Below are positions 1-64,000 of a stretch of 64,000 nt of DNA, one piece after another (the first letter of the stretch is position 1; each line of letters opens with the position of its first letter). The translations under genes and the position numbers were made by a program. The stretch comes from an uncultured Chthonomonadaceae bacterium. Lineage in GTDB: Bacteria; Armatimonadota; Chthonomonadetes; Chthonomonadales; Chthonomonadaceae. The notes beneath the pieces were generated by a model, which did not search any database, had not been told where the DNA came from, and saw only the letters and a program-made list of their open reading frames with translations. The DNA lies in contig CAWIEK010000051.1 of the NCBI GenBank assembly GCA_963835065.1, positions 63,799 to 127,798 on the forward strand. Direction: 5' to 3'.

Positions 1-2373
1 CAACTCCTCGTCCATGAACACAGAATTGGAGTCAATAATCACGCGGTACTTGCTGACGACGGGCGTACCGAAGTCCTTTGCGCCAATCCCGTCACGCGGA
101 CAGTAGTTCAGCAAATGGCCTGCCGCGTTGAAGCCGGAATAGTAGCCGCCCTGACTGCCCGGTTCCGGCGTCCAGGGGAAGCCTGTCAGCCAGGCGTTTG
201 GCGAACTGAACAGCACGGCAACGCGGGCAAACGGCGCATGGTACTTGCCGACCATCCGGTACATCGCCAGGTTCGTCTCGAACACTTTCAAAACTTCCGG
301 GTTCCACGCGATTTCGCCCCAGTTTTGAAAATAATGGATGCCCGTAACGCCTTCAGTCAGCCAGCGTCCCCAAAATAATTGGAATTCGCGGGCGTTGGGC
401 GCTCCATTACCCGCTTCGGCGGTAACGGGCAGGCCGACGCCGTTCATCAGCAGCGTGTTTTCTTCCGTCCAAAAACCCGCCATGCTGCCCGTGTCGTGGA
501 ACCTGCCGCCGTAATCCTGACACGCTTTCTTGACCGGATCGGCGTAATCCGTCGCCGCCATGAAGTTGATGGAACTGTCCGGATCCACCTGCCGGATCAT
601 TTCCGCGCCCCGCTGTATCTGCGCCCCCCGCGATTGGATGTTCCATGCGACAAAATCTGCCCACTGCGCGTTTTTGTCCGCGCCGAGATGGGGGTACTGG
701 CGCACGGGTTCTCTGGTCAGATAAGCGCGATAGCAGATCAGGGCGCGGGGCATTTGCAGGACAAGCGTATTCCGCCCCGGCTTCAGCGCGCCTGTCACGT
801 CGAACTGACTCCAGTGCTGGTCATTCGCGCCGTGTGATTGCTCCTTGATGGCCTGCCCGTTCACATAAACAAGCGTCGCGTCCTGACTGCGGTTCGCCAT
901 GTCCCACACCACAAGCGTAACGGGCAATGAGGCATTTAGCCAATTTGCGGGAACGTCAAGGGTGCGGCGATAGACAAGCGGGCTGCGTTTCAAAAACAAC
1001 ATGCGGTCATTGCCCGGCGCAATCAGTTCGTCCCATTCGCTGTCATCAAAATCGGGCTGATACCACTCTGTAGGAACGGGCGCAATAGGCGGCGGGGAGG
1101 GCAGATTTCGCGCTTCCCCTTCCGTGTACGCATGGCCGTTGGGCGCGGAAACGTACTTGACGCGCCATGCGCCGCGCAGGTCAAGGGCGTCCGGCCCAAA
1201 TCCGGCAAAATCGGCGACTTCGGGCAGGCGAACCTCGTCCCACGATTTATAATGACCGTTATTTCCGTGCCAGCGTTCGGACAGCGCCTGCAATGTCTTG
1301 TAACGCCCGCGCAGCCAGCCGCGCCAAACGTTTTCCGCATACGGCCCGGATTCCAGAAAGTATTTTTGCGGCGCTTCATACGTTTCGCCGTGCGGTTCCA
1401 GCCAGCCGACGATATTGGGGTCTTTGGCGAAGCGCCGCACCGTCTGCTGAAAAATGCCCAACAGCGCGTCTTCGGCCTCCTGCGACAGCCACGAAATCGC
1501 GCCCAGTCCGGCGGAATCATGGGCGACGCCGTAATAGCCGCCGATAAATTGCGGCGCTTTGAGCATCGTCTGTTCCCGGTAGCGGTTGGCAAGCCACTCC
1601 TGCGGCGGCGAAATCTGCGTGTTGATATGCACGGGGATGCCCTGCCTGCGCGCGTTTATCTGCATCCAGTCCCATGCCGGCTCGTTGGTCAGCCCTTCCG
1701 CGTAATCGTCCGCAAGGGGATTGGTCCACACGACAAGGCCGAGCGGCCCGTGATCCCGCGCGAATTTCAGCGCGTCGTCATAGTCGTAAGTTTGCGCCGA
1801 ATCGGACACGCCGGGTGGCAGGGCATCCGGGGCGAAATAGCACAGCAGGCCGTAACGATCCCAGCGATCCAGGTACATCGGAATCGGAACGCGGGGCCTA
1901 AAGTCCGCAGGGGTCACAATCGGAGGAACAGCCACATTCCACAGCCGCAGCAATGCGGCGTCGTCCACTGCGGTCAGGATCACAACCTCACGTCCGCGCG
2001 CAAAACAGACGACAAACTCGCCAGCCAGGGTAGTGCCAAAGGTGAAATTACGGCCTTTGTGGATGAGATGCCTCTTGCCCAGGATACGCAGGCGTTCCAG
2101 ATCGGACAGGTATTTGGCCTGCGTCAGCCGCGCCTTCTGCGCCGACTCGCAGGCGATATGCGTTACGGAAGCGCGTCCACTCTCCAGAACGCGAAACATG
2201 GCCGAAATCGCGCCGTACCCATGCAGGGTTGTGAGCGGCAGGGTGACAGTCGCGCCACTGCCGACAGGAACGGGGGAAGTTGCCGAAACCGCCACTTCCG
2301 CCGCCAATTCAAGTTCGCCAAGAGCGGCAATCGCAGTGGTTCGCGCCAAAAACGCGCGGCGTGACAGAGGCAT
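1..2373 (-). CDS. Large Tat-exported glycoside hydrolase-like protein (beta-galactosidase/GH42-like), 3' end runs off the window
   Basis: Not in the ORF track because there is no stop inside the window. ATG at 2373 gives MPLSRRAFLARTTAIAA (twin-arginine signal). The same frame is open at spot checks near 1560 (KAPQFIGGYYGV), 1020 (APGNDRMLFL) and 60 (VVSKYRVIIDSNSVFMDEEL). Divergent from the LacI/GH53 locus. Confidence 0.7.
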   Translation of the reverse strand, partial: MPLSRRAFLARTTAIAALGELELAAEVAVSATSPVPVGSGATVTLPLTTLHGYGAISAMFRVLESGRASVTHIACESAQKARLTQAKYLSDLERLRILGKRHLIHKGRNFTFGTTLAGEFVVCFARGREVVILTAVDDAALLRLWNVAVPPIVTPADFRPRVPIPMYLDRWDRYGLLCYFAPDALPPGVSDSAQTYDYDDALKFARDHGPLGLVVWTNPLADDYAEGLTNEPAWDWMQINARRQGIPVHINTQISPPQEWLANRYREQTMLKAPQFIGGYYGVAHDSAGLGAISWLSQEAEDALLGIFQQTVRRFAKDPNIVGWLEPHGETYEAPQKYFLESGPYAENVWRGWLRGRYKTLQALSERWHGNNGHYKSWDEVRLPEVADFAGFGPDALDLRGAWRVKYVSAPNGHAYTEGEARNLPSPPPIAPVPTEWYQPDFDDSEWDELIAPGNDRMLFLKRSPLVYRRTLDVPANWLNASLPVTLVVWDMANRSQDATLVYVNGQAIKEQSHGANDQHWSQFDVTGALKPGRNTLVLQMPRALICYRAYLTREPVRQYPHLGADKNAQWADFVAWNIQSRGAQIQRGAEMIRQVDPDSSINFMAATDYADPVKKACQDYGGRFHDTGSMAGFWTEENTLLMNGVGLPVTAEAGNGAPNAREFQLFWGRWLTEGVTGIHYFQNWGEIAWNPEVLKVFETNLAMYRMVGKYHAPFARVAVLFSSPNAWLTGFPWTPEPGSQGGYYSGFNAAGHLLNYCPRDGIGAKDFGTPVVSKYRVIIDSNSVFMDEEL

Positions 2374-2537
2374 TTGTTGTTTGTCCTTATCTTCCAGTTC
2401 CGCGCCCTTGCTGTCTCGGTGAAAACGTCGTGGAAGCCAGAAGCCCCGAAAGCGCTTATCTTCAGGAACACTATTCACCATTCGAGCAGGATTGTACTGC
2501 CTGAATCCCATATTCGGTTCGCGGGGAAGAAAAAACA

Positions 2538-2566
2538 TTGACAAGGCGCGCGGACTGTGTTATAAT
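2538..2566 (+). promoter_or_regulatory. Sigma70 promoter of the LacI operon
   Basis: TTGACA(2538-43), 17 bp, TATAAT(2561-66), with extended -10 TG. Confidence 0.85.
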
Positions 2567-2574
2567 CCGGTCAT

Positions 2575-2618
2575 TATATCGTTAAAGCAGCGGAATTTCT
2601 CGTTTGTTTAACGATAAA
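2575..2618. promoter_or_regulatory. Two LacI-type operator sites
   Basis: TATATCGTTAAA (2575-86) and TTTAACGATAAA (2607-18): CG-centred palindromes just downstream of the -10 box. Confidence 0.65.
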
Positions 2619-2648
2619 ACGGCATGAACGCGGAAGGAAGCAACGGCT

Positions 2649-3647
2649 TTGCGCAGAACGAACTCGGTGAAGATGAAGGATGTGGCGGAACGGGCGGGCG
2701 TCAGCGCCATGACCGTCTCGCTGGCCCTCGGCGGTTCGCCGCGCATTACCGAGGAAACGCGACGGCGCGTTTTGGAAGTGGTCAAGGAACTGCAATACTC
2801 CCCCAATGCGCGCGGGCGCGCGCTCCGTTCCGGCTTTACTAACATCATCGGCCTGTATGCGGGCTTTGGCTCCGTCAACGTGCGCCTGCCCTTTTATACG
2901 GAAGTGGTGAGCGGCCTGCAGGAGGGGTGCGAACAGGTGAAGAAAGACCTGCTGCTGCACGGCATCTTTCACGGCGGGGATGCCGCCGACATTTTTACGG
3001 AACTGGCGGATGGCAGAATTGACGGGCTGGTGGTCAACATGCCGCAGGACAATCCCCTCGCGGCGCGACTGGCCGAATCCGGTTTCCCCGTCGTCGCCAT
3101 TGCCGATCCTCTGTTTCATATCCCGTCCGTGATGGTAAACGATGCGGAAGGTTCGCGCCTGCTTGTGGAGCATTTGCAGCAGCGCGGACACCGGCGCGCG
3201 GCGTACCTGAGCAGCCCGGCGCGTCCCATTTCCGCCGTGCGCCGCCATGAAGCGTTTATGCAAACCGCCGCCCAATGCGGCATTGCAGTGGAAGAAGTCT
3301 GCTATGACGGCGAGGCAGGCCGAAACCATCCGTTCGCGCTGAATTTACTGCGGCGCGACCCCGCCCATCGCCCGACTGCGATTGCCTGCTGGAACGACCA
3401 GACCGCTTATGAAATGCTTTCCGAATGTGAGCGTCACGGCGTCCGCGTACCCGATGATGTGGCTGTCGTGGGCTTCGATGGAACCTCCACGGTGTATGGA
3501 AGCCGAGGTTCGCTCACGACCATTCGCGCGCCCTGGGCGGAAGTGGCGCGCACCGCCGTTTTGTACCTCGATCATCTGCTGAAAGGAGAACCGGTTCCCC
3601 AAGAGACCGTACTGCCCATTGAATTTGTTCAGGGGCATACCACTTGA
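2649..3647 (+). CDS. LacI-family transcriptional regulator
   Basis: [32 protein letters not shown] hinge, [12 protein letters not shown]-terminal motif; start may be the ATG at 2673. Confidence 0.95.
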
Positions 3648-3657
3648 TACTGAATAC

Positions 3658-3766
3658 GTGGGTGTTCCGGTGTTCGGGTATTCAGGGAATACAAAAGTGC
3701 CAGCGTATAGTTTACGCAACAAGGCCAACACCCGAACACCGGAACACCCGAACACCCGAATACCTG
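3658..3766. repeat. Inverted pair of 8-mer tandem repeats (GTGTTCGG / CCGAACAC)
   Basis: gtgggtgttccggtgttcgggtattc ... aacacccgaacaccggaacacccgaacacccgaatac, immediately after the lacI stop. Confidence 0.85.
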
Positions 3767-3786
3767 CCACCGAAGGAGGGTTTGCT

Positions 3787-4596
3787 ATGCAGCGACGCAA
3801 AGGATTTACACTGATCGAACTGCTCGTCGTGATTGCCATCATTGCGATCTTGGCGGCTATATTGTTCCCCGTGTTCGCGCAGGCGCGTTCCAAAGCGCGT
3901 CAGGCCAGTGACTTGAGCAACATGAAGCAGTTGGGAACGGCGATGCTGATGTACGTGCAGGATTACGACGAACATTATAATCCGACGGGCAACGGCAACG
4001 GCGCGATTTGCCCCGGCGAACCCAGCGCATCCTGGGACCTCTGGCCCGCGCTGCTGTACCCGTATGTCAAAAACGGACAGGTGTTCATTTCGCCGCAGTT
4101 CAAGGCCGAAGACAACCTTTACGGGACAACCTGGTACTGCCACGCGCACCTCCAGCCCATGCTCCTTAGCGGCAAATTCTACGTGTCCTACATGATGAAC
4201 AGCTTTGAAACGTGGAGCTGGCAAGGCGGCACGGTCTGGAAGAACGCCGGGGATCATTACGGCTTCCGCTACAACCCGCAGGACGCGGTTGGGCTGGCGC
4301 AGGTTTCGCAGCCGGCAAGCACCATTCTGCTGACCAACGGCATTTATACGGACATCGGCTGGGAACCCTTCACCGACTATTACGCGCAGGGCACTCCGAA
4401 CACGCCGGGCGTCACGTATGTCGGCAAGGACTACACCGCCAAAACCGCGCAGCAGGGCGGCCCGTTCGCGGAGCGCGTCAATCTTACCTGGGCCGATGGA
4501 CACGCCGGCTCCCGCAGGTGGGGAACCCTGAATCCCGGCCTGTGGATCGTTCAGGACGATAAGGACGCCTGGACCAATCCCTACGTCGGGCACTGA
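3787..4596 (+). CDS. DUF1559-type prepilin N-terminal cleavage/methylation protein
   Basis: [45 protein letters not shown]-terminal [11 protein letters not shown] gaaggagg upstream. Confidence 0.93.
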
Positions 4597-4653
4597 TAGT
4601 CTCACATTCCTCAAGTCTCAAACTTTCGGGTCGCAAACTTTCAAGGAGTACCC

Positions 4654-4875
4654 ATGATGCGCGTTGAAATCTCTCGAAGATGCGGGGTTTTTGCCCTCCT
4701 GCTTGCCACAAGCCTGCTGTGCCCCGGATGCGGCGGCAAGGGCGCGGGCGATACGGTTCCTTCGCCGCCGCGGGAACTCGTGGACAAAAGCTTTCATCCG
4801 CCCACAAATGGAGGCCCGCCCATGCCTGCGCCTGCCACATCCGGCAAATCCGCGCCGACGTCCGCCGGAAAGTAA
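4654..4875 (+). CDS. Small putative lipoprotein
   Basis: SD aaggag; signal peptide ending LLCPG-C, Pro-rich tail; follows the DUF1559 gene. Confidence 0.7.
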   Translation: MMRVEISRRCGVFALLLATSLLCPGCGGKGAGDTVPSPPRELVDKSFHPPTNGGPPMPAPATSGKSAPTSAGK

Positions 4876-4940
4876 GGGACGCGCGACTGCTCTTTTTCCC
4901 AACCCTCCTCTCAACTTTGGGAGGAGGGAACAATTCTATT

Positions 4941-6140
4941 ATGACCCTCTTTATAAACAATTTTCTGCTGCTTAAACTGCTCGCTTCACATTTTGTTGCC
5001 GTCGCGCTTCTGGCGGCTGTGGCGGGCATAGCAGTAACGGCTTCCCTGCCTGCCAAAGCGGACGAACCTCCACACAGCTTTCTTGCGGGCGCGGACTGTT
5101 CGCATGTGGGCTTCTTCGAGGCGCTTGGCAAAACTTACCGCGAAGATGGCGTTGTTGCCGATCCTTTTCTTATTTTGAAGCGGGACGGCATCAATTGTGT
5201 GCGCCTGCGGCTTTTTACGGGCAGTGATGAGTACGCGAAGCAGGATTCCTACAACACCATCAATAATCTGACGTACACGGTTCCCCTGGCCGCGCGGGTG
5301 AAGAAAACCGGTTTGCAGTTCCTGCTGGATTTTCACTATTCCGACACCTGGGCCGACCCCGACAAGCAGGCCAAACCCGCCGCGTGGAAGGAATTATCCT
5401 TCGACCAACTGGAACAGCGTTTGTTCGAGTACAATCGGGACTGTATCGCCGCTTTTAAGAAGGCGGGGGCGATGCCGGATTACGTGCAGGTGGGCAATGA
5501 AATCACGCCGGGAATGTTGTGGCCGGACGGGAAAGTGGGCGGCAAGTTCGACACGCCGGAGCAGTGGCAGAAATTGGGACGCCTGCTGAAAGCCGCCATT
5601 CGGGGCATTACGGAAGCCGCCGGGAGCGACATGCCCAAACTGGTCATTCACATTGACCGGGGCGGCGATTGGAAGGCGACGCAGTGGTTTTTCGACCATT
5701 TGCGGGAACAGCAGGTGCCGTTCGACATCATCGGCGAAAGCTACTATCCCTTCTGGCACGGCAGTCTCGAAGCCTTACAAACCTGCCTGGTCAATGCCGC
5801 GCAACGCTACCAAAAGCCGGTCATGGTTGCCGAAACCGCCTTTCCCTGGGACACGAAATCGCGGGGCGACAAGGCGATTGTCGGGATTATGCCGGGCAGG
5901 GAAGGCCAAGTCCAATTCATGGAGAAGCTGGCGGCGATTGTGAAGGGTGTGCCGAACGGCAGGGGAATGGGCATCTTCTACTGGGCGGCGGAGTTTCAGC
6001 CGCTTGCCGGCACCGGCCTTGCGGGTTTTGAGAACAGTTCCTTCTTTGATGAGGACGGCAACGCCCTGCCCGTCCTCAAAGCGTTCGGGCAGCTTTCCAA
6101 ACCGACTTCCGTTTCCGGCAAATCCTTACCCGGCAAGTGA
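4941..6140 (+). CDS. Endo-beta-1,4-galactanase (GH53)
   Basis: GINCVRLRLF, LDFHYSDTWADP, VQVGNE, SYYPFWHG, VAETAFP motifs; signal peptide. Confidence 0.93.
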   Translation: MTLFINNFLLLKLLASHFVAVALLAAVAGIAVTASLPAKADEPPHSFLAGADCSHVGFFEALGKTYREDGVVADPFLILKRDGINCVRLRLFTGSDEYAKQDSYNTINNLTYTVPLAARVKKTGLQFLLDFHYSDTWADPDKQAKPAAWKELSFDQLEQRLFEYNRDCIAAFKKAGAMPDYVQVGNEITPGMLWPDGKVGGKFDTPEQWQKLGRLLKAAIRGITEAAGSDMPKLVIHIDRGGDWKATQWFFDHLREQQVPFDIIGESYYPFWHGSLEALQTCLVNAAQRYQKPVMVAETAFPWDTKSRGDKAIVGIMPGREGQVQFMEKLAAIVKGVPNGRGMGIFYWAAEFQPLAGTGLAGFENSSFFDEDGNALPVLKAFGQLSKPTSVSGKSLPGK

Positions 6141-6161
6141 ACATAACTCGGAATAATTTCT

Positions 6162-7562
6162 ATGCGATTGAAATGGTTCGGCGCAGGCATAATTCTCTTT
6201 TGCGGCGTCCTGCTGTGTCTACGGCTTCTGCGGCCTGGATTGCCTGCTGCAGACGGGGCTGCGTCCGGTCTGTCGGATGTTCCGGCGGGGCGTCTGCAAG
6301 GCGCGATTACGGTTTGGAGCTGGAACACGGCGGCCAAAAGCCTGCAAAAATTGGCTCCGGTCTTTGAGGGGAAACAGCCTGCCGTCAAGGTCAATGTGGA
6401 TATGACGGGAGCGCGGATGCAAACGCGGCTGATGCTGTCGCTCGCCTCCGGGGTGGGAGCGCCCGATGTGTCGCAGTTTGAACTCACGGACGCGCCGCGC
6501 TATATCGCCACAGGTCGCCTGACCGACCTGACGCCGGTTGCGGCCAAATATAAAAGTCTATTTCCCGCGTCGCTGTGGGACAACTGCACGTGGAAGGGGC
6601 GCGTATACGCTATCCCCTGGGACATCGGCCCCTGCGCCGTTTTTTACAAGTGCGACCTGTTCCGGCGGTATGGCATTGACCCGGCCAAAATCGAAACGTG
6701 GGACGATTACATCAAGGCCGGGAAAGAGATTTTGCGCAGATCGGGCGGACACACCAAGATGCTGCCGCTCGGCTCCAACTCCCTGCGCCCGATGTTTGAG
6801 ATGCTGATTCAGCAGAGCGGCGGGCAAGTGTTCGACGATCAGGGGCGCATTGCCATCAATTCCCCGCAAACCCGGCAGGCATTATCCATTCTCCAGAAGA
6901 TGCGCGGGGCAGGCATCTGTTCCGATATTGCGCTGTGGAGTCAGGAGTTTCTCGCGGGGCTGAACGACGAGAGCATTGCCACTTATCCCATCGCCATCTG
7001 GTTCGCCGGGACGATCAAGGACACGGTTAAGGATTACGCGGGCAAAAAAGCCGAATGGGGCGTGTTCCGCCTGCCTGCCATCACTTCGGGCGGGCTGCGT
7101 GTCGCCAATCTGGGCGGCTCCGTCCTGGTCATTCCCGCGCAGTGCCGCAACAAAGCGGCGGCATGGGCGTTCGTGGAATATGCGCTGTGTACGCGGGAAG
7201 GCCAGATCGCGCAATATCGCAACATGAGCCTGTTTCCCGCGTTTTTGCCCGCCATGCAGAGCCGGGATTTGGACGAGCCGGACCCGTTTTTCGGCGGGCA
7301 GCGCATCGTCCGGCTGTTCGCAACGGACGTGACCAAAATCACGCGGCTGAACCGGACACCGGCCTGGGGCGAAGCGATCCGCTATCTGGATCAGGAACTC
7401 AGCCATTGGGCGGCAAGCGGAATGGCAAGTGAGGGCTTTTTTGAGAACCTGGAGCAGAAAATGCAGCATCGGCTCGGCTTGCCGCTTGCGCCCCAACCGC
7501 CTGCCGCGCCCCCACTTGTTCCCAATAGCGGACTTGTTCCCACTGCCGGGAGGCTGCCATGA
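6162..7562 (+). CDS. Sugar ABC transporter substrate-binding protein
   Basis: ITVWSW, GAPDV, YAIPWDIGP, GGSVLVIP, AAWAFVEY. Confidence 0.93.
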   Translation: MRLKWFGAGIILFCGVLLCLRLLRPGLPAADGAASGLSDVPAGRLQGAITVWSWNTAAKSLQKLAPVFEGKQPAVKVNVDMTGARMQTRLMLSLASGVGAPDVSQFELTDAPRYIATGRLTDLTPVAAKYKSLFPASLWDNCTWKGRVYAIPWDIGPCAVFYKCDLFRRYGIDPAKIETWDDYIKAGKEILRRSGGHTKMLPLGSNSLRPMFEMLIQQSGGQVFDDQGRIAINSPQTRQALSILQKMRGAGICSDIALWSQEFLAGLNDESIATYPIAIWFAGTIKDTVKDYAGKKAEWGVFRLPAITSGGLRVANLGGSVLVIPAQCRNKAAAWAFVEYALCTREGQIAQYRNMSLFPAFLPAMQSRDLDEPDPFFGGQRIVRLFATDVTKITRLNRTPAWGEAIRYLDQELSHWAASGMASEGFFENLEQKMQHRLGLPLAPQPPAAPPLVPNSGLVPTAGRLP

Positions 7563-8473
7563 ATCCCATCCCGAACAGCAGGGACTTGTGGCGCTACCGC
7601 CATTTCTATCTGTTTGTCGCGCCCTTCTTCGTGCTTTTCGGCGTGTTCGGCCTGTACCCGCTCCTGTTTTCGCTGTATCTCAGCTTCACGCAATGGGACG
7701 GCATGACCGCGATGCAGTGGGTCGGGCTGTCCAACTTCCGGGCGATGCTCAATGACGAAATCCTCTGGCGGGCGCTGTGGAACACGGTCACAATCGGCCT
7801 GCTGTACGTGCCGCTGATGATGATTCTGGCGTTTCTGTTTGCGCAGGCGCTCAACACGCAATGGCTGAAAATGCGGGCGTTGTACCGCGCGGCGTTTTTC
7901 CTGCCCTGCGTCACGCCGATGGCGGTTATCGCCGTCGTTTTCGGCCTGATTTTCAGTGCGGAAAAAGGCGTTCTGAACTACGTTTTGCAGCAAGTGAACC
8001 ATCTGCTGCCGTTTTTGCATTTGCAGCCGATTCCCTGGCTCACGAGTGAAGCCTGGTCGAAAGTGGCGGTCGCTATTCTGGTGGTGTGGCGCTGGACAGG
8101 CTACAATATGGTGCTGATGCTAGCGGGCTTGCAGGGGATACCGGGCGAGTATTATGAGGCGGCGGAAGTGGACGGCGCTTCGTCGTGGCAGCGCGTGGCG
8201 CATATCACGCTGCCCTTAATGCGGCCCACGTTCCGCTTTTGCGGGCTGCTGTCGCTGCTTGGAACGATTTATATGTTCGATGAGATTTTCGTGCTTACGG
8301 GCGGCGGTCCGGGAACCTCTTCCACCAACATCGGCATGTACCTGTTCAACATTTCCTTCAACGATTTCCGCTTCGGCTACGCTTCCTGCGTGGGCTATAC
8401 GGTCGCAACGGTTGTGTTTGCGGGTACGCTGCTGGCGTCGCGCCGCAATCGCCGGGAAGGGAAAACGGACTAG
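7559..8473 (+). CDS. Sugar ABC transporter permease (MalF-like)
   Basis: EAA loop YYEAAEVDGAS..HITLPLM; multiple TM segments. Confidence 0.95.
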   Translation: MNPIPNSRDLWRYRHFYLFVAPFFVLFGVFGLYPLLFSLYLSFTQWDGMTAMQWVGLSNFRAMLNDEILWRALWNTVTIGLLYVPLMMILAFLFAQALNTQWLKMRALYRAAFFLPCVTPMAVIAVVFGLIFSAEKGVLNYVLQQVNHLLPFLHLQPIPWLTSEAWSKVAVAILVVWRWTGYNMVLMLAGLQGIPGEYYEAAEVDGASSWQRVAHITLPLMRPTFRFCGLLSLLGTIYMFDEIFVLTGGGPGTSSTNIGMYLFNISFNDFRFGYASCVGYTVATVVFAGTLLASRRNRREGKTD

Positions 8474-8475
8474 CG

Positions 8476-9468
8476 ATGCAAACCGGCCCTTCCCCTCAAG
8501 ACACAACGCAAATAAACCAACACGCAGCCACGCAAGGAACAATCACGCAAGACCTGACTCACGGCACAATGCAAGGGACAACACAAGGGGAAATGAAAGG
8601 CGCAATGCGGCAGGCAAAACCGGGCGCAGCGAAATGGACATTACAGCGGAAAATCGGGCGCGGCCTGCTGTATGTCGCGTTGAGCGTCCTGGCGCTTGTC
8701 TTCATCTTCCCGTTCTACTGGCTGCTGACCTCGGCCTTCAAAACGCAGGCGCAGATTTTCACCGTTCCGCCCCAATGGCTGCCCCTGCCGATCACCGGGC
8801 AAAACTTTGTGGATTTGTACCGGGAAACAAACCTGCCCCGCGCCTTCCTCAACTCGGTCATTATTTCGGGCGGGCATGTCGGCCTGTCGTTGTTTTTGTG
8901 TTCGCTGGCGGGGTATGCGTTTGCCAAGTTTCCGCAGGCTCCGGGACATGGCAAATTGTTCGCCTTTGTGCTGGCGACCATGATGATACCGGGCGCGGTG
9001 ACGCTGATCCCCACATTCCTCATCCTCGTCAACCTGCACTGGATCAATACCTACTGGGCTATGATTATTCCGGGCGCGGCGGGCGCGTTCGGCATCTTCT
9101 GGATGCGGCAGTACATGAGCGCCAATGTGCCTGACGATCTGGTTCATGCCGCCCGGATTGACGGCTGTACGGAGTTCGGCATTTATTACCGCATTGCCCT
9201 CCCGATTGCCAAACCCGCACTGGCCGCGTTGGGCATTATGCAGTTAATCGGTTCGTGGAACAACCTGATGTGGGCGTTTATCGCGCTGCGCACACAGGAT
9301 ATGCTCACGCTCCCCGTCGTCATCTATCTGCTGCAAGGCGAGATACGAACCCCCTACGGCATGTTGATGGCGGGCGGCCTGCTGACAACCCTGCCCCTCG
9401 TACTCGCGTTCCTCTTCTTCCAAAAACACTTCATTTCCGGCATTACGGCAGGAGCGATCAAGCAGTAG
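8476..9468 (+). CDS. Sugar ABC transporter permease (MalG-like)
   Basis: LVHAARIDGC..IALPIAKP, QKHFISGITAGAIK; low-complexity TQG-rich N-terminal extension. Confidence 0.95.
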   Translation: MQTGPSPQDTTQINQHAATQGTITQDLTHGTMQGTTQGEMKGAMRQAKPGAAKWTLQRKIGRGLLYVALSVLALVFIFPFYWLLTSAFKTQAQIFTVPPQWLPLPITGQNFVDLYRETNLPRAFLNSVIISGGHVGLSLFLCSLAGYAFAKFPQAPGHGKLFAFVLATMMIPGAVTLIPTFLILVNLHWINTYWAMIIPGAAGAFGIFWMRQYMSANVPDDLVHAARIDGCTEFGIYYRIALPIAKPALAALGIMQLIGSWNNLMWAFIALRTQDMLTLPVVIYLLQGEIRTPYGMLMAGGLLTTLPLVLAFLFFQKHFISGITAGAIKQ

Positions 9469-9575
9469 GGCCGGCTTATAAAAAGCCGGTTATTAGGCCT
9501 GCGGCCAATCGTCCTGCGGACGAAGAACTGCCGGCGTATTTACGCTGGAGTGTAATCGCGCTGATGCTATTCAAT

Positions 9576-11484
9576 TCAGGCAGTTTGCGGATTTGTCAAA
9601 GCAGTACCCAAATGGGAAGATACTCGACGGCGCGGCAGGGCAATGGCGCTTGTGGCCGCGCCGATTCCCATGACAAGGCACAGGGGCATAATCAGCAGCC
9701 AGCCGACATAAGGAATCAGGCAGGACAGGGACGCCAGCAGGCTTCCCCCAAGCAGTCTGCCAAGCGTTTCGGCCTTGCCGGTTTTTTGCCATAGTTTTCG
9801 CGCAGTCCAACGCGCCCAACTGCCCGCCCCTGCCGCGCCCATTCCGCACAAACTTAACAGCAGAATTGCGCCCATTGCCTGCGCGATGGGATGGAAGGAG
9901 AAAATCAAGCCGGATATTGCGCAAGGTATAAGGATGCAAACCAACAGCCCGCGCCCGAAGCAACGCCCGGTTTGGGTGGCAAGCGCATCCGCTCCGCGCT
10001 GTGTCGCCGCAGGGAGAAGCAATGCCAACATTCCGGGAAGCAGCAGCAAAAATCCCAACGCGAACACGCCCTTCGCCAGCAACGCGCCTGGACGCGCGAT
10101 TCCCTCCATAAACAACCCGGCCACGCCATCAACGCTCTTTTCCAGTATTGCCGCGCCCAATGTGGAGCGCTTTTCGCGGTGATGGGCGGGCGGGCGTACC
10201 GAGGCCGCGCCCAGATGCCCCAGATTGGCGATCCACAAAATGCCGTTGTCAATGTCACTGCTGACGTAAACATTAATCAGAACGCCCGCCATTTCATTGA
10301 CGTAATCTTCGCCGTTCGTCACCCGCTTGGGCGGATGGTTCGGGTTGGCGGGATTGTCGGCGGAATTGTCGTGCGTCCATTCGCCGTGCAGAATGGTTCC
10401 TTTGGGCAGGCGGTAGCGCTCCTTAACATGGTACGTAGACTGCCAGTTGAAATCCCAATCGTTGATCTTGATAATCGGTTTGGTGGAATGGTCCGGCAGT
10501 TCGGCCCACAATTTGCAGGTTTTGCCGATGAGGTGCATGTGTTCGTAGATGCTTTCCACTTCGACATCTACGGGGAGGGTATACGTGGTTTCCTCCAGAT
10601 GGTCTTTTTCTCCCGGCGCAATGTCCAAGTTCAAAACGCCCATTGAGATCAGCGACCCGATTTTCACGGGGGGCTTGTCGGTGAAGTACAGCCCGACCAA
10701 CGTTTGATCCGTTTCTTCCCTGCCGTCGGGGTGGTAGTGCATCCCGAACACGAGGTCAATGTCTTTGGGCAGGACGGCGGACGCATCTGTGGGCAGAACT
10801 TCCGCGCCCATTCCCGGCACATACCCCGGCAGCCCGCCGAACGGCAAAAATCCCGGCCCGCCAAAACTGACATAGCCACTCCCCGGCCCGCCCTGCTGCG
10901 CTTCCAACTGCTTCGCCTTGCCGCTTTTGTCCATCATCAGGGTGACATGGTGAACGATGCGCCGATTGCCGGGGCGGATTTCCGTAGCGCGAACGTACTT
11001 GTCGGCAGGCAGATGCAGGGAAACCACAAAACTCCGCGTCACGTCCTTGCCTTCGGCGGGAACGGTATACGGTTTGGGCATCTTGAGGATCATGTCGGGC
11101 TTGCCCAACTGCCAGCCGTCCGGGAATTGCGGCGCGGGCGGCAGGTCGGACGGATTGCCTTCGGGCGCTCCACTTCGCGGCCCACTGCTGTATCAGCGTC
11201 CTTTGCTTGTCCGTCAGCCGCCGCTCGTGCTGAAACTCGCCGTAGCCGGCTTCCAGTTTCCAGGGCGGCATCAGGCGCTTTTCGGTGACAATGGCAATTT
11301 GTTTTGCCCGTTTTGCCGCGTCGCGGTACGTCAGCAGGGAAAAAGGAGCCACTTCGTCAGGCCGGTGACAATTGGAGCAGTTATTGAAGAGAATGGGCGC
11401 AATGTCTTTGCTGAACGTAGGCGTGTCGGCGCGCGCCGGTATTGCCTGCGCGATCATCCCGGCCAACACGAGCGGAAGCAACAT
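9576..11484 (-). CDS. Heme-c/copper type II monooxygenase-like protein with C-terminal membrane domain; one frameshift near 11175
   Basis: Signal peptide, CSNCH (ORF 10756..11667 frame), then IVHH, MHYH, HMH, NEM (ORF 9576..11108 frame). One extra base in GCGAAGTGGAGCG breaks the WAASGAPEG seen in the paralog. Confidence 0.8.
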
Positions 11485-11663
11485 GCGCCCACCGGTCAAT
11501 GCCGTTTGTTTATTCGCGCTCGGAGTGGTGGCGCAACGCGAAGCGTCCGTGCAATAACATTTTAATCTTTTTGCGCGGCTATGGTAACGAAGTCCGCCTG
11601 CGCGGACTGACTGGCGGAACCGCGTAATGATTTCGCAGGTTTGCGTTGCGACGGCAATGAGAT

Positions 11664-13142
11664 TCATGGCTGTGTTCCCGTGGGCGGCTGTGTTCCTGTG
11701 GGCGGCTGCGCGTCCTTCTTCTTTTGTGACGCTTTGCGCAGGGCTTCCATGATTTGGCGCATACCCTCAGCGCTGCTGTTGCCCGCGCGTTCCGAGTCTA
11801 CGGTGAAGCCGAGGTAGCACAGGCACATTTCATCCGTCGTTTGTTCGCCCCATTTCACGTCTTTGGGAGGGTTGCTCGGATTGCGCGGGTTGCCTGTTGA
11901 GTTGTCGTAATGGGCGCTGAGATGGATTTGCGTTCCGGCGGGCAGTTTGAGCGGCTGCTTGTAATAATAAAAGCCCTGCCAGTTGAAGTCCCAATCCGGC
12001 ACGTTGACCAGGGTTTTGGCCGTGCCGTCGGGCAGCGTGGCCGTGACCGTCATGGTTCGGCCCAACAGGTGCATGTGTGGAAATATGTCAATCAAGGTAG
12101 CGTCAATGGGTATTTTACCGCCGGGCAGGTCCTGATGTTCCTCGTGATTGCTTTCGCCCGCCGGCACATACATCCTCGTTTGGGCTAAGGGGAGAATATG
12201 AAACGGATGCTCCACTTTCCCTTTGTTGAAGTACACGGCGACCTGTGAGCGATCTGTTTCCGCTTTGCCGTCCCGGTGATAATGTACTTCCAGCACGATG
12301 TCCGCGCCCTTCGGCAGCAGAATCCCTGTATCGGCCGGAAGGTGGTGCGGGGTGGCTCCGGGCGCCCATCCGCCCAACATGCCTGCCGGGAGGAACCCGA
12401 CGCCGCCGAACGTGGTATACCCCGGCCCCAGGTCGGCGTCTTTGGAATTCGCGTTCAGTCTCCGCGCTGTGCCGCTCGTATCCACATAGGCCAGAATGTG
12501 ATGCACGACGGCGCGGTTGCCGGGATGCACGTCAATGGCCGACACCCAGCGGTCTTCGGTAAAGTTGGTGGGAACCACGTAGCAACGGTACACGTCGCGC
12601 CCTTCCGCGCCCACTTTGTATTCCGCCGAAGGCTGCGCGAGCATATCGGGAGCGCCCAACGTCCAGCCGTCCTTGAATTTCGGGGCGGGCGGCAGGTCGG
12701 CGGGGTTGCCTTCTTTTGCGCCCTGATCCACCCACGTTTTAATGAGAGCAATCTGCGCGTCCGTCAAATGCCGCTCGTCCTGAAACTCGCCATGCGAGTC
12801 CGTCTTCCAGGGCGGCATAGCGTGGCTTGCCGTGACCAGCGCGATCTGGCGGGCACGTTTTTGCGCATCTTTGTAAGCCGACAGCGTGAAGGGAGCCACT
12901 TCACCCGGACGATGACAAACGGTGCAGTTCTGGTACACAATCGGCGCAATATCGCGGGTAAACGTCAAAGCGCGTCCCAACGCTGCGCTGCCGTCTTTGT
13001 GTTTTACATCTTTGCGCGTTACGGGCATGGATTTACCGGGCGTATCCGCGTGGGCGGCATAGTGACCTGTCGCCCCTCCCGTCAGGGCAACAGCGGTTAA
13101 TGCAAGCGGCATCAGCAGCCACAATTTTGTCGTCCGAGGCAT
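11664..13142 (-). CDS. Heme-c/copper type II (PHM/DBH-like) monooxygenase-like secreted protein
   Basis: CTVCH, VVHH, EVHYH, FPHMHLLG, TDEMC; SD aaggag before ATG 13142. Confidence 0.85.
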   Translation of the reverse strand: MPRTTKLWLLMPLALTAVALTGGATGHYAAHADTPGKSMPVTRKDVKHKDGSAALGRALTFTRDIAPIVYQNCTVCHRPGEVAPFTLSAYKDAQKRARQIALVTASHAMPPWKTDSHGEFQDERHLTDAQIALIKTWVDQGAKEGNPADLPPAPKFKDGWTLGAPDMLAQPSAEYKVGAEGRDVYRCYVVPTNFTEDRWVSAIDVHPGNRAVVHHILAYVDTSGTARRLNANSKDADLGPGYTTFGGVGFLPAGMLGGWAPGATPHHLPADTGILLPKGADIVLEVHYHRDGKAETDRSQVAVYFNKGKVEHPFHILPLAQTRMYVPAGESNHEEHQDLPGGKIPIDATLIDIFPHMHLLGRTMTVTATLPDGTAKTLVNVPDWDFNWQGFYYYKQPLKLPAGTQIHLSAHYDNSTGNPRNPSNPPKDVKWGEQTTDEMCLCYLGFTVDSERAGNSSAEGMRQIMEALRKASQKKKDAQPPTGTQPPTGTQP

Positions 13143-13183
13143 CACGCGGAACTCCTTGAAAGCAAGCAAACAAAAATGGACAA

Positions 13184-13199
13184 GTAAGTAAACACTTAC
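13184..13199. promoter_or_regulatory. Probable TetR operator palindrome
   Basis: GTAAGT-AAAC-ACTTAC, just downstream of a minus-strand TACAAT (13209-14) and between tetR and the monooxygenase genes. Confidence 0.6.
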
Positions 13200-13267
13200 C
13201 ACATACCTATTGTAACATGAGATTCGCCCAAAGTACACATCTTCCCATTATTTTTTCGGAATTTTGT

Positions 13268-13873
13268 TCAGGAATTTTGCGGCTGAATCCCCGGCAACAC
13301 CACTTGCAGCAGGTTTGCCACGTACTGTGAACGCGCGGATTCCCATTCCATCGGCTCATCGCTCAAGATTCGCTGCAAAAAACCACTGGTAGACGTGGAA
13401 ATAATATCCGTCGCCGCAGCCGCAATGCCGGGTTTCAACTCGCCCCGGTCGCTGCTTTCCTGCAACATGGCATACAGGTAAAGCCCCTGCTTGCCGAACT
13501 CCGCCCACAGGTTTTCATACACGGCCTGATCACGCTTGGGCGTGGTAAAAACCATACGCATAAACGCGCGGTTGTCCCAAAACGCATCCAGATACTGCGT
13601 GATGAACCGTTCCAGCATAGCCTGAACAGGCAGCGAACGCGCTTCTACGGGCAGGGGCAGAAACACGCGCTCCGGCCCGAATTCCACCACAACGGCGCGA
13701 AGTAATTCCTGCTTGGCGCGAAAATGCTTAAACAACAGGGCTTCCGTCACGCCCGAACGCTGCGCAATGGCTTTGGTAGTCGTGCCGTCATAGCCCTGCG
13801 TGGAAAACAGGTCAAGCGCGGCCTGCATCAACGAAAGCCGCCGATCAGCGCCTGTCTGTCGCAATGTCTTCAT
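13268..13873 (-). CDS. TetR/AcrR-family regulator
   Basis: AALDLFSTQGYDGTTTKAIAQRSGVTEALLFKHF HTH. Confidence 0.95.
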   Translation of the reverse strand: MKTLRQTGADRRLSLMQAALDLFSTQGYDGTTTKAIAQRSGVTEALLFKHFRAKQELLRAVVVEFGPERVFLPLPVEARSLPVQAMLERFITQYLDAFWDNRAFMRMVFTTPKRDQAVYENLWAEFGKQGLYLYAMLQESSDRGELKPGIAAAATDIISTSTSGFLQRILSDEPMEWESARSQYVANLLQVVLPGIQPQNS

Positions 13874-13944
13874 GCCTTTCTAAATGACAAGGCAAGGAAC
13901 TCCTCGCGCAGCGTGGTTTGGCCCTGTCATTGTGCTTCTCTACG

Positions 13945-14154
13945 TTACTTTTCCGTGCTAACAGCGTCTACGGATTTGATGCCCTTCGCTCGTTTGTAGT
14001 TGTCTATCGCCCTTTGCCACTCAGGACTAATCTCCTCCGTAGCATTTTCAAATTGGTCGGTAAACCGGCGGATGAGTTCACGCCGACGCTTTGCCTGACG
14101 CTTCCTTGTCTCAGCAAGAGCAGCAATATCGTCTGGTTTAACTTCTACTTCCAT
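13945..14154 (-). CDS. Small hypothetical protein (69 aa)
   Basis: Own promoter TTGACA-16-TATACT (14217-14190) and SD aggaagga upstream of the ATG. Confidence 0.6.
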   Translation of the reverse strand: MEVEVKPDDIAALAETRKRQAKRRRELIRRFTDQFENATEEISPEWQRAIDNYKRAKGIKSVDAVSTEK

Positions 14155-14279
14155 TATTCCTTCCTAAAAATATATAATCGCAATAGTTTAGTATAGCAGA
14201 AGCCATCCAATTGTCAAGGGGTATGCAGAAGAATCTTGCTGTATGGCTCTATTACCGCTGACGCGCTTGATTGAAATGT

Positions 14280-15239
14280 TCAGACATGAATATCTGCGAG
14301 CCATTGCGCCACTGTGATCGTTTCTTGCCAGCCGTCTTCCCCATCCTCCACGCCCCACCAGGCGGAAAGCACAGCCTGCGCGACGCCCCACCCGCGCACC
14401 CGCGCCCGCTCTAATTCCAGTTCCTCCGCCAGTTGATGTACGCGCCGTTCCAACATCTGCTGCGGGCTGTGAATTGTATGGCGGTTCGGCCAGAGATTTC
14501 GCAGGAGCGCTCCCACCTCATACGCCGGTTCGCCCACAAGCCCTTTGGGATCAATCGCCACCCACATTCCGTTTGCCGCTTCTTGTTTCGTTGCGGATTC
14601 TGTTTTTAGAATGTTGTCGTGGTGCAAATCGCCATGCAGCAGTACGGGAAGCGCGGATGACGCCAGCAATTCGGCAAACAGCGTTTCCGCTTCTTCCACA
14701 AGTTTTGTTGGAAACGGCCCGGTTCCACCGTCAAAATGCTGCCGCAATCGTATCATGCCCCGCGCCCAATCCTGAACCGTCGGAAATGCGTGTTCGGACG
14801 GAGTAGGCCGCCACAAACGACGCATCACCCCGGCGGCAATCGAAGTCGCCTGCGCGTCCTGCGCTTCATTCGCCAATGTTGTCAGGGGCGTACCCGGCCC
14901 AAGTCGCTCCAGCAGCATCGCGCCCAACCCGCTGTCCGCTTCCAATAATCGGACACTGCCTCTGCCATCGTAAACGCGCAGCGCTTCCATTTCCGACCAC
15001 AGTTCTTTATGAGGAACCCCGATCTTCAACACCGCGTCCGCGCCGTCCGCTCTTCTGACAGGCGTGACATAGTTGTACGACAGGTTCGGAAACGGCGGCA
15101 AAATCGTCAGCGCCCATCGCTCCGCGCACTCGTCCAGCAATGTAGGCAGCATTGCCAACCACGCGCTTCCCTTCTCGCTAAAAACTCCTTCAATCGTCCG
15201 CGTGAACGATAATGGCAAGTTCAGCGCTTCTCGTGTCAT
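14280..15239 (-). CDS. Aminoglycoside/hydroxyurea phosphotransferase, APH(6)-like
   Basis: AVLKIG, LLERL, LLHGDLHHDNIL, AIDPKGLVGEPAYE. Confidence 0.9.
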   Translation of the reverse strand: MTREALNLPLSFTRTIEGVFSEKGSAWLAMLPTLLDECAERWALTILPPFPNLSYNYVTPVRRADGADAVLKIGVPHKELWSEMEALRVYDGRGSVRLLEADSGLGAMLLERLGPGTPLTTLANEAQDAQATSIAAGVMRRLWRPTPSEHAFPTVQDWARGMIRLRQHFDGGTGPFPTKLVEEAETLFAELLASSALPVLLHGDLHHDNILKTESATKQEAANGMWVAIDPKGLVGEPAYEVGALLRNLWPNRHTIHSPQQMLERRVHQLAEELELERARVRGWGVAQAVLSAWWGVEDGEDGWQETITVAQWLADIHV

Positions 15240-15362
15240 TCACACCACTTCCTTTTTGTATCCTTTGCTTTCATTCGCCAATGTAACCGACAGACATCGT
15301 AATGCGGTGCAGCCATCAGACTATTCACGTTCATTCGCGTTCATTCGCGGCTATTCTCTTTA

Positions 15363-16364
15363 CTAATTTCCCGAAACGGTATCCACCCGCGCGAACAACT
15401 GTTTCAGCCGTTCCGTCGTGGCCGGGGAAAGCGGCGGCAGGTTCAGCGCCATCGCGTTCGCTTTGAGATGCTCCACGTTTCCCGTTCCCGACAGCACCAC
15501 GTCTATGCCCGGTTCCCACCGGCAAAACCGATACGCGGCTTCCGGGATGCTTTCCGCTTCGCCGTCTTCCAGCAGAAAACCAAGCGGATTGTCACTGCTT
15601 GCGTCTGTGTCCGAATCAGCGTCGGAGTCAGCATTTGAATTAGCAGCCGTTTGTGGCGGCAGTTGAGAAGCGTCCACAAGGTGCTGTTCGACCAGTTCGC
15701 GCAGCAGTTCGCGCAGGGCGTCCGGCTGACTGAGGGCGCGTCGCACGGCGAACATGCACAGCGTCCCGACGTTCTGCGCCTGCGTGATCGCCAGCACCCG
15801 GCTGCGCGCCGATTGGTTGAGCAGGTTGAAGCCCACCATGACCACATCCCAGCAGTCGTCTTCCAATGCCCGCGACAGCATCCGATGCCCGGTATCGGAA
15901 ATAAACGCCTCCGTAATCCCGATATAGCGAATTTTGCCTGCCGCCTTCAAATCCTGCAGCGCGGGCAGCAGTTCCTGCGAAGCGTACAAATAGTCCTCGC
16001 GGGACACGCCGTGCAAATGAAACACGTCTACATACTCCGTCCGCAAGCGCTGTAAACTCGCGTGAACGCGCTTGATTATTTCCGGCCCGGTCGCCTTGCG
16101 CCCCTGCCACCCGACGCCCGCTTTCGTGGAAACAATCACCTGTTCGCGGGGCGTATCCACCAGCGCGCGCCCCACAACATCTTCCGTTCCATACGACTCC
16201 GCCGTATCTATGAAGTTGATACCAAGCGCCAATGCTTCCCGCACCACCCGCTCGGCTTCCTCAAACGTGCCGCCCGTTGCCAGTCCCAGGCGGCTGTGTC
16301 CGCCGCATCCCAATCCCATCCGGCTGACGCGCAAGCCCGCGCGTCCCAGCGTCGCATACTCCAT
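15363..16364 (-). CDS. Aldo/keto reductase
   Basis: LGRAGLRVSRMGLG, FIDTAESYG, VSTK, SLQRLRTEYVDVFHLH. Confidence 0.95.
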   Translation of the reverse strand: MEYATLGRAGLRVSRMGLGCGGHSRLGLATGGTFEEAERVVREALALGINFIDTAESYGTEDVVGRALVDTPREQVIVSTKAGVGWQGRKATGPEIIKRVHASLQRLRTEYVDVFHLHGVSREDYLYASQELLPALQDLKAAGKIRYIGITEAFISDTGHRMLSRALEDDCWDVVMVGFNLLNQSARSRVLAITQAQNVGTLCMFAVRRALSQPDALRELLRELVEQHLVDASQLPPQTAANSNADSDADSDTDASSDNPLGFLLEDGEAESIPEAAYRFCRWEPGIDVVLSGTGNVEHLKANAMALNLPPLSPATTERLKQLFARVDTVSGN

Positions 16365-16584
16365 TTCCGCTCTCCTCACAACTTATACCCGTGTACGAAA
16401 CGGTTTCTACGCGCAGTTTACCCGTTGTCGTGAGTTCATGGGGCTATTTATGCAACTGCTTTGCAAAATTTACGGCGGCACGGCTTTACAAATGCCCGCC
16501 ACTTTGCTATACTGTGCTTGTTCCCCTTCCCCTGCTTTGCAGCCGCCTGCTTTACAGCCGCCTGCTATGACAAGGAGCCACCAC

Positions 16585-17874
16585 ATGAATAAGCCTCGTT
16601 TCCAACGTCTGCGCGCGTTTGCCGGGTGTGCCGCGCTGCTGCTTTCCCCTGCCCTCACCGGATGTGGCACAAGCAATTCTAATGATACCGCTTCGGGCGC
16701 AAATCTGCCCCGCGCTGTCGCCGACGCCAGACAGCGCAATACGCCCGTTGACGCCACTCTCGTCAGCCGGGACAACGCCTTCGGCTTCACTCTCTTCGAT
16801 ACCCTGCGCGGCAATCAAGCAAGCAGCAACGCTTTCATTTCCCCAGTCAGTTTATCCCTCGCCCTGCAAATCCTGTACAACGGCGCGAACAGCAGCACAC
16901 AGCAGGCAATGGCAACCACGCTGCAATTATCCGGCCTGTCCGTTTCCGACCTTAACAACGCCAACGCCGCGCTGCAGGCCAGCCTTGTCAGCCCGGACGC
17001 GCAGGTGCAATTGACCGTCGCCAATTCCCTGTGGACGCGGGACGGCGCTGTTGTTTCCGCTTTTGTACAGGCCAATCAAACCTACTACGGGAGCAAACTC
17101 GGCAGCACAACGGGCGCTCCCGCCAATGTCAACGCCTGGGTCAACGCGCAGACACAGGGGCGCATTGCCACCATTCTGCCGGACGGCGATTACTCGCGCA
17201 CCATCGCTATCATTGCCAATGCCGTGTACTTCAAAGGCAAATGGACCGACAAGTTCGATGTTGCCAACACGCAAACGGCCACGTTTACTCTTCCTGACGG
17301 CAGCACACAATCGTGCCAACTGATGACCCGTACCGGCGGCTATGACTACTTTGCGGGCAGTAATTTCCAGATGGCGCGTCTGCCCTACGGCTCCAAACGC
17401 CTGAGCATGATCGTTCTTGTACCCAATCCAGGCATTGATTTGAACACGGTACTGGCAGGCGCAAACGCGCAAACCTGGGCAGGCTGGGTCGCGCAGCTAA
17501 AACCTTCCAATGGAACCGTGCAGTTGCCCCGCTTCACGTCCGCTTACGCCGCCGATCTCAAATCCCCGCTCACCGCGCTTGGCATGGGCATCGCCTTCGA
17601 TCCCAATGCCGCCGATTTCAGCGGACTGGCCGTTCCTTCTGTCGGCAGAGCGTACATCTCCGCCGCGTACCACAAAACCTACGTAAAGGTAGACGAAGAA
17701 GGCACGGAAGCCGCCGCCGCAACGGGCATTGTCGTTTCGGCGGGTGGGGCGTTAGCGCCGGAGTTTACCATCCGCATGGATCACCCGTTCTTTTACGCCA
17801 TTCGTGACGATCAAACCGGCATCCTGCTGTTCATGGGACTGCTCGCCAACCCAAATGTGGACACCGCCGGGTAA
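16585..17874 (+). CDS. Serpin-family lipoprotein
   Basis: Lipobox LTG-C, NAFISPVS, NAVYFKGKW, VDEEGTEAAAAT hinge, MDHPFFYAI. Confidence 0.95.
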   Translation: MNKPRFQRLRAFAGCAALLLSPALTGCGTSNSNDTASGANLPRAVADARQRNTPVDATLVSRDNAFGFTLFDTLRGNQASSNAFISPVSLSLALQILYNGANSSTQQAMATTLQLSGLSVSDLNNANAALQASLVSPDAQVQLTVANSLWTRDGAVVSAFVQANQTYYGSKLGSTTGAPANVNAWVNAQTQGRIATILPDGDYSRTIAIIANAVYFKGKWTDKFDVANTQTATFTLPDGSTQSCQLMTRTGGYDYFAGSNFQMARLPYGSKRLSMIVLVPNPGIDLNTVLAGANAQTWAGWVAQLKPSNGTVQLPRFTSAYAADLKSPLTALGMGIAFDPNAADFSGLAVPSVGRAYISAAYHKTYVKVDEEGTEAAAATGIVVSAGGALAPEFTIRMDHPFFYAIRDDQTGILLFMGLLANPNVDTAG

Positions 17875-17900
17875 ATAGTTGATAGTTGATAGTTGATAGT
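17875..17900 (+). repeat. 7-mer tandem repeat (GATAGTT)n
   Basis: atagttgatagttgatagttgatagt directly after the serpin stop. Confidence 0.8.
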
Positions 17901-17967
17901 CATGTGGGAACTACAGACTTTCAGCGCCCCGCCGCTTAGACCCTGTTTAAAAGAACATGGAGCCTCC

Positions 17968-18402
17968 ATGAACCGTAATATGGCGCTGTTTGCCCGTTTC
18001 GTTGTCGCGCTGACGTGGCTTTACGAAGGCTTGTGGCTCAAACTGTACAGGCAAAGTCCTGAAGAACTGCGCGTTGTGAGCGCGGTTTTTGCGCGTTCCT
18101 CTTCCTCGTTCGCGCCGCTCAATCTGCTGCGCGGCATCGGCTGCGTGGAAGTGATGCTTGCCTTCGGCGTTTTGTCCGGGTGGAAGCCCCGGTTTCTGGC
18201 GGGCGTTCAAATCCTGCTCCTCGTAACGACAGAAAGCGTGGGAATTGCTCTGGGCAAGGGCGCGATTGCCGACCCCGCCGCTCTGATTGTTCACGCCCTG
18301 CCGTTCCTGTTTTGCATCCTCTTCCTCGGCCAATTCGACAATCCCCCCAAAGGCGCGGGCCGCAAAACTACAGCAGGCAGCAAGAAAAACACGGCTTCTT
18401 AA
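17968..18402 (+). CDS. DoxX-like membrane protein
   Basis: VALTWLYEGLWLKL, IGCVEVMLAFGVL; four hydrophobic segments. Confidence 0.75.
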   Translation: MNRNMALFARFVVALTWLYEGLWLKLYRQSPEELRVVSAVFARSSSSFAPLNLLRGIGCVEVMLAFGVLSGWKPRFLAGVQILLLVTTESVGIALGKGAIADPAALIVHALPFLFCILFLGQFDNPPKGAGRKTTAGSKKNTAS

Positions 18403-18420
18403 AGCGCTTAAATAATTATA

Positions 18421-18449
18421 TTGACATAACTATCCTATTTTGATATAAT
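18421..18449 (+). promoter_or_regulatory. Consensus sigma70 promoter
   Basis: TTGACA-17-TATAAT with extended -10 TG. Confidence 0.85.
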
Positions 18450-18599
18450 GGGGATGCCTGTTCTATATACCGGCAGAACATTTCTAAAACCGGCGGAATG
18501 GGGAAGCGTCGCTTTTGCCGACAGCAGCGTTCAAAGCCGAACGACGATCCCACAAACCGACCGGTACGCGCTTTGCGCGCATCCCCGCAGGAGGATACA

Positions 18600-19184
18600 A
18601 TGACTGACGACTTCGGGATTGACCCCGACAAAGTTTTCAAAAACGACGGTGATGGCAACCCGGCATTCTGGACGATTTTCCCCGATCACTTTCATGGCAA
18701 AGTGGTTGCCGCTCTGGTGACGGACACGGCGATTACGGCCAGCATTCAGGCGAAATTCAATGATCCCAATGATGATCAGAAGCGCCTGGAGGCCATAGAC
18801 CACATCAACAAGGCCACTGTCAACTGCATCGGACAGCACCTCTTCAATCAGCCGTTAAAGCCGGAAGCGGAGACTTTTTCCGTCTACAACCTGCTGACGA
18901 CGGGAACCAAGAACGACATTGACACGATCATCGGCACTTCCGACGAGGACGGGAGTGGCAAGCCCAAAAACTTTCTCCTGCACAACGCCTTTGCGCAGAA
19001 GGATACTCACGAGGTCATCGCCGTTGTGAGTCGGCAGGTTGGCCGCGCGCTCTTTCAGGCGTCCTTGCATCAGGCCGTCAAGAAGTTCTCCAATCCGCTT
19101 GAATTCCTGAACACACTCAAAACCGCCTTAAAAGCCGAATTGAACAAGCGCCTCGGCGGCTTCTCTATTCCCGGCCTTGGCTAA
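18600..19184 (+). CDS. Hypothetical cytoplasmic protein (194 aa)
   Basis: SD aggagg before ATG 18600; C-ending codon bias; bracketed by a promoter and a terminator. Confidence 0.8.
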   Translation: MTDDFGIDPDKVFKNDGDGNPAFWTIFPDHFHGKVVAALVTDTAITASIQAKFNDPNDDQKRLEAIDHINKATVNCIGQHLFNQPLKPEAETFSVYNLLTTGTKNDIDTIIGTSDEDGSGKPKNFLLHNAFAQKDTHEVIAVVSRQVGRALFQASLHQAVKKFSNPLEFLNTLKTALKAELNKRLGGFSIPGLG

Positions 19185-19195
19185 ACTCCCTGTGT

Positions 19196-19247
19196 AAGAG
19201 AGCCGTGTCTTGCGCAATCCGTAACCGCAAGACAACGGCTCTTTTTT
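19196..19247 (+). terminator. Intrinsic terminator
   Basis: agagccg.gtcttgcg ... cgcaagac.cggctct followed by a T run. Confidence 0.75.
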
Positions 19248-19321
19248 CATGCGCCGCAAATCGTTGTTCAGCAGGCATACAGCCCACTTTGTGAAAAAAT
19301 GTTCAGAGTCGCAATGCAGTG

Positions 19322-19350
19322 TTGATTTCATGCGTAGGGATAGGTATACT
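19322..19350 (+). promoter_or_regulatory. Probable promoter of the ubiD-like gene
   Basis: TTGATT-17-TATACT. Confidence 0.55.
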
Positions 19351-19500
19351 CTTGCTCAAAGCGCCGCTTTAGAGCCTCTCCCGCCAGGCGCGGCATTTGC
19401 GTCCGCAGGACGCTTGTACTTTCCTGCCGGGGATTGCAAAGCCCCGGCAAATTGGAAAAGGCGTTCGCTTTGAGCTGATTTATGCAGGAAAGAGGGCAGC

Positions 19501-20961
19501 ATGGCCTACGCCGACTTTCAAGATTTTCTCAACAAGCTGGAACGCGCCGGCGAACTGAAGCGCATTGCCCTGCCCGTTGATCCCTATCTGGAGATTACGG
19601 AAGTGGCGGATCGCGTGATGAAAATGCCGGATGGCGGCCCCGCCCTGCTGTTTGAACACCCTACCGGCAAAAACATCCCCCTCGCTATCAACGTTTTCGG
19701 GTCGCGCAAGCGCATGAGCATGGCGCTAGGCGTTCCTGACATTGAAGACATCGCCTGCGAAATCGAAGACCTGCTCAAGCCCGAAGTGCCGTCCGGCGGC
19801 CTGCTCGGAGCCGCCCGCGAGTTCTGGCCCAAACTGCAAACCCTGCTCAAAGTGCCGCCCCGCCACGACAAGGGGAGCGGCAGGTGTCAGGAAGTGGTTC
19901 AATTGGGCGACGACGTTGATCTGGACAAACTTCCCATTCTGCACTGCTGGCCGCAGGATGGCGGGCGCTACATCACGCTGCCCCTTGTGTTCACGAATGA
20001 CCCGAACACGGGCAAGCGCAACGTCGGCATGTACCGCGTTCAGGTGTTCGACAAGCGCACAACGGGCATGCACTGGCAGATGCACAAGGTTGGCGCGGAA
20101 CATGCGCGGGGTTACGAGGCCAAAAAGCAGAAGATTGATGTGGCGATTGTGCTTGGCGGCGACCCGGCTCTCACGTATGCCGCCACCGCGCCCCTTCCGC
20201 CCGGCATTGACGAAATGCTGTTTGCGGGTTTTCTGCGCAAAAGTCCTGTACACCTGGTGAAAGCCAAAACCGTTGACATCGAGGTTCCCGAAGACGCCGA
20301 GTTTGTCATTGAAGGACAGATTGACCCCACTGAGCGCCGCATGGAAGGACCGTTCGGCGACCATACCGGCTATTACTCGCTGGCCGATATGTACCCCGTC
20401 GTTCACGTCACGGCAATCACGCACCGGCGCAGTCCCGTGTATCCCTGCACCATTGTCGGCCCGCCCCCGATGGAAGACGGCTGGCTCGGCAAGGCGACGG
20501 AGCGCTTGTTTTTGCCCCTGCTGCGCCTGACCCTGCCCGAAGTCGTGGACATGAACCTCCCCGTCGAGGGCATTTTCCACAACATTGCCCTGATTTCTAT
20601 TAAGAAGCGGTATCCCGGCCACGCCTTCAAAGTCATGCACGCGCTGTGGGGATTGGGACAGGCGATGTTCACCAAAATGATTTTCGTATTCGACGCCGAT
20701 GTGGACGTGCAGAACGTAAAAGAATGTTTATGGCGATTGGGCAACAACATTGACCCCGAACGCGATATGCAGCTTGTGCGCGGCCCGGTTGACGTGCTGG
20801 ACCATGCCAGCCGTTCCCTCGGTTTCGGTTCTAAAATCGGCTTCGACTGTACGCGCAAACTGCCCGCCGAAGGCTTCGAGCGCGAATGGCCGGACGTAAT
20901 CACGATGGATGCGGAAGTCAAAACGCGCATAGACGCGCTGTGGAGCAAGTTAGGGCTTTAA
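19501..20961 (+). CDS. ubiD: UbiD-family decarboxylase (menaquinone biosynthesis, MqnL-type)
   Basis: NVGMYRVQ, EGPFGDHTGYY, GPPPMED, GPVDVLDH, KIGFDCTRK; clustered with ubiX/ubiA/mqnA. Confidence 0.93.
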   Translation: MAYADFQDFLNKLERAGELKRIALPVDPYLEITEVADRVMKMPDGGPALLFEHPTGKNIPLAINVFGSRKRMSMALGVPDIEDIACEIEDLLKPEVPSGGLLGAAREFWPKLQTLLKVPPRHDKGSGRCQEVVQLGDDVDLDKLPILHCWPQDGGRYITLPLVFTNDPNTGKRNVGMYRVQVFDKRTTGMHWQMHKVGAEHARGYEAKKQKIDVAIVLGGDPALTYAATAPLPPGIDEMLFAGFLRKSPVHLVKAKTVDIEVPEDAEFVIEGQIDPTERRMEGPFGDHTGYYSLADMYPVVHVTAITHRRSPVYPCTIVGPPPMEDGWLGKATERLFLPLLRLTLPEVVDMNLPVEGIFHNIALISIKKRYPGHAFKVMHALWGLGQAMFTKMIFVFDADVDVQNVKECLWRLGNNIDPERDMQLVRGPVDVLDHASRSLGFGSKIGFDCTRKLPAEGFEREWPDVITMDAEVKTRIDALWSKLGL

Positions 20962-21032
20962 AGGACTTTCACCAAAATGAGTGTTCCGGTCGCAGACCGG
21001 CCAGAGTGAACGTTTATTTTGGTGAAAGTCCC
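20962..21032. repeat. Long imperfect inverted repeat (terminator or MITE-like)
   Basis: ggactttcaccaaaat ... attttggtgaaagtcc. Confidence 0.7.
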
Positions 21033-21137
21033 TGACAGGAGTTTGCGGCAGAATTGCGCGATGAAGCGAGGGTTTGCCTGACGGACGTTTATTTGGTACA
21101 ATAAACCAAGAAAAACTCATAAGCAGCCAATAATGGT

Positions 21138-21779
21138 TTGAAGACCATCACCGAATCGCGCCCATTCTGGAGCAACACTGTGGCAGAGGAAGACCCAAAG
21201 GAACAACCGCAACTATCGCCCGCCGGCTTTTGTGACAATCCCCTTTTCGATGTCAATATGCGGTGGGGAGCGCAGCCTGTCCACCTGACCGCGTATCGCT
21301 GTACGCAGCTGCCGCAGGATGCGCCTACCACGTCCGTGCATATCGTGGCGTTTCATGGCGGGCGCGTCCTGGTTGTATGCGACCGCAAGGGCATTTTCGG
21401 CTTTCCCGGCGGACGCCTGGAAGGGTGCGAAACCTGTGACGAAGCGCTGCGGCGCGAGTGTTACGAGGAAGCGCGCGCCCATCTGGAACCGAATTACCGG
21501 CTTTTCGCGGCCATCAAAATCGAATACGCGGAACGGCTGCCCAACCGGGTGTACACCCGCGATTACAGCTATCTCGGCATGTACGTGGGCATGGTTCGCG
21601 CCCTGTCTCCCATCGGTAAAGACCCCGCAGGCGTGGTCATGTCCCGCGATCTGTTCACCTACGCCGACTGCAAGCAGCATCTTCTTAACCAGGATATGAT
21701 ACTGCTGCACGAAGCCTATATCCACCTGATTAAAACGTCGCGCGGCTGCACGTCCGCCCATTCCTTTATGGAACGATAA
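21138..21779 (+). CDS. NUDIX hydrolase
   Basis: FPGGRLEGCETCDEALRRECYEEA Nudix box; start uncertain. Confidence 0.85.
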   Translation: MKTITESRPFWSNTVAEEDPKEQPQLSPAGFCDNPLFDVNMRWGAQPVHLTAYRCTQLPQDAPTTSVHIVAFHGGRVLVVCDRKGIFGFPGGRLEGCETCDEALRRECYEEARAHLEPNYRLFAAIKIEYAERLPNRVYTRDYSYLGMYVGMVRALSPIGKDPAGVVMSRDLFTYADCKQHLLNQDMILLHEAYIHLIKTSRGCTSAHSFMER

Positions 21780-21821
21780 ACCGGCTATCGGGTAAGGAGC
21801 TTTCCGGGGTATATTAGTTTT

Positions 21822-22760
21822 GTGACCAGACGATATGGAGTTATTGATATAGGAACGCGGGGCGTCCGCCTTTTAATTGCGGATGCGTCCGGCGACGGCA
21901 CGATGCGCCCGCTAGTTTCGGAAGGCGATCTTGGCACACTGGGCGCCGGCATGGACAGCAACGGGCTGCTAAGCGTGGAGTCTATGCGGCATGTCGTATC
22001 GCTTGCGCAAAAGTACCGGGTTCAATTCGTCAGGCATCAAGTCGAGAAAAGCGTTGTTGTGTGTACGCAGGCCGTTCGCAACGCGCGCAATGCCGAAGAA
22101 TTTATTCACGATCTGCGACAGGTGATTGCCAACGTTGTTGTCCTCACGCCGGAACAAGAGGCGCAGTATTCGTTTCAAGCGGCTTTTCTGGCATTTCAGG
22201 ATCGTATCGGATTAGACGACAGGTTTCTGGTGGTAGATCAGGGCGGCGGCAGCGTGGAACTCTCGTCTGGCCGACACTCCACGCCGCCCATTTATACGTC
22301 TTTGCCCATCGGAACCGTTGCTCTCACTGCCGCGCTGCTGGATGCCCCCTCCCTGCCGGAAGGCTACTGCCGGGTGGATGAGATCATTTATGAGGCGCTG
22401 GAAACCAATCGCGCGCTGGATGTTCTGCACCGCGAAACACCGGCTTTTATTTTCGGCATGGGCAGCGCGATCCGAAAACTGGGCGAAGCGCTGGCGCGTA
22501 CAAAGAATGTGCATGGCTATGCGATAACGGCCCTGGACATCGCCGAGTGTATCGCTTTTGTACAGGATCAGTTTGGCAGGGCACACGCCGAAAACGCCCA
22601 TTCTCCCCTGCAAATAAACAACGATTTTCTGACAACCGCGTGTGGACTGCTGACGTTTCATCATGTGCTGCAAAAATACGGCGGCGGCGAAGTGATTATG
22701 AGTCTGGAAGGACTGCGGCACGGCGTTTTGCGTTCGCTGGCGATGGAAGATGCAGCATAA
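21822..22760 (+). CDS. Ppx/GppA-family phosphatase-like protein
   Basis: VIDIGTRGVRLLI, TQAVRNARN, EQEA, VDQGGGSVEL, GLRHG. Confidence 0.85.
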   Translation: MTRRYGVIDIGTRGVRLLIADASGDGTMRPLVSEGDLGTLGAGMDSNGLLSVESMRHVVSLAQKYRVQFVRHQVEKSVVVCTQAVRNARNAEEFIHDLRQVIANVVVLTPEQEAQYSFQAAFLAFQDRIGLDDRFLVVDQGGGSVELSSGRHSTPPIYTSLPIGTVALTAALLDAPSLPEGYCRVDEIIYEALETNRALDVLHRETPAFIFGMGSAIRKLGEALARTKNVHGYAITALDIAECIAFVQDQFGRAHAENAHSPLQINNDFLTTACGLLTFHHVLQKYGGGEVIMSLEGLRHGVLRSLAMEDAA

Positions 22761-22790
22761 GTCCGTAATGGGGCATAAGTATTTCCGATT

Positions 22791-23402
22791 ATGAGCAGAC
22801 AAACCACCGGCAGGTTAGTGGTTGCTATCACGGGGGCGAGTGGAGCGCCTTATGCCCTGCGCTTCTTGCAGGAAGCCACGCGCCATTATCAGGAGATTTA
22901 TGTCGCGCTCTCCGATCAGGCGTATCAGGTGATCGGCGTGGAAACCGGGCGCGGCATTACGGCGCAAAACATTTCTACAAAATCGCTGCTTGGTTTTGAC
23001 AGCGACGTAATTCGCTTCGTGGACAAAAAAGACTATTTTTCGCCGCCTGCCAGTGGCTCGTTTCGGCACGACGGCATGGTGATTGTCCCTTGTTCGATGG
23101 GAACGGCCGCGCGCATTGCGCACGGCATCAGCGACGACTTGATTACCCGCGCCGCCGATGTGTGTTTGAAAGAGCGCCGCCCGCTGATTCTGGTTCCGCG
23201 CGAAACGCCCTGGAACCTGGTGCATTTGCGCAACATGACGCAGCTTGCCGAAGCCGGCGCGACCATTCTGCCCGCCGCCCCCGGCTTTTACCACAAGCCG
23301 CAATCGCTTGACGACCTTGTAGATTTTATTGTCGCCCGCATTCTGCAGCAGCTCGGCATCGAGCAGAAACTAACGTTGCAGTGGCAGTACGAAGAAAGTT
23401 AA
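22791..23402 (+). CDS. ubiX: Flavin prenyltransferase UbiX
   Basis: VAITGASGA, ASGS, VPCSMGT, RAADVCLKERRPLILVPRETP, PGFYHKP. Confidence 0.96.
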   Translation: MSRQTTGRLVVAITGASGAPYALRFLQEATRHYQEIYVALSDQAYQVIGVETGRGITAQNISTKSLLGFDSDVIRFVDKKDYFSPPASGSFRHDGMVIVPCSMGTAARIAHGISDDLITRAADVCLKERRPLILVPRETPWNLVHLRNMTQLAEAGATILPAAPGFYHKPQSLDDLVDFIVARILQQLGIEQKLTLQWQYEES

Positions 23403-23471
23403 TGATGAGTGCTGAGTGATGAGTGCTGAATGGGAATTCTATTCACCACTCAGCACTCATCATTCATCACT
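23401..23471. repeat. Inverted pair of 7-mer tandem repeats (TGAGTGM / KCACTCA)
   Basis: aatgatgagtgctgagtgatgagtgctgaat ... attcaccactcagcactcatcattcatcact. Confidence 0.85.
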
Positions 23472-23483
23472 ACTGGCAACACC

Positions 23484-24362
23484 ATGACCGCTTTCACCCG
23501 CAACACCCGCCTGATATTGGAGATGGTGAAGTTCGAGCATACGATCTTTGCCATGCCGTTCGCGCTGATTGCCGCGCTGTTGGCGGCCCGACACGCGCCG
23601 CATGGATTGCAGGCCGGGATAGTATTGTGGATTGTTATGGCAATGGTCGGGGCGCGGAGCGCGGCAATGGCTTTCAATCGGCTTGCCGACGCGGAAATAG
23701 ACCGCGCCAATCCCCGCACCGCCACGCGCCATATTCCCGCCGGGCTGTTGTCCCGCGTTCAGGTTGGGGCATTTCTGCTGTGCAGCGTTATCGTGTTTGA
23801 ACTCGCCGCGTGGGAATTAAATCCGCTTTGTTTGTATCTGTCGCCGGTTGCCCTGCTTGCCGTTTTGGGTTACTCCTATACCAAACGGTTCACAAGCCTG
23901 TGCCATTTGTTTCTCGGCTTCGCTATCGGCATTGCGCCCATCGGGGCGTGGATTGCCGTTTTGGGAAGATTGGACATCGTTCCCCTGCTTCTCGGCCTCA
24001 CCGTAATGCTGTGGATCGGCGGCTTCGACATCATTTACGCGCTGCAGGATTATGATTACGACTGTAGCGCTGCCCTGTTTTCCCTGCCAAAGCGCCTGGG
24101 CAAAGCCAACGCCCTGCGCGTGTCCCGCCTGATGCACTTCGCAGCCGTCAGTTTATTGTTTACCATCGGCGTTTTGTCCGGTCTCCACCTGCTTGCTTTC
24201 ATCGGCATCGGCATTGCCGCCGCCCTGATTGCCTGGGAGCAGAGTCTCGTCAAGCCCGACGACCTTTCCCGCGTCAATCTCGCGTTCTTCACGCTCAACG
24301 GTTGGGTCAGCGTGAGTTTGTTTGTGTTTGTGTTGCTGGACAAAGTAGTGAGTAGCCAGTAG
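23484..24362 (+). CDS. UbiA-like polyprenyltransferase (MqnP-type)
   Basis: KFEHTIFAMPFA, AMAFNRLADAEIDRANPRT, YSYTKRF, FDIIYALQD. Confidence 0.92.
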   Translation: MTAFTRNTRLILEMVKFEHTIFAMPFALIAALLAARHAPHGLQAGIVLWIVMAMVGARSAAMAFNRLADAEIDRANPRTATRHIPAGLLSRVQVGAFLLCSVIVFELAAWELNPLCLYLSPVALLAVLGYSYTKRFTSLCHLFLGFAIGIAPIGAWIAVLGRLDIVPLLLGLTVMLWIGGFDIIYALQDYDYDCSAALFSLPKRLGKANALRVSRLMHFAAVSLLFTIGVLSGLHLLAFIGIGIAAALIAWEQSLVKPDDLSRVNLAFFTLNGWVSVSLFVFVLLDKVVSSQ

Positions 24363-24465
24363 TCAGTAGTCAGTAGCTGTCCTACTCCCTGCTTCTTTAC
24401 TTGTCAAAACTCTGAATAACGCGGCATTCTCTACTGACTACTGACTACTGGCTACTCACTACTTT
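24342..24465. repeat. Inverted pair of 7-mer tandem repeats (AGTAGTC / GACTACT), ~35-bp perfect arms
   Basis: aaagtagtgagtagccagtagtcagtagtcagtag ... ctactgactactgactactggctactcactacttt; contains the ubiA stop. Confidence 0.92.
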
Positions 24466-24466
24466 C

Positions 24467-25258
24467 ATGCGAATTGGCAGCGTACCCTATCTCAATGCAA
24501 AGCCGCAGGTGGATTGGTTTCACAGTTCCGACTGTGACGCGGAGGCCGCGCTGACGTATGCCGTTCCCTCGCGGCTGGCGGAAATGCTGCGCGCGGACGA
24601 GTTGGACGTTGCCAACGTCAGCATTTTCGAGGCATTGCAAAATCCCGAATTGGTGATTGTGCCCGGCATCAGCATTTCCGCGTATCGCGCCGTGAAAAGC
24701 GTCCGCTTGTTTTCCCGCGTCCCGATGGAGCAGATACAATCCGTCGCGCTGGACACCAGCAGCCTGACTTCCAACGCCCTGCTGCAAATTCTGCTCCGCG
24801 AGTCATTTGGCCTGTCGCCCCGTTATATTCACCACGCGCCCGATTTAGACGCCATGCTTGCCCAATGCGACGCCGGCTTAATCATCGGGGATTTGAAGCT
24901 GTTCGACCTGATGCCCGGAACGGTTGTGTACGATCTTGGGCAGGGCTGGCATGACCTGACCGGCTTGCCGTTCGTGTATGCCTGCTGGCTTGCGCGCGAA
25001 GATCGTATCTCAGAGGAAATGACTCAGATTTTAACGGCTGCCAAAAAGTGGGGCTTGTCCCGGCTGGAAGAACTGGCGGTAAAGTGGTCTGCCATCCTGA
25101 ACCTGCCTTTAGATCGCTGCCTCGATTATCTCATTCACGTCATGAACTACGACCTGACGCCCGAACAAATGGAAGGGTTGCGCCTGTACCAGCAAAAATG
25201 CTTTGCGCATGGCCTGATACCTGCCCTCCATCCCCTCCGCTTTCCTAATCATGAATGA
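24467..25258 (+). CDS. mqnA: Chorismate dehydratase (futalosine pathway)
   Basis: RIGSVPYLN, VKSVRLFS, SSLTS, LIIGD, DLGQGWHDLTGLPFVYA. Confidence 0.9.
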   Translation: MRIGSVPYLNAKPQVDWFHSSDCDAEAALTYAVPSRLAEMLRADELDVANVSIFEALQNPELVIVPGISISAYRAVKSVRLFSRVPMEQIQSVALDTSSLTSNALLQILLRESFGLSPRYIHHAPDLDAMLAQCDAGLIIGDLKLFDLMPGTVVYDLGQGWHDLTGLPFVYACWLAREDRISEEMTQILTAAKKWGLSRLEELAVKWSAILNLPLDRCLDYLIHVMNYDLTPEQMEGLRLYQQKCFAHGLIPALHPLRFPNHE

Positions 25259-28200
25259 ATGTGAATAGACAAATGCGCGTACCAACCTCACTTTTTCTAC
25301 TTCTGTGCGCGTGGAGCGTGTTTCTGCCGGCAGGGGCGCAGGAAAAAGCAAGTTCCGTACCTGCGCCTGCTTTTCAGCCTGTTTTGAAACAGTGGCGGAC
25401 TGCGGGCGGGACGTGGCATGTCAAAGCAGAAGCGGGGCAGGATAGTCTTATAGGGGAAGTGGCGGAAACCACACGCGGTTTTGCCGTTGCCGAAGATGCG
25501 CCATTTTCCCAATTGCAAACGCTGGAAACCACGCTTACGCCGACAAAACACATTGGCGCAAGCTGGAGCGCGGGCGGGCTGTGCGCGTACCGTGACCTGG
25601 CAAACTACTGGCGGCTGGCGCTGGTGGAAAGTCCCGACGGCGCCGGGCGTTATGCGGAATTGACGCTGCTGCGGGATGGGCAGGGCGTGGGTGAGCAAAC
25701 CCTGCGCGTTCTCAGCCGTTCCGAACAAACGCTTAATTGGAAGTGGAATACCGCGTATCGTCTTCGATTGACGCTTGCGCCGGATTCTATTATGGGTGAG
25801 GCGCTTGACTCGTCGGGCGTACTGTTGTGGCATATTGCCTACTCTTTGGAGGATGCTTCCCTGCTGCATGTCGGCTGGCCTGCGGTTGGCGTACAGGGGA
25901 TGCAGGCCGCTTTCGGACGCGCGCAGCAGCGCATACCCACAACCGGACTGGATGCGCAAACTGTTGACTGCAAAATGCTGCAGGAGCGCGTTTCTGCTCC
26001 CCATTGGCTCAGTCTGCCGGACAGCCGCCTCGTTATCAATCCTACGATGTCGTCTGCGCCTGCCGTGCCGCCTTCCCTCGCGCCCTCCCTGCCTCTGAAC
26101 CTCGCGTATTATGTCGGGGAAACGCCCTCGCGCCTGCCCTGTTTTTGGGCGTGGCAGGCAAACGCGCAAAACGCGCCGCCGGTTACGGTTACGACTGGTC
26201 CCGCCGCCGATTTTACGCCTGCCGCGTCCGCGCATTGGACAGGTGAACGGGCTATCGCGCGTTTTGCAAACGGACAACTGCGGCTTTCCGTCGCAAGCGT
26301 CCCGTTCGGGTCGCTGACAACGGAAACAGTTGTCGATTTAGAGCAGACGCCGTTTCTGCTGGCGCAGGTTCCGCGCTGCGCGGGGCAATGGGCGCTGAAA
26401 GTAAATTCGGGACAGCAGGCCACAGACACCTACGTGCAGGCGGATACCTCCCAAACCGGAAACTTTTGCTACGACCTGCGCGCGCTGACCGGCTGGCACG
26501 GCAAACGCGCGTTCAAACTGATTTTGTTCGTCATCGGCCTCAAGGACAGCAGCGCGACCTTCAGCAGCCTGCGCTTTGCCGGAACCCGCGACACGCTGCC
26601 CGCGCTCACGTCACAGGAAACGCTCTGGTTCCCGCACCAGATTACTACGCAGGCGCGTACAGCCGACGGCGATATGCAGGCGGATAGTACGATCGGGCTT
26701 GCCGACGCGCAGACCGTTGTTCAAAAACTGCATATTCGGCGAGCAAACGCGCAGTCGCTGGTTTTGACCGGGCAAATCGGGTCGGGAACGGCGCATTGGG
26801 ATGAGGCGCGGCGGATGCTGATTGTGGAAGGGGAAGGCTATCGCGCCGTGATTGCCCCAAGCCGCGCCGCGCGCTGGCTTGGCGGGTTCGCGTCCGGGCT
26901 GGAGCGGCTGGCAGGGCGCAACGGACTGCCAACGGTTCCCGCCAATGGCGTATGGGCGCTTGCCTTTGACAATGTGCAGACAGGCGAAGACATTAGCGTT
27001 GCGGCCCGATTTGCGCCTGTCGGCGACAATGCGCAAAGTGGATTGACGGAGTTGATGAACGCCACAACGCCGTTCGCCACCACGCAGGGAGTAACTTCCG
27101 CACTGGACGCGCAGGCGGAAGCGTGGAACCAACGCCTGAACAGCGTCCCGCACCCGCTTGATTTTACCCTGCGCGCGCTGGAGGCGCGGGGCGCGACTCC
27201 ACAGGCGATACGGCGCACTTATTACAAAGCGTGGGTGTTCCTGTTCGCCAACATTCTGCCCCCACTGCCCGAAAATGGGTTTCCGTACCCGCAGATGCCG
27301 TGCGGCAAAGCCTCGCTGTGGGATGAAGGCGCAACTCATGCCCGCGCTTCCTCGCAATGGGAAAGCTTTATCGCCATGCAGTTCGCCGCCCGTGTCGCGC
27401 CGGATACGGCATGGCAAGCCTACGAGGGATTGCTGTCTCTTGTCGCGCCGGATGGTTCATTGGGCGGAGAAGGGCTGCCGTCGCGCCATGCCGAAACCGC
27501 GTGGATTTTGTATGCGGCGACGGGAGATAAAGCGCGGCTGTCAAAAACCTATCCCGCCCTGAAACGCCTGCTGCTCTGGAAAGCCGCCAATCCCCGCTGG
27601 CTGTACAAGGGTTCCACGCCGCCCGACGAGAAAGATTCCGAATTTGTGGTTCACGCCCTGATGGACATGCGGTACGCGCAGCGCATTGCGGATGTCCTGA
27701 ATATGCCTGATGAAACCATCTTCTGGCAAAATCAGATTACCGCGCTTTCCGCCGATTACCACAAATGGTTTTGGACCCGAACCGACGGCCCAAGCGAACA
27801 TACGTACCGCCTGTTCCGGGCGTCTGCCGGCAAGCGCGAGGAGCCGGATCGCTCGTGGAACCTGCAGGGATTGGTACTGCCGCCCGCCCTGCTGACAGCC
27901 GGGGAGCGCGACACGTTTTTGCGCCTGTTTCGCGCATCCCTCAACCGCGCAACGCCGTTTCTCATCGGGCAGTTGGCCGGGTTTCCCAAGTACAACTTTA
28001 CGCAGCGCGGCGTGTGGCAGTATGGAACGCCGGATGAGGCCGCGCTGATGGCCGAATCCGCCCTGCGCGATGTTACGCTGGCCGGGCAATTTTCAGAAAA
28101 CTACTTCCAGAACTTCCCGCCCGCGCCCACCGGCGTCACGCCCTCCATCTTCGGCGCGGCGCAAATACTGGATGGCGGATTATGGCACAACGGCGTAATC

Positions 28201-28482
28201 GGCGAGGGAGTTTCCCTGCTCGCGCCCCTGCCCGGCGCAGTCGGCGTGATGAACCTTCGCGTTCGAGCATCCATGCCCGCAGCCGGAACAAACACGCCGC
28301 AGACAGCGCCCGTTGATGTGTTGTTTGATTCTATTGACAAACAAGTAACGCTGCAAGGGAGCGGCCTGAAAGCGTTTCGCCTTCCTCCCGGTTTCCAAAA
28401 CATACCTCTGCCCGACGGCACACTACGCTGGCGCGGCAAATACCCTGCCCAGGGCGGCCTTTCCCTGAACTTCCTGCCCTAA
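25255..28482 (+). CDS. Large secreted glycoside hydrolase-like protein (lectin-like N-terminal domains, MGH1/GH63-like alpha/alpha barrel)
   Basis: Signal peptide; YYKAW, QWESF, GQFSENY; 1075 aa; family assignment tentative. Confidence 0.65.
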   Translation: MNVNRQMRVPTSLFLLLCAWSVFLPAGAQEKASSVPAPAFQPVLKQWRTAGGTWHVKAEAGQDSLIGEVAETTRGFAVAEDAPFSQLQTLETTLTPTKHIGASWSAGGLCAYRDLANYWRLALVESPDGAGRYAELTLLRDGQGVGEQTLRVLSRSEQTLNWKWNTAYRLRLTLAPDSIMGEALDSSGVLLWHIAYSLEDASLLHVGWPAVGVQGMQAAFGRAQQRIPTTGLDAQTVDCKMLQERVSAPHWLSLPDSRLVINPTMSSAPAVPPSLAPSLPLNLAYYVGETPSRLPCFWAWQANAQNAPPVTVTTGPAADFTPAASAHWTGERAIARFANGQLRLSVASVPFGSLTTETVVDLEQTPFLLAQVPRCAGQWALKVNSGQQATDTYVQADTSQTGNFCYDLRALTGWHGKRAFKLILFVIGLKDSSATFSSLRFAGTRDTLPALTSQETLWFPHQITTQARTADGDMQADSTIGLADAQTVVQKLHIRRANAQSLVLTGQIGSGTAHWDEARRMLIVEGEGYRAVIAPSRAARWLGGFASGLERLAGRNGLPTVPANGVWALAFDNVQTGEDISVAARFAPVGDNAQSGLTELMNATTPFATTQGVTSALDAQAEAWNQRLNSVPHPLDFTLRALEARGATPQAIRRTYYKAWVFLFANILPPLPENGFPYPQMPCGKASLWDEGATHARASSQWESFIAMQFAARVAPDTAWQAYEGLLSLVAPDGSLGGEGLPSRHAETAWILYAATGDKARLSKTYPALKRLLLWKAANPRWLYKGSTPPDEKDSEFVVHALMDMRYAQRIADVLNMPDETIFWQNQITALSADYHKWFWTRTDGPSEHTYRLFRASAGKREEPDRSWNLQGLVLPPALLTAGERDTFLRLFRASLNRATPFLIGQLAGFPKYNFTQRGVWQYGTPDEAALMAESALRDVTLAGQFSENYFQNFPPAPTGVTPSIFGAAQILDGGLWHNGVIGEGVSLLAPLPGAVGVMNLRVRASMPAAGTNTPQTAPVDVLFDSIDKQVTLQGSGLKAFRLPPGFQNIPLPDGTLRWRGKYPAQGGLSLNFLP

Positions 28483-28865
28483 ACACTAATGCCGTTCATG
28501 TAAGGATTCGTAAGTCTATAACTTCCCGCTGATTCGGGAAGTCGAGCTTTGCTAACGGGAAGTGGGGAAAGCGTTAGACAAGCGGCAGGCAGAGAAAAGA
28601 GCAGGAAAAAGCAATATGTAGAGTCATCGTCGAAATCTTGGCAATGCAGCGCTTCCAGCCCGATGTCTCGTTGTGTCAAGTTGTAGGAGAGAGGCGTCGT
28701 GGCCTCAGCAGCGTCAGGGCGGACGGGAGGAGTGGGACATGGGCCTGTACCTCCTTTGCTAAATAGTAGACACTTGTACTATTTAGACAGGGAAATGGGG
28801 CAAAAGGTTCACTGTTTTCGCGCTGTGAAGCTTTTTTTATCTTTTTTGTCTTCATCTGTGTGAAC

Positions 28866-29885
28866 CTAATATCCCTTGACAGGATCGAAAAGGTTTTGTA
28901 GGGGTTCGTTGGCGAGAAAGCGGCGCAGGTTTGCGTTGAAAAGTTCGGCAAAGCGGTGGAAGTAGAAGGGCGTGATGCCGGATACGTGGGGCGTGAGGAT
29001 AACGTTTTCCATGCGCCAAAGCGGGCTGTCAGCGTTGAGAGGTTCCGTCTCGAACACGTCCAGGCCCGCGCCCGCCAGCTTGCCCTGCTCCAGCGCGGCG
29101 ACCAATGCGGCCTCGTCTATGGTGCTGCCCCTGCCGATGTTGTACAGATAGGCGGTCGGCTTGCAATGGGAAAGCATTTCCGCGTTGAGGAAGTGGTGAG
29201 TTTCGGGGGTGTGGGGAAGGGTCACGCAGATGTGGTCGGACTCGGCCATAAGGCGCGGCAATTCGTCCATTCCGTACACGGCGTCAACGGGAACCTGCGC
29301 GTCATAGCGCGTCTTGGGGTCGCGCTTGGTGGCAACAATTCGCATATCGAACGATTTGGCGCGAACGGCAAGGGACTCGCCAATCCGTCCCAACCCCACG
29401 ATGCCCAATGTCTGCCCGGTCAGTTCACCTGCGGCGCTGCGGCGGGGCTGGCGGTTCCATTTTTCCTGTCCCCAATTGTCGCGCTTCCATTCGCCTTCCA
29501 GTTGCCGGCGAAAATAAAACGGCTCGTTGCGGGTGAACATCAGCATGAACATCATTACGTGTTCGGCGATGTTGGGGCCATGTACGCCGCTGGCATTGGT
29601 CAGCAGCATATTTCGGGCTGCAAGCTGCGGCGTGTACTTGCCGTCCATGCCCGCGCTCCAAAACGCGATCCACTTCAGTTTCGCGGCCTGTTCCAGTTGT
29701 TCGGGTGACAGGTTACCGCAAACCGCAATGTCCGTATCCGGCAGCAGGGCGTCGGCCTCTTCACTGCGGCTGAAGCGCAGTTCGATCTGTTCGCGCAGTT
29801 GGGCGTCCGCTTCCACAACACTCCGAAACGTCTGCGCGTCCGCATCGTCCGGGGCCAGCAGCACAAGCACAATGGTTTTGGTCAT
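28866..29885 (-). CDS. D-2-hydroxyacid dehydrogenase
   Basis: GIVGLGRIG, NIGRG, GAGLDVFETEPL, ILTPHVSG. Confidence 0.95.
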   Translation of the reverse strand: MTKTIVLVLLAPDDADAQTFRSVVEADAQLREQIELRFSRSEEADALLPDTDIAVCGNLSPEQLEQAAKLKWIAFWSAGMDGKYTPQLAARNMLLTNASGVHGPNIAEHVMMFMLMFTRNEPFYFRRQLEGEWKRDNWGQEKWNRQPRRSAAGELTGQTLGIVGLGRIGESLAVRAKSFDMRIVATKRDPKTRYDAQVPVDAVYGMDELPRLMAESDHICVTLPHTPETHHFLNAEMLSHCKPTAYLYNIGRGSTIDEAALVAALEQGKLAGAGLDVFETEPLNADSPLWRMENVILTPHVSGITPFYFHRFAELFNANLRRFLANEPLQNLFDPVKGY

Positions 29886-31207
29886 GCCGTCGCCCTTTCG
29901 TCCGCTGCATCTTTATCTGTTACATCTTTGTCCGCCGCCTCGTCGTCCGGTTCCGCGCCGTCATTGAGAAGTTTACTCAGGGCTTCGCGGCACTCCCAAA
30001 AGTTCAATTCGCGTATGGCGCTTTTAACAACAGTGATGTCGGAGGGTGGCACAATCAAGGCCGCGCTTCCCGCCCCGACAAGCTGCTCCAGCGCCGATTG
30101 GTTGTTGGCGTCCAGCCCGCCGCTTTCTTCCAGACTGCCGAACGTTGCCAGCCACGACGCCACATAAACAGGCAGCATGGCCGTATTCGCGGCGCGTATC
30201 ATGGCATCTAAGGACGACAACAACGGAATTTCCAGTGCGGCATATTCCAGGCTGACAAGGACGCGCATCGCCCCGTTATACGCCATTCGATCCATGAAAA
30301 ACGTCGCTTGTTCCGGGTCTTCTAAGGCTGCGTTGGCCTCCATGAAGTCCAGGGGCAAGTTCACGGCGAAACGGGGCACGTCGCACAGCACATCATTGGC
30401 AAGGCAGTCGGCGCGCGCCTCGTTCAACTCCTGCCCCATTTCGCCCACGCCCAGCCCTTCCAGGTGCGGCATAAGCGGGCAGGCAATCGTCAGGTCGGCC
30501 TTGACCGCCGCTTCGAGAAGCAAAGGGGCAGGCAGCGCGTAATCGTCTGCCAACAGCAACGGTTTGCCGCCCGCCTGCTGTATCAGTTGCAGTAAGGTTT
30601 CGCGCTGTTCATCCTCGTCGGCATCAGCGGGAAGCAGGGGAGAACCATACGGCACGTACAGCGCGTCCGCGCCATTGGCCTGCGCGGTTTCGATAGCGTC
30701 CGGGGTTGTCACCTGCGCGAACACCTGCACCGCCCGCCCGTCCAGCGTATACGCCGCCAGATGCCCCTCGTCCAAATACAAACGTTTTTTGGGAGCCATG
30801 TTGTTACGCATCGTCTGGTACTGCGCAAACGCCACGCCGTCCGGGTTGGCGACAACGACGCCCCGGCTGGCATCCACCACCATGAGCATATCTTCTTCAA
30901 TGGCTTCCAGCAGTCCGGCAACGCCCACAACGGCAGGCGTTTCGTTCAGAGGAGAATCAGCGCCCTCTACAGCCGCAATGCCAACGACGTTGCCCCATCG
31001 CACCGAATCCGCAATCGCAACCGCCGTCGCGTAATCATTGGCAACCAGGATAATGTCCGGCGTTTCCTCCCCCCGGCGTTTGGCAAGCTGCTCCATAATG
31101 CGCGGCGGAATCGCGGGCGGCAGGGGAAAGCCGTTACGCAACCGCACGACCGCCGCCGTGCCAAGCGCAATCCCCGTTCCCAATCCCGTTCCCTGCAAAC
31201 TTGCCAT
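29882..31207 (-). CDS. Degenerate PTS enzyme I / PEP-utilising-like protein
   Basis: LQGTGLGTGIALG N-terminus, PAVVGV..MVVDASRGVVVANP, AYTLDGRAVQVFA..GADAL, final VKSAIRELNFWECRE all echo PtsI, but the TSH phospho-His motif is absent. Confidence 0.65.
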   Translation of the reverse strand: MASLQGTGLGTGIALGTAAVVRLRNGFPLPPAIPPRIMEQLAKRRGEETPDIILVANDYATAVAIADSVRWGNVVGIAAVEGADSPLNETPAVVGVAGLLEAIEEDMLMVVDASRGVVVANPDGVAFAQYQTMRNNMAPKKRLYLDEGHLAAYTLDGRAVQVFAQVTTPDAIETAQANGADALYVPYGSPLLPADADEDEQRETLLQLIQQAGGKPLLLADDYALPAPLLLEAAVKADLTIACPLMPHLEGLGVGEMGQELNEARADCLANDVLCDVPRFAVNLPLDFMEANAALEDPEQATFFMDRMAYNGAMRVLVSLEYAALEIPLLSSLDAMIRAANTAMLPVYVASWLATFGSLEESGGLDANNQSALEQLVGAGSAALIVPPSDITVVKSAIRELNFWECREALSKLLNDGAEPDDEAADKDVTDKDAADERATA

Positions 31208-31210
31208 TGG

Positions 31211-31331
31211 CCCTCACCCCAACCCCTCTCCCAAAAGCGTGGGAGAGGGGCTAATCTTAAATTTACCCAACCCCTCTCCCACAAAACGTATTTCCAAAGC
31301 GAAGCAGAAATACGAAACGCGGGGAGGGGCT
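31211..31331. repeat. CCCTCTCCC/GGGAGAGGG palindromic repeat element (two units)
   Basis: ccctcaccccaacccctctcccaaaagcgtgggagagggg ... cccaacccctctccc ... ggggaggggc; related copies near 4896-4932 and 47682-47731. Confidence 0.75.
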
Positions 31332-31337
31332 AAATAG

Positions 31338-32108
31338 TTAAATCTCCCGGTGTCCTTCGGCGTCTTCCATTGCGCCTACGCTAATTTTGATGTCGGCGCG
31401 CTCTTCGATTTTGGCGATTTTGCCGTCCCGAATCCAGACGACGCGATCTGAAACCTCAACCATTTTGTAATCGTGCGTGGCCGAGATGATGGTGACGCCC
31501 TCGTTGCGGTTTAGTTCACGCAGCAGGGCGATGATCTCTTCACCGGTCTTCAAGTCAAGGTTGCCGGTTGGTTCGTCCGCCAGAACGATGGCCGGACGGT
31601 TGGCAAGCGCGCGGGCAATGGCAACGCGCTGCTGCTGTCCACCGGAAAGCTGTGTCGGACGATGATGTAGACGGTGTCCCAACCCCACTTTGTTCAGAAT
31701 TTCGATTCCGCGCTCAATTCCTTCGTCCGTAGACATACCCGCAAAGATCGTCGGCAGCGTGACGTTCTCCAAAGCGGTCATCGCGGGCAGCAGATTGAAT
31801 GTCTGGAAGATGTAGCCGATTTTATGGCAGCGCAGGTACGCCAGTTCGCTCGCGCTGAGTTGTGCCATATCCACATCGTCAATAAACACTGACCCCTCAT
31901 CCGGCCTGTCCAGCCCCCCGATAGCGTTGAACAGCGTGGACTTGCCCGACCCCGACGGCCCCATGATGGACAGATACTCGCCCTTGCGAATATCCAAATC
32001 CACGCCGTTAAGCGCGCGCAGCACCTCGTCGCCCATCTTAAATATCTTGACCAGCCCCTTGGTTCGCACCACGTATTCTACGCGCACCGCGCGTTCCATT
32101 GTTACCAT
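31338..32108 (-). CDS. ABC transporter ATP-binding protein (LolD/MacB-like)
   Basis: [46 protein letters not shown]. Confidence 0.97.
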
Positions 32109-32124
32109 AGAAAATCCTTTCGGA

Positions 32125-32250
32125 TAGTAGTCAGTAGTCAGTAGTCAGTAGTCAGTAGAGAAACCCATTCCTGTAAGCTGTATCTATGTTGCACAACTCT
32201 GTGTAAGCGGGCATTTCTACTGACTACTGACTACTGACTACTGACTACTT
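32125..32250. repeat. Inverted pair of 7-mer tandem repeats (AGTAGTC / GACTACT)
   Basis: tagtagtcagtagtcagtagtcagtagtcagtag ... ctactgactactgactactgactactgactact. Confidence 0.92.
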
Positions 32251-32252
32251 CC

Positions 32253-32900
32253 CTATATCGTACTGCGCAGCGCGGCAGCGGGCGGCATTTTGGCGGCTTG
32301 GATAGCGGGGGGGATGGCCGCAACGAGGGTGATGCCCAGGCCGATGCCCATGGATTGCAGCATTTGAATCAGCGTGCCGTACCAGAACCCGCCGTCCAAT
32401 GTGCCCATTCCGCTGGAAAACACATGCACTAAGGTGATGATAAACCAGCCCAAAAACCACCCGGCGGCGGACGCGATCACGCCCATCAAGCCCGCTTCGA
32501 TGAAAAAGAGGGTGACAATAAAGCGGTCCAGCGCGCCCAGGCACTTCATCGTGCCGATTTCCTTGTAGCGTTCCGTGACCGACATCAGCATGGAGTTCAT
32601 AATGCCGACAAAACACACCAACAGCGCCATGATCGCCAGCCAGGACTGACGGTGCCCGGCAGCGACGACTTCGGCCAGCGCGTCCGCGTCGTTACTGGTG
32701 GGAACCAGCGCGAACAGCATCCCGGTACGCACGGAACTGAAGAACGCGATGCCGAGCAGGATGCCGCCGGCGGTAATCAGCGAACGCGCAAAGCGTATTT
32801 TGATGCTTTTCATGCTGATCTGCCACGCGCGGCTGAACGGCAGCGTGATTTGCTGCTGTGGCGCGTTCGTCGGCATTTTGTGTAGGGTTTCCACGCTCAT
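32253..32900 (-). CDS. Small FtsX-like ABC permease lacking a periplasmic domain
   Basis: RSLITAGGILLGI, GIMNSMLMSVTERYKEIGTMKCLGA, PAIQAAKMPPAAALR. Confidence 0.92.
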   Translation of the reverse strand: MSVETLHKMPTNAPQQQITLPFSRAWQISMKSIKIRFARSLITAGGILLGIAFFSSVRTGMLFALVPTSNDADALAEVVAAGHRQSWLAIMALLVCFVGIMNSMLMSVTERYKEIGTMKCLGALDRFIVTLFFIEAGLMGVIASAAGWFLGWFIITLVHVFSSGMGTLDGGFWYGTLIQMLQSMGIGLGITLVAAIPPAIQAAKMPPAAALRSTI

Positions 32901-32924
32901 GGTTGTTCTCCGATTATTTCTTAT

Positions 32925-33380
32925 TTATTTCTTATTGCTGTCTTTGTCCGCTTTTTCTTTTTTGTAGAAGCCAATGAACTTGCGCTCATGCAGCATTTGC
33001 AGGAACATGGTCACGGAAACTTCCGCTTCCCGGCGGTTCATTTTATACTGCTTGCTTGTCTTTTGCACAACGGCTTCAATGGTATGGCTGCCGTCGCATA
33101 ATTCCCACACGTAGCCGCCAACCTCGTCCAGTTCCACTTTGCGCTCGGTGGGCGCGCGCAGCCAGCGCGCCATAATGCGGGTAATGCGGCTCACCTGATC
33201 GTTTTGCGGCACAATCAGGATGGTTTCGCCGCTTTCGCGCTTTTCAAAGGTCAGGCTCGGATGCCGCAGGGGGCGCAGGCGCAACGTGGCCTGCCGGTCC
33301 ACTTCCGGCGGGCGCAGCTTCAGGAACGGCAGGTACTTGCCCAATCCCGAATACAGTTTATTTTTCAGCGGCGCGATCAT
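32925..33380 (-). CDS. PqqD-family (RiPP recognition element-like) protein
   Basis: KVELDEVGGYVWELCDGSHTIEAVV...EAEVSVTMFLQMLHERKFI matches the PqqD pattern. Confidence 0.8.
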   Translation of the reverse strand: MIAPLKNKLYSGLGKYLPFLKLRPPEVDRQATLRLRPLRHPSLTFEKRESGETILIVPQNDQVSRITRIMARWLRAPTERKVELDEVGGYVWELCDGSHTIEAVVQKTSKQYKMNRREAEVSVTMFLQMLHERKFIGFYKKEKADKDSNKK

Positions 33381-33381
33381 A

Positions 33382-34533
33382 TTACGAGGCTCCCTGCTCG
33401 TCTTGCGGCTCTGCCGGATCGGACTCTATCTTGTCGGGACGATGGCATACGCAGCGGCTGACAACATCTTCCCACAAACCGACGGTCTGCTTTTGATGCA
33501 GCACCTGAACCGCGTAGATTTTGTTGGAGTCTTCGCAGTTCCAGATGCCGCTTTCAAAGCGGGTCGGGAAACGCCGCAGGGACACTTTCGAGTCCCGCAA
33601 AGCGCGTACTTTGCTCCATAAGGGCAGTGCGCCCAGGTAGCGCAGGCTTGGGTGTCCATGCACGGTATGCGCGTCGTCCAATGTCAAAGATTTGAGGGGA
33701 ACGAGCGCGTTGTTGCGCAGCCAATCGCCGAGCGAGAACTTTTTGAGCAGCATGTTCGCCAATCCCCAGCGATCCAGCACAATGCGCTCGCCGCCCCGCG
33801 CCCATTCCAGATGCAGATGCCCGGACAGCAGTTTCTGCTCTTCCAGCCGAAAATCGCTCGGCACATCCATTTGCAGATCGTACAGCGCCCAACGGTCATA
33901 ACCGTCAATGGCATGATCCTGCAAGGTGGAAAACAGCCGCGCCGCGATGTTGCTGATTGCGCTCTGGTCTTTCGCCATGCCGACAACCTGCGCGACAACC
34001 ACGCGGTCACACGTTTTGCAGTGCCAGATTTTGCCCTGCGCCCTGCCCTCGCCCGTCCAGGAAAAATGGATTGCGGTACGCTCGTCCTCCTTGCCTTCCG
34101 TTCTTTCCGGCTTGATGTTGCTTTCAAATGTCGCTTTGGCTTTTTTGGCCTGCTTTTCCGTGTCTTTGAGAATGCGTTCCAGATTGCCGCGCAGGTCGAG
34201 TTTCGCGCTCGTCGCGGCAGGCGCGGGACGCTTCAGCCAGTGCCGAACGAACGGCGCAACCAGCGAGTACGCGGTTATCGTGCTGTCCTGCTGCGGCTTG
34301 GCGGCATTAAGCCAGCGCACCTGTACCGTCAGCGTGGACTCTCCGGGCGCATCCACGCGCAAATACCCGTTCTCCCGATCCATCGAAAACCCGGTCAGGT
34401 TCCAGTCCGGCGGCAGCGTGAAACGAATCCCCTGCCAGCCTATCACAGTTGGCTGCGCGGATTCTTCCGGCTCTGTATTTTTTCGGCGCGGCTTCTCGGT
34501 TCTATTCGGTTTCGTTTCCAGTTCAGCAGGCAT
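33382..34533 (-). CDS. Hypothetical protein, apparent internal duplication
   Basis: IGWQGIRFTLPPDWNL and WALYDLQMDVPSDFRL open two similar halves; abuts the pqqD-like gene. Confidence 0.8.
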   Translation of the reverse strand: MPAELETKPNRTEKPRRKNTEPEESAQPTVIGWQGIRFTLPPDWNLTGFSMDRENGYLRVDAPGESTLTVQVRWLNAAKPQQDSTITAYSLVAPFVRHWLKRPAPAATSAKLDLRGNLERILKDTEKQAKKAKATFESNIKPERTEGKEDERTAIHFSWTGEGRAQGKIWHCKTCDRVVVAQVVGMAKDQSAISNIAARLFSTLQDHAIDGYDRWALYDLQMDVPSDFRLEEQKLLSGHLHLEWARGGERIVLDRWGLANMLLKKFSLGDWLRNNALVPLKSLTLDDAHTVHGHPSLRYLGALPLWSKVRALRDSKVSLRRFPTRFESGIWNCEDSNKIYAVQVLHQKQTVGLWEDVVSRCVCHRPDKIESDPAEPQDEQGAS

Positions 34534-34562
34534 GTTTACTGTTGCTATGTGAAGCTCTACTA

Positions 34563-35399
34563 TTATTTAGGAGCGACGGCTTCTACGTGGCCGTCGAGAT
34601 ACAAAATGTTGTTGCGCCCACCGTGCCGTCCCGGTTTGGGCAGGCTGGTAACGGCATCCTGCGCGTTTTTGCTCAGGTTGGTTGAATCGTACAGTAGCGG
34701 CGTTTTGGCGGCGTTAGGCAAGGTGTTGAGCGGCTTGCCGTTCAGGTTCAGTTTCTTGCCGCCGAGCGCGGCATTGTACGCATAGCCGAACTTGTCGTCA
34801 TGCCCGTTCGACACAACCGGGCAATGCAGCCACGCATCCTGCGGAACCCGCGACGTGAAATCCGTGTTTTCTTCCCACTTGTCGGCGGGCGGCAGCGCGT
34901 CGTTGAGTTCCGCGTACTGCGTAAAAGCGTTGTACAACCCTTTCAGGTTTTCCGGGCACGTCTTGTTGGTTTCCGGCTTGTAATCATCTTTGGGCTTGAG
35001 TAAACCTGCCTGCTGTAGAACGTCCAATACTGGATTGACATTCGCCACCTGCGCCGCAACCATTGCCAGAATATAGACCATACTGCCGATTACCAGTTTG
35101 CGGAGTGTGTCGGTACGCTTCTGCTGTCGCATCAAACCTGCCAAAAAGCCACCCAAAAGCGCTACCCACAGTTCAAATGTCAGCAATATCGCCTGCCGAA
35201 TGAGGAGCGGACCGCTAATTGGGGAAGCATGAACGGCAGCAAGCAAGCCAATCAACATCACAGGGCCAAACACGCCAATGCCGACACACCCCGCAATAAT
35301 GTTGCGCGTCCACCTTCCAATGGCAACTCCGAAGACGAACATCAGCAGTCCAAGCACAACTAAAACTACAACAGCAATGCGAATGTATGCAGCAGCCAT
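34563..35399 (-). CDS. Membrane protein with C-terminal H-X9-DG domain
   Basis: Four TM segments, then TCPENLKGL..LHCP..RHGGRNNILYLDGHV. Confidence 0.8.
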   Translation of the reverse strand: MAAAYIRIAVVVLVVLGLLMFVFGVAIGRWTRNIIAGCVGIGVFGPVMLIGLLAAVHASPISGPLLIRQAILLTFELWVALLGGFLAGLMRQQKRTDTLRKLVIGSMVYILAMVAAQVANVNPVLDVLQQAGLLKPKDDYKPETNKTCPENLKGLYNAFTQYAELNDALPPADKWEENTDFTSRVPQDAWLHCPVVSNGHDDKFGYAYNAALGGKKLNLNGKPLNTLPNAAKTPLLYDSTNLSKNAQDAVTSLPKPGRHGGRNNILYLDGHVEAVAPK

Positions 35400-35521
35400 A
35401 TTTCGTACACAATTCCGTGCGCAGCGTGTTCAGGTATAGGATGCGACGGGATGAATTCCTTCCTCACCTGTAACGTCCAACAGCAACGCTGTCCTAACAC
35501 GCATATCGTTCAAAAACGTTT

Positions 35522-35612
35522 GTAGGGGCGTGATTTATCACGCCCACAATCTACCGGTTCCAAGCGAGGGCGCAATAAATTACCCAGAGGGCGCAATAAA
35601 TTGCGCCCCTAC
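35522..35612. repeat. GTAG-type REP/REPIN element
   Basis: GTAGGGGCGTGATTTATCACGCCC ... GGGCGCAATAAATTGCGCCCCTAC with a partial internal duplication. Confidence 0.85.
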
Positions 35613-35640
35613 GAATTCCCATTGGAACGGTATTGCGCCG

Positions 35641-35678
35641 AACACCCAACCACCAACCACCAGCCACCAATCACCAAC
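35641..35678 (-). repeat. 7-mer tandem repeat (TGGTGGT-like), single arm
   Basis: aacacccaaccaccaaccaccagccaccaatcaccaac next to the OPT-gene stop. Confidence 0.7.
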
Positions 35679-35679
35679 G

Positions 35680-37731
35680 TCAGAACGGCAAGTAGTTGAC
35701 CGATTTAGCGATCAAGGCGAGGGCGATAGCCGCCATTGCGATCAGGCCCGTGCCGCAGGCGAAACCGGCGAGCAGAACCGGCGTGTACATGCGCCAGTTG
35801 TCCAGGCCGAAACGCTTGGAGAAATACTTGCGTCCGAGCCACGCGCCGATAAACGTTGGGATCACGTCATGCGGCAATGCGCCCGTGCCGCCGACGAAGC
35901 CGTAGAAGAACAGGACGGGCAGCTTGAAGAACCCGAACACGGCGTACAGACCCAACCCGGCAATCACGCCGCCCGCCACGCGGTTGAAGTTGATCGCCTC
36001 CTTGACCCACGTAATGCCGCCCTGCTGCTTGTTGACCGTATTCCACAGCGCCTGGAACGTGGCGTGAATCGGCCAGAACTTGGCGGCATACGGGTGCTGC
36101 GACGAGGGTATCTGGCTGGAATGCCAGAAGAACGCCCAGAACACGAAACTTGCCGACGTAATCACGAACAGCATCAGAATTTCGGCTTTGATGATACTGC
36201 CGAACTTGGTTCCGGTCAGTTCAAACTCGCGGAAACGCTGCGCGAACGCGCCATAATCGTTGAGCGGGATCGGCACGTACCAGATGTCCACGTACTGGTA
36301 GCCCGACTTCATAATCGAGACTTCCTTTAAGTACGGGAACGACACGCCCGAACCTGTCAGGCCGATCATACGGGCAGACACGTAACTGTTGACGGGCGAC
36401 CAGATCAGGCCGTAAAACACCAGTATCCACAGCGGGAAATTGTGGTTTTCGTTGGGATGCTCATTGCCCTGAATGTTGAGCATCACCTTGCACAACGCAA
36501 TGTAAATCACCGAAATGGACAGCCAGATAGCAACCGGGATACCTAAGTGAAGATCGCCTCTGCCTTTCGGCACTTTCAGCATCAGGCCGCGATCCCGCGC
36601 TTCGCGCCGCAGATTGCCGATAGACTGGAACACGCTGTAAAAGCCAATCAGGGCAATCGCCACTTGCAGGCCGATGCCAACGGACAGCCAGAACTTGATA
36701 TTCGTTGCCTGCTGCGTATACAAAGCGTCCATGCCCGGCGTCCAGCCGTTTGATTCGGACGTGCCGAACGCGCCCGCTTTCTGCAAAAACGGAGCCAGCC
36801 CGATTTTACAGATCAGTGAGGCAATCAAAGACCCCTGCACGATATGGTACGGGATGATAAAGCCCGTCAGCACTTTGGTCAGGTCGCCGGAAATGCCGAC
36901 AACCGCGCCTGGCAGTATGCTTTCCGTGTTCGTCGTCAAATCAAAGAACGGAATCGGGATCAGCGTAAAGGCTTTGTTGAACACGACGCCCGTAAAAACC
37001 GGAATGGCGATGTAGAAAAAGCCGAAGATCAGGCCGATCACGCTGCCGATGGAGAACACGCGCCAGCGCCACGATTCCTCTTTGCTGGCCGCTTCCGCAA
37101 GGGCTGTCGCGCCCGAAGCGGCAACCGGAGCCATTGGAAACGGCAGGCGTTCTATGTCGGACGTTATACGGAACAAAAAGTAACCGGAACTCATCCAGTT
37201 CAGGCGTCCCATCACTTCGCCGAACAGGAGCAGCATGATGGGCCAGAACCAGTCGGGATGCAGGAACGTGCGCTGCTGGAGCGCAACGGACGAGGCAGGC
37301 GGCACGACCCAGCGCGGTATGTCTTTGGCGACAAGCCCCGCTTGCGGCGACGAGACAAAGTATTGGTTCCAGATCAGGGAACCGAACGGCCCGCCCGAAA
37401 TGCCTTTGGTCGCTTCCAGCCCGGTCAGCCCCGCCGCGATGTAGTAGAGCAGGTACACTTCCTGCCGTTTCAGGGGCAGGAAGGACCGCCGCATGATTTC
37501 GGCGAACAGGACAATCGTGACCCATTCCGCCGCCGGCCCCAAGCCCTGCCCCGCCACCAGTCCCAGGTACAGCGCGCCCGGCAGCATGATAAAGGCGACA
37601 AAGACGGCTCCAATCACGGTTTTGCCGCTGAAGCCCTCTTCAAACTGCATCGTCTGCCCGGTATCGCCTTCCTCGCGGGTTTCGGCTTCTACCTGCTGGC
37701 GTATTTGCGCAATCTCACTTGCTTCCGCCAC
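35680..37731 (-). CDS. OPT/YSL-like oligopeptide transporter-type membrane protein
   Basis: Many TM segments; YLGLVAG, IERLPFPMAPVAA..A, PVLLAGFACG; SD gaggag. Confidence 0.75.
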   Translation of the reverse strand: MAEASEIAQIRQQVEAETREEGDTGQTMQFEEGFSGKTVIGAVFVAFIMLPGALYLGLVAGQGLGPAAEWVTIVLFAEIMRRSFLPLKRQEVYLLYYIAAGLTGLEATKGISGGPFGSLIWNQYFVSSPQAGLVAKDIPRWVVPPASSVALQQRTFLHPDWFWPIMLLLFGEVMGRLNWMSSGYFLFRITSDIERLPFPMAPVAASGATALAEAASKEESWRWRVFSIGSVIGLIFGFFYIAIPVFTGVVFNKAFTLIPIPFFDLTTNTESILPGAVVGISGDLTKVLTGFIIPYHIVQGSLIASLICKIGLAPFLQKAGAFGTSESNGWTPGMDALYTQQATNIKFWLSVGIGLQVAIALIGFYSVFQSIGNLRREARDRGLMLKVPKGRGDLHLGIPVAIWLSISVIYIALCKVMLNIQGNEHPNENHNFPLWILVFYGLIWSPVNSYVSARMIGLTGSGVSFPYLKEVSIMKSGYQYVDIWYVPIPLNDYGAFAQRFREFELTGTKFGSIIKAEILMLFVITSASFVFWAFFWHSSQIPSSQHPYAAKFWPIHATFQALWNTVNKQQGGITWVKEAINFNRVAGGVIAGLGLYAVFGFFKLPVLFFYGFVGGTGALPHDVIPTFIGAWLGRKYFSKRFGLDNWRMYTPVLLAGFACGTGLIAMAAIALALIAKSVNYLPF

Positions 37732-37744
37732 ACACGTCTCCCTC

Positions 37745-37866
37745 TAGGCATTAGGCATTAGGCATTAGGCATTAGGACAATCCCCTTGTGCCGAGCCAAA
37801 CTGTGTATTTATATTCGAGGCATTTCAGGAGCGCCCTAATGCCTAATGCCTAATGCCTAATGCCTA
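37745..37866. repeat. Inverted pair of 7-mer tandem repeats (TAGGCAT / ATGCCTA)
   Basis: taggcattaggcattaggcattaggcattagg ... cctaatgcctaatgcctaatgcctaatgccta; contains the stop of the redoxin gene. Confidence 0.92.
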
Positions 37867-39012
37867 CTTTATTCCGGCCTTTGCCAGCGCCTGCCGGATG
37901 CCGTTTTCGTCGAAACCTTCAAACGTCGCTAAAATCTTGCCATTGGGGTCAAGCACGTAGTTGGTGGGAATGGCCTGAATCCCGTACTTGCCCGACACGG
38001 TTCCTTTGTCTATCAGGGAGCGCAGTTTAATCTGCTTTTCCCCGAACATCTTTGTGATCGCTTGCGGCGTGTCGCCTGCCGTGTTGACGGCAACGACATT
38101 GAAGCCCTGCGATTGAAATTCCGCCGCCATTTTGCTCAGGTGCGGCAGTTCCTCGCGGCACGGCCCGCAAAATAAGGCCCAAAAGTTGACCAGCGTGATC
38201 TTGTTCTTTTTCAATTCCTGCGAAAGCGTCAGGCTTCCGCCCGTTGCCAGGGGAAGGGTGAAATCCGGCGCGGTTTTGCCGACGGGAATCAGCGATACGG
38301 CCTGCTGTCCCTGCGCCGCCGCTTGTTCCTGCGCGGCTTCGCTGGCCGCTACCTGCGCAACGGTCTTCGCGCCCTTGGGCACTTTCCAGTTAAACGCGGT
38401 GGGGGCGATGGGCGTCCCGACTTTTACCTCCGTCAGATGCGTTTCGTCCCGGAAATCCGCGCCCTCGATCAACATGCCCCGTATGATACCGTCACTGCCG
38501 ACGTACAATTTCAGTTTTTGCGGCAGGCCGGTCAGTTCCAATGCTTTGCAGGTTGTGGTTCCCACCGACACGGCTCCGGCGATACGCGCCCCGGACGCTG
38601 CGGAGCGCAGGCGGTTCAGATAGTCGGGATAAAAGAAAATTTTCGTCTCGTTGATGTTGTTGCGAGCGACATTGCCACCCGTCGGGTCGGACGCTTCCTG
38701 CGCATACGCATTTTCCGCATACGTATAAGTCACGAACTTGCTGCCATCCGAATGAATCACGACATTGCTGCCCTGCCCCTTGCGGCTGTTGACCACAATA
38801 TGCGCCCGATTGGGCTTTTGCAGCAGCAGCGTCCCCGTTTGCGTGTGCGCCTGCCCGCTTTCCTTGTGCTGGTGCGTAAACCTGGCTTCCAGAGTTGTGG
38901 CGCGTGTTTCCGCCTCAAAGCATTTTTGCAGCAGCGCATCGCCCGCTTTGTCAGCGTGGGCGGCTACCGCGCCTGCAAACATTAACGGTATGCTCAACAA
39001 TAATAACTTCAT
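37864..39012 (-). CDS. Secreted LolA-like domain + TlpA/redoxin protein
   Basis: Signal peptide; GTLLLQKPN..SDG..FNWKVPKGA (LolA-like); APDFTL, VNFWALFCGPCREELP, YGIQAIPTNYVLD. Confidence 0.88.
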   Translation of the reverse strand: MKLLLLSIPLMFAGAVAAHADKAGDALLQKCFEAETRATTLEARFTHQHKESGQAHTQTGTLLLQKPNRAHIVVNSRKGQGSNVVIHSDGSKFVTYTYAENAYAQEASDPTGGNVARNNINETKIFFYPDYLNRLRSAASGARIAGAVSVGTTTCKALELTGLPQKLKLYVGSDGIIRGMLIEGADFRDETHLTEVKVGTPIAPTAFNWKVPKGAKTVAQVAASEAAQEQAAAQGQQAVSLIPVGKTAPDFTLPLATGGSLTLSQELKKNKITLVNFWALFCGPCREELPHLSKMAAEFQSQGFNVVAVNTAGDTPQAITKMFGEKQIKLRSLIDKGTVSGKYGIQAIPTNYVLDPNGKILATFEGFDENGIRQALAKAGIK

Positions 39013-39072
39013 GAATTGTTTTCTACATGTGGCGCGAAGAAGTCACAAAAGCCCAAGTATAATGCGCGGGCG

Positions 39073-39205
39073 GCGACGGGCTGAACCCCTTCGCTGTATG
39101 GCGTTCCGCCCACTGTCCTTCGGACAGAGATTCTCTTTGTGCTAAATGGCGTGTCCGAAGGACACTTGGCCGCAGGCCATACAGCGAAGGGGTTCAGCCC
39201 GTCGC
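39073..39205. repeat. Two inverted ~55-bp repeat units downstream of the Y1 transposase
   Basis: Units 39073-39126 and 39151-39205, each with a TGTCC-GAA-GGACA hairpin and ccatacagcgaaggggttcagcccgtcgc. Confidence 0.9.
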
Positions 39206-39221
39206 AACAATGCGCTTTACG

Positions 39222-39674
39222 CTACTCCGCCGTCTGATCTTCATCATCCACTTCTTCAAACGATTCTTCCAGTGCGGGCCACAACTTACCTTCGGCATGA
39301 CGCTGTTTCTGGTTTTCGATGTACTCAACCACTATAGGAATATCAGATTTGCGCGTACTAAACGCACCGTAATTCTTATTCCAGCCAAAAAACTGGTCCG
39401 GCTTAAGGGTTTGGTTAATCAGCCGTGACGAGCCGCCTTTGACATTGCGCATCAATACGGAATAGTCTACTGTGCTTGGCAGAGTTACATAAAGATGCAC
39501 ATGGTCTGGCAGCCCTCCCAAAGCCAACATTTCGCAGCCGCACTTTTGACACACCACAGTGATATAGCGGTACACATCGCGCTCAATATCCGGCGTGACC
39601 AGCGGCAAACGATCCTCGGTTGTCCATACAAACTGAATATACACTCGCAACTTGTTGCGCCGATGCTTCGCCAT
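39222..39674 (-). mobile_element. tnpA: IS200/IS605-family Y1 (HUH) transposase, no tnpB
   Basis: FVWTTEDR, PDHVHL, VKGGSS, W..NYGAFS, YIENQKQRH. Confidence 0.92.
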
Positions 39675-39742
39675 CTCGTCCTGTACGCGCCTCCAATGTA
39701 ATCCAATCCTCTGGCAAATAACTTCTTCGACAACTAAAGGAC

Positions 39743-39797
39743 GTGTCCGAAGGACACTGGGCGGAACGCCATACAGCGAAGGGGTTCAGCCCGTCGC
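39743..39797 (+). repeat. Third ~55-bp repeat unit upstream of tnpA
   Basis: gtgtccgaaggacactgggcggaacgccatacagcgaaggggttcagcccgtcgc. Confidence 0.9.
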
Positions 39798-39823
39798 AAA
39801 CGGTTGATGTATGCGCTGCTTAC

Positions 39824-42800
39824 TTACGCCATTGCCGCCGCTGATTCTTCGCGCTCTTCGCGGACGTAGCGGTCACGGTCGGACTGCTTTAGGGTGCGCC
39901 AAATCAGGAATTGCTTGCGCAGGGTGTTCAGGAAGCGACGGTTGACGCGCTTCCAGTTGGTGATGTCGCCGGATTCGCGGTCTATAAGCAGGAAGATTTC
40001 GTACACGTCGGGCGTTTCCGTCGGCAGAGTTTCAATCGCCACGCGCTGCGATACACCCAGGTCGAACGGAGCCAGCCACGCCATGCTCTTGATGCGATAC
40101 GACAGCCCGTGCTTGCCCTCGAACGTTTCGCTGACAACGCCCTGCGTCACGAAGTCGCCGATGCTGTATTCCTCATAAGCGCGGAACCACTCGCCCAAAA
40201 AGCTATTCATGCCCGCCGCCTGATCGCCCGTAACCGCAAACGGCAGGGGAACCTTCCAGTGGTCGCCGTCCGGTTCCGGCACTTTCCACGTTCGGTCCGA
40301 CGTGGGCGAAGCCGACTTCCGCCGCTTTTCGCGCCGGGTACAGGGTGGAAAGCAGCACGACAGCGACGACAATCAAGGTCGTCATAACCGCGCTCGTGCT
40401 GGAAAAGTTCAGGTACAGGTCGGGCAGCCAGCCGAAGAACACGAGTACCTTGCTTGTGAACTGGCCGAGCAGATAGCCAAGCACCGAGCCGAGAATCGCG
40501 TAGACTAAGGCTTCCGCAATGAACAACATGCCGATGTGCGAGGGAGCCAGGCCGATGGACGAGAAAATGTGAATTTCCTTCACGCGCTCGAAGACCGAGC
40601 CGAGCATGGTGTTCAAAACGATCATGCTGGCAATCAGAATCGGAAAGAAAACCAGTTCCATGCCGTGCGAATTCGTGGACGCGATGGACGAGAAGCGGTC
40701 AATGTGCCCCCGGTTCGGCCCGTCTACGTCCGGGTGCGTGATCTGGCCCGCGTACAGGTTCAGGCCAAGCCGGTGCATCAGGGGCTTCAAGTCTTCCACA
40801 ACCGATTTGGGGTTGCCGAAGTCAATGGCGATGGAGCGTAGTTCGCCGCCCAGGTTCGTCGCTGTCTGGTACGGCACGAAGAATACCTGATCCGGTTCCA
40901 GGTGGGTGTACTCTTTGAAGCCCGTGTCACCGCCACCGCCGCCCCGGTTCTGCTTGTTCATGGCGATGAAGTCAACGGGGGTAATGATTTCGTTGTCCAG
41001 GTCGGCAAGGTCTTTCAGCTTTTGCGAGTTCAAAATGCCGATGACCGTGTATTCCACGCCGCTGTACGTCACTTTGGCCGTGCCGACATCCTTATTATCC
41101 ACGCGCAATACGGACGCAATCGTATCCGGCAGCACAACGGTATAGGTATCGCCCTTTTGGAACCAGCGCCCGCCCGGTTCCAGCGCGTCCTGCGGGTGCG
41201 TGAGTTTGGCTTCTTCGGGTGACAGGCCACACAGGGCTTTGGCGTCATACGACTTGTCGGCGCGTTTCAGGTTGAGGAACGACTGTTCGCCCAACTGCGT
41301 TCCGAAAAACCAGGCGCGGGGCGCAACCGCGTGGTCGCGTCCGTACTCGTCGGCAAGCAGGCGATACGCGGGTTCCTGCAAGGGGTCCCACAGCGCGGTG
41401 CGGATCATAATGCCGTTGTAGCGCGGGCCGTGATCGGAGGGCGCGGGAACCTGATTGAAGCGCAGGGACTGCACGACGGACGTAAACGACAGAACGGTAA
41501 ACGTCAGCAATACCAGCGTAGCGCAGGTCAGGAAGGTGCGGGCTTTGCGCCGCCGCATGTTGGAAATGCCCAGGTTGAACGCGGCAACCGCAACCGATAC
41601 GCGCCCGATGTCCGCGCGATGAACGCCGCCCGAACTCTGATTCATCTGCTTCAGCTGCTCTTCAAATTTGCCCGAAATCAGGCCAATCACGATGCACGAG
41701 AGGGCGAGCATGATGAAGGCCAGCAGAACGATCATCGGGCTGCTTTGCAGAATGTCGAAGGCGGGGTGAATCTGCGAGAAGATGATAAAGACAACGATGA
41801 AGATAGCGGATGCGGCCAGCAGTTGCCGCTTCAGGTCGAAGAAGCCGAACAGCAGGCGCTCCGCGAAATACGCGAACGGGAGCAGCAGGGCAAGGTAGAA
41901 GATAACGCCCTTGACAACATCCAGCGCCATTGCCTGTATATCGGGGTAGGCGCGGGATTCGTAGCCCCACGCGGCGCGGGACTCGGAATCGAAGCGCTCC
42001 CAATCTTTGGCGTCACGCGCTTTGTAGGCGTTTTGGATGGCCTGCATTGCGCTGCGGTGCAGGTCGGACACGCCTTCCTTACCGTTCATGTTGAGGATTT
42101 TGTACTTCGCCAGCCGCTGCATCCGGGCGTCGTCCAATTTCCACATATCTTCCGCGACGTGCAGGGCGGTATCGTAAATCGCGCCCGAACGCGCTATCTC
42201 CTGCGCCTCGTTGTACTTCAAATCGCCGGACGTGCCGAGCAAATCGGCGTTCTGCTGGTCTTTAGGGTTGCCCGCGACAAGGTAGCCGATGCCGTCCGAG
42301 TTGGGCGACTTGCCCTGCTTGTTGAAGGGGTCGGACGGGTCGTACTGCGAGTTGACAAGGAGCAGGCGAATCGCGCCCGGCCCGCTGCTCATGGCGATTT
42401 TCAGGCGGCTGCCCGGCTGCGAGAACAGAACCGCAACGTCTTCCACATACGAGCCGACAAGCGTGGGGTCCTGCGGGTCAATGGCGTACCCGAACATGCG
42501 CGGTTCGCCGTTGCTTTCGCCGTCGTACACATCAATGGCGGTCAGGGCGCGGAGGGACTGCTGATCTACAAGGTCATAAATGGCGGTCGGGACGCAGCGA
42601 AACACGATTACGGGGGTTTCTTTGGTCGCCGTCGTCACCATCACGTCGAGCGGAATGTACTTCGCGCCCTGCGTTCCCAGATCCGGCGCGTAATCTATTT
42701 CGCCGCGCAGGTTGTTGACAAGCATTTTCTGCCCGGTCGGATCGGTCTGGTCGGGAATGTTGTCCCGGTCGTCCAGATGGTACGCGCCCAACCGCGCCGG

Positions 42801-44855
42801 CTTGTTCTGCCCATAGGCGGTAAGCGGCGCGACACCGTGAAACGCGAAGAAGTTGGACGGGGGAACCGCATTGCCGTTCTTGTCCAGCGCGTCGCCGTCC
42901 TTGTTGGTGCGGGAAGGCATGCCATCCGGGTTGAGCGGCAAGGACGCCATTCTGTCGGGCAGCGTCCATTGCGTCCGCTGCACCATGTTGCCGCGAACGC
43001 CCATAAACGATTTGTTGCGGTTGCGGACAACGACAAGGCTGTTCGCCAGTTTGGGGTCGGCGTTGGCGATGAACGACTTTTTGGGGTTGAACATCTGTAC
43101 GCGGCCCTGCAGCGTGGCAAATCCGCCCTGCAAAGCCATGCGCGACCACTTGGACGGATCGGTAATCGGCATACGCTGCGCGTTAATGTCGCCCTGCGCG
43201 TTCGTGTCCGTGACGATATGCCACATCAGGCAGTTCAGCAGGCGGCACTGCTGCGCGAGATTGGCGATGTTGACCTGATCTACGGTATCGAAGGGGGTAT
43301 CCACAAGGGCGCGGCTGTCGTCCGTACTGGCAAATGTCACGCCGTTGCCGCCCGCCATCGTGACGGCTTCCGAGTCGAACGCGGGCTTGCCGGGGATGAA
43401 GTTGCGCCAGTTCTTGCCGTCAACGGGGTTTACGCCGTCATTGAAATAGCGTTTGGAGTCGAAGCCGAGCGTGGTTCCCACTTTTTCGGCGTTTTCGCGG
43501 CACACACGGGCAATGTCGCTGAACCGGCCCTGAATGTCTTCGCGGTAATCGTAAAACCAGCCTTTATAGAAGATACCGAAACTGCGGGTCTGACTGGTCA
43601 TGTCCAATCCGGCCCACAGGAAAATAGTCGGCGGTTCCTGCGCCTTGCGGTTGAAGAACCCGGACGGCATCCACGAGTCTATATGCTTTTCCACGTACTC
43701 GCGTATGCCCTGCAAGCCCTGAAAGTGGGCGCTTGTCGCCACGAACATCATTGTCCGTTTAGGCGGGTTGGCTTTGAACGCGCGGATCATTTCGCACATC
43801 GCGGCAAACCCGCACGTCGTATCCGCGCCGGGAGCAAGCGCGGGAACAACACTTGTTGAATCGTAATACGACTGCACGACAATGATCTGGTCTTTGAGTT
43901 TCGGGTCGGTTCCGGGTATCACGCCCACGAAGTTGCGGCACTGGCGCGTTTTCCACGGCATGTTGCAGGTCAGGCGCACGGTCGGCGGCTGTCCACTCGC
44001 ACACGCGGCAAGGAGGGGCGCGGCGTCCTGCTTGGTCATGTAAAAGCGGGGAATAGCGATGGGAATGGAAACGAATTTGGCTTCCGCTTCGCCGCGCATC
44101 GTGCTGTTGGGCGCGACAAAGATAACCGCCTTTGCGCCCAATCGCGGCGCGTTCAGCCACTCGCCCGCGCAATTGAAGTCCACCATCACAACACTGCCGT
44201 CCACGTTCTTGCCGTTAAAATTGCGCAGCTTGCCGTCACCCACATAAATGAGTTTGGAAGTCAGGCCGTTGACGGGCAGGGTCGGGGTGCGGACAAGGTT
44301 CGGCCATAACGGAAACATGCGCAGGCGTTGGGGAGAAACCATAACGTCATGGTTCGCGTTCGCGCGCAGCGCGGCAGGATTGGCATTTTCAGCGGGAACA
44401 GGCGTCTGATTGGCGACGTCCTGCTTGGCCTTCAATACCGCGCTGCTGATGTCAGTGGAGGAAAGGAGTTCCGCGAACGCGCCTTGACTTGGGTTGTCTA
44501 CGCTGAGGTCGTAGGGAACGGTTACATCAAAGGTGTCGGTTTGCAGGCTGGATAGACCGAGGGTTTGGAATTGCTGCGCGACGTAATCGCCCGCCAGTTT
44601 GTCGCCGGGATAACCGGCGACGCGGGAGCCGAAACCCGCCAGCGTGTTGACGGTTGCGCGGAGATTGGCGGTGGAGACCTGCGCATTGAACTTCTTATAA
44701 GCGTCCTTAAAAGCCTGCGGCACGTCCGCGCAATATCCGCGCCCGACACTGACAACAAGCGTGGTGATTGTCAGCAGGGTCAGCAGCAACACGCGCAACG
44801 CGACAGGGCGCAGGCTTGGAGCAACACGCACATTCAAACTCTTGCCAGCAGGCAT
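39824..44855 (-). CDS. Giant secreted PA/M28-like domain + FtsX/MacB-like permease fusion (~1,670 aa); one frameshift near 40312
   Basis: Signal peptide; PA-like LIYVGDG..GAKAVIFV; M28-like IVVQSYYDS..PGAD; ISNMRRRKARTFLT; LNTMLGSVFERVKEIHIFSSIGL; YPARKAAEV. An extra G in GTCGGCT shifts to ORF 39824..40372 (ASPTSDRTWKVP...). Confidence 0.85.
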
Positions 44856-45458
44856 GGACAGCTTCCCTTTCCGGGGACATGATTTTCTGATATAATCCGG
44901 GGCAACGAGCGAACGCAGAGCGCAGAGGAACGTCTTTGTTCTCCGTTTCGACGGCACACGACAATTTGAGCATCGGGCGCGGCCAGGGGAAAGCCGCGTT
45001 TTGTGCATGATGATGCAATAGTTCACCAACGGGGAGCGGAATACCTTCTCAATGATAACATAACGCCGCACAAAAATCAAGAAGGGCGGTTTCTATGGTT
45101 TACCCTGCCGTTCGGACTGAGATTGTCAGCAGGAAGAACCGTTTTACAACGCTCGATGTACTCTTCAGAACGCAAAAATAAACCTTTTGTTACACGCTCA
45201 TGCCCGGACCCATCGTACCGGTGATTGAACGCCTCTTACTGTCTACATGGTAACGGATGGGATTAGAATGATTACCATACTGCTTCGCTGCTGAAATCAT
45301 AGTCCATCCCTTAATCATTTACATCATGGTTCAGGCAAGGGAGGCAGGGATTTTGTGGTTCGGCGACGAAATACCGGTTTGAACATCGCCACTGCTATTC
45401 AGCCTTTGAAGGTTCAATTGTGGAGTTGACAAGTAAGTGGCATAGAACAGGAGTCACC

Positions 45459-46355
45459 ATGCGGGCGCAAAAATGGAACAGGATCGTCCCCTTGCTTTTG
45501 GGCGTTGCGATTATGCTGTTTTTCTTCCGGCAAAGCGCCGAGCGCATGCGGATGACGCAGGCAACCGTTCCGCTTACAACCTCGAAGCAGCAGCATCCCA
45601 CCCGGCTCATCCGGCATGAACCGTCACCGCAGCCGTCCGACGCGAACCTGCCTGCCGACGTAGAGCGCATCACCTATACGTCGCAGGGGCGGCAGTTGAA
45701 AGCCGTTGTTGCCGTTCCGCACACGCCCGGACTGCACCCCGCCGTGCTGTATTGTCATGGCGGGTTTGCGTTCGGCGCGGACGATTTTGAGGATGCGCGT
45801 CCGTTCTTAAACGCCGGGTACGTCGTGATGTGCCCGATGTGGCGGGGCGAGAACGGCAATCCGGGCGATTTTGAATTGTACTTTGGCGAAGTGGACGATG
45901 CCCGCGCCGCTCTGGACGCGCTGGCGCAACGCAGCGACGTGGACAAAACACATCTATACGCGGCGGGACACAGCGCGGGCGGCGTGATTGCGATGCTGCT
46001 GGCCGAGTCCGATAATCGCCTGCGCGCGGTGGGAGCCTGCGGCGCGTTTGCCGATCTGCGCGAAGCCAGTTCGCGGGGCGTGGATCCTCCCACCGAGCCG
46101 ATGCCCTTCAACTGGAAAGACGCGGAGGAAACGGAACTGCGCTCGTTTGGCCGCCACTTGCGCGACCTGAACTGCCCCGCCCTGCTTTGCTACGGCAGCC
46201 GGGAAACCTATCTGCTCAGCCAGGCCGGCCAGATTCCCGGTATCGCGGAGCAACTGCATAAATCCCTATTCCTGCAAACCGTTCCCGACGCCGACCACTT
46301 CACGGCCTTAGCGCCCGCCGTACAGCAGATGATCGCGTTCTTCCAGCGCCCGTAG
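45459..46355 (+). CDS. Membrane-anchored alpha/beta hydrolase (S9-like)
   Basis: YCHGG, GHSAGG nucleophile elbow, DADHF. Confidence 0.88.
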   Translation: MRAQKWNRIVPLLLGVAIMLFFFRQSAERMRMTQATVPLTTSKQQHPTRLIRHEPSPQPSDANLPADVERITYTSQGRQLKAVVAVPHTPGLHPAVLYCHGGFAFGADDFEDARPFLNAGYVVMCPMWRGENGNPGDFELYFGEVDDARAALDALAQRSDVDKTHLYAAGHSAGGVIAMLLAESDNRLRAVGACGAFADLREASSRGVDPPTEPMPFNWKDAEETELRSFGRHLRDLNCPALLCYGSRETYLLSQAGQIPGIAEQLHKSLFLQTVPDADHFTALAPAVQQMIAFFQRP

Positions 46356-46385
46356 CCCACAAGCACCTTAAACATTACCAACATT

Positions 46386-48257
46386 ATGCAGGACAAGCAA
46401 CGAAACGCAGCAATCGGTGACTGGCTCTGGTTTTTCGCATGGGGCGTTTTCTCGACGCTCTGGTGTCTGACGGCTTCGCGGCATTTAAGCGGAACCGTTG
46501 ACGAGTGGATTTATGTGGAGCGAGGGCTGCATTGCTGGCGCGCGTTCAGTCATCAGGGCTTGCTGCTGTTGGGAACCATGCCCCTGCCCGTAGACGTGGA
46601 AACACTGCCGCTTGCGCTGTGGGAACGTTTAGGCCATGCGCGTTTCGATCCGTTTACCGATCTGGCAACGCCGCTAATGTGGGCGCGGATGGGAACGCTG
46701 GTGTTTTGGTGGCTGCTGCTGATTTATGCCCGGCTTATCGGGCGCAAATTGGGCGGGGTTTGGGCGGGGCGGCTTGCCGTCGGCTTGCTGGCCTGCGAAC
46801 CCAATCTGCTTGCCCACGCCACGCTTGCCACCACCGATATTTCCGTTTCCGCCTGCCTGCTCGCGTTCACCTACCATTTTCAGGACGGAAGAGGCAAAAC
46901 ATGGAAACGACGCATCGGCCTTCCTATGCTATGGTTCGCCGCCCTCGTATTGTGCAAAGCCTCCGGCCTTGTGTTCGGCATTTTGTGCATGCTGGTAATT
47001 CAGTATGGGGCGCAGGGAACAAGGAAAGAAAAGGAGAAAAGAAGAAAAGAAGAAAAGGAGACGGAAGAACAGGGAACAGAAGAACCCCAATCGAAAATCG
47101 AAAATTCCCCAACACCCAACACCCCTCCTTTCTGGAAAGATATGGGCTGGATTGTCGGCGTGGGAACCCTGCTTGTATTCGTTTACTGCGGCACGGACTG
47201 GCAGCCGTATGCAGGGCTGGTACGCCGCGCTCATTCGCTTCTGCCGGGAACGAAACAAACCCTGCTGGCATGGCTGGCGGATCATCTGCGGCTGTATGCG
47301 AACGCGGCGGATGGCGTTGTCCGGCAGATACAGCACAACAGTCATGGGCAGGGCTGGTATCTGCTTGGGCACTCCGGCCCGCGTTACGTCTGGTGGTATT
47401 TCCCCATTGTCCTAACGATCAAATTGTCCCTGCCGTTGCTGCTGCTTCCCTTCGTCATTGCCGTTTGTCGCCGTCATTGCCTGCGGAATTGGGCATGTTG
47501 GTGCGCCCTCATTCAGATTCTTCTCAGCATCACGTACCATGTTCAGATCGGCGTTCGTTTCCTCTTTCCGGCGATTTGCATGGGGATTGTGGGCTTGTCC
47601 GCCGCTGCTGTCTGTGCCGTTGCCGGGGAGTCATTGCAGACGGAAGACGCAGATACAAGCGCGGAAACGTCCGACGAACTACCTCACCCCCGGCCCCTCT
47701 CCTTGCCGCGCAACGCGCTAGGAGAAGGGAGTCAGTTGTCTCATGCAAAGAGTGCTTCCAATATAAATCGGCTTGACTGGCATAAACGTGTATCGGCGCG
47801 GTTGCCGTTTGTGGTGGCCTGTGCAGGGCTTGTTTGGACTGCCTTTGCCTCAATCCAATGGTGGCCGAACGGGTTGGCGTATACGAATGGACTTTGGGGC
47901 GATTCGCGCAAGGGGTATCTGCTCGTCAGCGACTCCAACTACGATTGGGGGCAGGGGTTGTGGGAACTGCGGCAATGGCAGCAGGCGTACCCTGACAAGC
48001 CGTTGACGTTATGGTACTTCGGCTACGATCCGGCACACAACGCTTTTGCCGATGTGCCGCGCGAGGCATTGACGGCTCACAACATTCAGGAAGTACGAGA
48101 GGCGTTACGAGGGAAATATCTGGCGGCAAGCGCGACGCAGGTTTACGGCGGTTACAACAAGCCGCAACAGCCTCTTATCGCCTGCCTACGCCAGATGCAG
48201 CCTACAGCCCGAACAACTACTTTTCTCATCTACGACTTTACACAAACAAAGCCATAG
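46386..48257 (+). CDS. GT-C (ArnT/PMT-like) membrane glycosyltransferase
   Basis: TVDE, EPNLLAHATLATTD, LCKASG, QIGVRF, DSNYDWGQGL. Confidence 0.82.
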   Translation: MQDKQRNAAIGDWLWFFAWGVFSTLWCLTASRHLSGTVDEWIYVERGLHCWRAFSHQGLLLLGTMPLPVDVETLPLALWERLGHARFDPFTDLATPLMWARMGTLVFWWLLLIYARLIGRKLGGVWAGRLAVGLLACEPNLLAHATLATTDISVSACLLAFTYHFQDGRGKTWKRRIGLPMLWFAALVLCKASGLVFGILCMLVIQYGAQGTRKEKEKRRKEEKETEEQGTEEPQSKIENSPTPNTPPFWKDMGWIVGVGTLLVFVYCGTDWQPYAGLVRRAHSLLPGTKQTLLAWLADHLRLYANAADGVVRQIQHNSHGQGWYLLGHSGPRYVWWYFPIVLTIKLSLPLLLLPFVIAVCRRHCLRNWACWCALIQILLSITYHVQIGVRFLFPAICMGIVGLSAAAVCAVAGESLQTEDADTSAETSDELPHPRPLSLPRNALGEGSQLSHAKSASNINRLDWHKRVSARLPFVVACAGLVWTAFASIQWWPNGLAYTNGLWGDSRKGYLLVSDSNYDWGQGLWELRQWQQAYPDKPLTLWYFGYDPAHNAFADVPREALTAHNIQEVREALRGKYLAASATQVYGGYNKPQQPLIACLRQMQPTARTTTFLIYDFTQTKP

Positions 48258-48368
48258 ATTACAACTATAATAGGGCTGTTACAAGATCATCGGCCTGAAC
48301 GACAAGAACAGGCCGACGTTTTACTGACTGCAAACTAGAATCAGATGCTGTCAGCATGGTATTACTCC

Positions 48369-49454
48369 TCAGCCATTCTTTGCCGCGAACTCGTTCAGGT
48401 AGTCGGCAAGCGCCTGACAGCCTTCTTTGGGGAAGGCGTTGTAAATGGAGGCGCGGAAGCCGCCTACGGAACGGTGTCCTTTCAGGCCGTCCATTTGCCG
48501 CGCCTGCGCCCCGGCAAGAAACTCTTTATCCAAGTCGGCGTTCTTGAGTCGGAAGGTGACGTTCATCAGCGAGCGATCAGCTTTGTCGGTGACAGCCGGG
48601 TCATACACTTTGGCATGGGCGTCCAGCGCGTCATAAATTAATGTGGCTTTGGCGCGGTTGTTGGCTTCCACCGCGCTCAATCCCCCCTGCGCTTCAATCC
48701 ACTTCAGCACCAGCCCGACAACGTATATGGAGAACGCGGGCGGCGTGTTATACAGCGAATCGGCTTTGGCATGGGTTTTGTAGGAAAGAATGGCGGGAAC
48801 ATCGTCCTGCGCTTTTTCCAGATAGCTTTTCCGCGCAACCACCAGCGTCACGCCCGCCGGTCCGGCGTTCTTTTGCGCTCCTGCGTACATCAGATCGAAC
48901 TTGCTGTAATCCAGACTGCGCGCCATGATGTCGGAAGAAATGTCAGCGACAAGCGGAACGCCATTGGTTTCCGGCAACTGGCTCCATTCCGTGCCTTCGA
49001 TGGTGTTGTTCGTGGTGATGTGGACGTACTGCGCTCCCGGCGTAAGCGACAGTTGCTTGGGAATATACGAGAACTTTTTATCCTCGGATGTGGCGGCGAC
49101 ATTCACCGTGCCGAATCGTTTGGCCTCTTTGATGGCCTTTGTGCCCCACTCGCCCGTGTTCACGTAATCAGCGGTTTGTCCCTGCGCCAAAAAGTTCATC
49201 GGCAGCATGGCAAACTGCATGCTTGCCCCTCCGCCCAAAAACAGGACGGTGTATTCCTCTTCGGACAGCCCCATGACGCGCAGCAAGCCTTTCATGGCCT
49301 CGTAATGGATGCCCTCGTAATCCTTACCCCGGTGGCTGACTTCCAGAATGGACATGCCGGAACCGTTGATTTCCAGAACGCCCCGGCTGGCTTCTTCCAA
49401 AACGGGCAGGGGCAGAATGGCGGGTCCGGCGCTAAAATTATAAATGCGGTTCAT
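48369..49454 (-). CDS. serC: Phosphoserine aminotransferase
   Basis: YNFSAGPA, EVSHR, GAQKNAGPAG, YNTPP, GHRSVGGFRASIYNA. Confidence 0.97.
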   Translation of the reverse strand: MNRIYNFSAGPAILPLPVLEEASRGVLEINGSGMSILEVSHRGKDYEGIHYEAMKGLLRVMGLSEEEYTVLFLGGGASMQFAMLPMNFLAQGQTADYVNTGEWGTKAIKEAKRFGTVNVAATSEDKKFSYIPKQLSLTPGAQYVHITTNNTIEGTEWSQLPETNGVPLVADISSDIMARSLDYSKFDLMYAGAQKNAGPAGVTLVVARKSYLEKAQDDVPAILSYKTHAKADSLYNTPPAFSIYVVGLVLKWIEAQGGLSAVEANNRAKATLIYDALDAHAKVYDPAVTDKADRSLMNVTFRLKNADLDKEFLAGAQARQMDGLKGHRSVGGFRASIYNAFPKEGCQALADYLNEFAAKNG

Positions 49455-49501
49455 AGTTTGTATTTTCCTCTCGTCCACGAGATTGTTTCGGCTGGTTCGT
49501 A

Positions 49502-50254
49502 TTATGGTTGGTTCAGGGAATTGCTTTGTGTTTTGGGCAGGGGCTGCCAGGATTGCGCTCGCAGTTTCCAGGGCATGATGGCGGACTCGATCATCACTTT
49601 CCGGGAGATTTTAGATTGTCCGAACTGCCGGTCCGTAAAGATAATCGGAATTTCCACGATTTTCATACCGGCGCGGCTGGCGCGGTAGCTCATTTCCACC
49701 TGAAACGAGTACCCTTCCGATTGAAAACTTTCCAGATGAACGGCTTCCAGAGCGCGGCGCGTCCAGCAGCGAAACCCGGAAGTGGCGTCGGCGACGGGAA
49801 TACCCGCAATGCGCTGCACATACCGGTTGGCAAAGCGCGACATCCAGATGCGATGATTGGGCCAGTTTCGGACTCCGCCTGTAGGAATGTACCGCGAACC
49901 AATCACCAGATCAGCCGTGAGACTGGCTTGCAGCATGGCAGGCAGATAAGCTGGATCGTGGGAAAGGTCGGCGTCCATGTGAACGATACGGTCGTACCCT
50001 TCCCCAAGTACCTTGATAAAGGCATCGCGGTACGCGCGTCCCAAACCGCGAACGCCGGTTCGACGCAAAACGCGGTAGTTGCTGTAGGTGGAATTGGCGG
50101 CAAACAGCTTTTCGGCAACATCAGCCGTTCCATCCGGCGAGGCATCATCCACGAGCAGCAGATGCGCTTCGGGAAGGGCGCAGGCAATCTGCTCCACGAT
50201 CAGCGGCACGTTCTGCGCCTCATTATAGGTTGGAATGACAATGATGATTTTCAT
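49502..50254 (-). CDS. Polyprenol monophosphomannose synthase (GT2)
   Basis: IPTYNE, VDDASPDGT, MDADLSHDP, GSRY, DATSGFR, GYSFQVE. Confidence 0.92.
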   Translation of the reverse strand: MKIIIVIPTYNEAQNVPLIVEQIACALPEAHLLLVDDASPDGTADVAEKLFAANSTYSNYRVLRRTGVRGLGRAYRDAFIKVLGEGYDRIVHMDADLSHDPAYLPAMLQASLTADLVIGSRYIPTGGVRNWPNHRIWMSRFANRYVQRIAGIPVADATSGFRCWTRRALEAVHLESFQSEGYSFQVEMSYRASRAGMKIVEIPIIFTDRQFGQSKISRKVMIESAIMPWKLRAQSWQPLPKTQSNSLNQP

Positions 50255-50336
50255 GGGTTGTAGCCCCCGCCACAAACGCGGCAGGAACCGTATTATACCC
50301 GTTTTCTGCTTCCGTTCCGCGCAGTCGGGTAAACGC

Positions 50337-50386
50337 AAAAAGAGCCTGACTTTCAACAACGAAGGTTGGAAAGTCAGGCTCTTTTT
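50337..50386. terminator. rRNA operon intrinsic terminator (bidirectional form)
   Basis: aaaaagagcctgacttt ... aaagtcaggctcttttt. Confidence 0.88.
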
Positions 50387-50394
50387 CTATGTAT

Positions 50395-50511
50395 TCTGGC
50401 GGCGACCTATTTTCCCAGGAAGTTCCCCCCCAAGTATCGTCGGCGCAACTGGCTTTCACGACCGTGTTCGGGATGGGAACGGGTGGGACACCAACGCTAT
50501 GACCACCAGAA
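50395..50511 (-). rRNA. rrf: 5S rRNA
   Basis: CCCATCCCGAACAC, GCCGACGATACT, GGGAAAATAGGTCGCCGCCAG. Confidence 0.95.
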
Positions 50512-51285
50512 ACCGGTGCGCTCTCCCCAATTACCTGCACGAGAGAGCGAAAGTTTCTGCACCTGCGTTTACAGGTGAGCGCCTGCTGGCAAGAACATTG
50601 ACTGCCTCTGCACACAGGCAAAATCTGTTTACAACGGAACGTTCTTCCCGCCAAGATAACCTGCGTTGTCCTGCCGGGAAGAACCGAAGTGTGTGTCGGA
50701 TGCGAGTAGTCTGCGTTTGTACCGCCATGTACGGTTTGTACGGTGCGGACACAACATTGTCTGTTCTACTGAACCTAGTCTGTTGTGTCGTTGCTGCACA
50801 TGAACCTTACAGTTGCGCGGTGTTGTCTTTCTTTCTTTCAGCGCGGCTTTGTCCGTGCTTGCTTCCTCATCGCACACGCTTGTTTGTCGCTTCGTGTCTG
50901 CGTTTCCTGCCGTTGCTCTTCCTCTCTCTTTTACAGAGGGGATGAACGCCGGGAGGACGGCAACTTCCTCACGCCTTACAACCGCGTTTCTTGAGAACAC
51001 AAGGTTTCAAAGCCCTCGGTCACTTAGTACGGGTCGGCTCCATACATCGCTGCACTTCCACCCCCCGCCTATCTACCCGGTCGTCTGCCGGGGACCTTAC
51101 CAGCTTCACGCTGTGGAAGATCTCATCTTAGGGCGCGCTTCACGCTTAGATGCTTTCAGCGTTTATCGCTTCTGGACGTAGCTACCCGGCGTCTGCGCCT
51201 GGCGGCACAACCGGTACACCAGCGGTCCATCCATCCCGGTCCTCTCGTACTAGGGACAGCCCCCTGCAAATCTTCTGCGCCCGCC

Positions 51286-51368
<83 letters not shown>

Positions 51369-51378
51369 GCTAATCCAC

Positions 51379-51417
<39 letters not shown>

Positions 51418-51640
51418 TGCCGTCGCTGTGAGCGCTTGGGCAAGATAAGCCTGTTATCCCCAGGGTAGCTTTTATCCGATGAGCCCTGGCGTGCCCACGC
51501 ACCACCAGAGGATCACTAGGCCCGAGTTTCCTCCCTGCTCGACCTGTCGGTCTCACAGTCAAGCTGCCTTCTGCCCTTGCACGCAATGCCTGATTTCCAA
51601 CCAGGCTGAGGCAACCTTGGGGCGCCTCCGTTACCTTTTG

Positions 51641-51673
<33 letters not shown>

Positions 51674-51906
51674 CCACGGTTCCCTGACTGGCTAACAGCC
51701 AGGGTTAGCCTATTCACTGTCTCAGGGTGGTGTTCCATTGACGCCGAAGCTCCCACCTACACTCTACAAAAACAGCAAACAGGCAATGACAGGGTGCAGT
51801 AAAGCTCCATGGGGTCTTTCCGTCCTGCGGCGGGGAATGCGCATCTTCACGCATGCTACAATTTCACCGAGCCTCTCGTTGAGACAGCGACCAAGTCGTT
51901 ACGCCA

Positions 51907-51974
<68 letters not shown>

Positions 51975-52003
51975 ATTCACCAGGGCTTCGATTCGAGGCT
52001 GCC

Positions 52004-52132
52004 CCCGGCACTCAGGGCACAGGGAACAGGGAACAGGGAACAGAAAAGCCGTTTCCTATCCCTTCTGCAAGAGAACAGAAAACAAGTCTCTCCTGTTCCC
52101 TGTTCCCTGTTCCCTATTCCCTCAGTGCCGGG
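52004..52132. repeat. 23S insertion: inverted (AGGGAAC)n / (GTTCCCT)n hairpin
   Basis: ccggcactcagggcacagggaacagggaacagggaacag ... ctgttccctgttccctgttccctattccctcagtgccgg, at about helix 68 (position by recalled E. coli alignment). Confidence 0.9.
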
Positions 52133-52199
52133 TTCACCCCTCCTGTTAACCTTCTGGCATTGGGCAGGCGTCAGCCCGTATACGTCGCCTTTCGGCTTG

Positions 52200-52231
<32 letters not shown>

Positions 52232-52736
52232 CGGTCCGCTTTGCTGCGGCTGTATCTCTACAGCGCCCCTTCTCCCGAAGTTACGGGGCCATTTTGCCTA
52301 GTTCCTTAACGAGAGTTCGCTCGAACACCTGCGTATCCTCTACGCGCCCACCTGTGTCGGGTTGCGGTACGGTCGAATACAAGCTCCTACGCGGCTTTTC
52401 GCGACCCCTTCTTCGCCATGAAGCGAGAGCAAGCTCTCTCCTGGATACCAACCCCAGTCACGACCCCGAAGATGTGTCCCCGCGTACTCAACACCTGCAC
52501 CCGGTTCAGGAATATCTACCTGACTGCCATCGACTACGCCCTGCGGCCTCGCCTTAGGACCGACTAAACTCAAGAGGACGAGCCTGCCTTAAGAAACCTT
52601 GGGCTTCCGGTGGACGGGATTCGCACCCGTCTTCGCGCTACTTATCCCGGCATTCGCACTTGCCTACCCTCCACGCCTGCTTCCGCAGACCGCTTCACCG
52701 GACAGGCAACGCTCCCCTACCCGTCAATACTCCCAC

Positions 52737-52864
52737 CCAGTAGTCAGTAGTCAGTAGACAGTAGTCAGTAGAAAACACATCGCCCTTCGCTTCACCTTCT
52801 CAGGCAAAGCCAACGGCAACGCTCCTCTACTGGCTACTGACTACTCGCTCCTGACTACTTCTGG
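52737..52864. repeat. 23S insertion: inverted (AGTAGTC)n / (GACTACT)n hairpin
   Basis: ccagtagtcagtagtcagtagacagtagtcagtag ... ctactggctactgactactcgctcctgactacttctgg, at about helix 45. Confidence 0.9.
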
Positions 52865-53759
52865 TAGTTTTTCAACGCCTTCGCTTCGGCAAGAGGCTTA
52901 AGCCCCCATACATTATCGGCGCAAGGACACCTCGACCAGTAAGCTGTTACGCACTCTTTAAATGGTGGCTGCTTCTAAGCCAACATCCTGGTTGTCTGTG
53001 CACCCTCACATCCTTTTACACTGAGCCTCTCTTTAGGGGCCTTAGCGGAAGGTCTGGGCTGTTTCCCTCTCGACAACGAAGCTTATCCCCCGCTGTCTCA
53101 CTGCAATCCTCTGACGTATCGGCATTCGGAGTTTGATTGAGTTCAGTAACCCGGGAAGGCCCCTCGCCCATTCAGTGCTCTACCTCCGATACGAAACGGA
53201 TCACGCTGCACCTCAATGCATTTCGGGGAGAACCAGCTATCTCTGCGTTCGATTGGCATTTCACCAGACTACCCACAGCTCATCCGAGCATTCTTCAACA
53301 TACACCGGTCCGGGCGTCCACAGGCTCTTACACCCGCTTCCCCCTGGCCATGGGTAGATCACGCAGTTTCGGGTCTGCTGACGACAACAACAACGCCCTC
53401 TTCGGACTCGCTTTCGCTCAGCCTCCGTGACAAAATCACTTAAGCCGCTACCGCCAGCAACTCGCCGGGTCATTATGCAAAAGGCACGCCATCACGCCGC
53501 CTCAGCAGCGCTCTGACTGTTTGCAGGCCATCTGGGTTCAGGTTCTGTTTCACTCCCCTCCCGGGGTGCTTTTCACCTTTCCCTCACGGTACTGGTGCAC
53601 TATCGGTGGCAACGTGTATTTAGCCTTGGGGGGTGGTCCCCCCGGATTCCCACAAGCTTCCTCGTGGCTCGTGGTACTTGGGTACCGACTTTGAGCACAG
53701 ATAAGACAATCGTACGGGACTCTCACCCTCTGTGGTGCGCCGTTCCAGGCAACTTCCAA

Positions 53760-53915
53760 AATCCTAAACTAAGTCTCATTCGTCAGCTACAAAAAAACTC
53801 TCCTGAGCGCCGCGAAATTCCTTCCGAAACGCCCAAGAACAAGAACAAAGTCCAGATACACACGCCACAGCAACGTTTCCGCCCTGTGCCCTGTGCCCTG
53901 TCTCCTGTTCCCTAG
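53760..53915. other. 23S domain I expansion/insertion with one (CCCTGTG/CCCTGTT)n arm
   Basis: ~150 nt of non-rRNA-like sequence ending gccctgtgccctgtgccctgtctcctgttcccta. Confidence 0.7.
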
Positions 53916-55015
53916 TATGGCAGTGTAGCTCAGTCGGCCCCACAACCCCGAAGTGCAAGCACCTCGGTTTAGGCTTCTCCCCGGTCGCTCGCCGCTACTG
54001 GGGGAATCACGTCTGTTTTCTTTTCCTGCGGGTACTTAGATGTTTCAGTTCCCCGCGTGCCCTCTACTTTACAGTAGTGACGGGTCGTTACACCCGCCGG
54101 GTTACCCCATTCGGAAACCCGTAGATCACAGCCTGCTTGCGGCTCCCTACGGCATATCGTCGCTTGGCACGTCCTTCCTCGGCACGTTGCCCCAAGGCAT
54201 TCACCAGAGGCCCTGTGTAGCTTTGAACACCCTGTACTCGCAACAAACGCGCTTGCAACACAACGCAGAACCACAACCACCTCAGATACTTGCGTACCAA
54301 AAGCAGAGCAACCCTGCATCGCTCCATGAAGACGCTGCCGCCCACCCCGCGTCCCGACCCACAACACACGCCGCGCCTCTGCCCACAAGGAACAGAAGAA
54401 ACGAACACGCATCATTGGAAGAACACAAAAGAAGAGGCAACACCTACACACGCCACAAACACACCTGCATGAGAACAGAAGCACTACACGCACAAACCTG
54501 CGCTTCTCACAACAACCGTCTAACTGTATCTTCATGCACAGAACTGCGCCAAAAGGCACAACCCTGCGCACTTCCGTTCAAGCGCGCGCACCTACAAACT
54601 CGTTACATACGCTTCTACAAACACACACTAACTCGCTCTTACCACCTACGGCTGCTTCCTGCTGCTCCCAACACGCCAAGACCATAAGCCAACTCACACT
54701 CGCAAGCCAACTTACTTTCGTAAGCGAACCTACCCCGGCAAGAAAACTCACAACCCCGACCTGCCAAAAACAACAAGCGGAAATCATCACGCAAGCGCAA
54801 GATGCGGCATTTACCCCTGCATCTCTCTACACACTTCATTATTCCATTGTAAAGGTTCAAAGGCACTGCTTTCTGCTGTTTAACAAAAAGCGCCTTTATC
54901 AATCCGGGACATGCCCGAACTAATTCTGTATTACCGCCTGAGTAAATCTTCGCCATCGCTGACTGCAAAATTGTCTTTTCAGTTCAATTTCGCTGCGTTT
55001 AACTTGCGGCTCCAT

Positions 55016-55044
55016 AATATACACTATGTACGCCGCGCTGTCAA
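55016..55044 (-). promoter_or_regulatory. Internal sigma70 promoter between tRNA-Ala and 23S
   Basis: TTGACA-17-TATATT on the minus strand. Confidence 0.7.
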
Positions 55045-55075
55045 GGCTGTTTATGAAAATTTTTCAGACCGTATT

Positions 55076-55151
55076 TGGTGGAGGCTAACGGACTCGAACC
55101 GATGACATCCTACTTGCAAAGCAGGCGCTCTCCCAACTGAGCTAAGCCCCC
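55076..55151 (-). tRNA. tRNA-Ala(TGC)
   Basis: GGGGGCTTAGCTCAGTTGGGAGAGCGCCTGCTTTGCAAGTAGG...TCCACCA. Confidence 0.96.
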
Positions 55152-55197
55152 GTTCCCTCAGTACAATACGCATATACTGTATGGAAACGTTCCCTAA

Positions 55198-55269
55198 GTG
55201 CGGTGACAGGAGTTGAACCTGCTATTTTTAGGTTATGAGCCTAACGTGAAACCGTTTCACTCAACCGCA
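55198..55269 (-). tRNA. Atypical tRNA with CAT anticodon (Met/Ile2-like or pseudo)
   Basis: TGCGGTT GA GTGA-AACGGTT-TCAC G TTAGG-CTCATAA-CCTAA AAATA GCAGG-TTCAACT-CCTGT CACCGCA C folds into a cloverleaf. Confidence 0.75.
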
Positions 55270-55320
55270 TCATCATTTTACTTGCAATCGGCAATCAACA
55301 ATCAAAAATCGTCAATCGCA

Positions 55321-55394
55321 TGGGCCTACTTGGACTTGAACCAAGGACCTCACCCTTATCAGGGGTGCGCTCTAGCCAGCTGAGCTATAAGCCC
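55321..55394 (-). tRNA. tRNA-Ile(GAT)
   Basis: GGGCTTATAGCTCAGCTGGCTAGAGCGCACCCCTGATAAGGGTGAGGTCCTTGGTTCAAGTCCAAGTAGGCCCA. Confidence 0.96.
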
Positions 55395-55617
55395 GAAGCT
55401 ACAAATTTGTTGGTACAATCCAACAGCCCCGTTGCCGGGGCCGTTGAAGTGTTTTGCTGTTAATCCCTCAGAGTCGCGTATGTTGTTCTGGTTCGTATAT
55501 TGTGCCGTAACTTTACTGCGATAGGTTATTCCAGATACCGACCTAGGAGGGAAGTGATCATGCTTGAGCGTTCCGAAGAACGTCAGTCTCAAACATCCCA
55601 CATAGTTTCCCAATCCA

Positions 55618-55672
<55 letters not shown>

Positions 55673-55711
55673 GTCCCTCTCGCTCCCCACACCTTCGGCG
55701 GCTGGCTCCCC

Positions 55712-55802
55712 CATCTCGAAGCGATGAATGAGGAATGATGAGTGATGAATACATTCGTGTGTTATTCATCATTCAGAATTCATCGTTCAGCACTTACAGA
55801 AG
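55712..55802. repeat. 16S insertion near the helix 44 tip: inverted GAATGAT-like 7-mer hairpin
   Basis: cgatgaatgaggaatgatgagtgatgaat ... attcatcattcagaattcatcg. Confidence 0.85.
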
Positions 55803-55840
55803 GGGGTTACCCCACCGACTTCGGGTGCAGACAACTCAAG

Positions 55841-55889
<49 letters not shown>

Positions 55890-56139
55890 TTATCTGACCT
55901 GCGGTTACTAGCGATTCCGGCTTCACGCAGGCGAGTTGCAGCCTGCGATCCGAACTGAGAACGGATTTTTGAGATTGCCTCCACCTCGCGGTCTCGGATC
56001 CCTTTGTTTACCGTCCATTGTAGCATGTTTGTAGCCCAGGATGTAAGGGCCATGCTGACTTGACGTCATCCTCACCTTCCTCCGAGTTACCCCGGCAGTT
56101 TCCTAAGAGTTCCCGACTTCACTCGCTGGCAACATAGGA

Positions 56140-56205
<66 letters not shown>

Positions 56206-56305
56206 ACACCTGTGTTGAGGTCGTATTGCTACGAACGACACTTTCATGCCGGTGCCTCACATGTCAAACCCTGGTAAGGTTCTACGGTTAGTGACGTATT
56301 AAACA

Positions 56306-56369
<64 letters not shown>

Positions 56370-56452
56370 CCCCAGGCGGGATACTTACTGCGTTAGCGGC
56401 GGCACCGCAGGGGTCGATACCCGCGACACCTAGTATCCATCGTTTAGGGCTG

Positions 56453-56486
<34 letters not shown>

Positions 56487-56716
56487 CAGCTTTCGCGCCT
56501 CAGCGTCAAGAGTGCTCCAGAAGACCGCCTTCGCCACTGGTGTTCCTACCAATATCTACGCATTTCACCGCTACACTGGTAATTCCATCTTCCCCTAGCA
56601 CCTTCAAGACTGGCAGTATCCACCGACCCTCCGGCGTTAAGCACCGGGCTTTCACAGCGGACTTGCCAACCCGCCTACGCGCGCTTTACGCCCAGTAACT
56701 TCGGACAACGCTCGCC

Positions 56717-56762
<46 letters not shown>

Positions 56763-57020
56763 TTCCACCGGTACCGTCATTTGTTTCTTCCCGGTTAAAA
56801 GAGGTTTACAACCCGAAGGCCTTCCTCCCTCACGCGGCGTCGCTGTGTCAGGGTTGCCCCCATTGCACAAGATTCCTAATTGCTGCCCCCCGTAGGAGTC
56901 TGGGCCGTATCTCAGTCCCAGTCCGGCTGACCATCCTCTCAGACCAGCTACCCGTCGAAGACTTGGTAGGCCGTTACCCCACCAACTATCTGATAGGCCG
57001 CAAGCCCCTCCAAAAGCCGC

Positions 57021-57112
57021 CACATCCACAGGCATTAGGCATTAGGCAAGAAACATTAGAAAAGAACAAGTCCTTCTAATGCCTGGTGCCTGATGCCTAA
57101 TGCCTGTTTTTT
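57021..57112. repeat. 16S insertion in V2 (about helix 10): inverted (TAGGCAT)n / (ATGCCTA)n hairpin
   Basis: acaggcattaggcattaggcaagaaacattagaa ... ttctaatgcctggtgcctgatgcctaatgcctgt. Confidence 0.9.
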
Positions 57113-57656
57113 GCGCGCTTTACTCACCTCCCCATGCAAGGAAGTGGGCACATCCGGTATTAGCACCCCTTTCGGAGTGTTGTCCCGGTCTTTCGGGCAG
57201 GTTGCTTACGTGTTACGCGACCGTTCGCCGCTAGAGGATTGCTACTCCCGCTCGACTTGCATTTCTTAGGCACGCCGCAAGCGTTCGTCCTGAGCCAGGA
57301 TCAAACTCTCCATCAGTAAACCTGATGTAAAACTCGAACACCTGAATAAATCCAAGCATCGAGGTTGAGAACATTTTTATGTAACTGCTCCGAAGAACAA
57401 TTACAGTGATCTGGCCCATCTTTGTGGATTTTACTCCACATTGTAAAGTTACATATGGCACGTGTACGAAACTCAAAACGTCACACGCGACTCTCAAGGA
57501 TCAACAGCAAGCTAACGTTCTAACACTGAGAGCGTCAGCCGTCGAACAGACAAGACTACTCGGTTATACTATCACGGTGGGTTGTGTCGGGAGGAGAACT
57601 CTCGGTCACAGCGCTTCGGAGATTACTGCCGGGGCGTCTTTCGTTCAAGCCTTAGT

Positions 57657-57870
57657 AGTATACACTGCTTCGCCGCGTTTGTCAAGGGCACTTTTTCAAG
57701 TCTTTTTCTTAACCACTGCGTCAGTTTGTGTATCGTTCAAGCCTAAACTAGTATACACTATTGCAGTGCTTTTGTCAAGAACGCTTTTGCACGTTTCTCT
57801 CAACATTTGCGTCTGCCGGTGTATGTCGTTCAAGCCTTAGTAGTATACACCTGCTCCGCCCTGTTGTCAA
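57657..57870 (-). promoter_or_regulatory. Three tandem rRNA promoters
   Basis: TTGACA-17-TATACT at 57870-57842, 57778-57750 and 57685-57657, each followed by AGGCTTGAACGA. Confidence 0.9.
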
Positions 57871-57912
57871 GGGGCGTTGCGAAACTTTTTTCACATCGTT
57901 TTAACGGTTCGT

Positions 57913-58990
57913 TTATGGCGTTTCCACACGCTCGTGCCGCATGATAATGGAAGGGATTGCTTGCAGGCGCTTCCACGTGGTTTCAATGGCCGCCTCTCCC
58001 ATATCGCAGCCGATCCATCTGCGTCCTAACCTTTGCGCAACCGCAAGCGTCGTGCCGCTTCCACAGCAAAAATCGCCTACAGATCACCCTCATTGGTGGA
58101 GGCCAGCAATATGCGTTCCAGCAGCGCTTCCGGTTTCTGCGTCGGATAGCCGGTTCGCTTGGCGCTTGCCTGATTTTCTATGTCTATGTTCCAGTAATCA
58201 ACCGGCAGCGTTCCCTCTCCCAAATAGTGCCGGTACGTCAATCCGGGGTACAGCGTCTCGTATTCAAGGGGCAGGTCGCGCTTACACCTTATAGGGCTGT
58301 TCACAATGCCCCGGCCCATCAAACGGTACGCGCCCTTTTCATCCCGGTGGCGGTACTTGCGGATGTTCGACTCGGCATATGGCTGCTGCACCCGATTGTA
58401 GTTGAAGGTAAAGCGCTCGCCCTTGCTGTAAAATAGAAGGGTGTCGTGCTTACGGTTCCAGCGCTTTTTAGAATTAATCGCTTCCCGGTAACACCAGATG
58501 ATCTCGTTTTGGAACCGCTCACCGCCAAAAATCTCGTCCAGCAGCAGTTTCGCGTAATGTGCCGCCTGCCAGTCCAGATGCAGGTACAACACGCCGTCTT
58601 CCGCCAGCAGACACGGCACAAAACCAACCGATCATACAGCCATTGCAGGTACGTCGCCAGATCGCCCTTCCATTTGTCCGTATACGCATGAACCGGCGTT
58701 TGCCCCGCTTCACCGTCTAACACTTTATCACGATTCAATGCCTTCTCTTTCGCAGTCAAGGCCATGTGAAAATCGGAACCCGTGAAGAACGGAGGATCAA
58801 GGTACACAAGTCGAAACATGCCTGCAAGTTCCTGTTTCAGCGCGGTCATCACAAGCAGATTGTCGCCTTGAATCAGCCGTCCGGCAGGCGTACCGCTGTC
58901 TGCATTGCCATACGTCTCCACGCAACGCAAAATCGGCGCCGCTATGGGCGTAAGCGCCGCCGTCCTTTTCCCTTTCCAGACCAGTTCCAC
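57913..58990 (-). pseudogene. N6/N4 DNA methyltransferase (beta class), two frameshifts (~58620, ~58080)
   Basis: LIQGDNL, LVYLDPPF; then LYLHLDW, NEIIW, YPTQKPEALLERI; then [20 protein letters not shown] to TAA at 57913. May be intact in vivo if the indels are assembly errors. Confidence 0.75.
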
Positions 58991-59007
58991 GCCGTCAGAT
59001 GCTGCCA

Positions 59008-61167
59008 CTAGAGCCTGCCTATCCCCGCAGGCACGGTGGAACGGTAGGCGTTTTTCATCAGCCCTATGTTGGAACCCATACGCTTTCGCTGAGACGTTGC
59101 CCACAGCGCTACAGCGTTCCTGAAATCAACATCGTCCTTGTAATCAGCAATATGGGAATCAGAAGCATTGGCGGAACCGGATTTTTCTTCTACATGATTG
59201 CTGTCGAAGCGAACGGTTTTGTCGGTCAGGCCGTCCTGCAATTCCAGCCACTTGCCGCCCACGCAAACGTTACTGACGACGGAGTTCCCGGACGCAAAGG
59301 ACGGATTTTCCGCTTCTATTGTCGCCAGTTTCGGATAGCGCGTACTGTACGGCGGTTTCCGGTAATCCATTGCCGCGAGTTTCTGCTGCATCTGCCAGTC
59401 GCCGCCCGGTTCAATGTACTTTTTGGCCCAGCCGATTCCCCGCGCATCCACATGCACTGAAGGATTGCAGGCGACGAAAACATTGTTGTCAATGGTATTG
59501 TCGCGCCCGCCGCCAAGCAGTACGCCCCGCCCGGCTTTGTAGAAAATGTTGCCCAACACCATCGTGCCGCTTGCCGCATCGTCCAGATACACGCCCATCG
59601 CGTCGAAAAACCCTTCGCCGCCAAAGTCCGCTTTCGGCCCGCCGAGATTGTGGAAAAAGTTATAGCGAATTACATTGCCGCGCATCGTCCAGTCGCGCCC
59701 CATATAAAACGCGCCCACATCCCCCGTTTCGCGGCATACATCATGCACGTCGTTGTACTCCACAACATGCTCGTTGCCGCTCAATTGAATGGCGTTGTGC
59801 GGCCCGTTGTAAATCAGGTTGTGCGAAACGCGGTTGCCGACGCCATTGATTGCCACTGCCGGACGATAGCAGCGCACCCACCGGCTGTAATCGTGTATCT
59901 CGTTGTTGTGCGCGAAATTGCCCGCCGCCGCCAGCGTTTTACGGTCTCCCCCATCCAGATTGATGCCGCCCTGCCCCGTGTCATAAAGCGTACAGCTATC
60001 TACGCCGTTGTCCGTTCCGCCCTCTATATTGACGCCTACTAAGCCCGTATTGCGAATGGTGCAGGCGGCAACGCGGCTATGCGCCCCGCCCTTGATTTCA
60101 ACGGCCATGCCCCGCGTATCTTCCAGCGTGAAGCCCTGCACAACAACATTGGAAGCGTTGTCAAGCCGGATTAGCGGCTCATCCAGCAGCGAAACCGTGA
60201 CGCGCTCGGTTTCTGTAATCGGCGCAGGCGGCCAAAAGTAGAGTATGCCCGCCTTGCGATCCAGATACCATTCTCCCGGCGCATCCAGTTCTTCCAGCGC
60301 GTTCAGGGCATAGAACCGCTTGCCTTTGGTGTAGCCATACGCGCCGTGCGGTTCCTGCGTGACAATGGCATGAGTTGCGGTATCAATGGATTTGATTTTG
60401 GTGTACGAGTCCGCCCAATCGAACGACCAGTAGCCATGCAGCCACACATCTTCGGCGTTCTTCCATCTCGCGGGACGATTTTCCGTCTTGGCCGCGTCAT
60501 AGGTGAACATGCCGCCGTTCTGTCCCTGCGGCGTGTCGGCAATGGTCGCCCACCCCTTGTTCGGCCAGCGGGCGATCTGCATCGGCTTGGATTGGAAAAA
60601 CACTTCCAGACCGTGCAGCGCGGGCGCGAACGTTTGTCCATTGGGCGTAATCTCGCCGTAATCGGTAATACCCTGCGCCTTCAAATCGGCCTGCATCACC
60701 TTGCCCCGACATTCCGGCTCCATGCGGTTCAACACGGCCTCGTCCGTCACCGGCTTCCAGTCCGCCACCTCCCGCCCGCCAATAATCCGTACCGTCTCGT
60801 CCTTGTACGCGGCATACAAAGTGGGAAGCGAATTGTTAAGGCCGCTATCCTCCTGCGTCAATGTAAAACTCTGCGTTTGTGGGTACACACCGCCCCGAAC
60901 AAAAATGCGTACGCAGCCAAAGTCCATTGGCGTGTTACCCGGCGCTTTCCGCGCCGCCTGCTGCGCCCGAACCAGCGTAGCGAACGGCCCATCCGTACCC
61001 GCTTTGTTAGGCGCAGGCAGTTTCCCCGACCACGTATCCCGCCCATTCATTGCCACATAGTAAACCGCAATCACCGGACGCGCCCATGATGTTTGCATAG
61101 TCAACACCAAAAACAAGGTACAAACGGCTATGTGAGATATAACTGCTTTCATCTTATTTCGCTTCAT
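59008..61167 (-). CDS. Secreted right-handed parallel beta-helix protein
   Basis: YYVAMNGRDTWSG, DGPFATL, LEELDAPGEWYLD, repeated N-x-I-H/Y turns, GVYLDD. Confidence 0.88.
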   Translation of the reverse strand: MKRNKMKAVISHIAVCTLFLVLTMQTSWARPVIAVYYVAMNGRDTWSGKLPAPNKAGTDGPFATLVRAQQAARKAPGNTPMDFGCVRIFVRGGVYPQTQSFTLTQEDSGLNNSLPTLYAAYKDETVRIIGGREVADWKPVTDEAVLNRMEPECRGKVMQADLKAQGITDYGEITPNGQTFAPALHGLEVFFQSKPMQIARWPNKGWATIADTPQGQNGGMFTYDAAKTENRPARWKNAEDVWLHGYWSFDWADSYTKIKSIDTATHAIVTQEPHGAYGYTKGKRFYALNALEELDAPGEWYLDRKAGILYFWPPAPITETERVTVSLLDEPLIRLDNASNVVVQGFTLEDTRGMAVEIKGGAHSRVAACTIRNTGLVGVNIEGGTDNGVDSCTLYDTGQGGINLDGGDRKTLAAAGNFAHNNEIHDYSRWVRCYRPAVAINGVGNRVSHNLIYNGPHNAIQLSGNEHVVEYNDVHDVCRETGDVGAFYMGRDWTMRGNVIRYNFFHNLGGPKADFGGEGFFDAMGVYLDDAASGTMVLGNIFYKAGRGVLLGGGRDNTIDNNVFVACNPSVHVDARGIGWAKKYIEPGGDWQMQQKLAAMDYRKPPYSTRYPKLATIEAENPSFASGNSVVSNVCVGGKWLELQDGLTDKTVRFDSNHVEEKSGSANASDSHIADYKDDVDFRNAVALWATSQRKRMGSNIGLMKNAYRSTVPAGIGRL

Positions 61168-61228
61168 CCTACTTCGCCTGCAAACGAACAGATTACAAGT
61201 TATCTGCGCAGCCCGTGTAAAGTGGTGG

Positions 61229-62095
61229 TTATGGCTGTGCAATGCCTGCGGCTGTCATTGCCTGCTTCAACAGTACAGATAAATTCAACTCTGCCGCCCA
61301 ATAACGTAAGTAATCGTACTCCAGCCGTTGTGATTGAACTTCGAGCATTTTCTGCACGTCACGCCACTGTCGCTCCGAAACGCCATTAGTCATGCGGAAC
61401 CAATTCAATTTTTGCAAGATCATGTCTTCCGGGCTTGCGATATAAAACAGCGTGGACTCGTGACCGGGAATCAACTCAACAAGTCTTCTCCGCGAAGCCT
61501 CTTCCTCTGTCCAGGCGTCTGAACGCGCGATAAATATATCCGCCTTGAATGTCGTTTCCAAATGAATAATGTTGAATGAACTTTGAAGTCGAATCGCATC
61601 GTACATCAATTCTTCGTCCACATAGAAATGTTGCTGCCAGGCTTCTGCTAACGCCGGCACATGTTCGGCTCGCATTTTGGCGACGATATCTACATCCTGT
61701 GTAGAACGCTGATCACCGTACTTGGAACTTGCCATTGAACCACCAATCCAGTACACGATACCTTGCTGTTCCAATACGCGAATTACCAAACTCGTTGCTA
61801 CAATCGGTTCCGGCAGCATGAGCAGATTTCCTTTTGTATCGTCATAACCAAACGCTTTACGCATGACATCCGCCGGTAAACGGCGGGCGGCAACTCGCAG
61901 TTGGCACTCGCGTTCCGTAGCTTCCGGGCACTGCTCCCGAACGTCCGCTCGCGCCATCAACTCCACCATCTGCGTCAGTTCCGTAACACGCTGCCATTTT
62001 TCGGCATCAGACATTTTACGCTGACGCTCAATCAGCATCTGCTTGATTCTTGGATGCGTATCATCAAGCGTCTGCGTCATCAGGTTCGACTTCAA
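61229..62095 (-). CDS. Putative nucleotidyltransferase with N-terminal antitoxin-like segment (fused, or two genes)
   Basis: N-part DTHPRIKQMLIERQRKMSDAEKW; C-part from internal ATG 61820 (SD aaagga): IGGSMASSKYG..RSTQDVDIV, ASPEDMILQKL. Confidence 0.7.
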   Translation of the reverse strand: MKSNLMTQTLDDTHPRIKQMLIERQRKMSDAEKWQRVTELTQMVELMARADVREQCPEATERECQLRVAARRLPADVMRKAFGYDDTKGNLLMLPEPIVATSLVIRVLEQQGIVYWIGGSMASSKYGDQRSTQDVDIVAKMRAEHVPALAEAWQQHFYVDEELMYDAIRLQSSFNIIHLETTFKADIFIARSDAWTEEEASRRRLVELIPGHESTLFYIASPEDMILQKLNWFRMTNGVSERQWRDVQKMLEVQSQRLEYDYLRYWAAELNLSVLLKQAMTAAGIAQP

Positions 62096-62184
62096 AGACT
62101 GCTCCCATGTATACTAACGGCATATCGGAAGTTCAATATAACGGCAAGTTGATCTGGAAAACAAGACGGGAATATACGTTACGC

Positions 62185-62481
62185 TCATGACAGCAGCGGC
62201 TGAATGTTCAGTAAGCGCATCACATTGGCAAGCGACAGCCCACGCCTGCGGCCAATCTCCGCCAAAAACTCCAGACGCGCCACATTAATGCCTTCCAGAG
62301 TGTTCGTCAGTTCCATAAACTCACGATGTTCCTCCGGCGTCAATTGCTCTTGCTCCAGTTGCCGCCGTAAGAAATGAAAACGTCCTTGCGTGTTGCTGTC
62401 AACGGTATTTTGGAAGCAGCGCAGTTTTTCCGCTTCCTCCTCCGTCAAGTTTAAGGTTACTTCTGCCTGCGCAGCGCTCAT
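62185..62481 (-). CDS. Small helical antitoxin-like protein
   Basis: LTPEEHREFMELT..E..N..RLEFLAEIGRRRG pattern; SD aggag. Confidence 0.7.
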   Translation of the reverse strand: MSAAQAEVTLNLTEEEAEKLRCFQNTVDSNTQGRFHFLRRQLEQEQLTPEEHREFMELTNTLEGINVARLEFLAEIGRRRGLSLANVMRLLNIQPLLS

Positions 62482-62543
62482 GATGTTTGCTCCTGTCAGC
62501 CAGCAACGGCGGCTTGGTCACTCCTGAATGTTGATTCTACACT

Positions 62544-64000
62544 TTAGAAGTCCGCGCTGCCGGGAGTGCTTGGGAACGGAATCACGTCGCGGATGTTTTT
62601 CATGCCGGTCAGGTACAGCATCAGGCGCTCGAAGCCCAAGCCGAAACCGGCGTGAGGGGCGCTGCCGTACTTGCGCAGTTCCAGATACCACCAGTACGCG
62701 GCCTCGTTCAACTCCTGCTTACGGATTTTTGCGAGCAATACGTCATGGCGTTCTTCACGCTGACTGCCGCCGATAATCTCGCCGATACGCGGAGCCAGCA
62801 CGTCCATCGCCCGCACCGTTTTGTCATCGTCGTTGGCTCGCATGTAAAAGGCTTTGATTTCCTTCGGGTAATCCGTCACAATGACCGGCTTTTTGAACGT
62901 CTGCTCCGTCAAATATCGCTCATGCTCGCTTTGTAAGTCCACGCCCCACCGTACCTCAAACTCGAACGGGTGTCCGCCGTCCCGCGCTTGTTCCAGAATA
63001 CGAATCGCTTCCGTGTACGTCACATGCTCGAAGTCGCTGCTGACGACGTGTTCCAGCGTTTCCAGAACCGTGTTGTCAATGCGCTTGTTGAAGAACTCCA
63101 AATCGGGCAGGCACGAATCCATGACTTTGCCGATGATGCTTTTGAGGAAACTTTCGGCAAGTTCCATATTGCCCTGCAAGTCGCAAAACGCCATTTCCGG
63201 TTCGATCATCCAGAACTCGGCCAGATGGCGCGGCGTGTTGGAGTTTTCCGCCCGAAACGTCGGCCCGAACGTATACACGTTGGAAAAACTAAGCGCGAAA
63301 ATCTCGGCTTCCAATTGCCCACTCACGGTCAGAAACGCCGGCTTGCCGAAAAAATCGGCCTCGTAGTTGATGCGTTCCACCAGTTTAGCATCGGCTTGCC
63401 TGCCGCCCGACGGGTTTTCGCCACTGCCCGCAGAACCCGCACCGGAAGCAGGATGGGAACCACCTTCCCCGCTTCCGCCTTCGGTTCCGCCTTGATGCGC
63501 GGCAGGTTCATCAGGTCGAGCGTGGTCACGCCGAACATCGCGCCCGCGCCCTCCGCGTCGCTTGCCGTGATGATAGGCGTATGCACGTACAAAAAGCCGC
63601 GCTCCTGAAAAAAGCTGTGAATAGCCCACGCCAGCGCGTTGCGAACCCGAAAGACGGCTCCGAACGTGTTGGAACGGGTGCGCAGGTGCGCAATGTCGCG
63701 CAAAAACTCCATCGTATGCCCCTTCTTTTGCAGGGGATACGTGCCCGGATCGGCGCTGCCGTACACTTCGATCTCTTTGGCCTTCAACTCCACGCTTTGC
63801 CCCGCAGCCGGGCTTGCCACCAGTTCGCCGGTGACGCGCAGACACGCGCCCGTCGTCACTTCCTTCAGCGTGTCCTCGGCAATCATGCCCGCATCAATCA
63901 CCACCTGCAAATCGGCAAAACTCGAGCCGTCGTTGAGTTGGGCAAACAACACGCCCTTCTGGTCGCGCCGTGTCTTCACCCATCCATGCGCCGTCACCGT
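62544..64000 (-). CDS. asnS: Asparagine--tRNA ligase, 5' end outside the window, frameshift near 63465
   Basis: [31 protein letters not shown]; then [45 protein letters not shown]. Confidence 0.93.

Follow-up and report, generated by a model that had tools for sequence, protein, structure and literature searches.

Inverted heptamer-array hairpins at stop codons, in rRNA genes and in proteins of an uncultured Chthonomonadaceae bacterium: probable relatives of a four-helix-bundle gene cassette

Comparable repeat systems

Arrays of tandem heptamers recall the STRR/SDR repeats of cyanobacteria. Bacterial heptamer repeats are over-represented, with no agreed cause (PMC4692102). Those of Xanthomonas and Nostoc, GGGAATC/GGGGAYT, include 70-75 inverted pairs in Xanthomonas (PMC4692102); there and for the TAACTGA repeats of Beggiatoaceae (PMC4679880), a single unit is treated for each organism, and G-quadruplex or translational roles have been proposed. 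Between Xcc and Xac, 83% of the heptamer sites are conserved (PMC4692102, PMC4679880). The intervening sequence (IVS) of 23S rRNA helix 45 carries heptameric direct repeats in its 5' stem and a gene for the S23p/PF05635 protein; according to the same source there is no agreement on how rRNA IVSs arose, and no function is known for the S23p/four-helix-bundle family (PMC4990558). The palindromic elements of Rickettsia occur in frame in ORFs (85/728) and, in three cases, in RNA genes (PMC1166351).

The hairpins considered here come from the window, the whole 64,000-nt stretch of DNA analysed, and from the remainder of the same genome. Like the rRNA IVSs, they include extended stem-loops in place of a helix tip, one window copy lying at the helix-45 position; unlike them, five inserts share one operon, two are in the 16S gene, none bears an ORF, and the identical design recurs about 1,500 times outside rRNA. 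With the Xanthomonas/Nostoc and Beggiatoaceae repeats they share heptamer arrays of about four units, a G-rich arm past stops and a C-rich one before starts, and the exclusion of stop-bearing units from ORFs, whereas the passages of those papers covered here contain no link to four-helix-bundle genes or rRNA (PMC4692102, PMC4679880); furthermore, in contrast to the conserved Xcc/Xac sites, the units differ here at shared sites.

As in the REPIN-RAYT system (PMC3337134), a pair of inverted arms encloses a variable spacer with a favoured length, copies without a gene number in the hundreds, a partner gene present in few copies is linked to the same repeats, and decayed single arms occur; the differences from that system are arms made of tandem 7/8-mer arrays with dozens of unrelated units and no REP palindromes, a non-transposase partner gene, and many copies in rRNA and in frame in proteins. 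Classical MITEs differ in that the present elements lack target-site duplications, their loops are mostly unique and their ends match a non-transposase cassette. The Rickettsia elements, too, are short palindromic sequences that have entered intergenic DNA as well as ORFs and RNA genes, but here the arms are periodic, in-frame copies mostly lose the palindrome and there is a candidate partner gene (PMC1166351). The gene of the Ssn nuclease is similarly small and has on both sides the NTS/SRM hairpin repeat, of which there are hundreds of scattered copies; the activity of Ssn, a nuclease of the GIY-YIG type, has been demonstrated (PMC11893778), whereas the four-helix-bundle protein has no known catalytic role.

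Elements of the window

The five paired elements and three single arms of the first-pass annotation were all found again with TRF and in the sequence. Its entries are thus real and its list is incomplete: it lacks five elements of the rRNA genes, as well as one that lies in frame within an ORF. The elements among protein genes are the following.

3661..3764, + strand: hairpin with 8-mer arms, 3661-3683/3727-3764 (TRF, fold)
17875..17900, + strand: single G-rich arm, unit AGTTGAT (TRF)
23403..23471, + strand: heptamer hairpin, arms 23403-23429/23443-23471 (TRF, fold)
24344..24463, + strand: AGTAGTC hairpin, arms 24344-24377/24431-24463 (TRF, fold)
32126..32249, - strand: AGTAGTC hairpin, arms 32126-32158/32217-32249 (TRF, fold)
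35646..35678, - strand: single G-rich arm, unit GGTGGTT (TRF)
37745..37866, - strand: AGGCATT hairpin, arms 37745-37776/37835-37866 (TRF, fold)
47026..47124, + strand: in-frame composite element with A-rich arms, within ORF 46386-48257 (TRF)

All five paired elements fold with z = -5.5 to -14.2, and 0/200 shuffles fold as well. The first hairpin begins 13 nt past the stop codon of a LacI-family gene, its 3' arm being followed by an SD-like motif and then by the ATG at 3787. The arm at 17875..17900 lies directly 3' of the TAA at 17872-17874, and its exact partner unit is absent from the following 325 nt. The hairpin at 23403..23471 separates ubiX from a ubiA/mqnP-like gene; the site is empty in the sister genome G002 and in two other relatives, G005 and G011, and holds other inserts in G001 and G015. 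That at 32126..32249, a member of a 19-copy loop family, lies 3 nt past a TAG; G002 has arms with different units at this site, which is empty in G011. The arm at 35646..35678, just past the stop of gene 35680-37731, adjoins a separate palindromic repeat and is missing from G002.

Two elements had been thought to supply the stop codon of a gene. This holds for 24344..24463, whose arm contains the TAG (24360-24362) of a prenyltransferase gene of the same length as its orthologues, the site being empty in G002 and G015. It does not hold for 37745..37866: the element opens with its gene's TAG (37864-37866), but the orthologues in G002 and G011 end with this stop codon as well, so that it predates the element; G002 has arms of different units at the same site. 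The arms of the in-frame element at 47026..47124 are not complementary and form no hairpin; G002 has there an insert of similar length with partly different units, and a PDB search with the ORF gave no match.

The five elements within the 16S and 23S rRNA genes were placed against Rfam models and are listed with the single arm of the spacer.

52013..52122, - strand: AGGGAAC hairpin in 23S rRNA (Rfam alignment, fold)
52738..52859, - strand: AGTAGTC hairpin in 23S rRNA, following Rfam position 1218 (Rfam alignment, fold)
about 53834..53913, - strand: degenerate hairpin in 23S rRNA (Rfam alignment, fold)
55285..55318, - strand: single G/T-rich arm (TRF)
55723..55790, - strand: heptamer hairpin in 16S rRNA (Rfam alignment, fold)
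57030..57106, - strand: AGGCATT hairpin in 16S rRNA (Rfam alignment, fold)

At 52013..52122, 131 nt stand in place of eight model positions (Rfam 1893-1900), which we take to be the tip of 23S helix 68; G002 and eight other relatives have an empty site. The insertion point of 52738..52859 is presumably helix 45, the classic IVS site; it holds other units in G001 and G002 and is empty in other genera. The degenerate hairpin belongs to a longer insert, about 150 nt in all, that follows Rfam position 312; G002 has a shorter insert here and G001 a non-repeat one. The spacer arm lies between two tRNA genes, directly after a tRNA 3' end. In the 16S gene, 94 nt replace three positions near Rfam 1441-1443, in our assignment the tip of helix 44 (empty in G001 and seven others, a different unit in G002), and another 94 nt replace five positions near Rfam 207-211, which we assume to be helix 10, where G002 has AGATATT arms. 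The rRNA inserts are thus sporadic among relatives, their sites being empty in other genera and, for some, in congeners. They measure about 90-150 nt, and none has an ORF; the three TIGR02436 genes of the genome sit between protein genes instead.

A search of public RNA runs gave no run with half of the rRNA operon's words, and the contigs from RNA runs (four runs on the rRNA operon, four on 19.4-39.1 kb) are those of other organisms. RNA "joints" that skip the rRNA inserts are uninformative on splicing or cleavage, because they have other intervening letters, as in the empty-site relatives.

The family in the genome and in relatives

In a genome-wide scan for inverted heptamer arrays, proposed by the first-pass annotation, the five hairpins of the window turned out to be a small sample of a family. 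This genome, G000 (a 92%-complete assembly with 6,538 predicted genes), holds 2,495 period-7 arrays, corresponding to about 1,500-1,550 elements, which make up about 1.2% of the DNA and affect 4% of the predicted genes; contig C49 has 219 such arrays versus 0 after triplet shuffling. The elements are found just past stop codons, inside rRNA genes and in frame in predicted proteins. The 537 short inverted pairs have a modal arm of about five units and a modal loop of about 55 nt (medians of 55 nt for the loop and 115 nt for the element, n = 339 pairs), and their polarity is strict, with the G-rich arm first in 519, G = C in 18 and the C-rich arm first in 0. The commonest number of phased AG registers is five (152/314 and 164/314 arms). 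The units form a small vocabulary that is reused hundreds of times, the commonest being AACTATC (295) and AATGCCT (235). No target-site duplication was detected (5-nt repeats 9.7% versus 9.9% in swapped controls), and the element ends share no terminal sequence except a leading AG/AGG. A route of nesting followed by loss is unsupported, as cleanly nested four-arm elements number 0/13.

Several sites are empty in relatives, as the proposed comparison of empty and filled sites showed. The comparison with G002 covered 30 distinct sites, of which 20 have arrays there (background 21/665 tiles), five are empty and five lack an array; where both genomes are filled, the units are different at 13 sites, partly different at six and the same at one. 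These arm differences could reflect repeated insertion at hot spots. There are also 42 loop-loop similarities at unrelated flanks, involving 45 of the 319 clean loops (0 in three shuffles), the best pair being 98% identical, and seven of the 42 connect elements with different units. Recent jumps of whole elements are rare, since for 274/319 loops no related loop occurs at unrelated flanks, and no more than two pairs reach 90% identity. The first-pass notion of non-autonomous remnants is upheld as to a mobile family, and less so as to remnants: near-identical copies at unrelated sites and arms differing between congeners point to active reworking.

The same data bear on a local origin without mobility, by slippage and hairpin template switching or by selection for G-quadruplexes, with the elements built in place. 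The uniqueness of most loops, the proneness of tandem units to slippage and the G-quadruplex role proposed for the similarly placed GGGAATC repeats (PMC4692102) agree with it; the reused vocabulary, the strict polarity and the loop families at unrelated sites do not, and the 98%-identical copy contradicts it, barring assembly error, so that such an origin is very improbable. The G-quadruplex reading as such (four GGG tracts) was rejected, a GGG-containing unit being present in only 29/339 pairs.

Between co-directional genes the arms are complementary in 348/421 elements, of which 306 start no more than 15 nt past a stop (196 expected). SD-like motifs are found directly past the 3' arm of 194/339 pairs (14 in the mirror control), every reading frame of the 5' arm meets a stop in 202/339, and two long 23S copies are predicted to form nearly continuous rods. 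All this would suit hairpins domesticated by the host as RNA signals, retained chiefly because they end operon mRNAs, have them processed by RNase III or make them more stable, or because they uncouple the translation of neighbours. Nevertheless, just 10/339 pairs have a U-tract past the 3' arm (mirror 22), convergent gaps are not favoured (32/861 versus 336/4,740 co-directional), there is no sense-strand G-U bias (82 versus 99, p = 0.23), orthologous operon junctions function without elements, and pairing is mostly lost in the 313 elements within CDS; we regard domestication as unlikely. The intrinsic-terminator reading was rejected on the U-tract and convergent-gap counts, and behaviour as terminators only was not seen, there being no enrichment of U-tracts, operon ends or convergent gaps. 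Terminator prediction, by a method that sees loops of 3-8 nt only, gave none at four window elements.

An in-frame element is present in 263 of the 6,538 predicted genes, including the single-copy LeuRS and DNA ligase genes. In CDS the G-rich arm precedes the C-rich one in 137/137, yet the two are complementary in only 21. The arms read hydrophilic in 428/588 versus 25 for their complements, and bear stops in 11/588 versus 161. A single-sequence structure prediction of DNA ligase with its insert had a pLDDT of 37, too low to use, and one gene taken for a topoisomerase ("TopA?") was dropped for want of an NCBIfam match.

The four-helix-bundle cassette and a possible mechanism

The statement that no partner gene is present is true of the window, although the genome has three TIGR02436 genes elsewhere. 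All three exceed the curated TIGR02436/PF05635 cut-offs and, as the first-pass annotation has it for such genes in general, are bracketed by inverted arrays (3/3), so that ORF-enclosing versions with mirrored arms do exist; the arrays begin at the stop of the upstream gene. Among solved structures the closest to one cassette gene is 2GSC (E 1.5e-18), described as a homopentamer (PMC4990558). Taken against the opposite expectation of fixed sites, terminators only and no ORF-containing versions, the family differs on all three counts.

Mirrored arms were recognised by eye at about 10 of 16 TIGR02436-family matches in relatives. In other phyla complementary arrays occur at 28/76 loci of this family, G-rich upstream in 28/28 (3.45 on partner swapping, 0/72 at far flanks), with no pair detected at 48/76 and period 7 in only 10 of the 28 pairs. 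No cassette in the 92%-complete assembly matches the two commonest units. G005 has the cassette gene, and a sample of 80 kb from it contained 0 arrays; arrays do occur in G001, where no TIGR02436 gene was found. A plasmid search with one cassette matched the gene part only, in seven cyanobacterial plasmids. The enclosed-ORF scan, non-exhaustive in that it overlooked the C8 and C25 cassettes, returned one four-helix-bundle and one GxxExxY gene, besides ordinary genes between neighbouring elements. In the literature searched (mostly open-access, without supplements) no link between the four-helix bundle/TIGR02436 and the repeats was found, and only parts of the picture of element and cassette are in print there.

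Another enzyme, a GxxExxY nuclease or a Y1/RAYT transposase, might mobilise all hairpins, the four-helix-bundle gene being a passenger captured in a loop. GxxExxY genes number three in G000, six matches in G001 and four in G002; inverted 9-10-mer arrays bracket them in most of 11 loci (by eye), G001 has GxxExxY without a TIGR02436 gene, and G000 has four Y1 matches. Those arms, however, have a period of 9-10 while the bulk of the elements has 7-8, Y1 genes also occur in the array-poor G005 and G013, and the arm-plus-bundle layout recurs across phyla; we think this quite unlikely. Y1 was absent from the 10 arm-enclosed gene sets listed by the scan that overlooked two known cassettes.

Mobility could also be RNA-mediated, an Avd-like pentamer and a reverse transcriptase, as in DGRs, copying hairpin RNA into DNA near stops. 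PF05635 resembles Avd (PMC10053308), a pentameric, positively charged, RNA-contacting barrel (bioRxiv 10.1101/2023.10.23.563531), the elements lie in operons and rRNA, and TAG is enriched even where the stop lies outside the arm (73/139 versus 24% of other genes, p = 4e-13). Yet G000 has only two reverse transcriptase genes, in contexts that by eye look CRISPR-linked and retron-like and on contigs other than those of the cassettes, none was found in G005, which has the cassette, and the elements are strand-symmetric, without a tail or target duplication. This route, too, seems unlikely.

The elements are probably miniature, non-autonomous foldback elements that represent the four-helix-bundle cassette without its gene, copied as DNA and re-armed in place. 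Their kinship with it is indicated by a shared design: in the three cassettes, as in hundreds of copies that lack a gene, a G-rich arm is followed by a loop and a C-rich arm, with about five registers per arm. They likely spread by DNA-level copying, with arms likely replaced in place by recombination among copies, and selection would set where copies survive: in the gap that separates a stop codon from the following ribosome-binding site; at rRNA helix tips that can be spared, where RNase III would probably excise them as it does known IVSs; and in variable loops of proteins, when the arms encode a stop-free, mostly hydrophilic peptide, which would need arms mixed from different families. We know of no catalytic activity of the four-helix-bundle protein. 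As a putative pentamer it may bind the arm with its five registers, a single subunit for each repeat, and the bound copies could be brought together for strand exchange, cutting and joining being possibly left to host repair enzymes or a further nuclease. More tentatively, and with less confidence than in the foldback reading itself, the family may be transposase-free selfish DNA in which a five-subunit Avd-like ring reads the five-register arms and drives both spread and wholesale arm rewriting, including concerted arm replacement in rRNA helices and mix-and-match arms that give hundreds of proteins new hydrophilic loops.

The genome joins heptamer repeats, rRNA IVSs and the S23p/four-helix-bundle family at very high copy number, and through in-frame copies repeats can add loops of 10-50 residues to essential enzymes. 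The system offers a defined protein, a defined five-register candidate ligand, empty sites with filled counterparts, and places at which the two arms have changed together. If true, the ring-reading system would explain by one mechanism why bacteria have heptamer repeats in excess, how many of the rRNA IVSs arose and what function PF05635 has.

Inverted arrays in the window and across the genome

The first-pass annotation described inverted 7/8-mer hairpins at stop codons, and all the elements it listed, five paired and three single-armed, were found where it placed them; its list was incomplete, as TRF revealed further arrays, five in the rRNA operon and one in frame in the ORF 46386-48257. 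The five window pairs, each with two complementary arms around a loop, have fold z scores of -5.5 to -14.2 (as-good shuffles 0/200). Compared with the Rfam models, the five extra arrays are inserts within the following operon:

51004-54227, 23S rRNA gene; inserts after Rfam position 312, after 1218 and at 1893-1900
55079-55394, 16S-23S spacer with three tRNA genes; a single arm lies between two of them
55621-57316, 16S rRNA gene; inserts near Rfam positions 207-211 and 1441-1443

The sites after 23S position 1218, at 23S 1893-1900 and near 16S 207-211 and 1441-1443 correspond to helices 45, 68, 10 and 44, respectively. In the 16S copy on contig C37 the helix-44 segment measures 44 nt vs 106 nt and the hairpin is mostly gone, which reflects either loss within this genome or a misassembly at the hairpin.

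Across the 8.0 Mb of the assembly a custom caller counted 2,495 arrays of period 7 and 430 of period 8, compared with 35, 158, 135 and 33 arrays of periods 5, 6, 9 and 10; on contig C49, 219 period-7 arrays fell to 0 after triplet shuffling. Clustering gave 1,549 elements covering 99.7 kb, 816 of them single detected arms. Polarity is strict: of 537 inverted pairs with loops of at most 130 nt, 519 have a G-rich left arm, 18 a balanced one (G=C) and none a C-rich one. Simple pairs (n=339) have median arms of 30-31 nt, loops of 55 nt and totals of 115 nt, and the modal arm holds 4.5 units, equivalent to five AG registers in phase (seen in 152 and 164 of the 314 arms that contain AG). Within the genus, 100-kb samples contain 26 arrays in the source genome, 9 in the congener G002 and 2 in the congener G001; samples of three further relatives, G005 (80 kb), G013 (80 kb) and G014 (20 kb), contain none. 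The family is real and no artefact, because it recurs in congeners assembled separately. Judged by its gene content, the lineage resembles Armatimonadota.

The four-helix-bundle cassette and dispersal of elements

As first reported, the window lacks a partner gene: profile searches placed no TIGR02436/PF05635 four-helix-bundle gene there and three elsewhere in the genome. Mirrored arrays bracket all three, G-rich first and starting right at the upstream gene's stop, and the unit AGTAGTC is common to one cassette and three window elements. The nearest solved structure of the one cassette gene searched is 2GSC (E 1.5e-18), a homopentamer according to PMC4990558. Among relatives, about 10 of 16 family matches have mirrored arms, judged by eye. 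From other phyla 80 loci were taken, 76 with both flanks available; 28 of the 76 carry complementary arrays, all G-rich upstream, with periods of 7 (10 loci), 8 (5), 9 (7) and 10 (6), whereas swapped partners averaged 3.45 and far flanks gave 0/72. The arm-cassette link is thus real, but neither universal nor always heptameric. The gene scored above cut-off in 16 of the 31 genomes searched; the search did not find it in G001, and G005 carries it with no visible array expansion. The only such gene of G005 (locus L057) has long arrays on either side, each side apparently forming its own hairpin.

We consider it probable that the elements are miniature, gene-less versions of this cassette. They share its architecture, and they have dispersed whole: 42 similarities among 319 repeat-free loops join 45 elements at unrelated flanks (11 additional links with shared flanks were left out), compared with none in three shuffles. 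Units agree in 35 links (about 11% expected at random) and differ in 7. Window element 32126 belongs to a 19-member loop family, and of two loop pairs at least 90% identical, one is 98% identical across the loop with flanks unrelated from the arm ends outward; 274 of the 319 loops have no relative at unrelated flanks. The flanks compared contain no target duplication. Reverse transcriptase-based mobility appears unlikely; the genome has two RT genes, both unlinked to cassettes. By eye, one (among L091, G000:C49:681660-682277, and L095) lies beside a Cas1-like ORF and one is retron-like.

Another enzyme could mobilise the elements, with the four-helix-bundle gene as passenger, which we regard as quite improbable. 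The genome contains Y1 transposase genes, and it and both congeners have GxxExxY (TIGR04256) nuclease genes with analogous 9-10-mer arms:

39222-39674, minus strand, Y1/IS200-type transposase gene (PF01797, E 1.5e-22)
GxxExxY loci of the source genome: L207, L210, L213
GxxExxY loci of G001 and G002: L206, L208, L211, L212, L214-L217

Inverted 9-10-mer arrays bracket the gene at most of these 11 loci, and gene-less 9-mer hairpins occur at G001 junctions. The window's 10-mer array at 15323-15349 matches the 3' arm of the G002 cassette L214, and by this sequence match is taken as a gene-less arm of a parallel nonamer/decamer system.

Elements are present at some sites and absent or differently armed at the same sites in relatives. 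G002, G005 and G011 lack an element at the ubiX-ubiA junction, as do G002 and G015 at ubiA-mqnA; past the same stops as window elements 32126 and 37745, G002 has other units and loops. At the 16S 3' site G002 carries another unit, and G001 and 7 further genomes have no element; at the 16S 5' site the G002 arms are built of AGATATT. Each of the three congeneric genomes uses a unit of its own at the helix-45 site, and 23S 1893-1900 is empty in G002. The G001 23S genes (L034/L035) have non-repeat inserts at two sites, the one at 1893-1900 of exactly the source-genome length (156 nt between anchors), which suggests decayed elements held at fixed size. The systematic comparison covered fetched DNA (264 kb of G002, 235 kb of G001), partly picked for element-rich regions; merging duplicated loci reduced 35 and 33 rows to 30 and 28 distinct sites, and the looser caller used has a background of 21/665 tiles in each congener. 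G002 has different units at 13 sites, partly different at 6 and the same at 1, is empty at 5 (one of these, the ligase row, lies at a frame break in its assembly and is uncertain) and has no array at 5; the G001 figures are 6, 2, 0, 6 and 14.

Placement and copies within proteins

Gene calls came from a custom hexamer-trained finder (6,538 genes) that often sets starts too far downstream. Complementary elements occupy 336/4,740 co-directional, 32/861 convergent and 23/866 divergent gaps. They start within 15 nt past a stop in 306/348 cases (196 expected under uniform placement) and in 72/108 roomy gaps (12 expected), an excess inflated by the late start calls. TAG is the stop in 65/84 genes where the arm supplies it and in 73/139 where it lies outside, vs 24% of other genes. 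Downstream of the 3' arm 194/339 pairs have an SD-like motif (mirror control 14), U-tracts are rare (10/339), and the sense strand has no G-U bias (82 vs 99). Domestication of the elements as RNA signals is unlikely.

In frame within 263 predicted genes lie 313 elements, 253 of them with at least 50 well-scoring codons on each side. Hosts include LeuRS and DNA ligase, each single-copy, and GlmS, acetyl-CoA synthetase, GcvP, GlpK, MnmG, QueG, MiaB, IspDF and ProB. The LeuRS (~23 residues) and ligase (~50 residues) inserts are clean gaps against solved structures. In orthologue alignments the other genera lack the repeat-derived inserts, although the length of these loops is variable and, at the sites in ligase and GlmS, a few genera have inserts of unrelated sequence. 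Coding elements with both arm types are G-rich first in 137/137 cases, and only 21 are complementary, vs 348/421 between genes. As read, 428 of 588 coding arms are hydrophilic and 11 stop-bearing; their complements would be hydrophilic in 25 and stop-bearing in 161. Nearly every complementary pair would contain a T-rich or stop-bearing arm, so that proteins would keep only mixed pairs, which would imply that arms are exchanged between families. Selection filters appear to act on the elements.

Known systems and meaning

The system resembles REPIN-RAYT and Ssn-NTS, in which a repeat flanks its gene and many copies lack the gene, and it invades genes in the manner of Rickettsia palindromic elements; the rRNA copies resemble intervening sequences (IVSs) in the features tested. 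Membership of REPINs, classical MITEs, terminators and G4 repeats was rejected on the features tested. Closest in print are the Xanthomonas GGGAATC repeats, 70-75 inverted pairs with the same placement, interpreted as quadruplexes in PMC4692102. For the present elements a quadruplex was rejected, as only 29/339 pairs could fit; local origin or G4 formation is very improbable.

Other repeats also occur. In BLAST (query 9183-9450) a non-coding repeat of the window, at ~28600-28850, matched G002 in dozens of places and G001 in some. Palindromic repeats without heptamer arms lie at gene junctions at ~35520-35615 and 31210-31330, one of them GTAG-footed and presumably REP-like; at the matching junctions, relatives carry hairpins that differ again. 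A DNA-methyltransferase-like gene (58077-59104, minus strand, by eye) is apparently split over two frames by frameshift or assembly error.

Elements would spread by DNA-level copying and conversion, RNase III may cut them out of rRNA, by analogy with IVSs, and a putative pentamer of the four-helix-bundle protein could bind the five registers. Searches of one literature library found no paper uniting arms, cassette, rRNA and in-frame copies. The elements are probably miniature foldback repeats with an unusual partner gene, and this genome contributes their scale, an rRNA operon with five inserts, differing arms at 19 of the 20 sites filled both here and in G002, and a hydropathy rule for in-frame arms.
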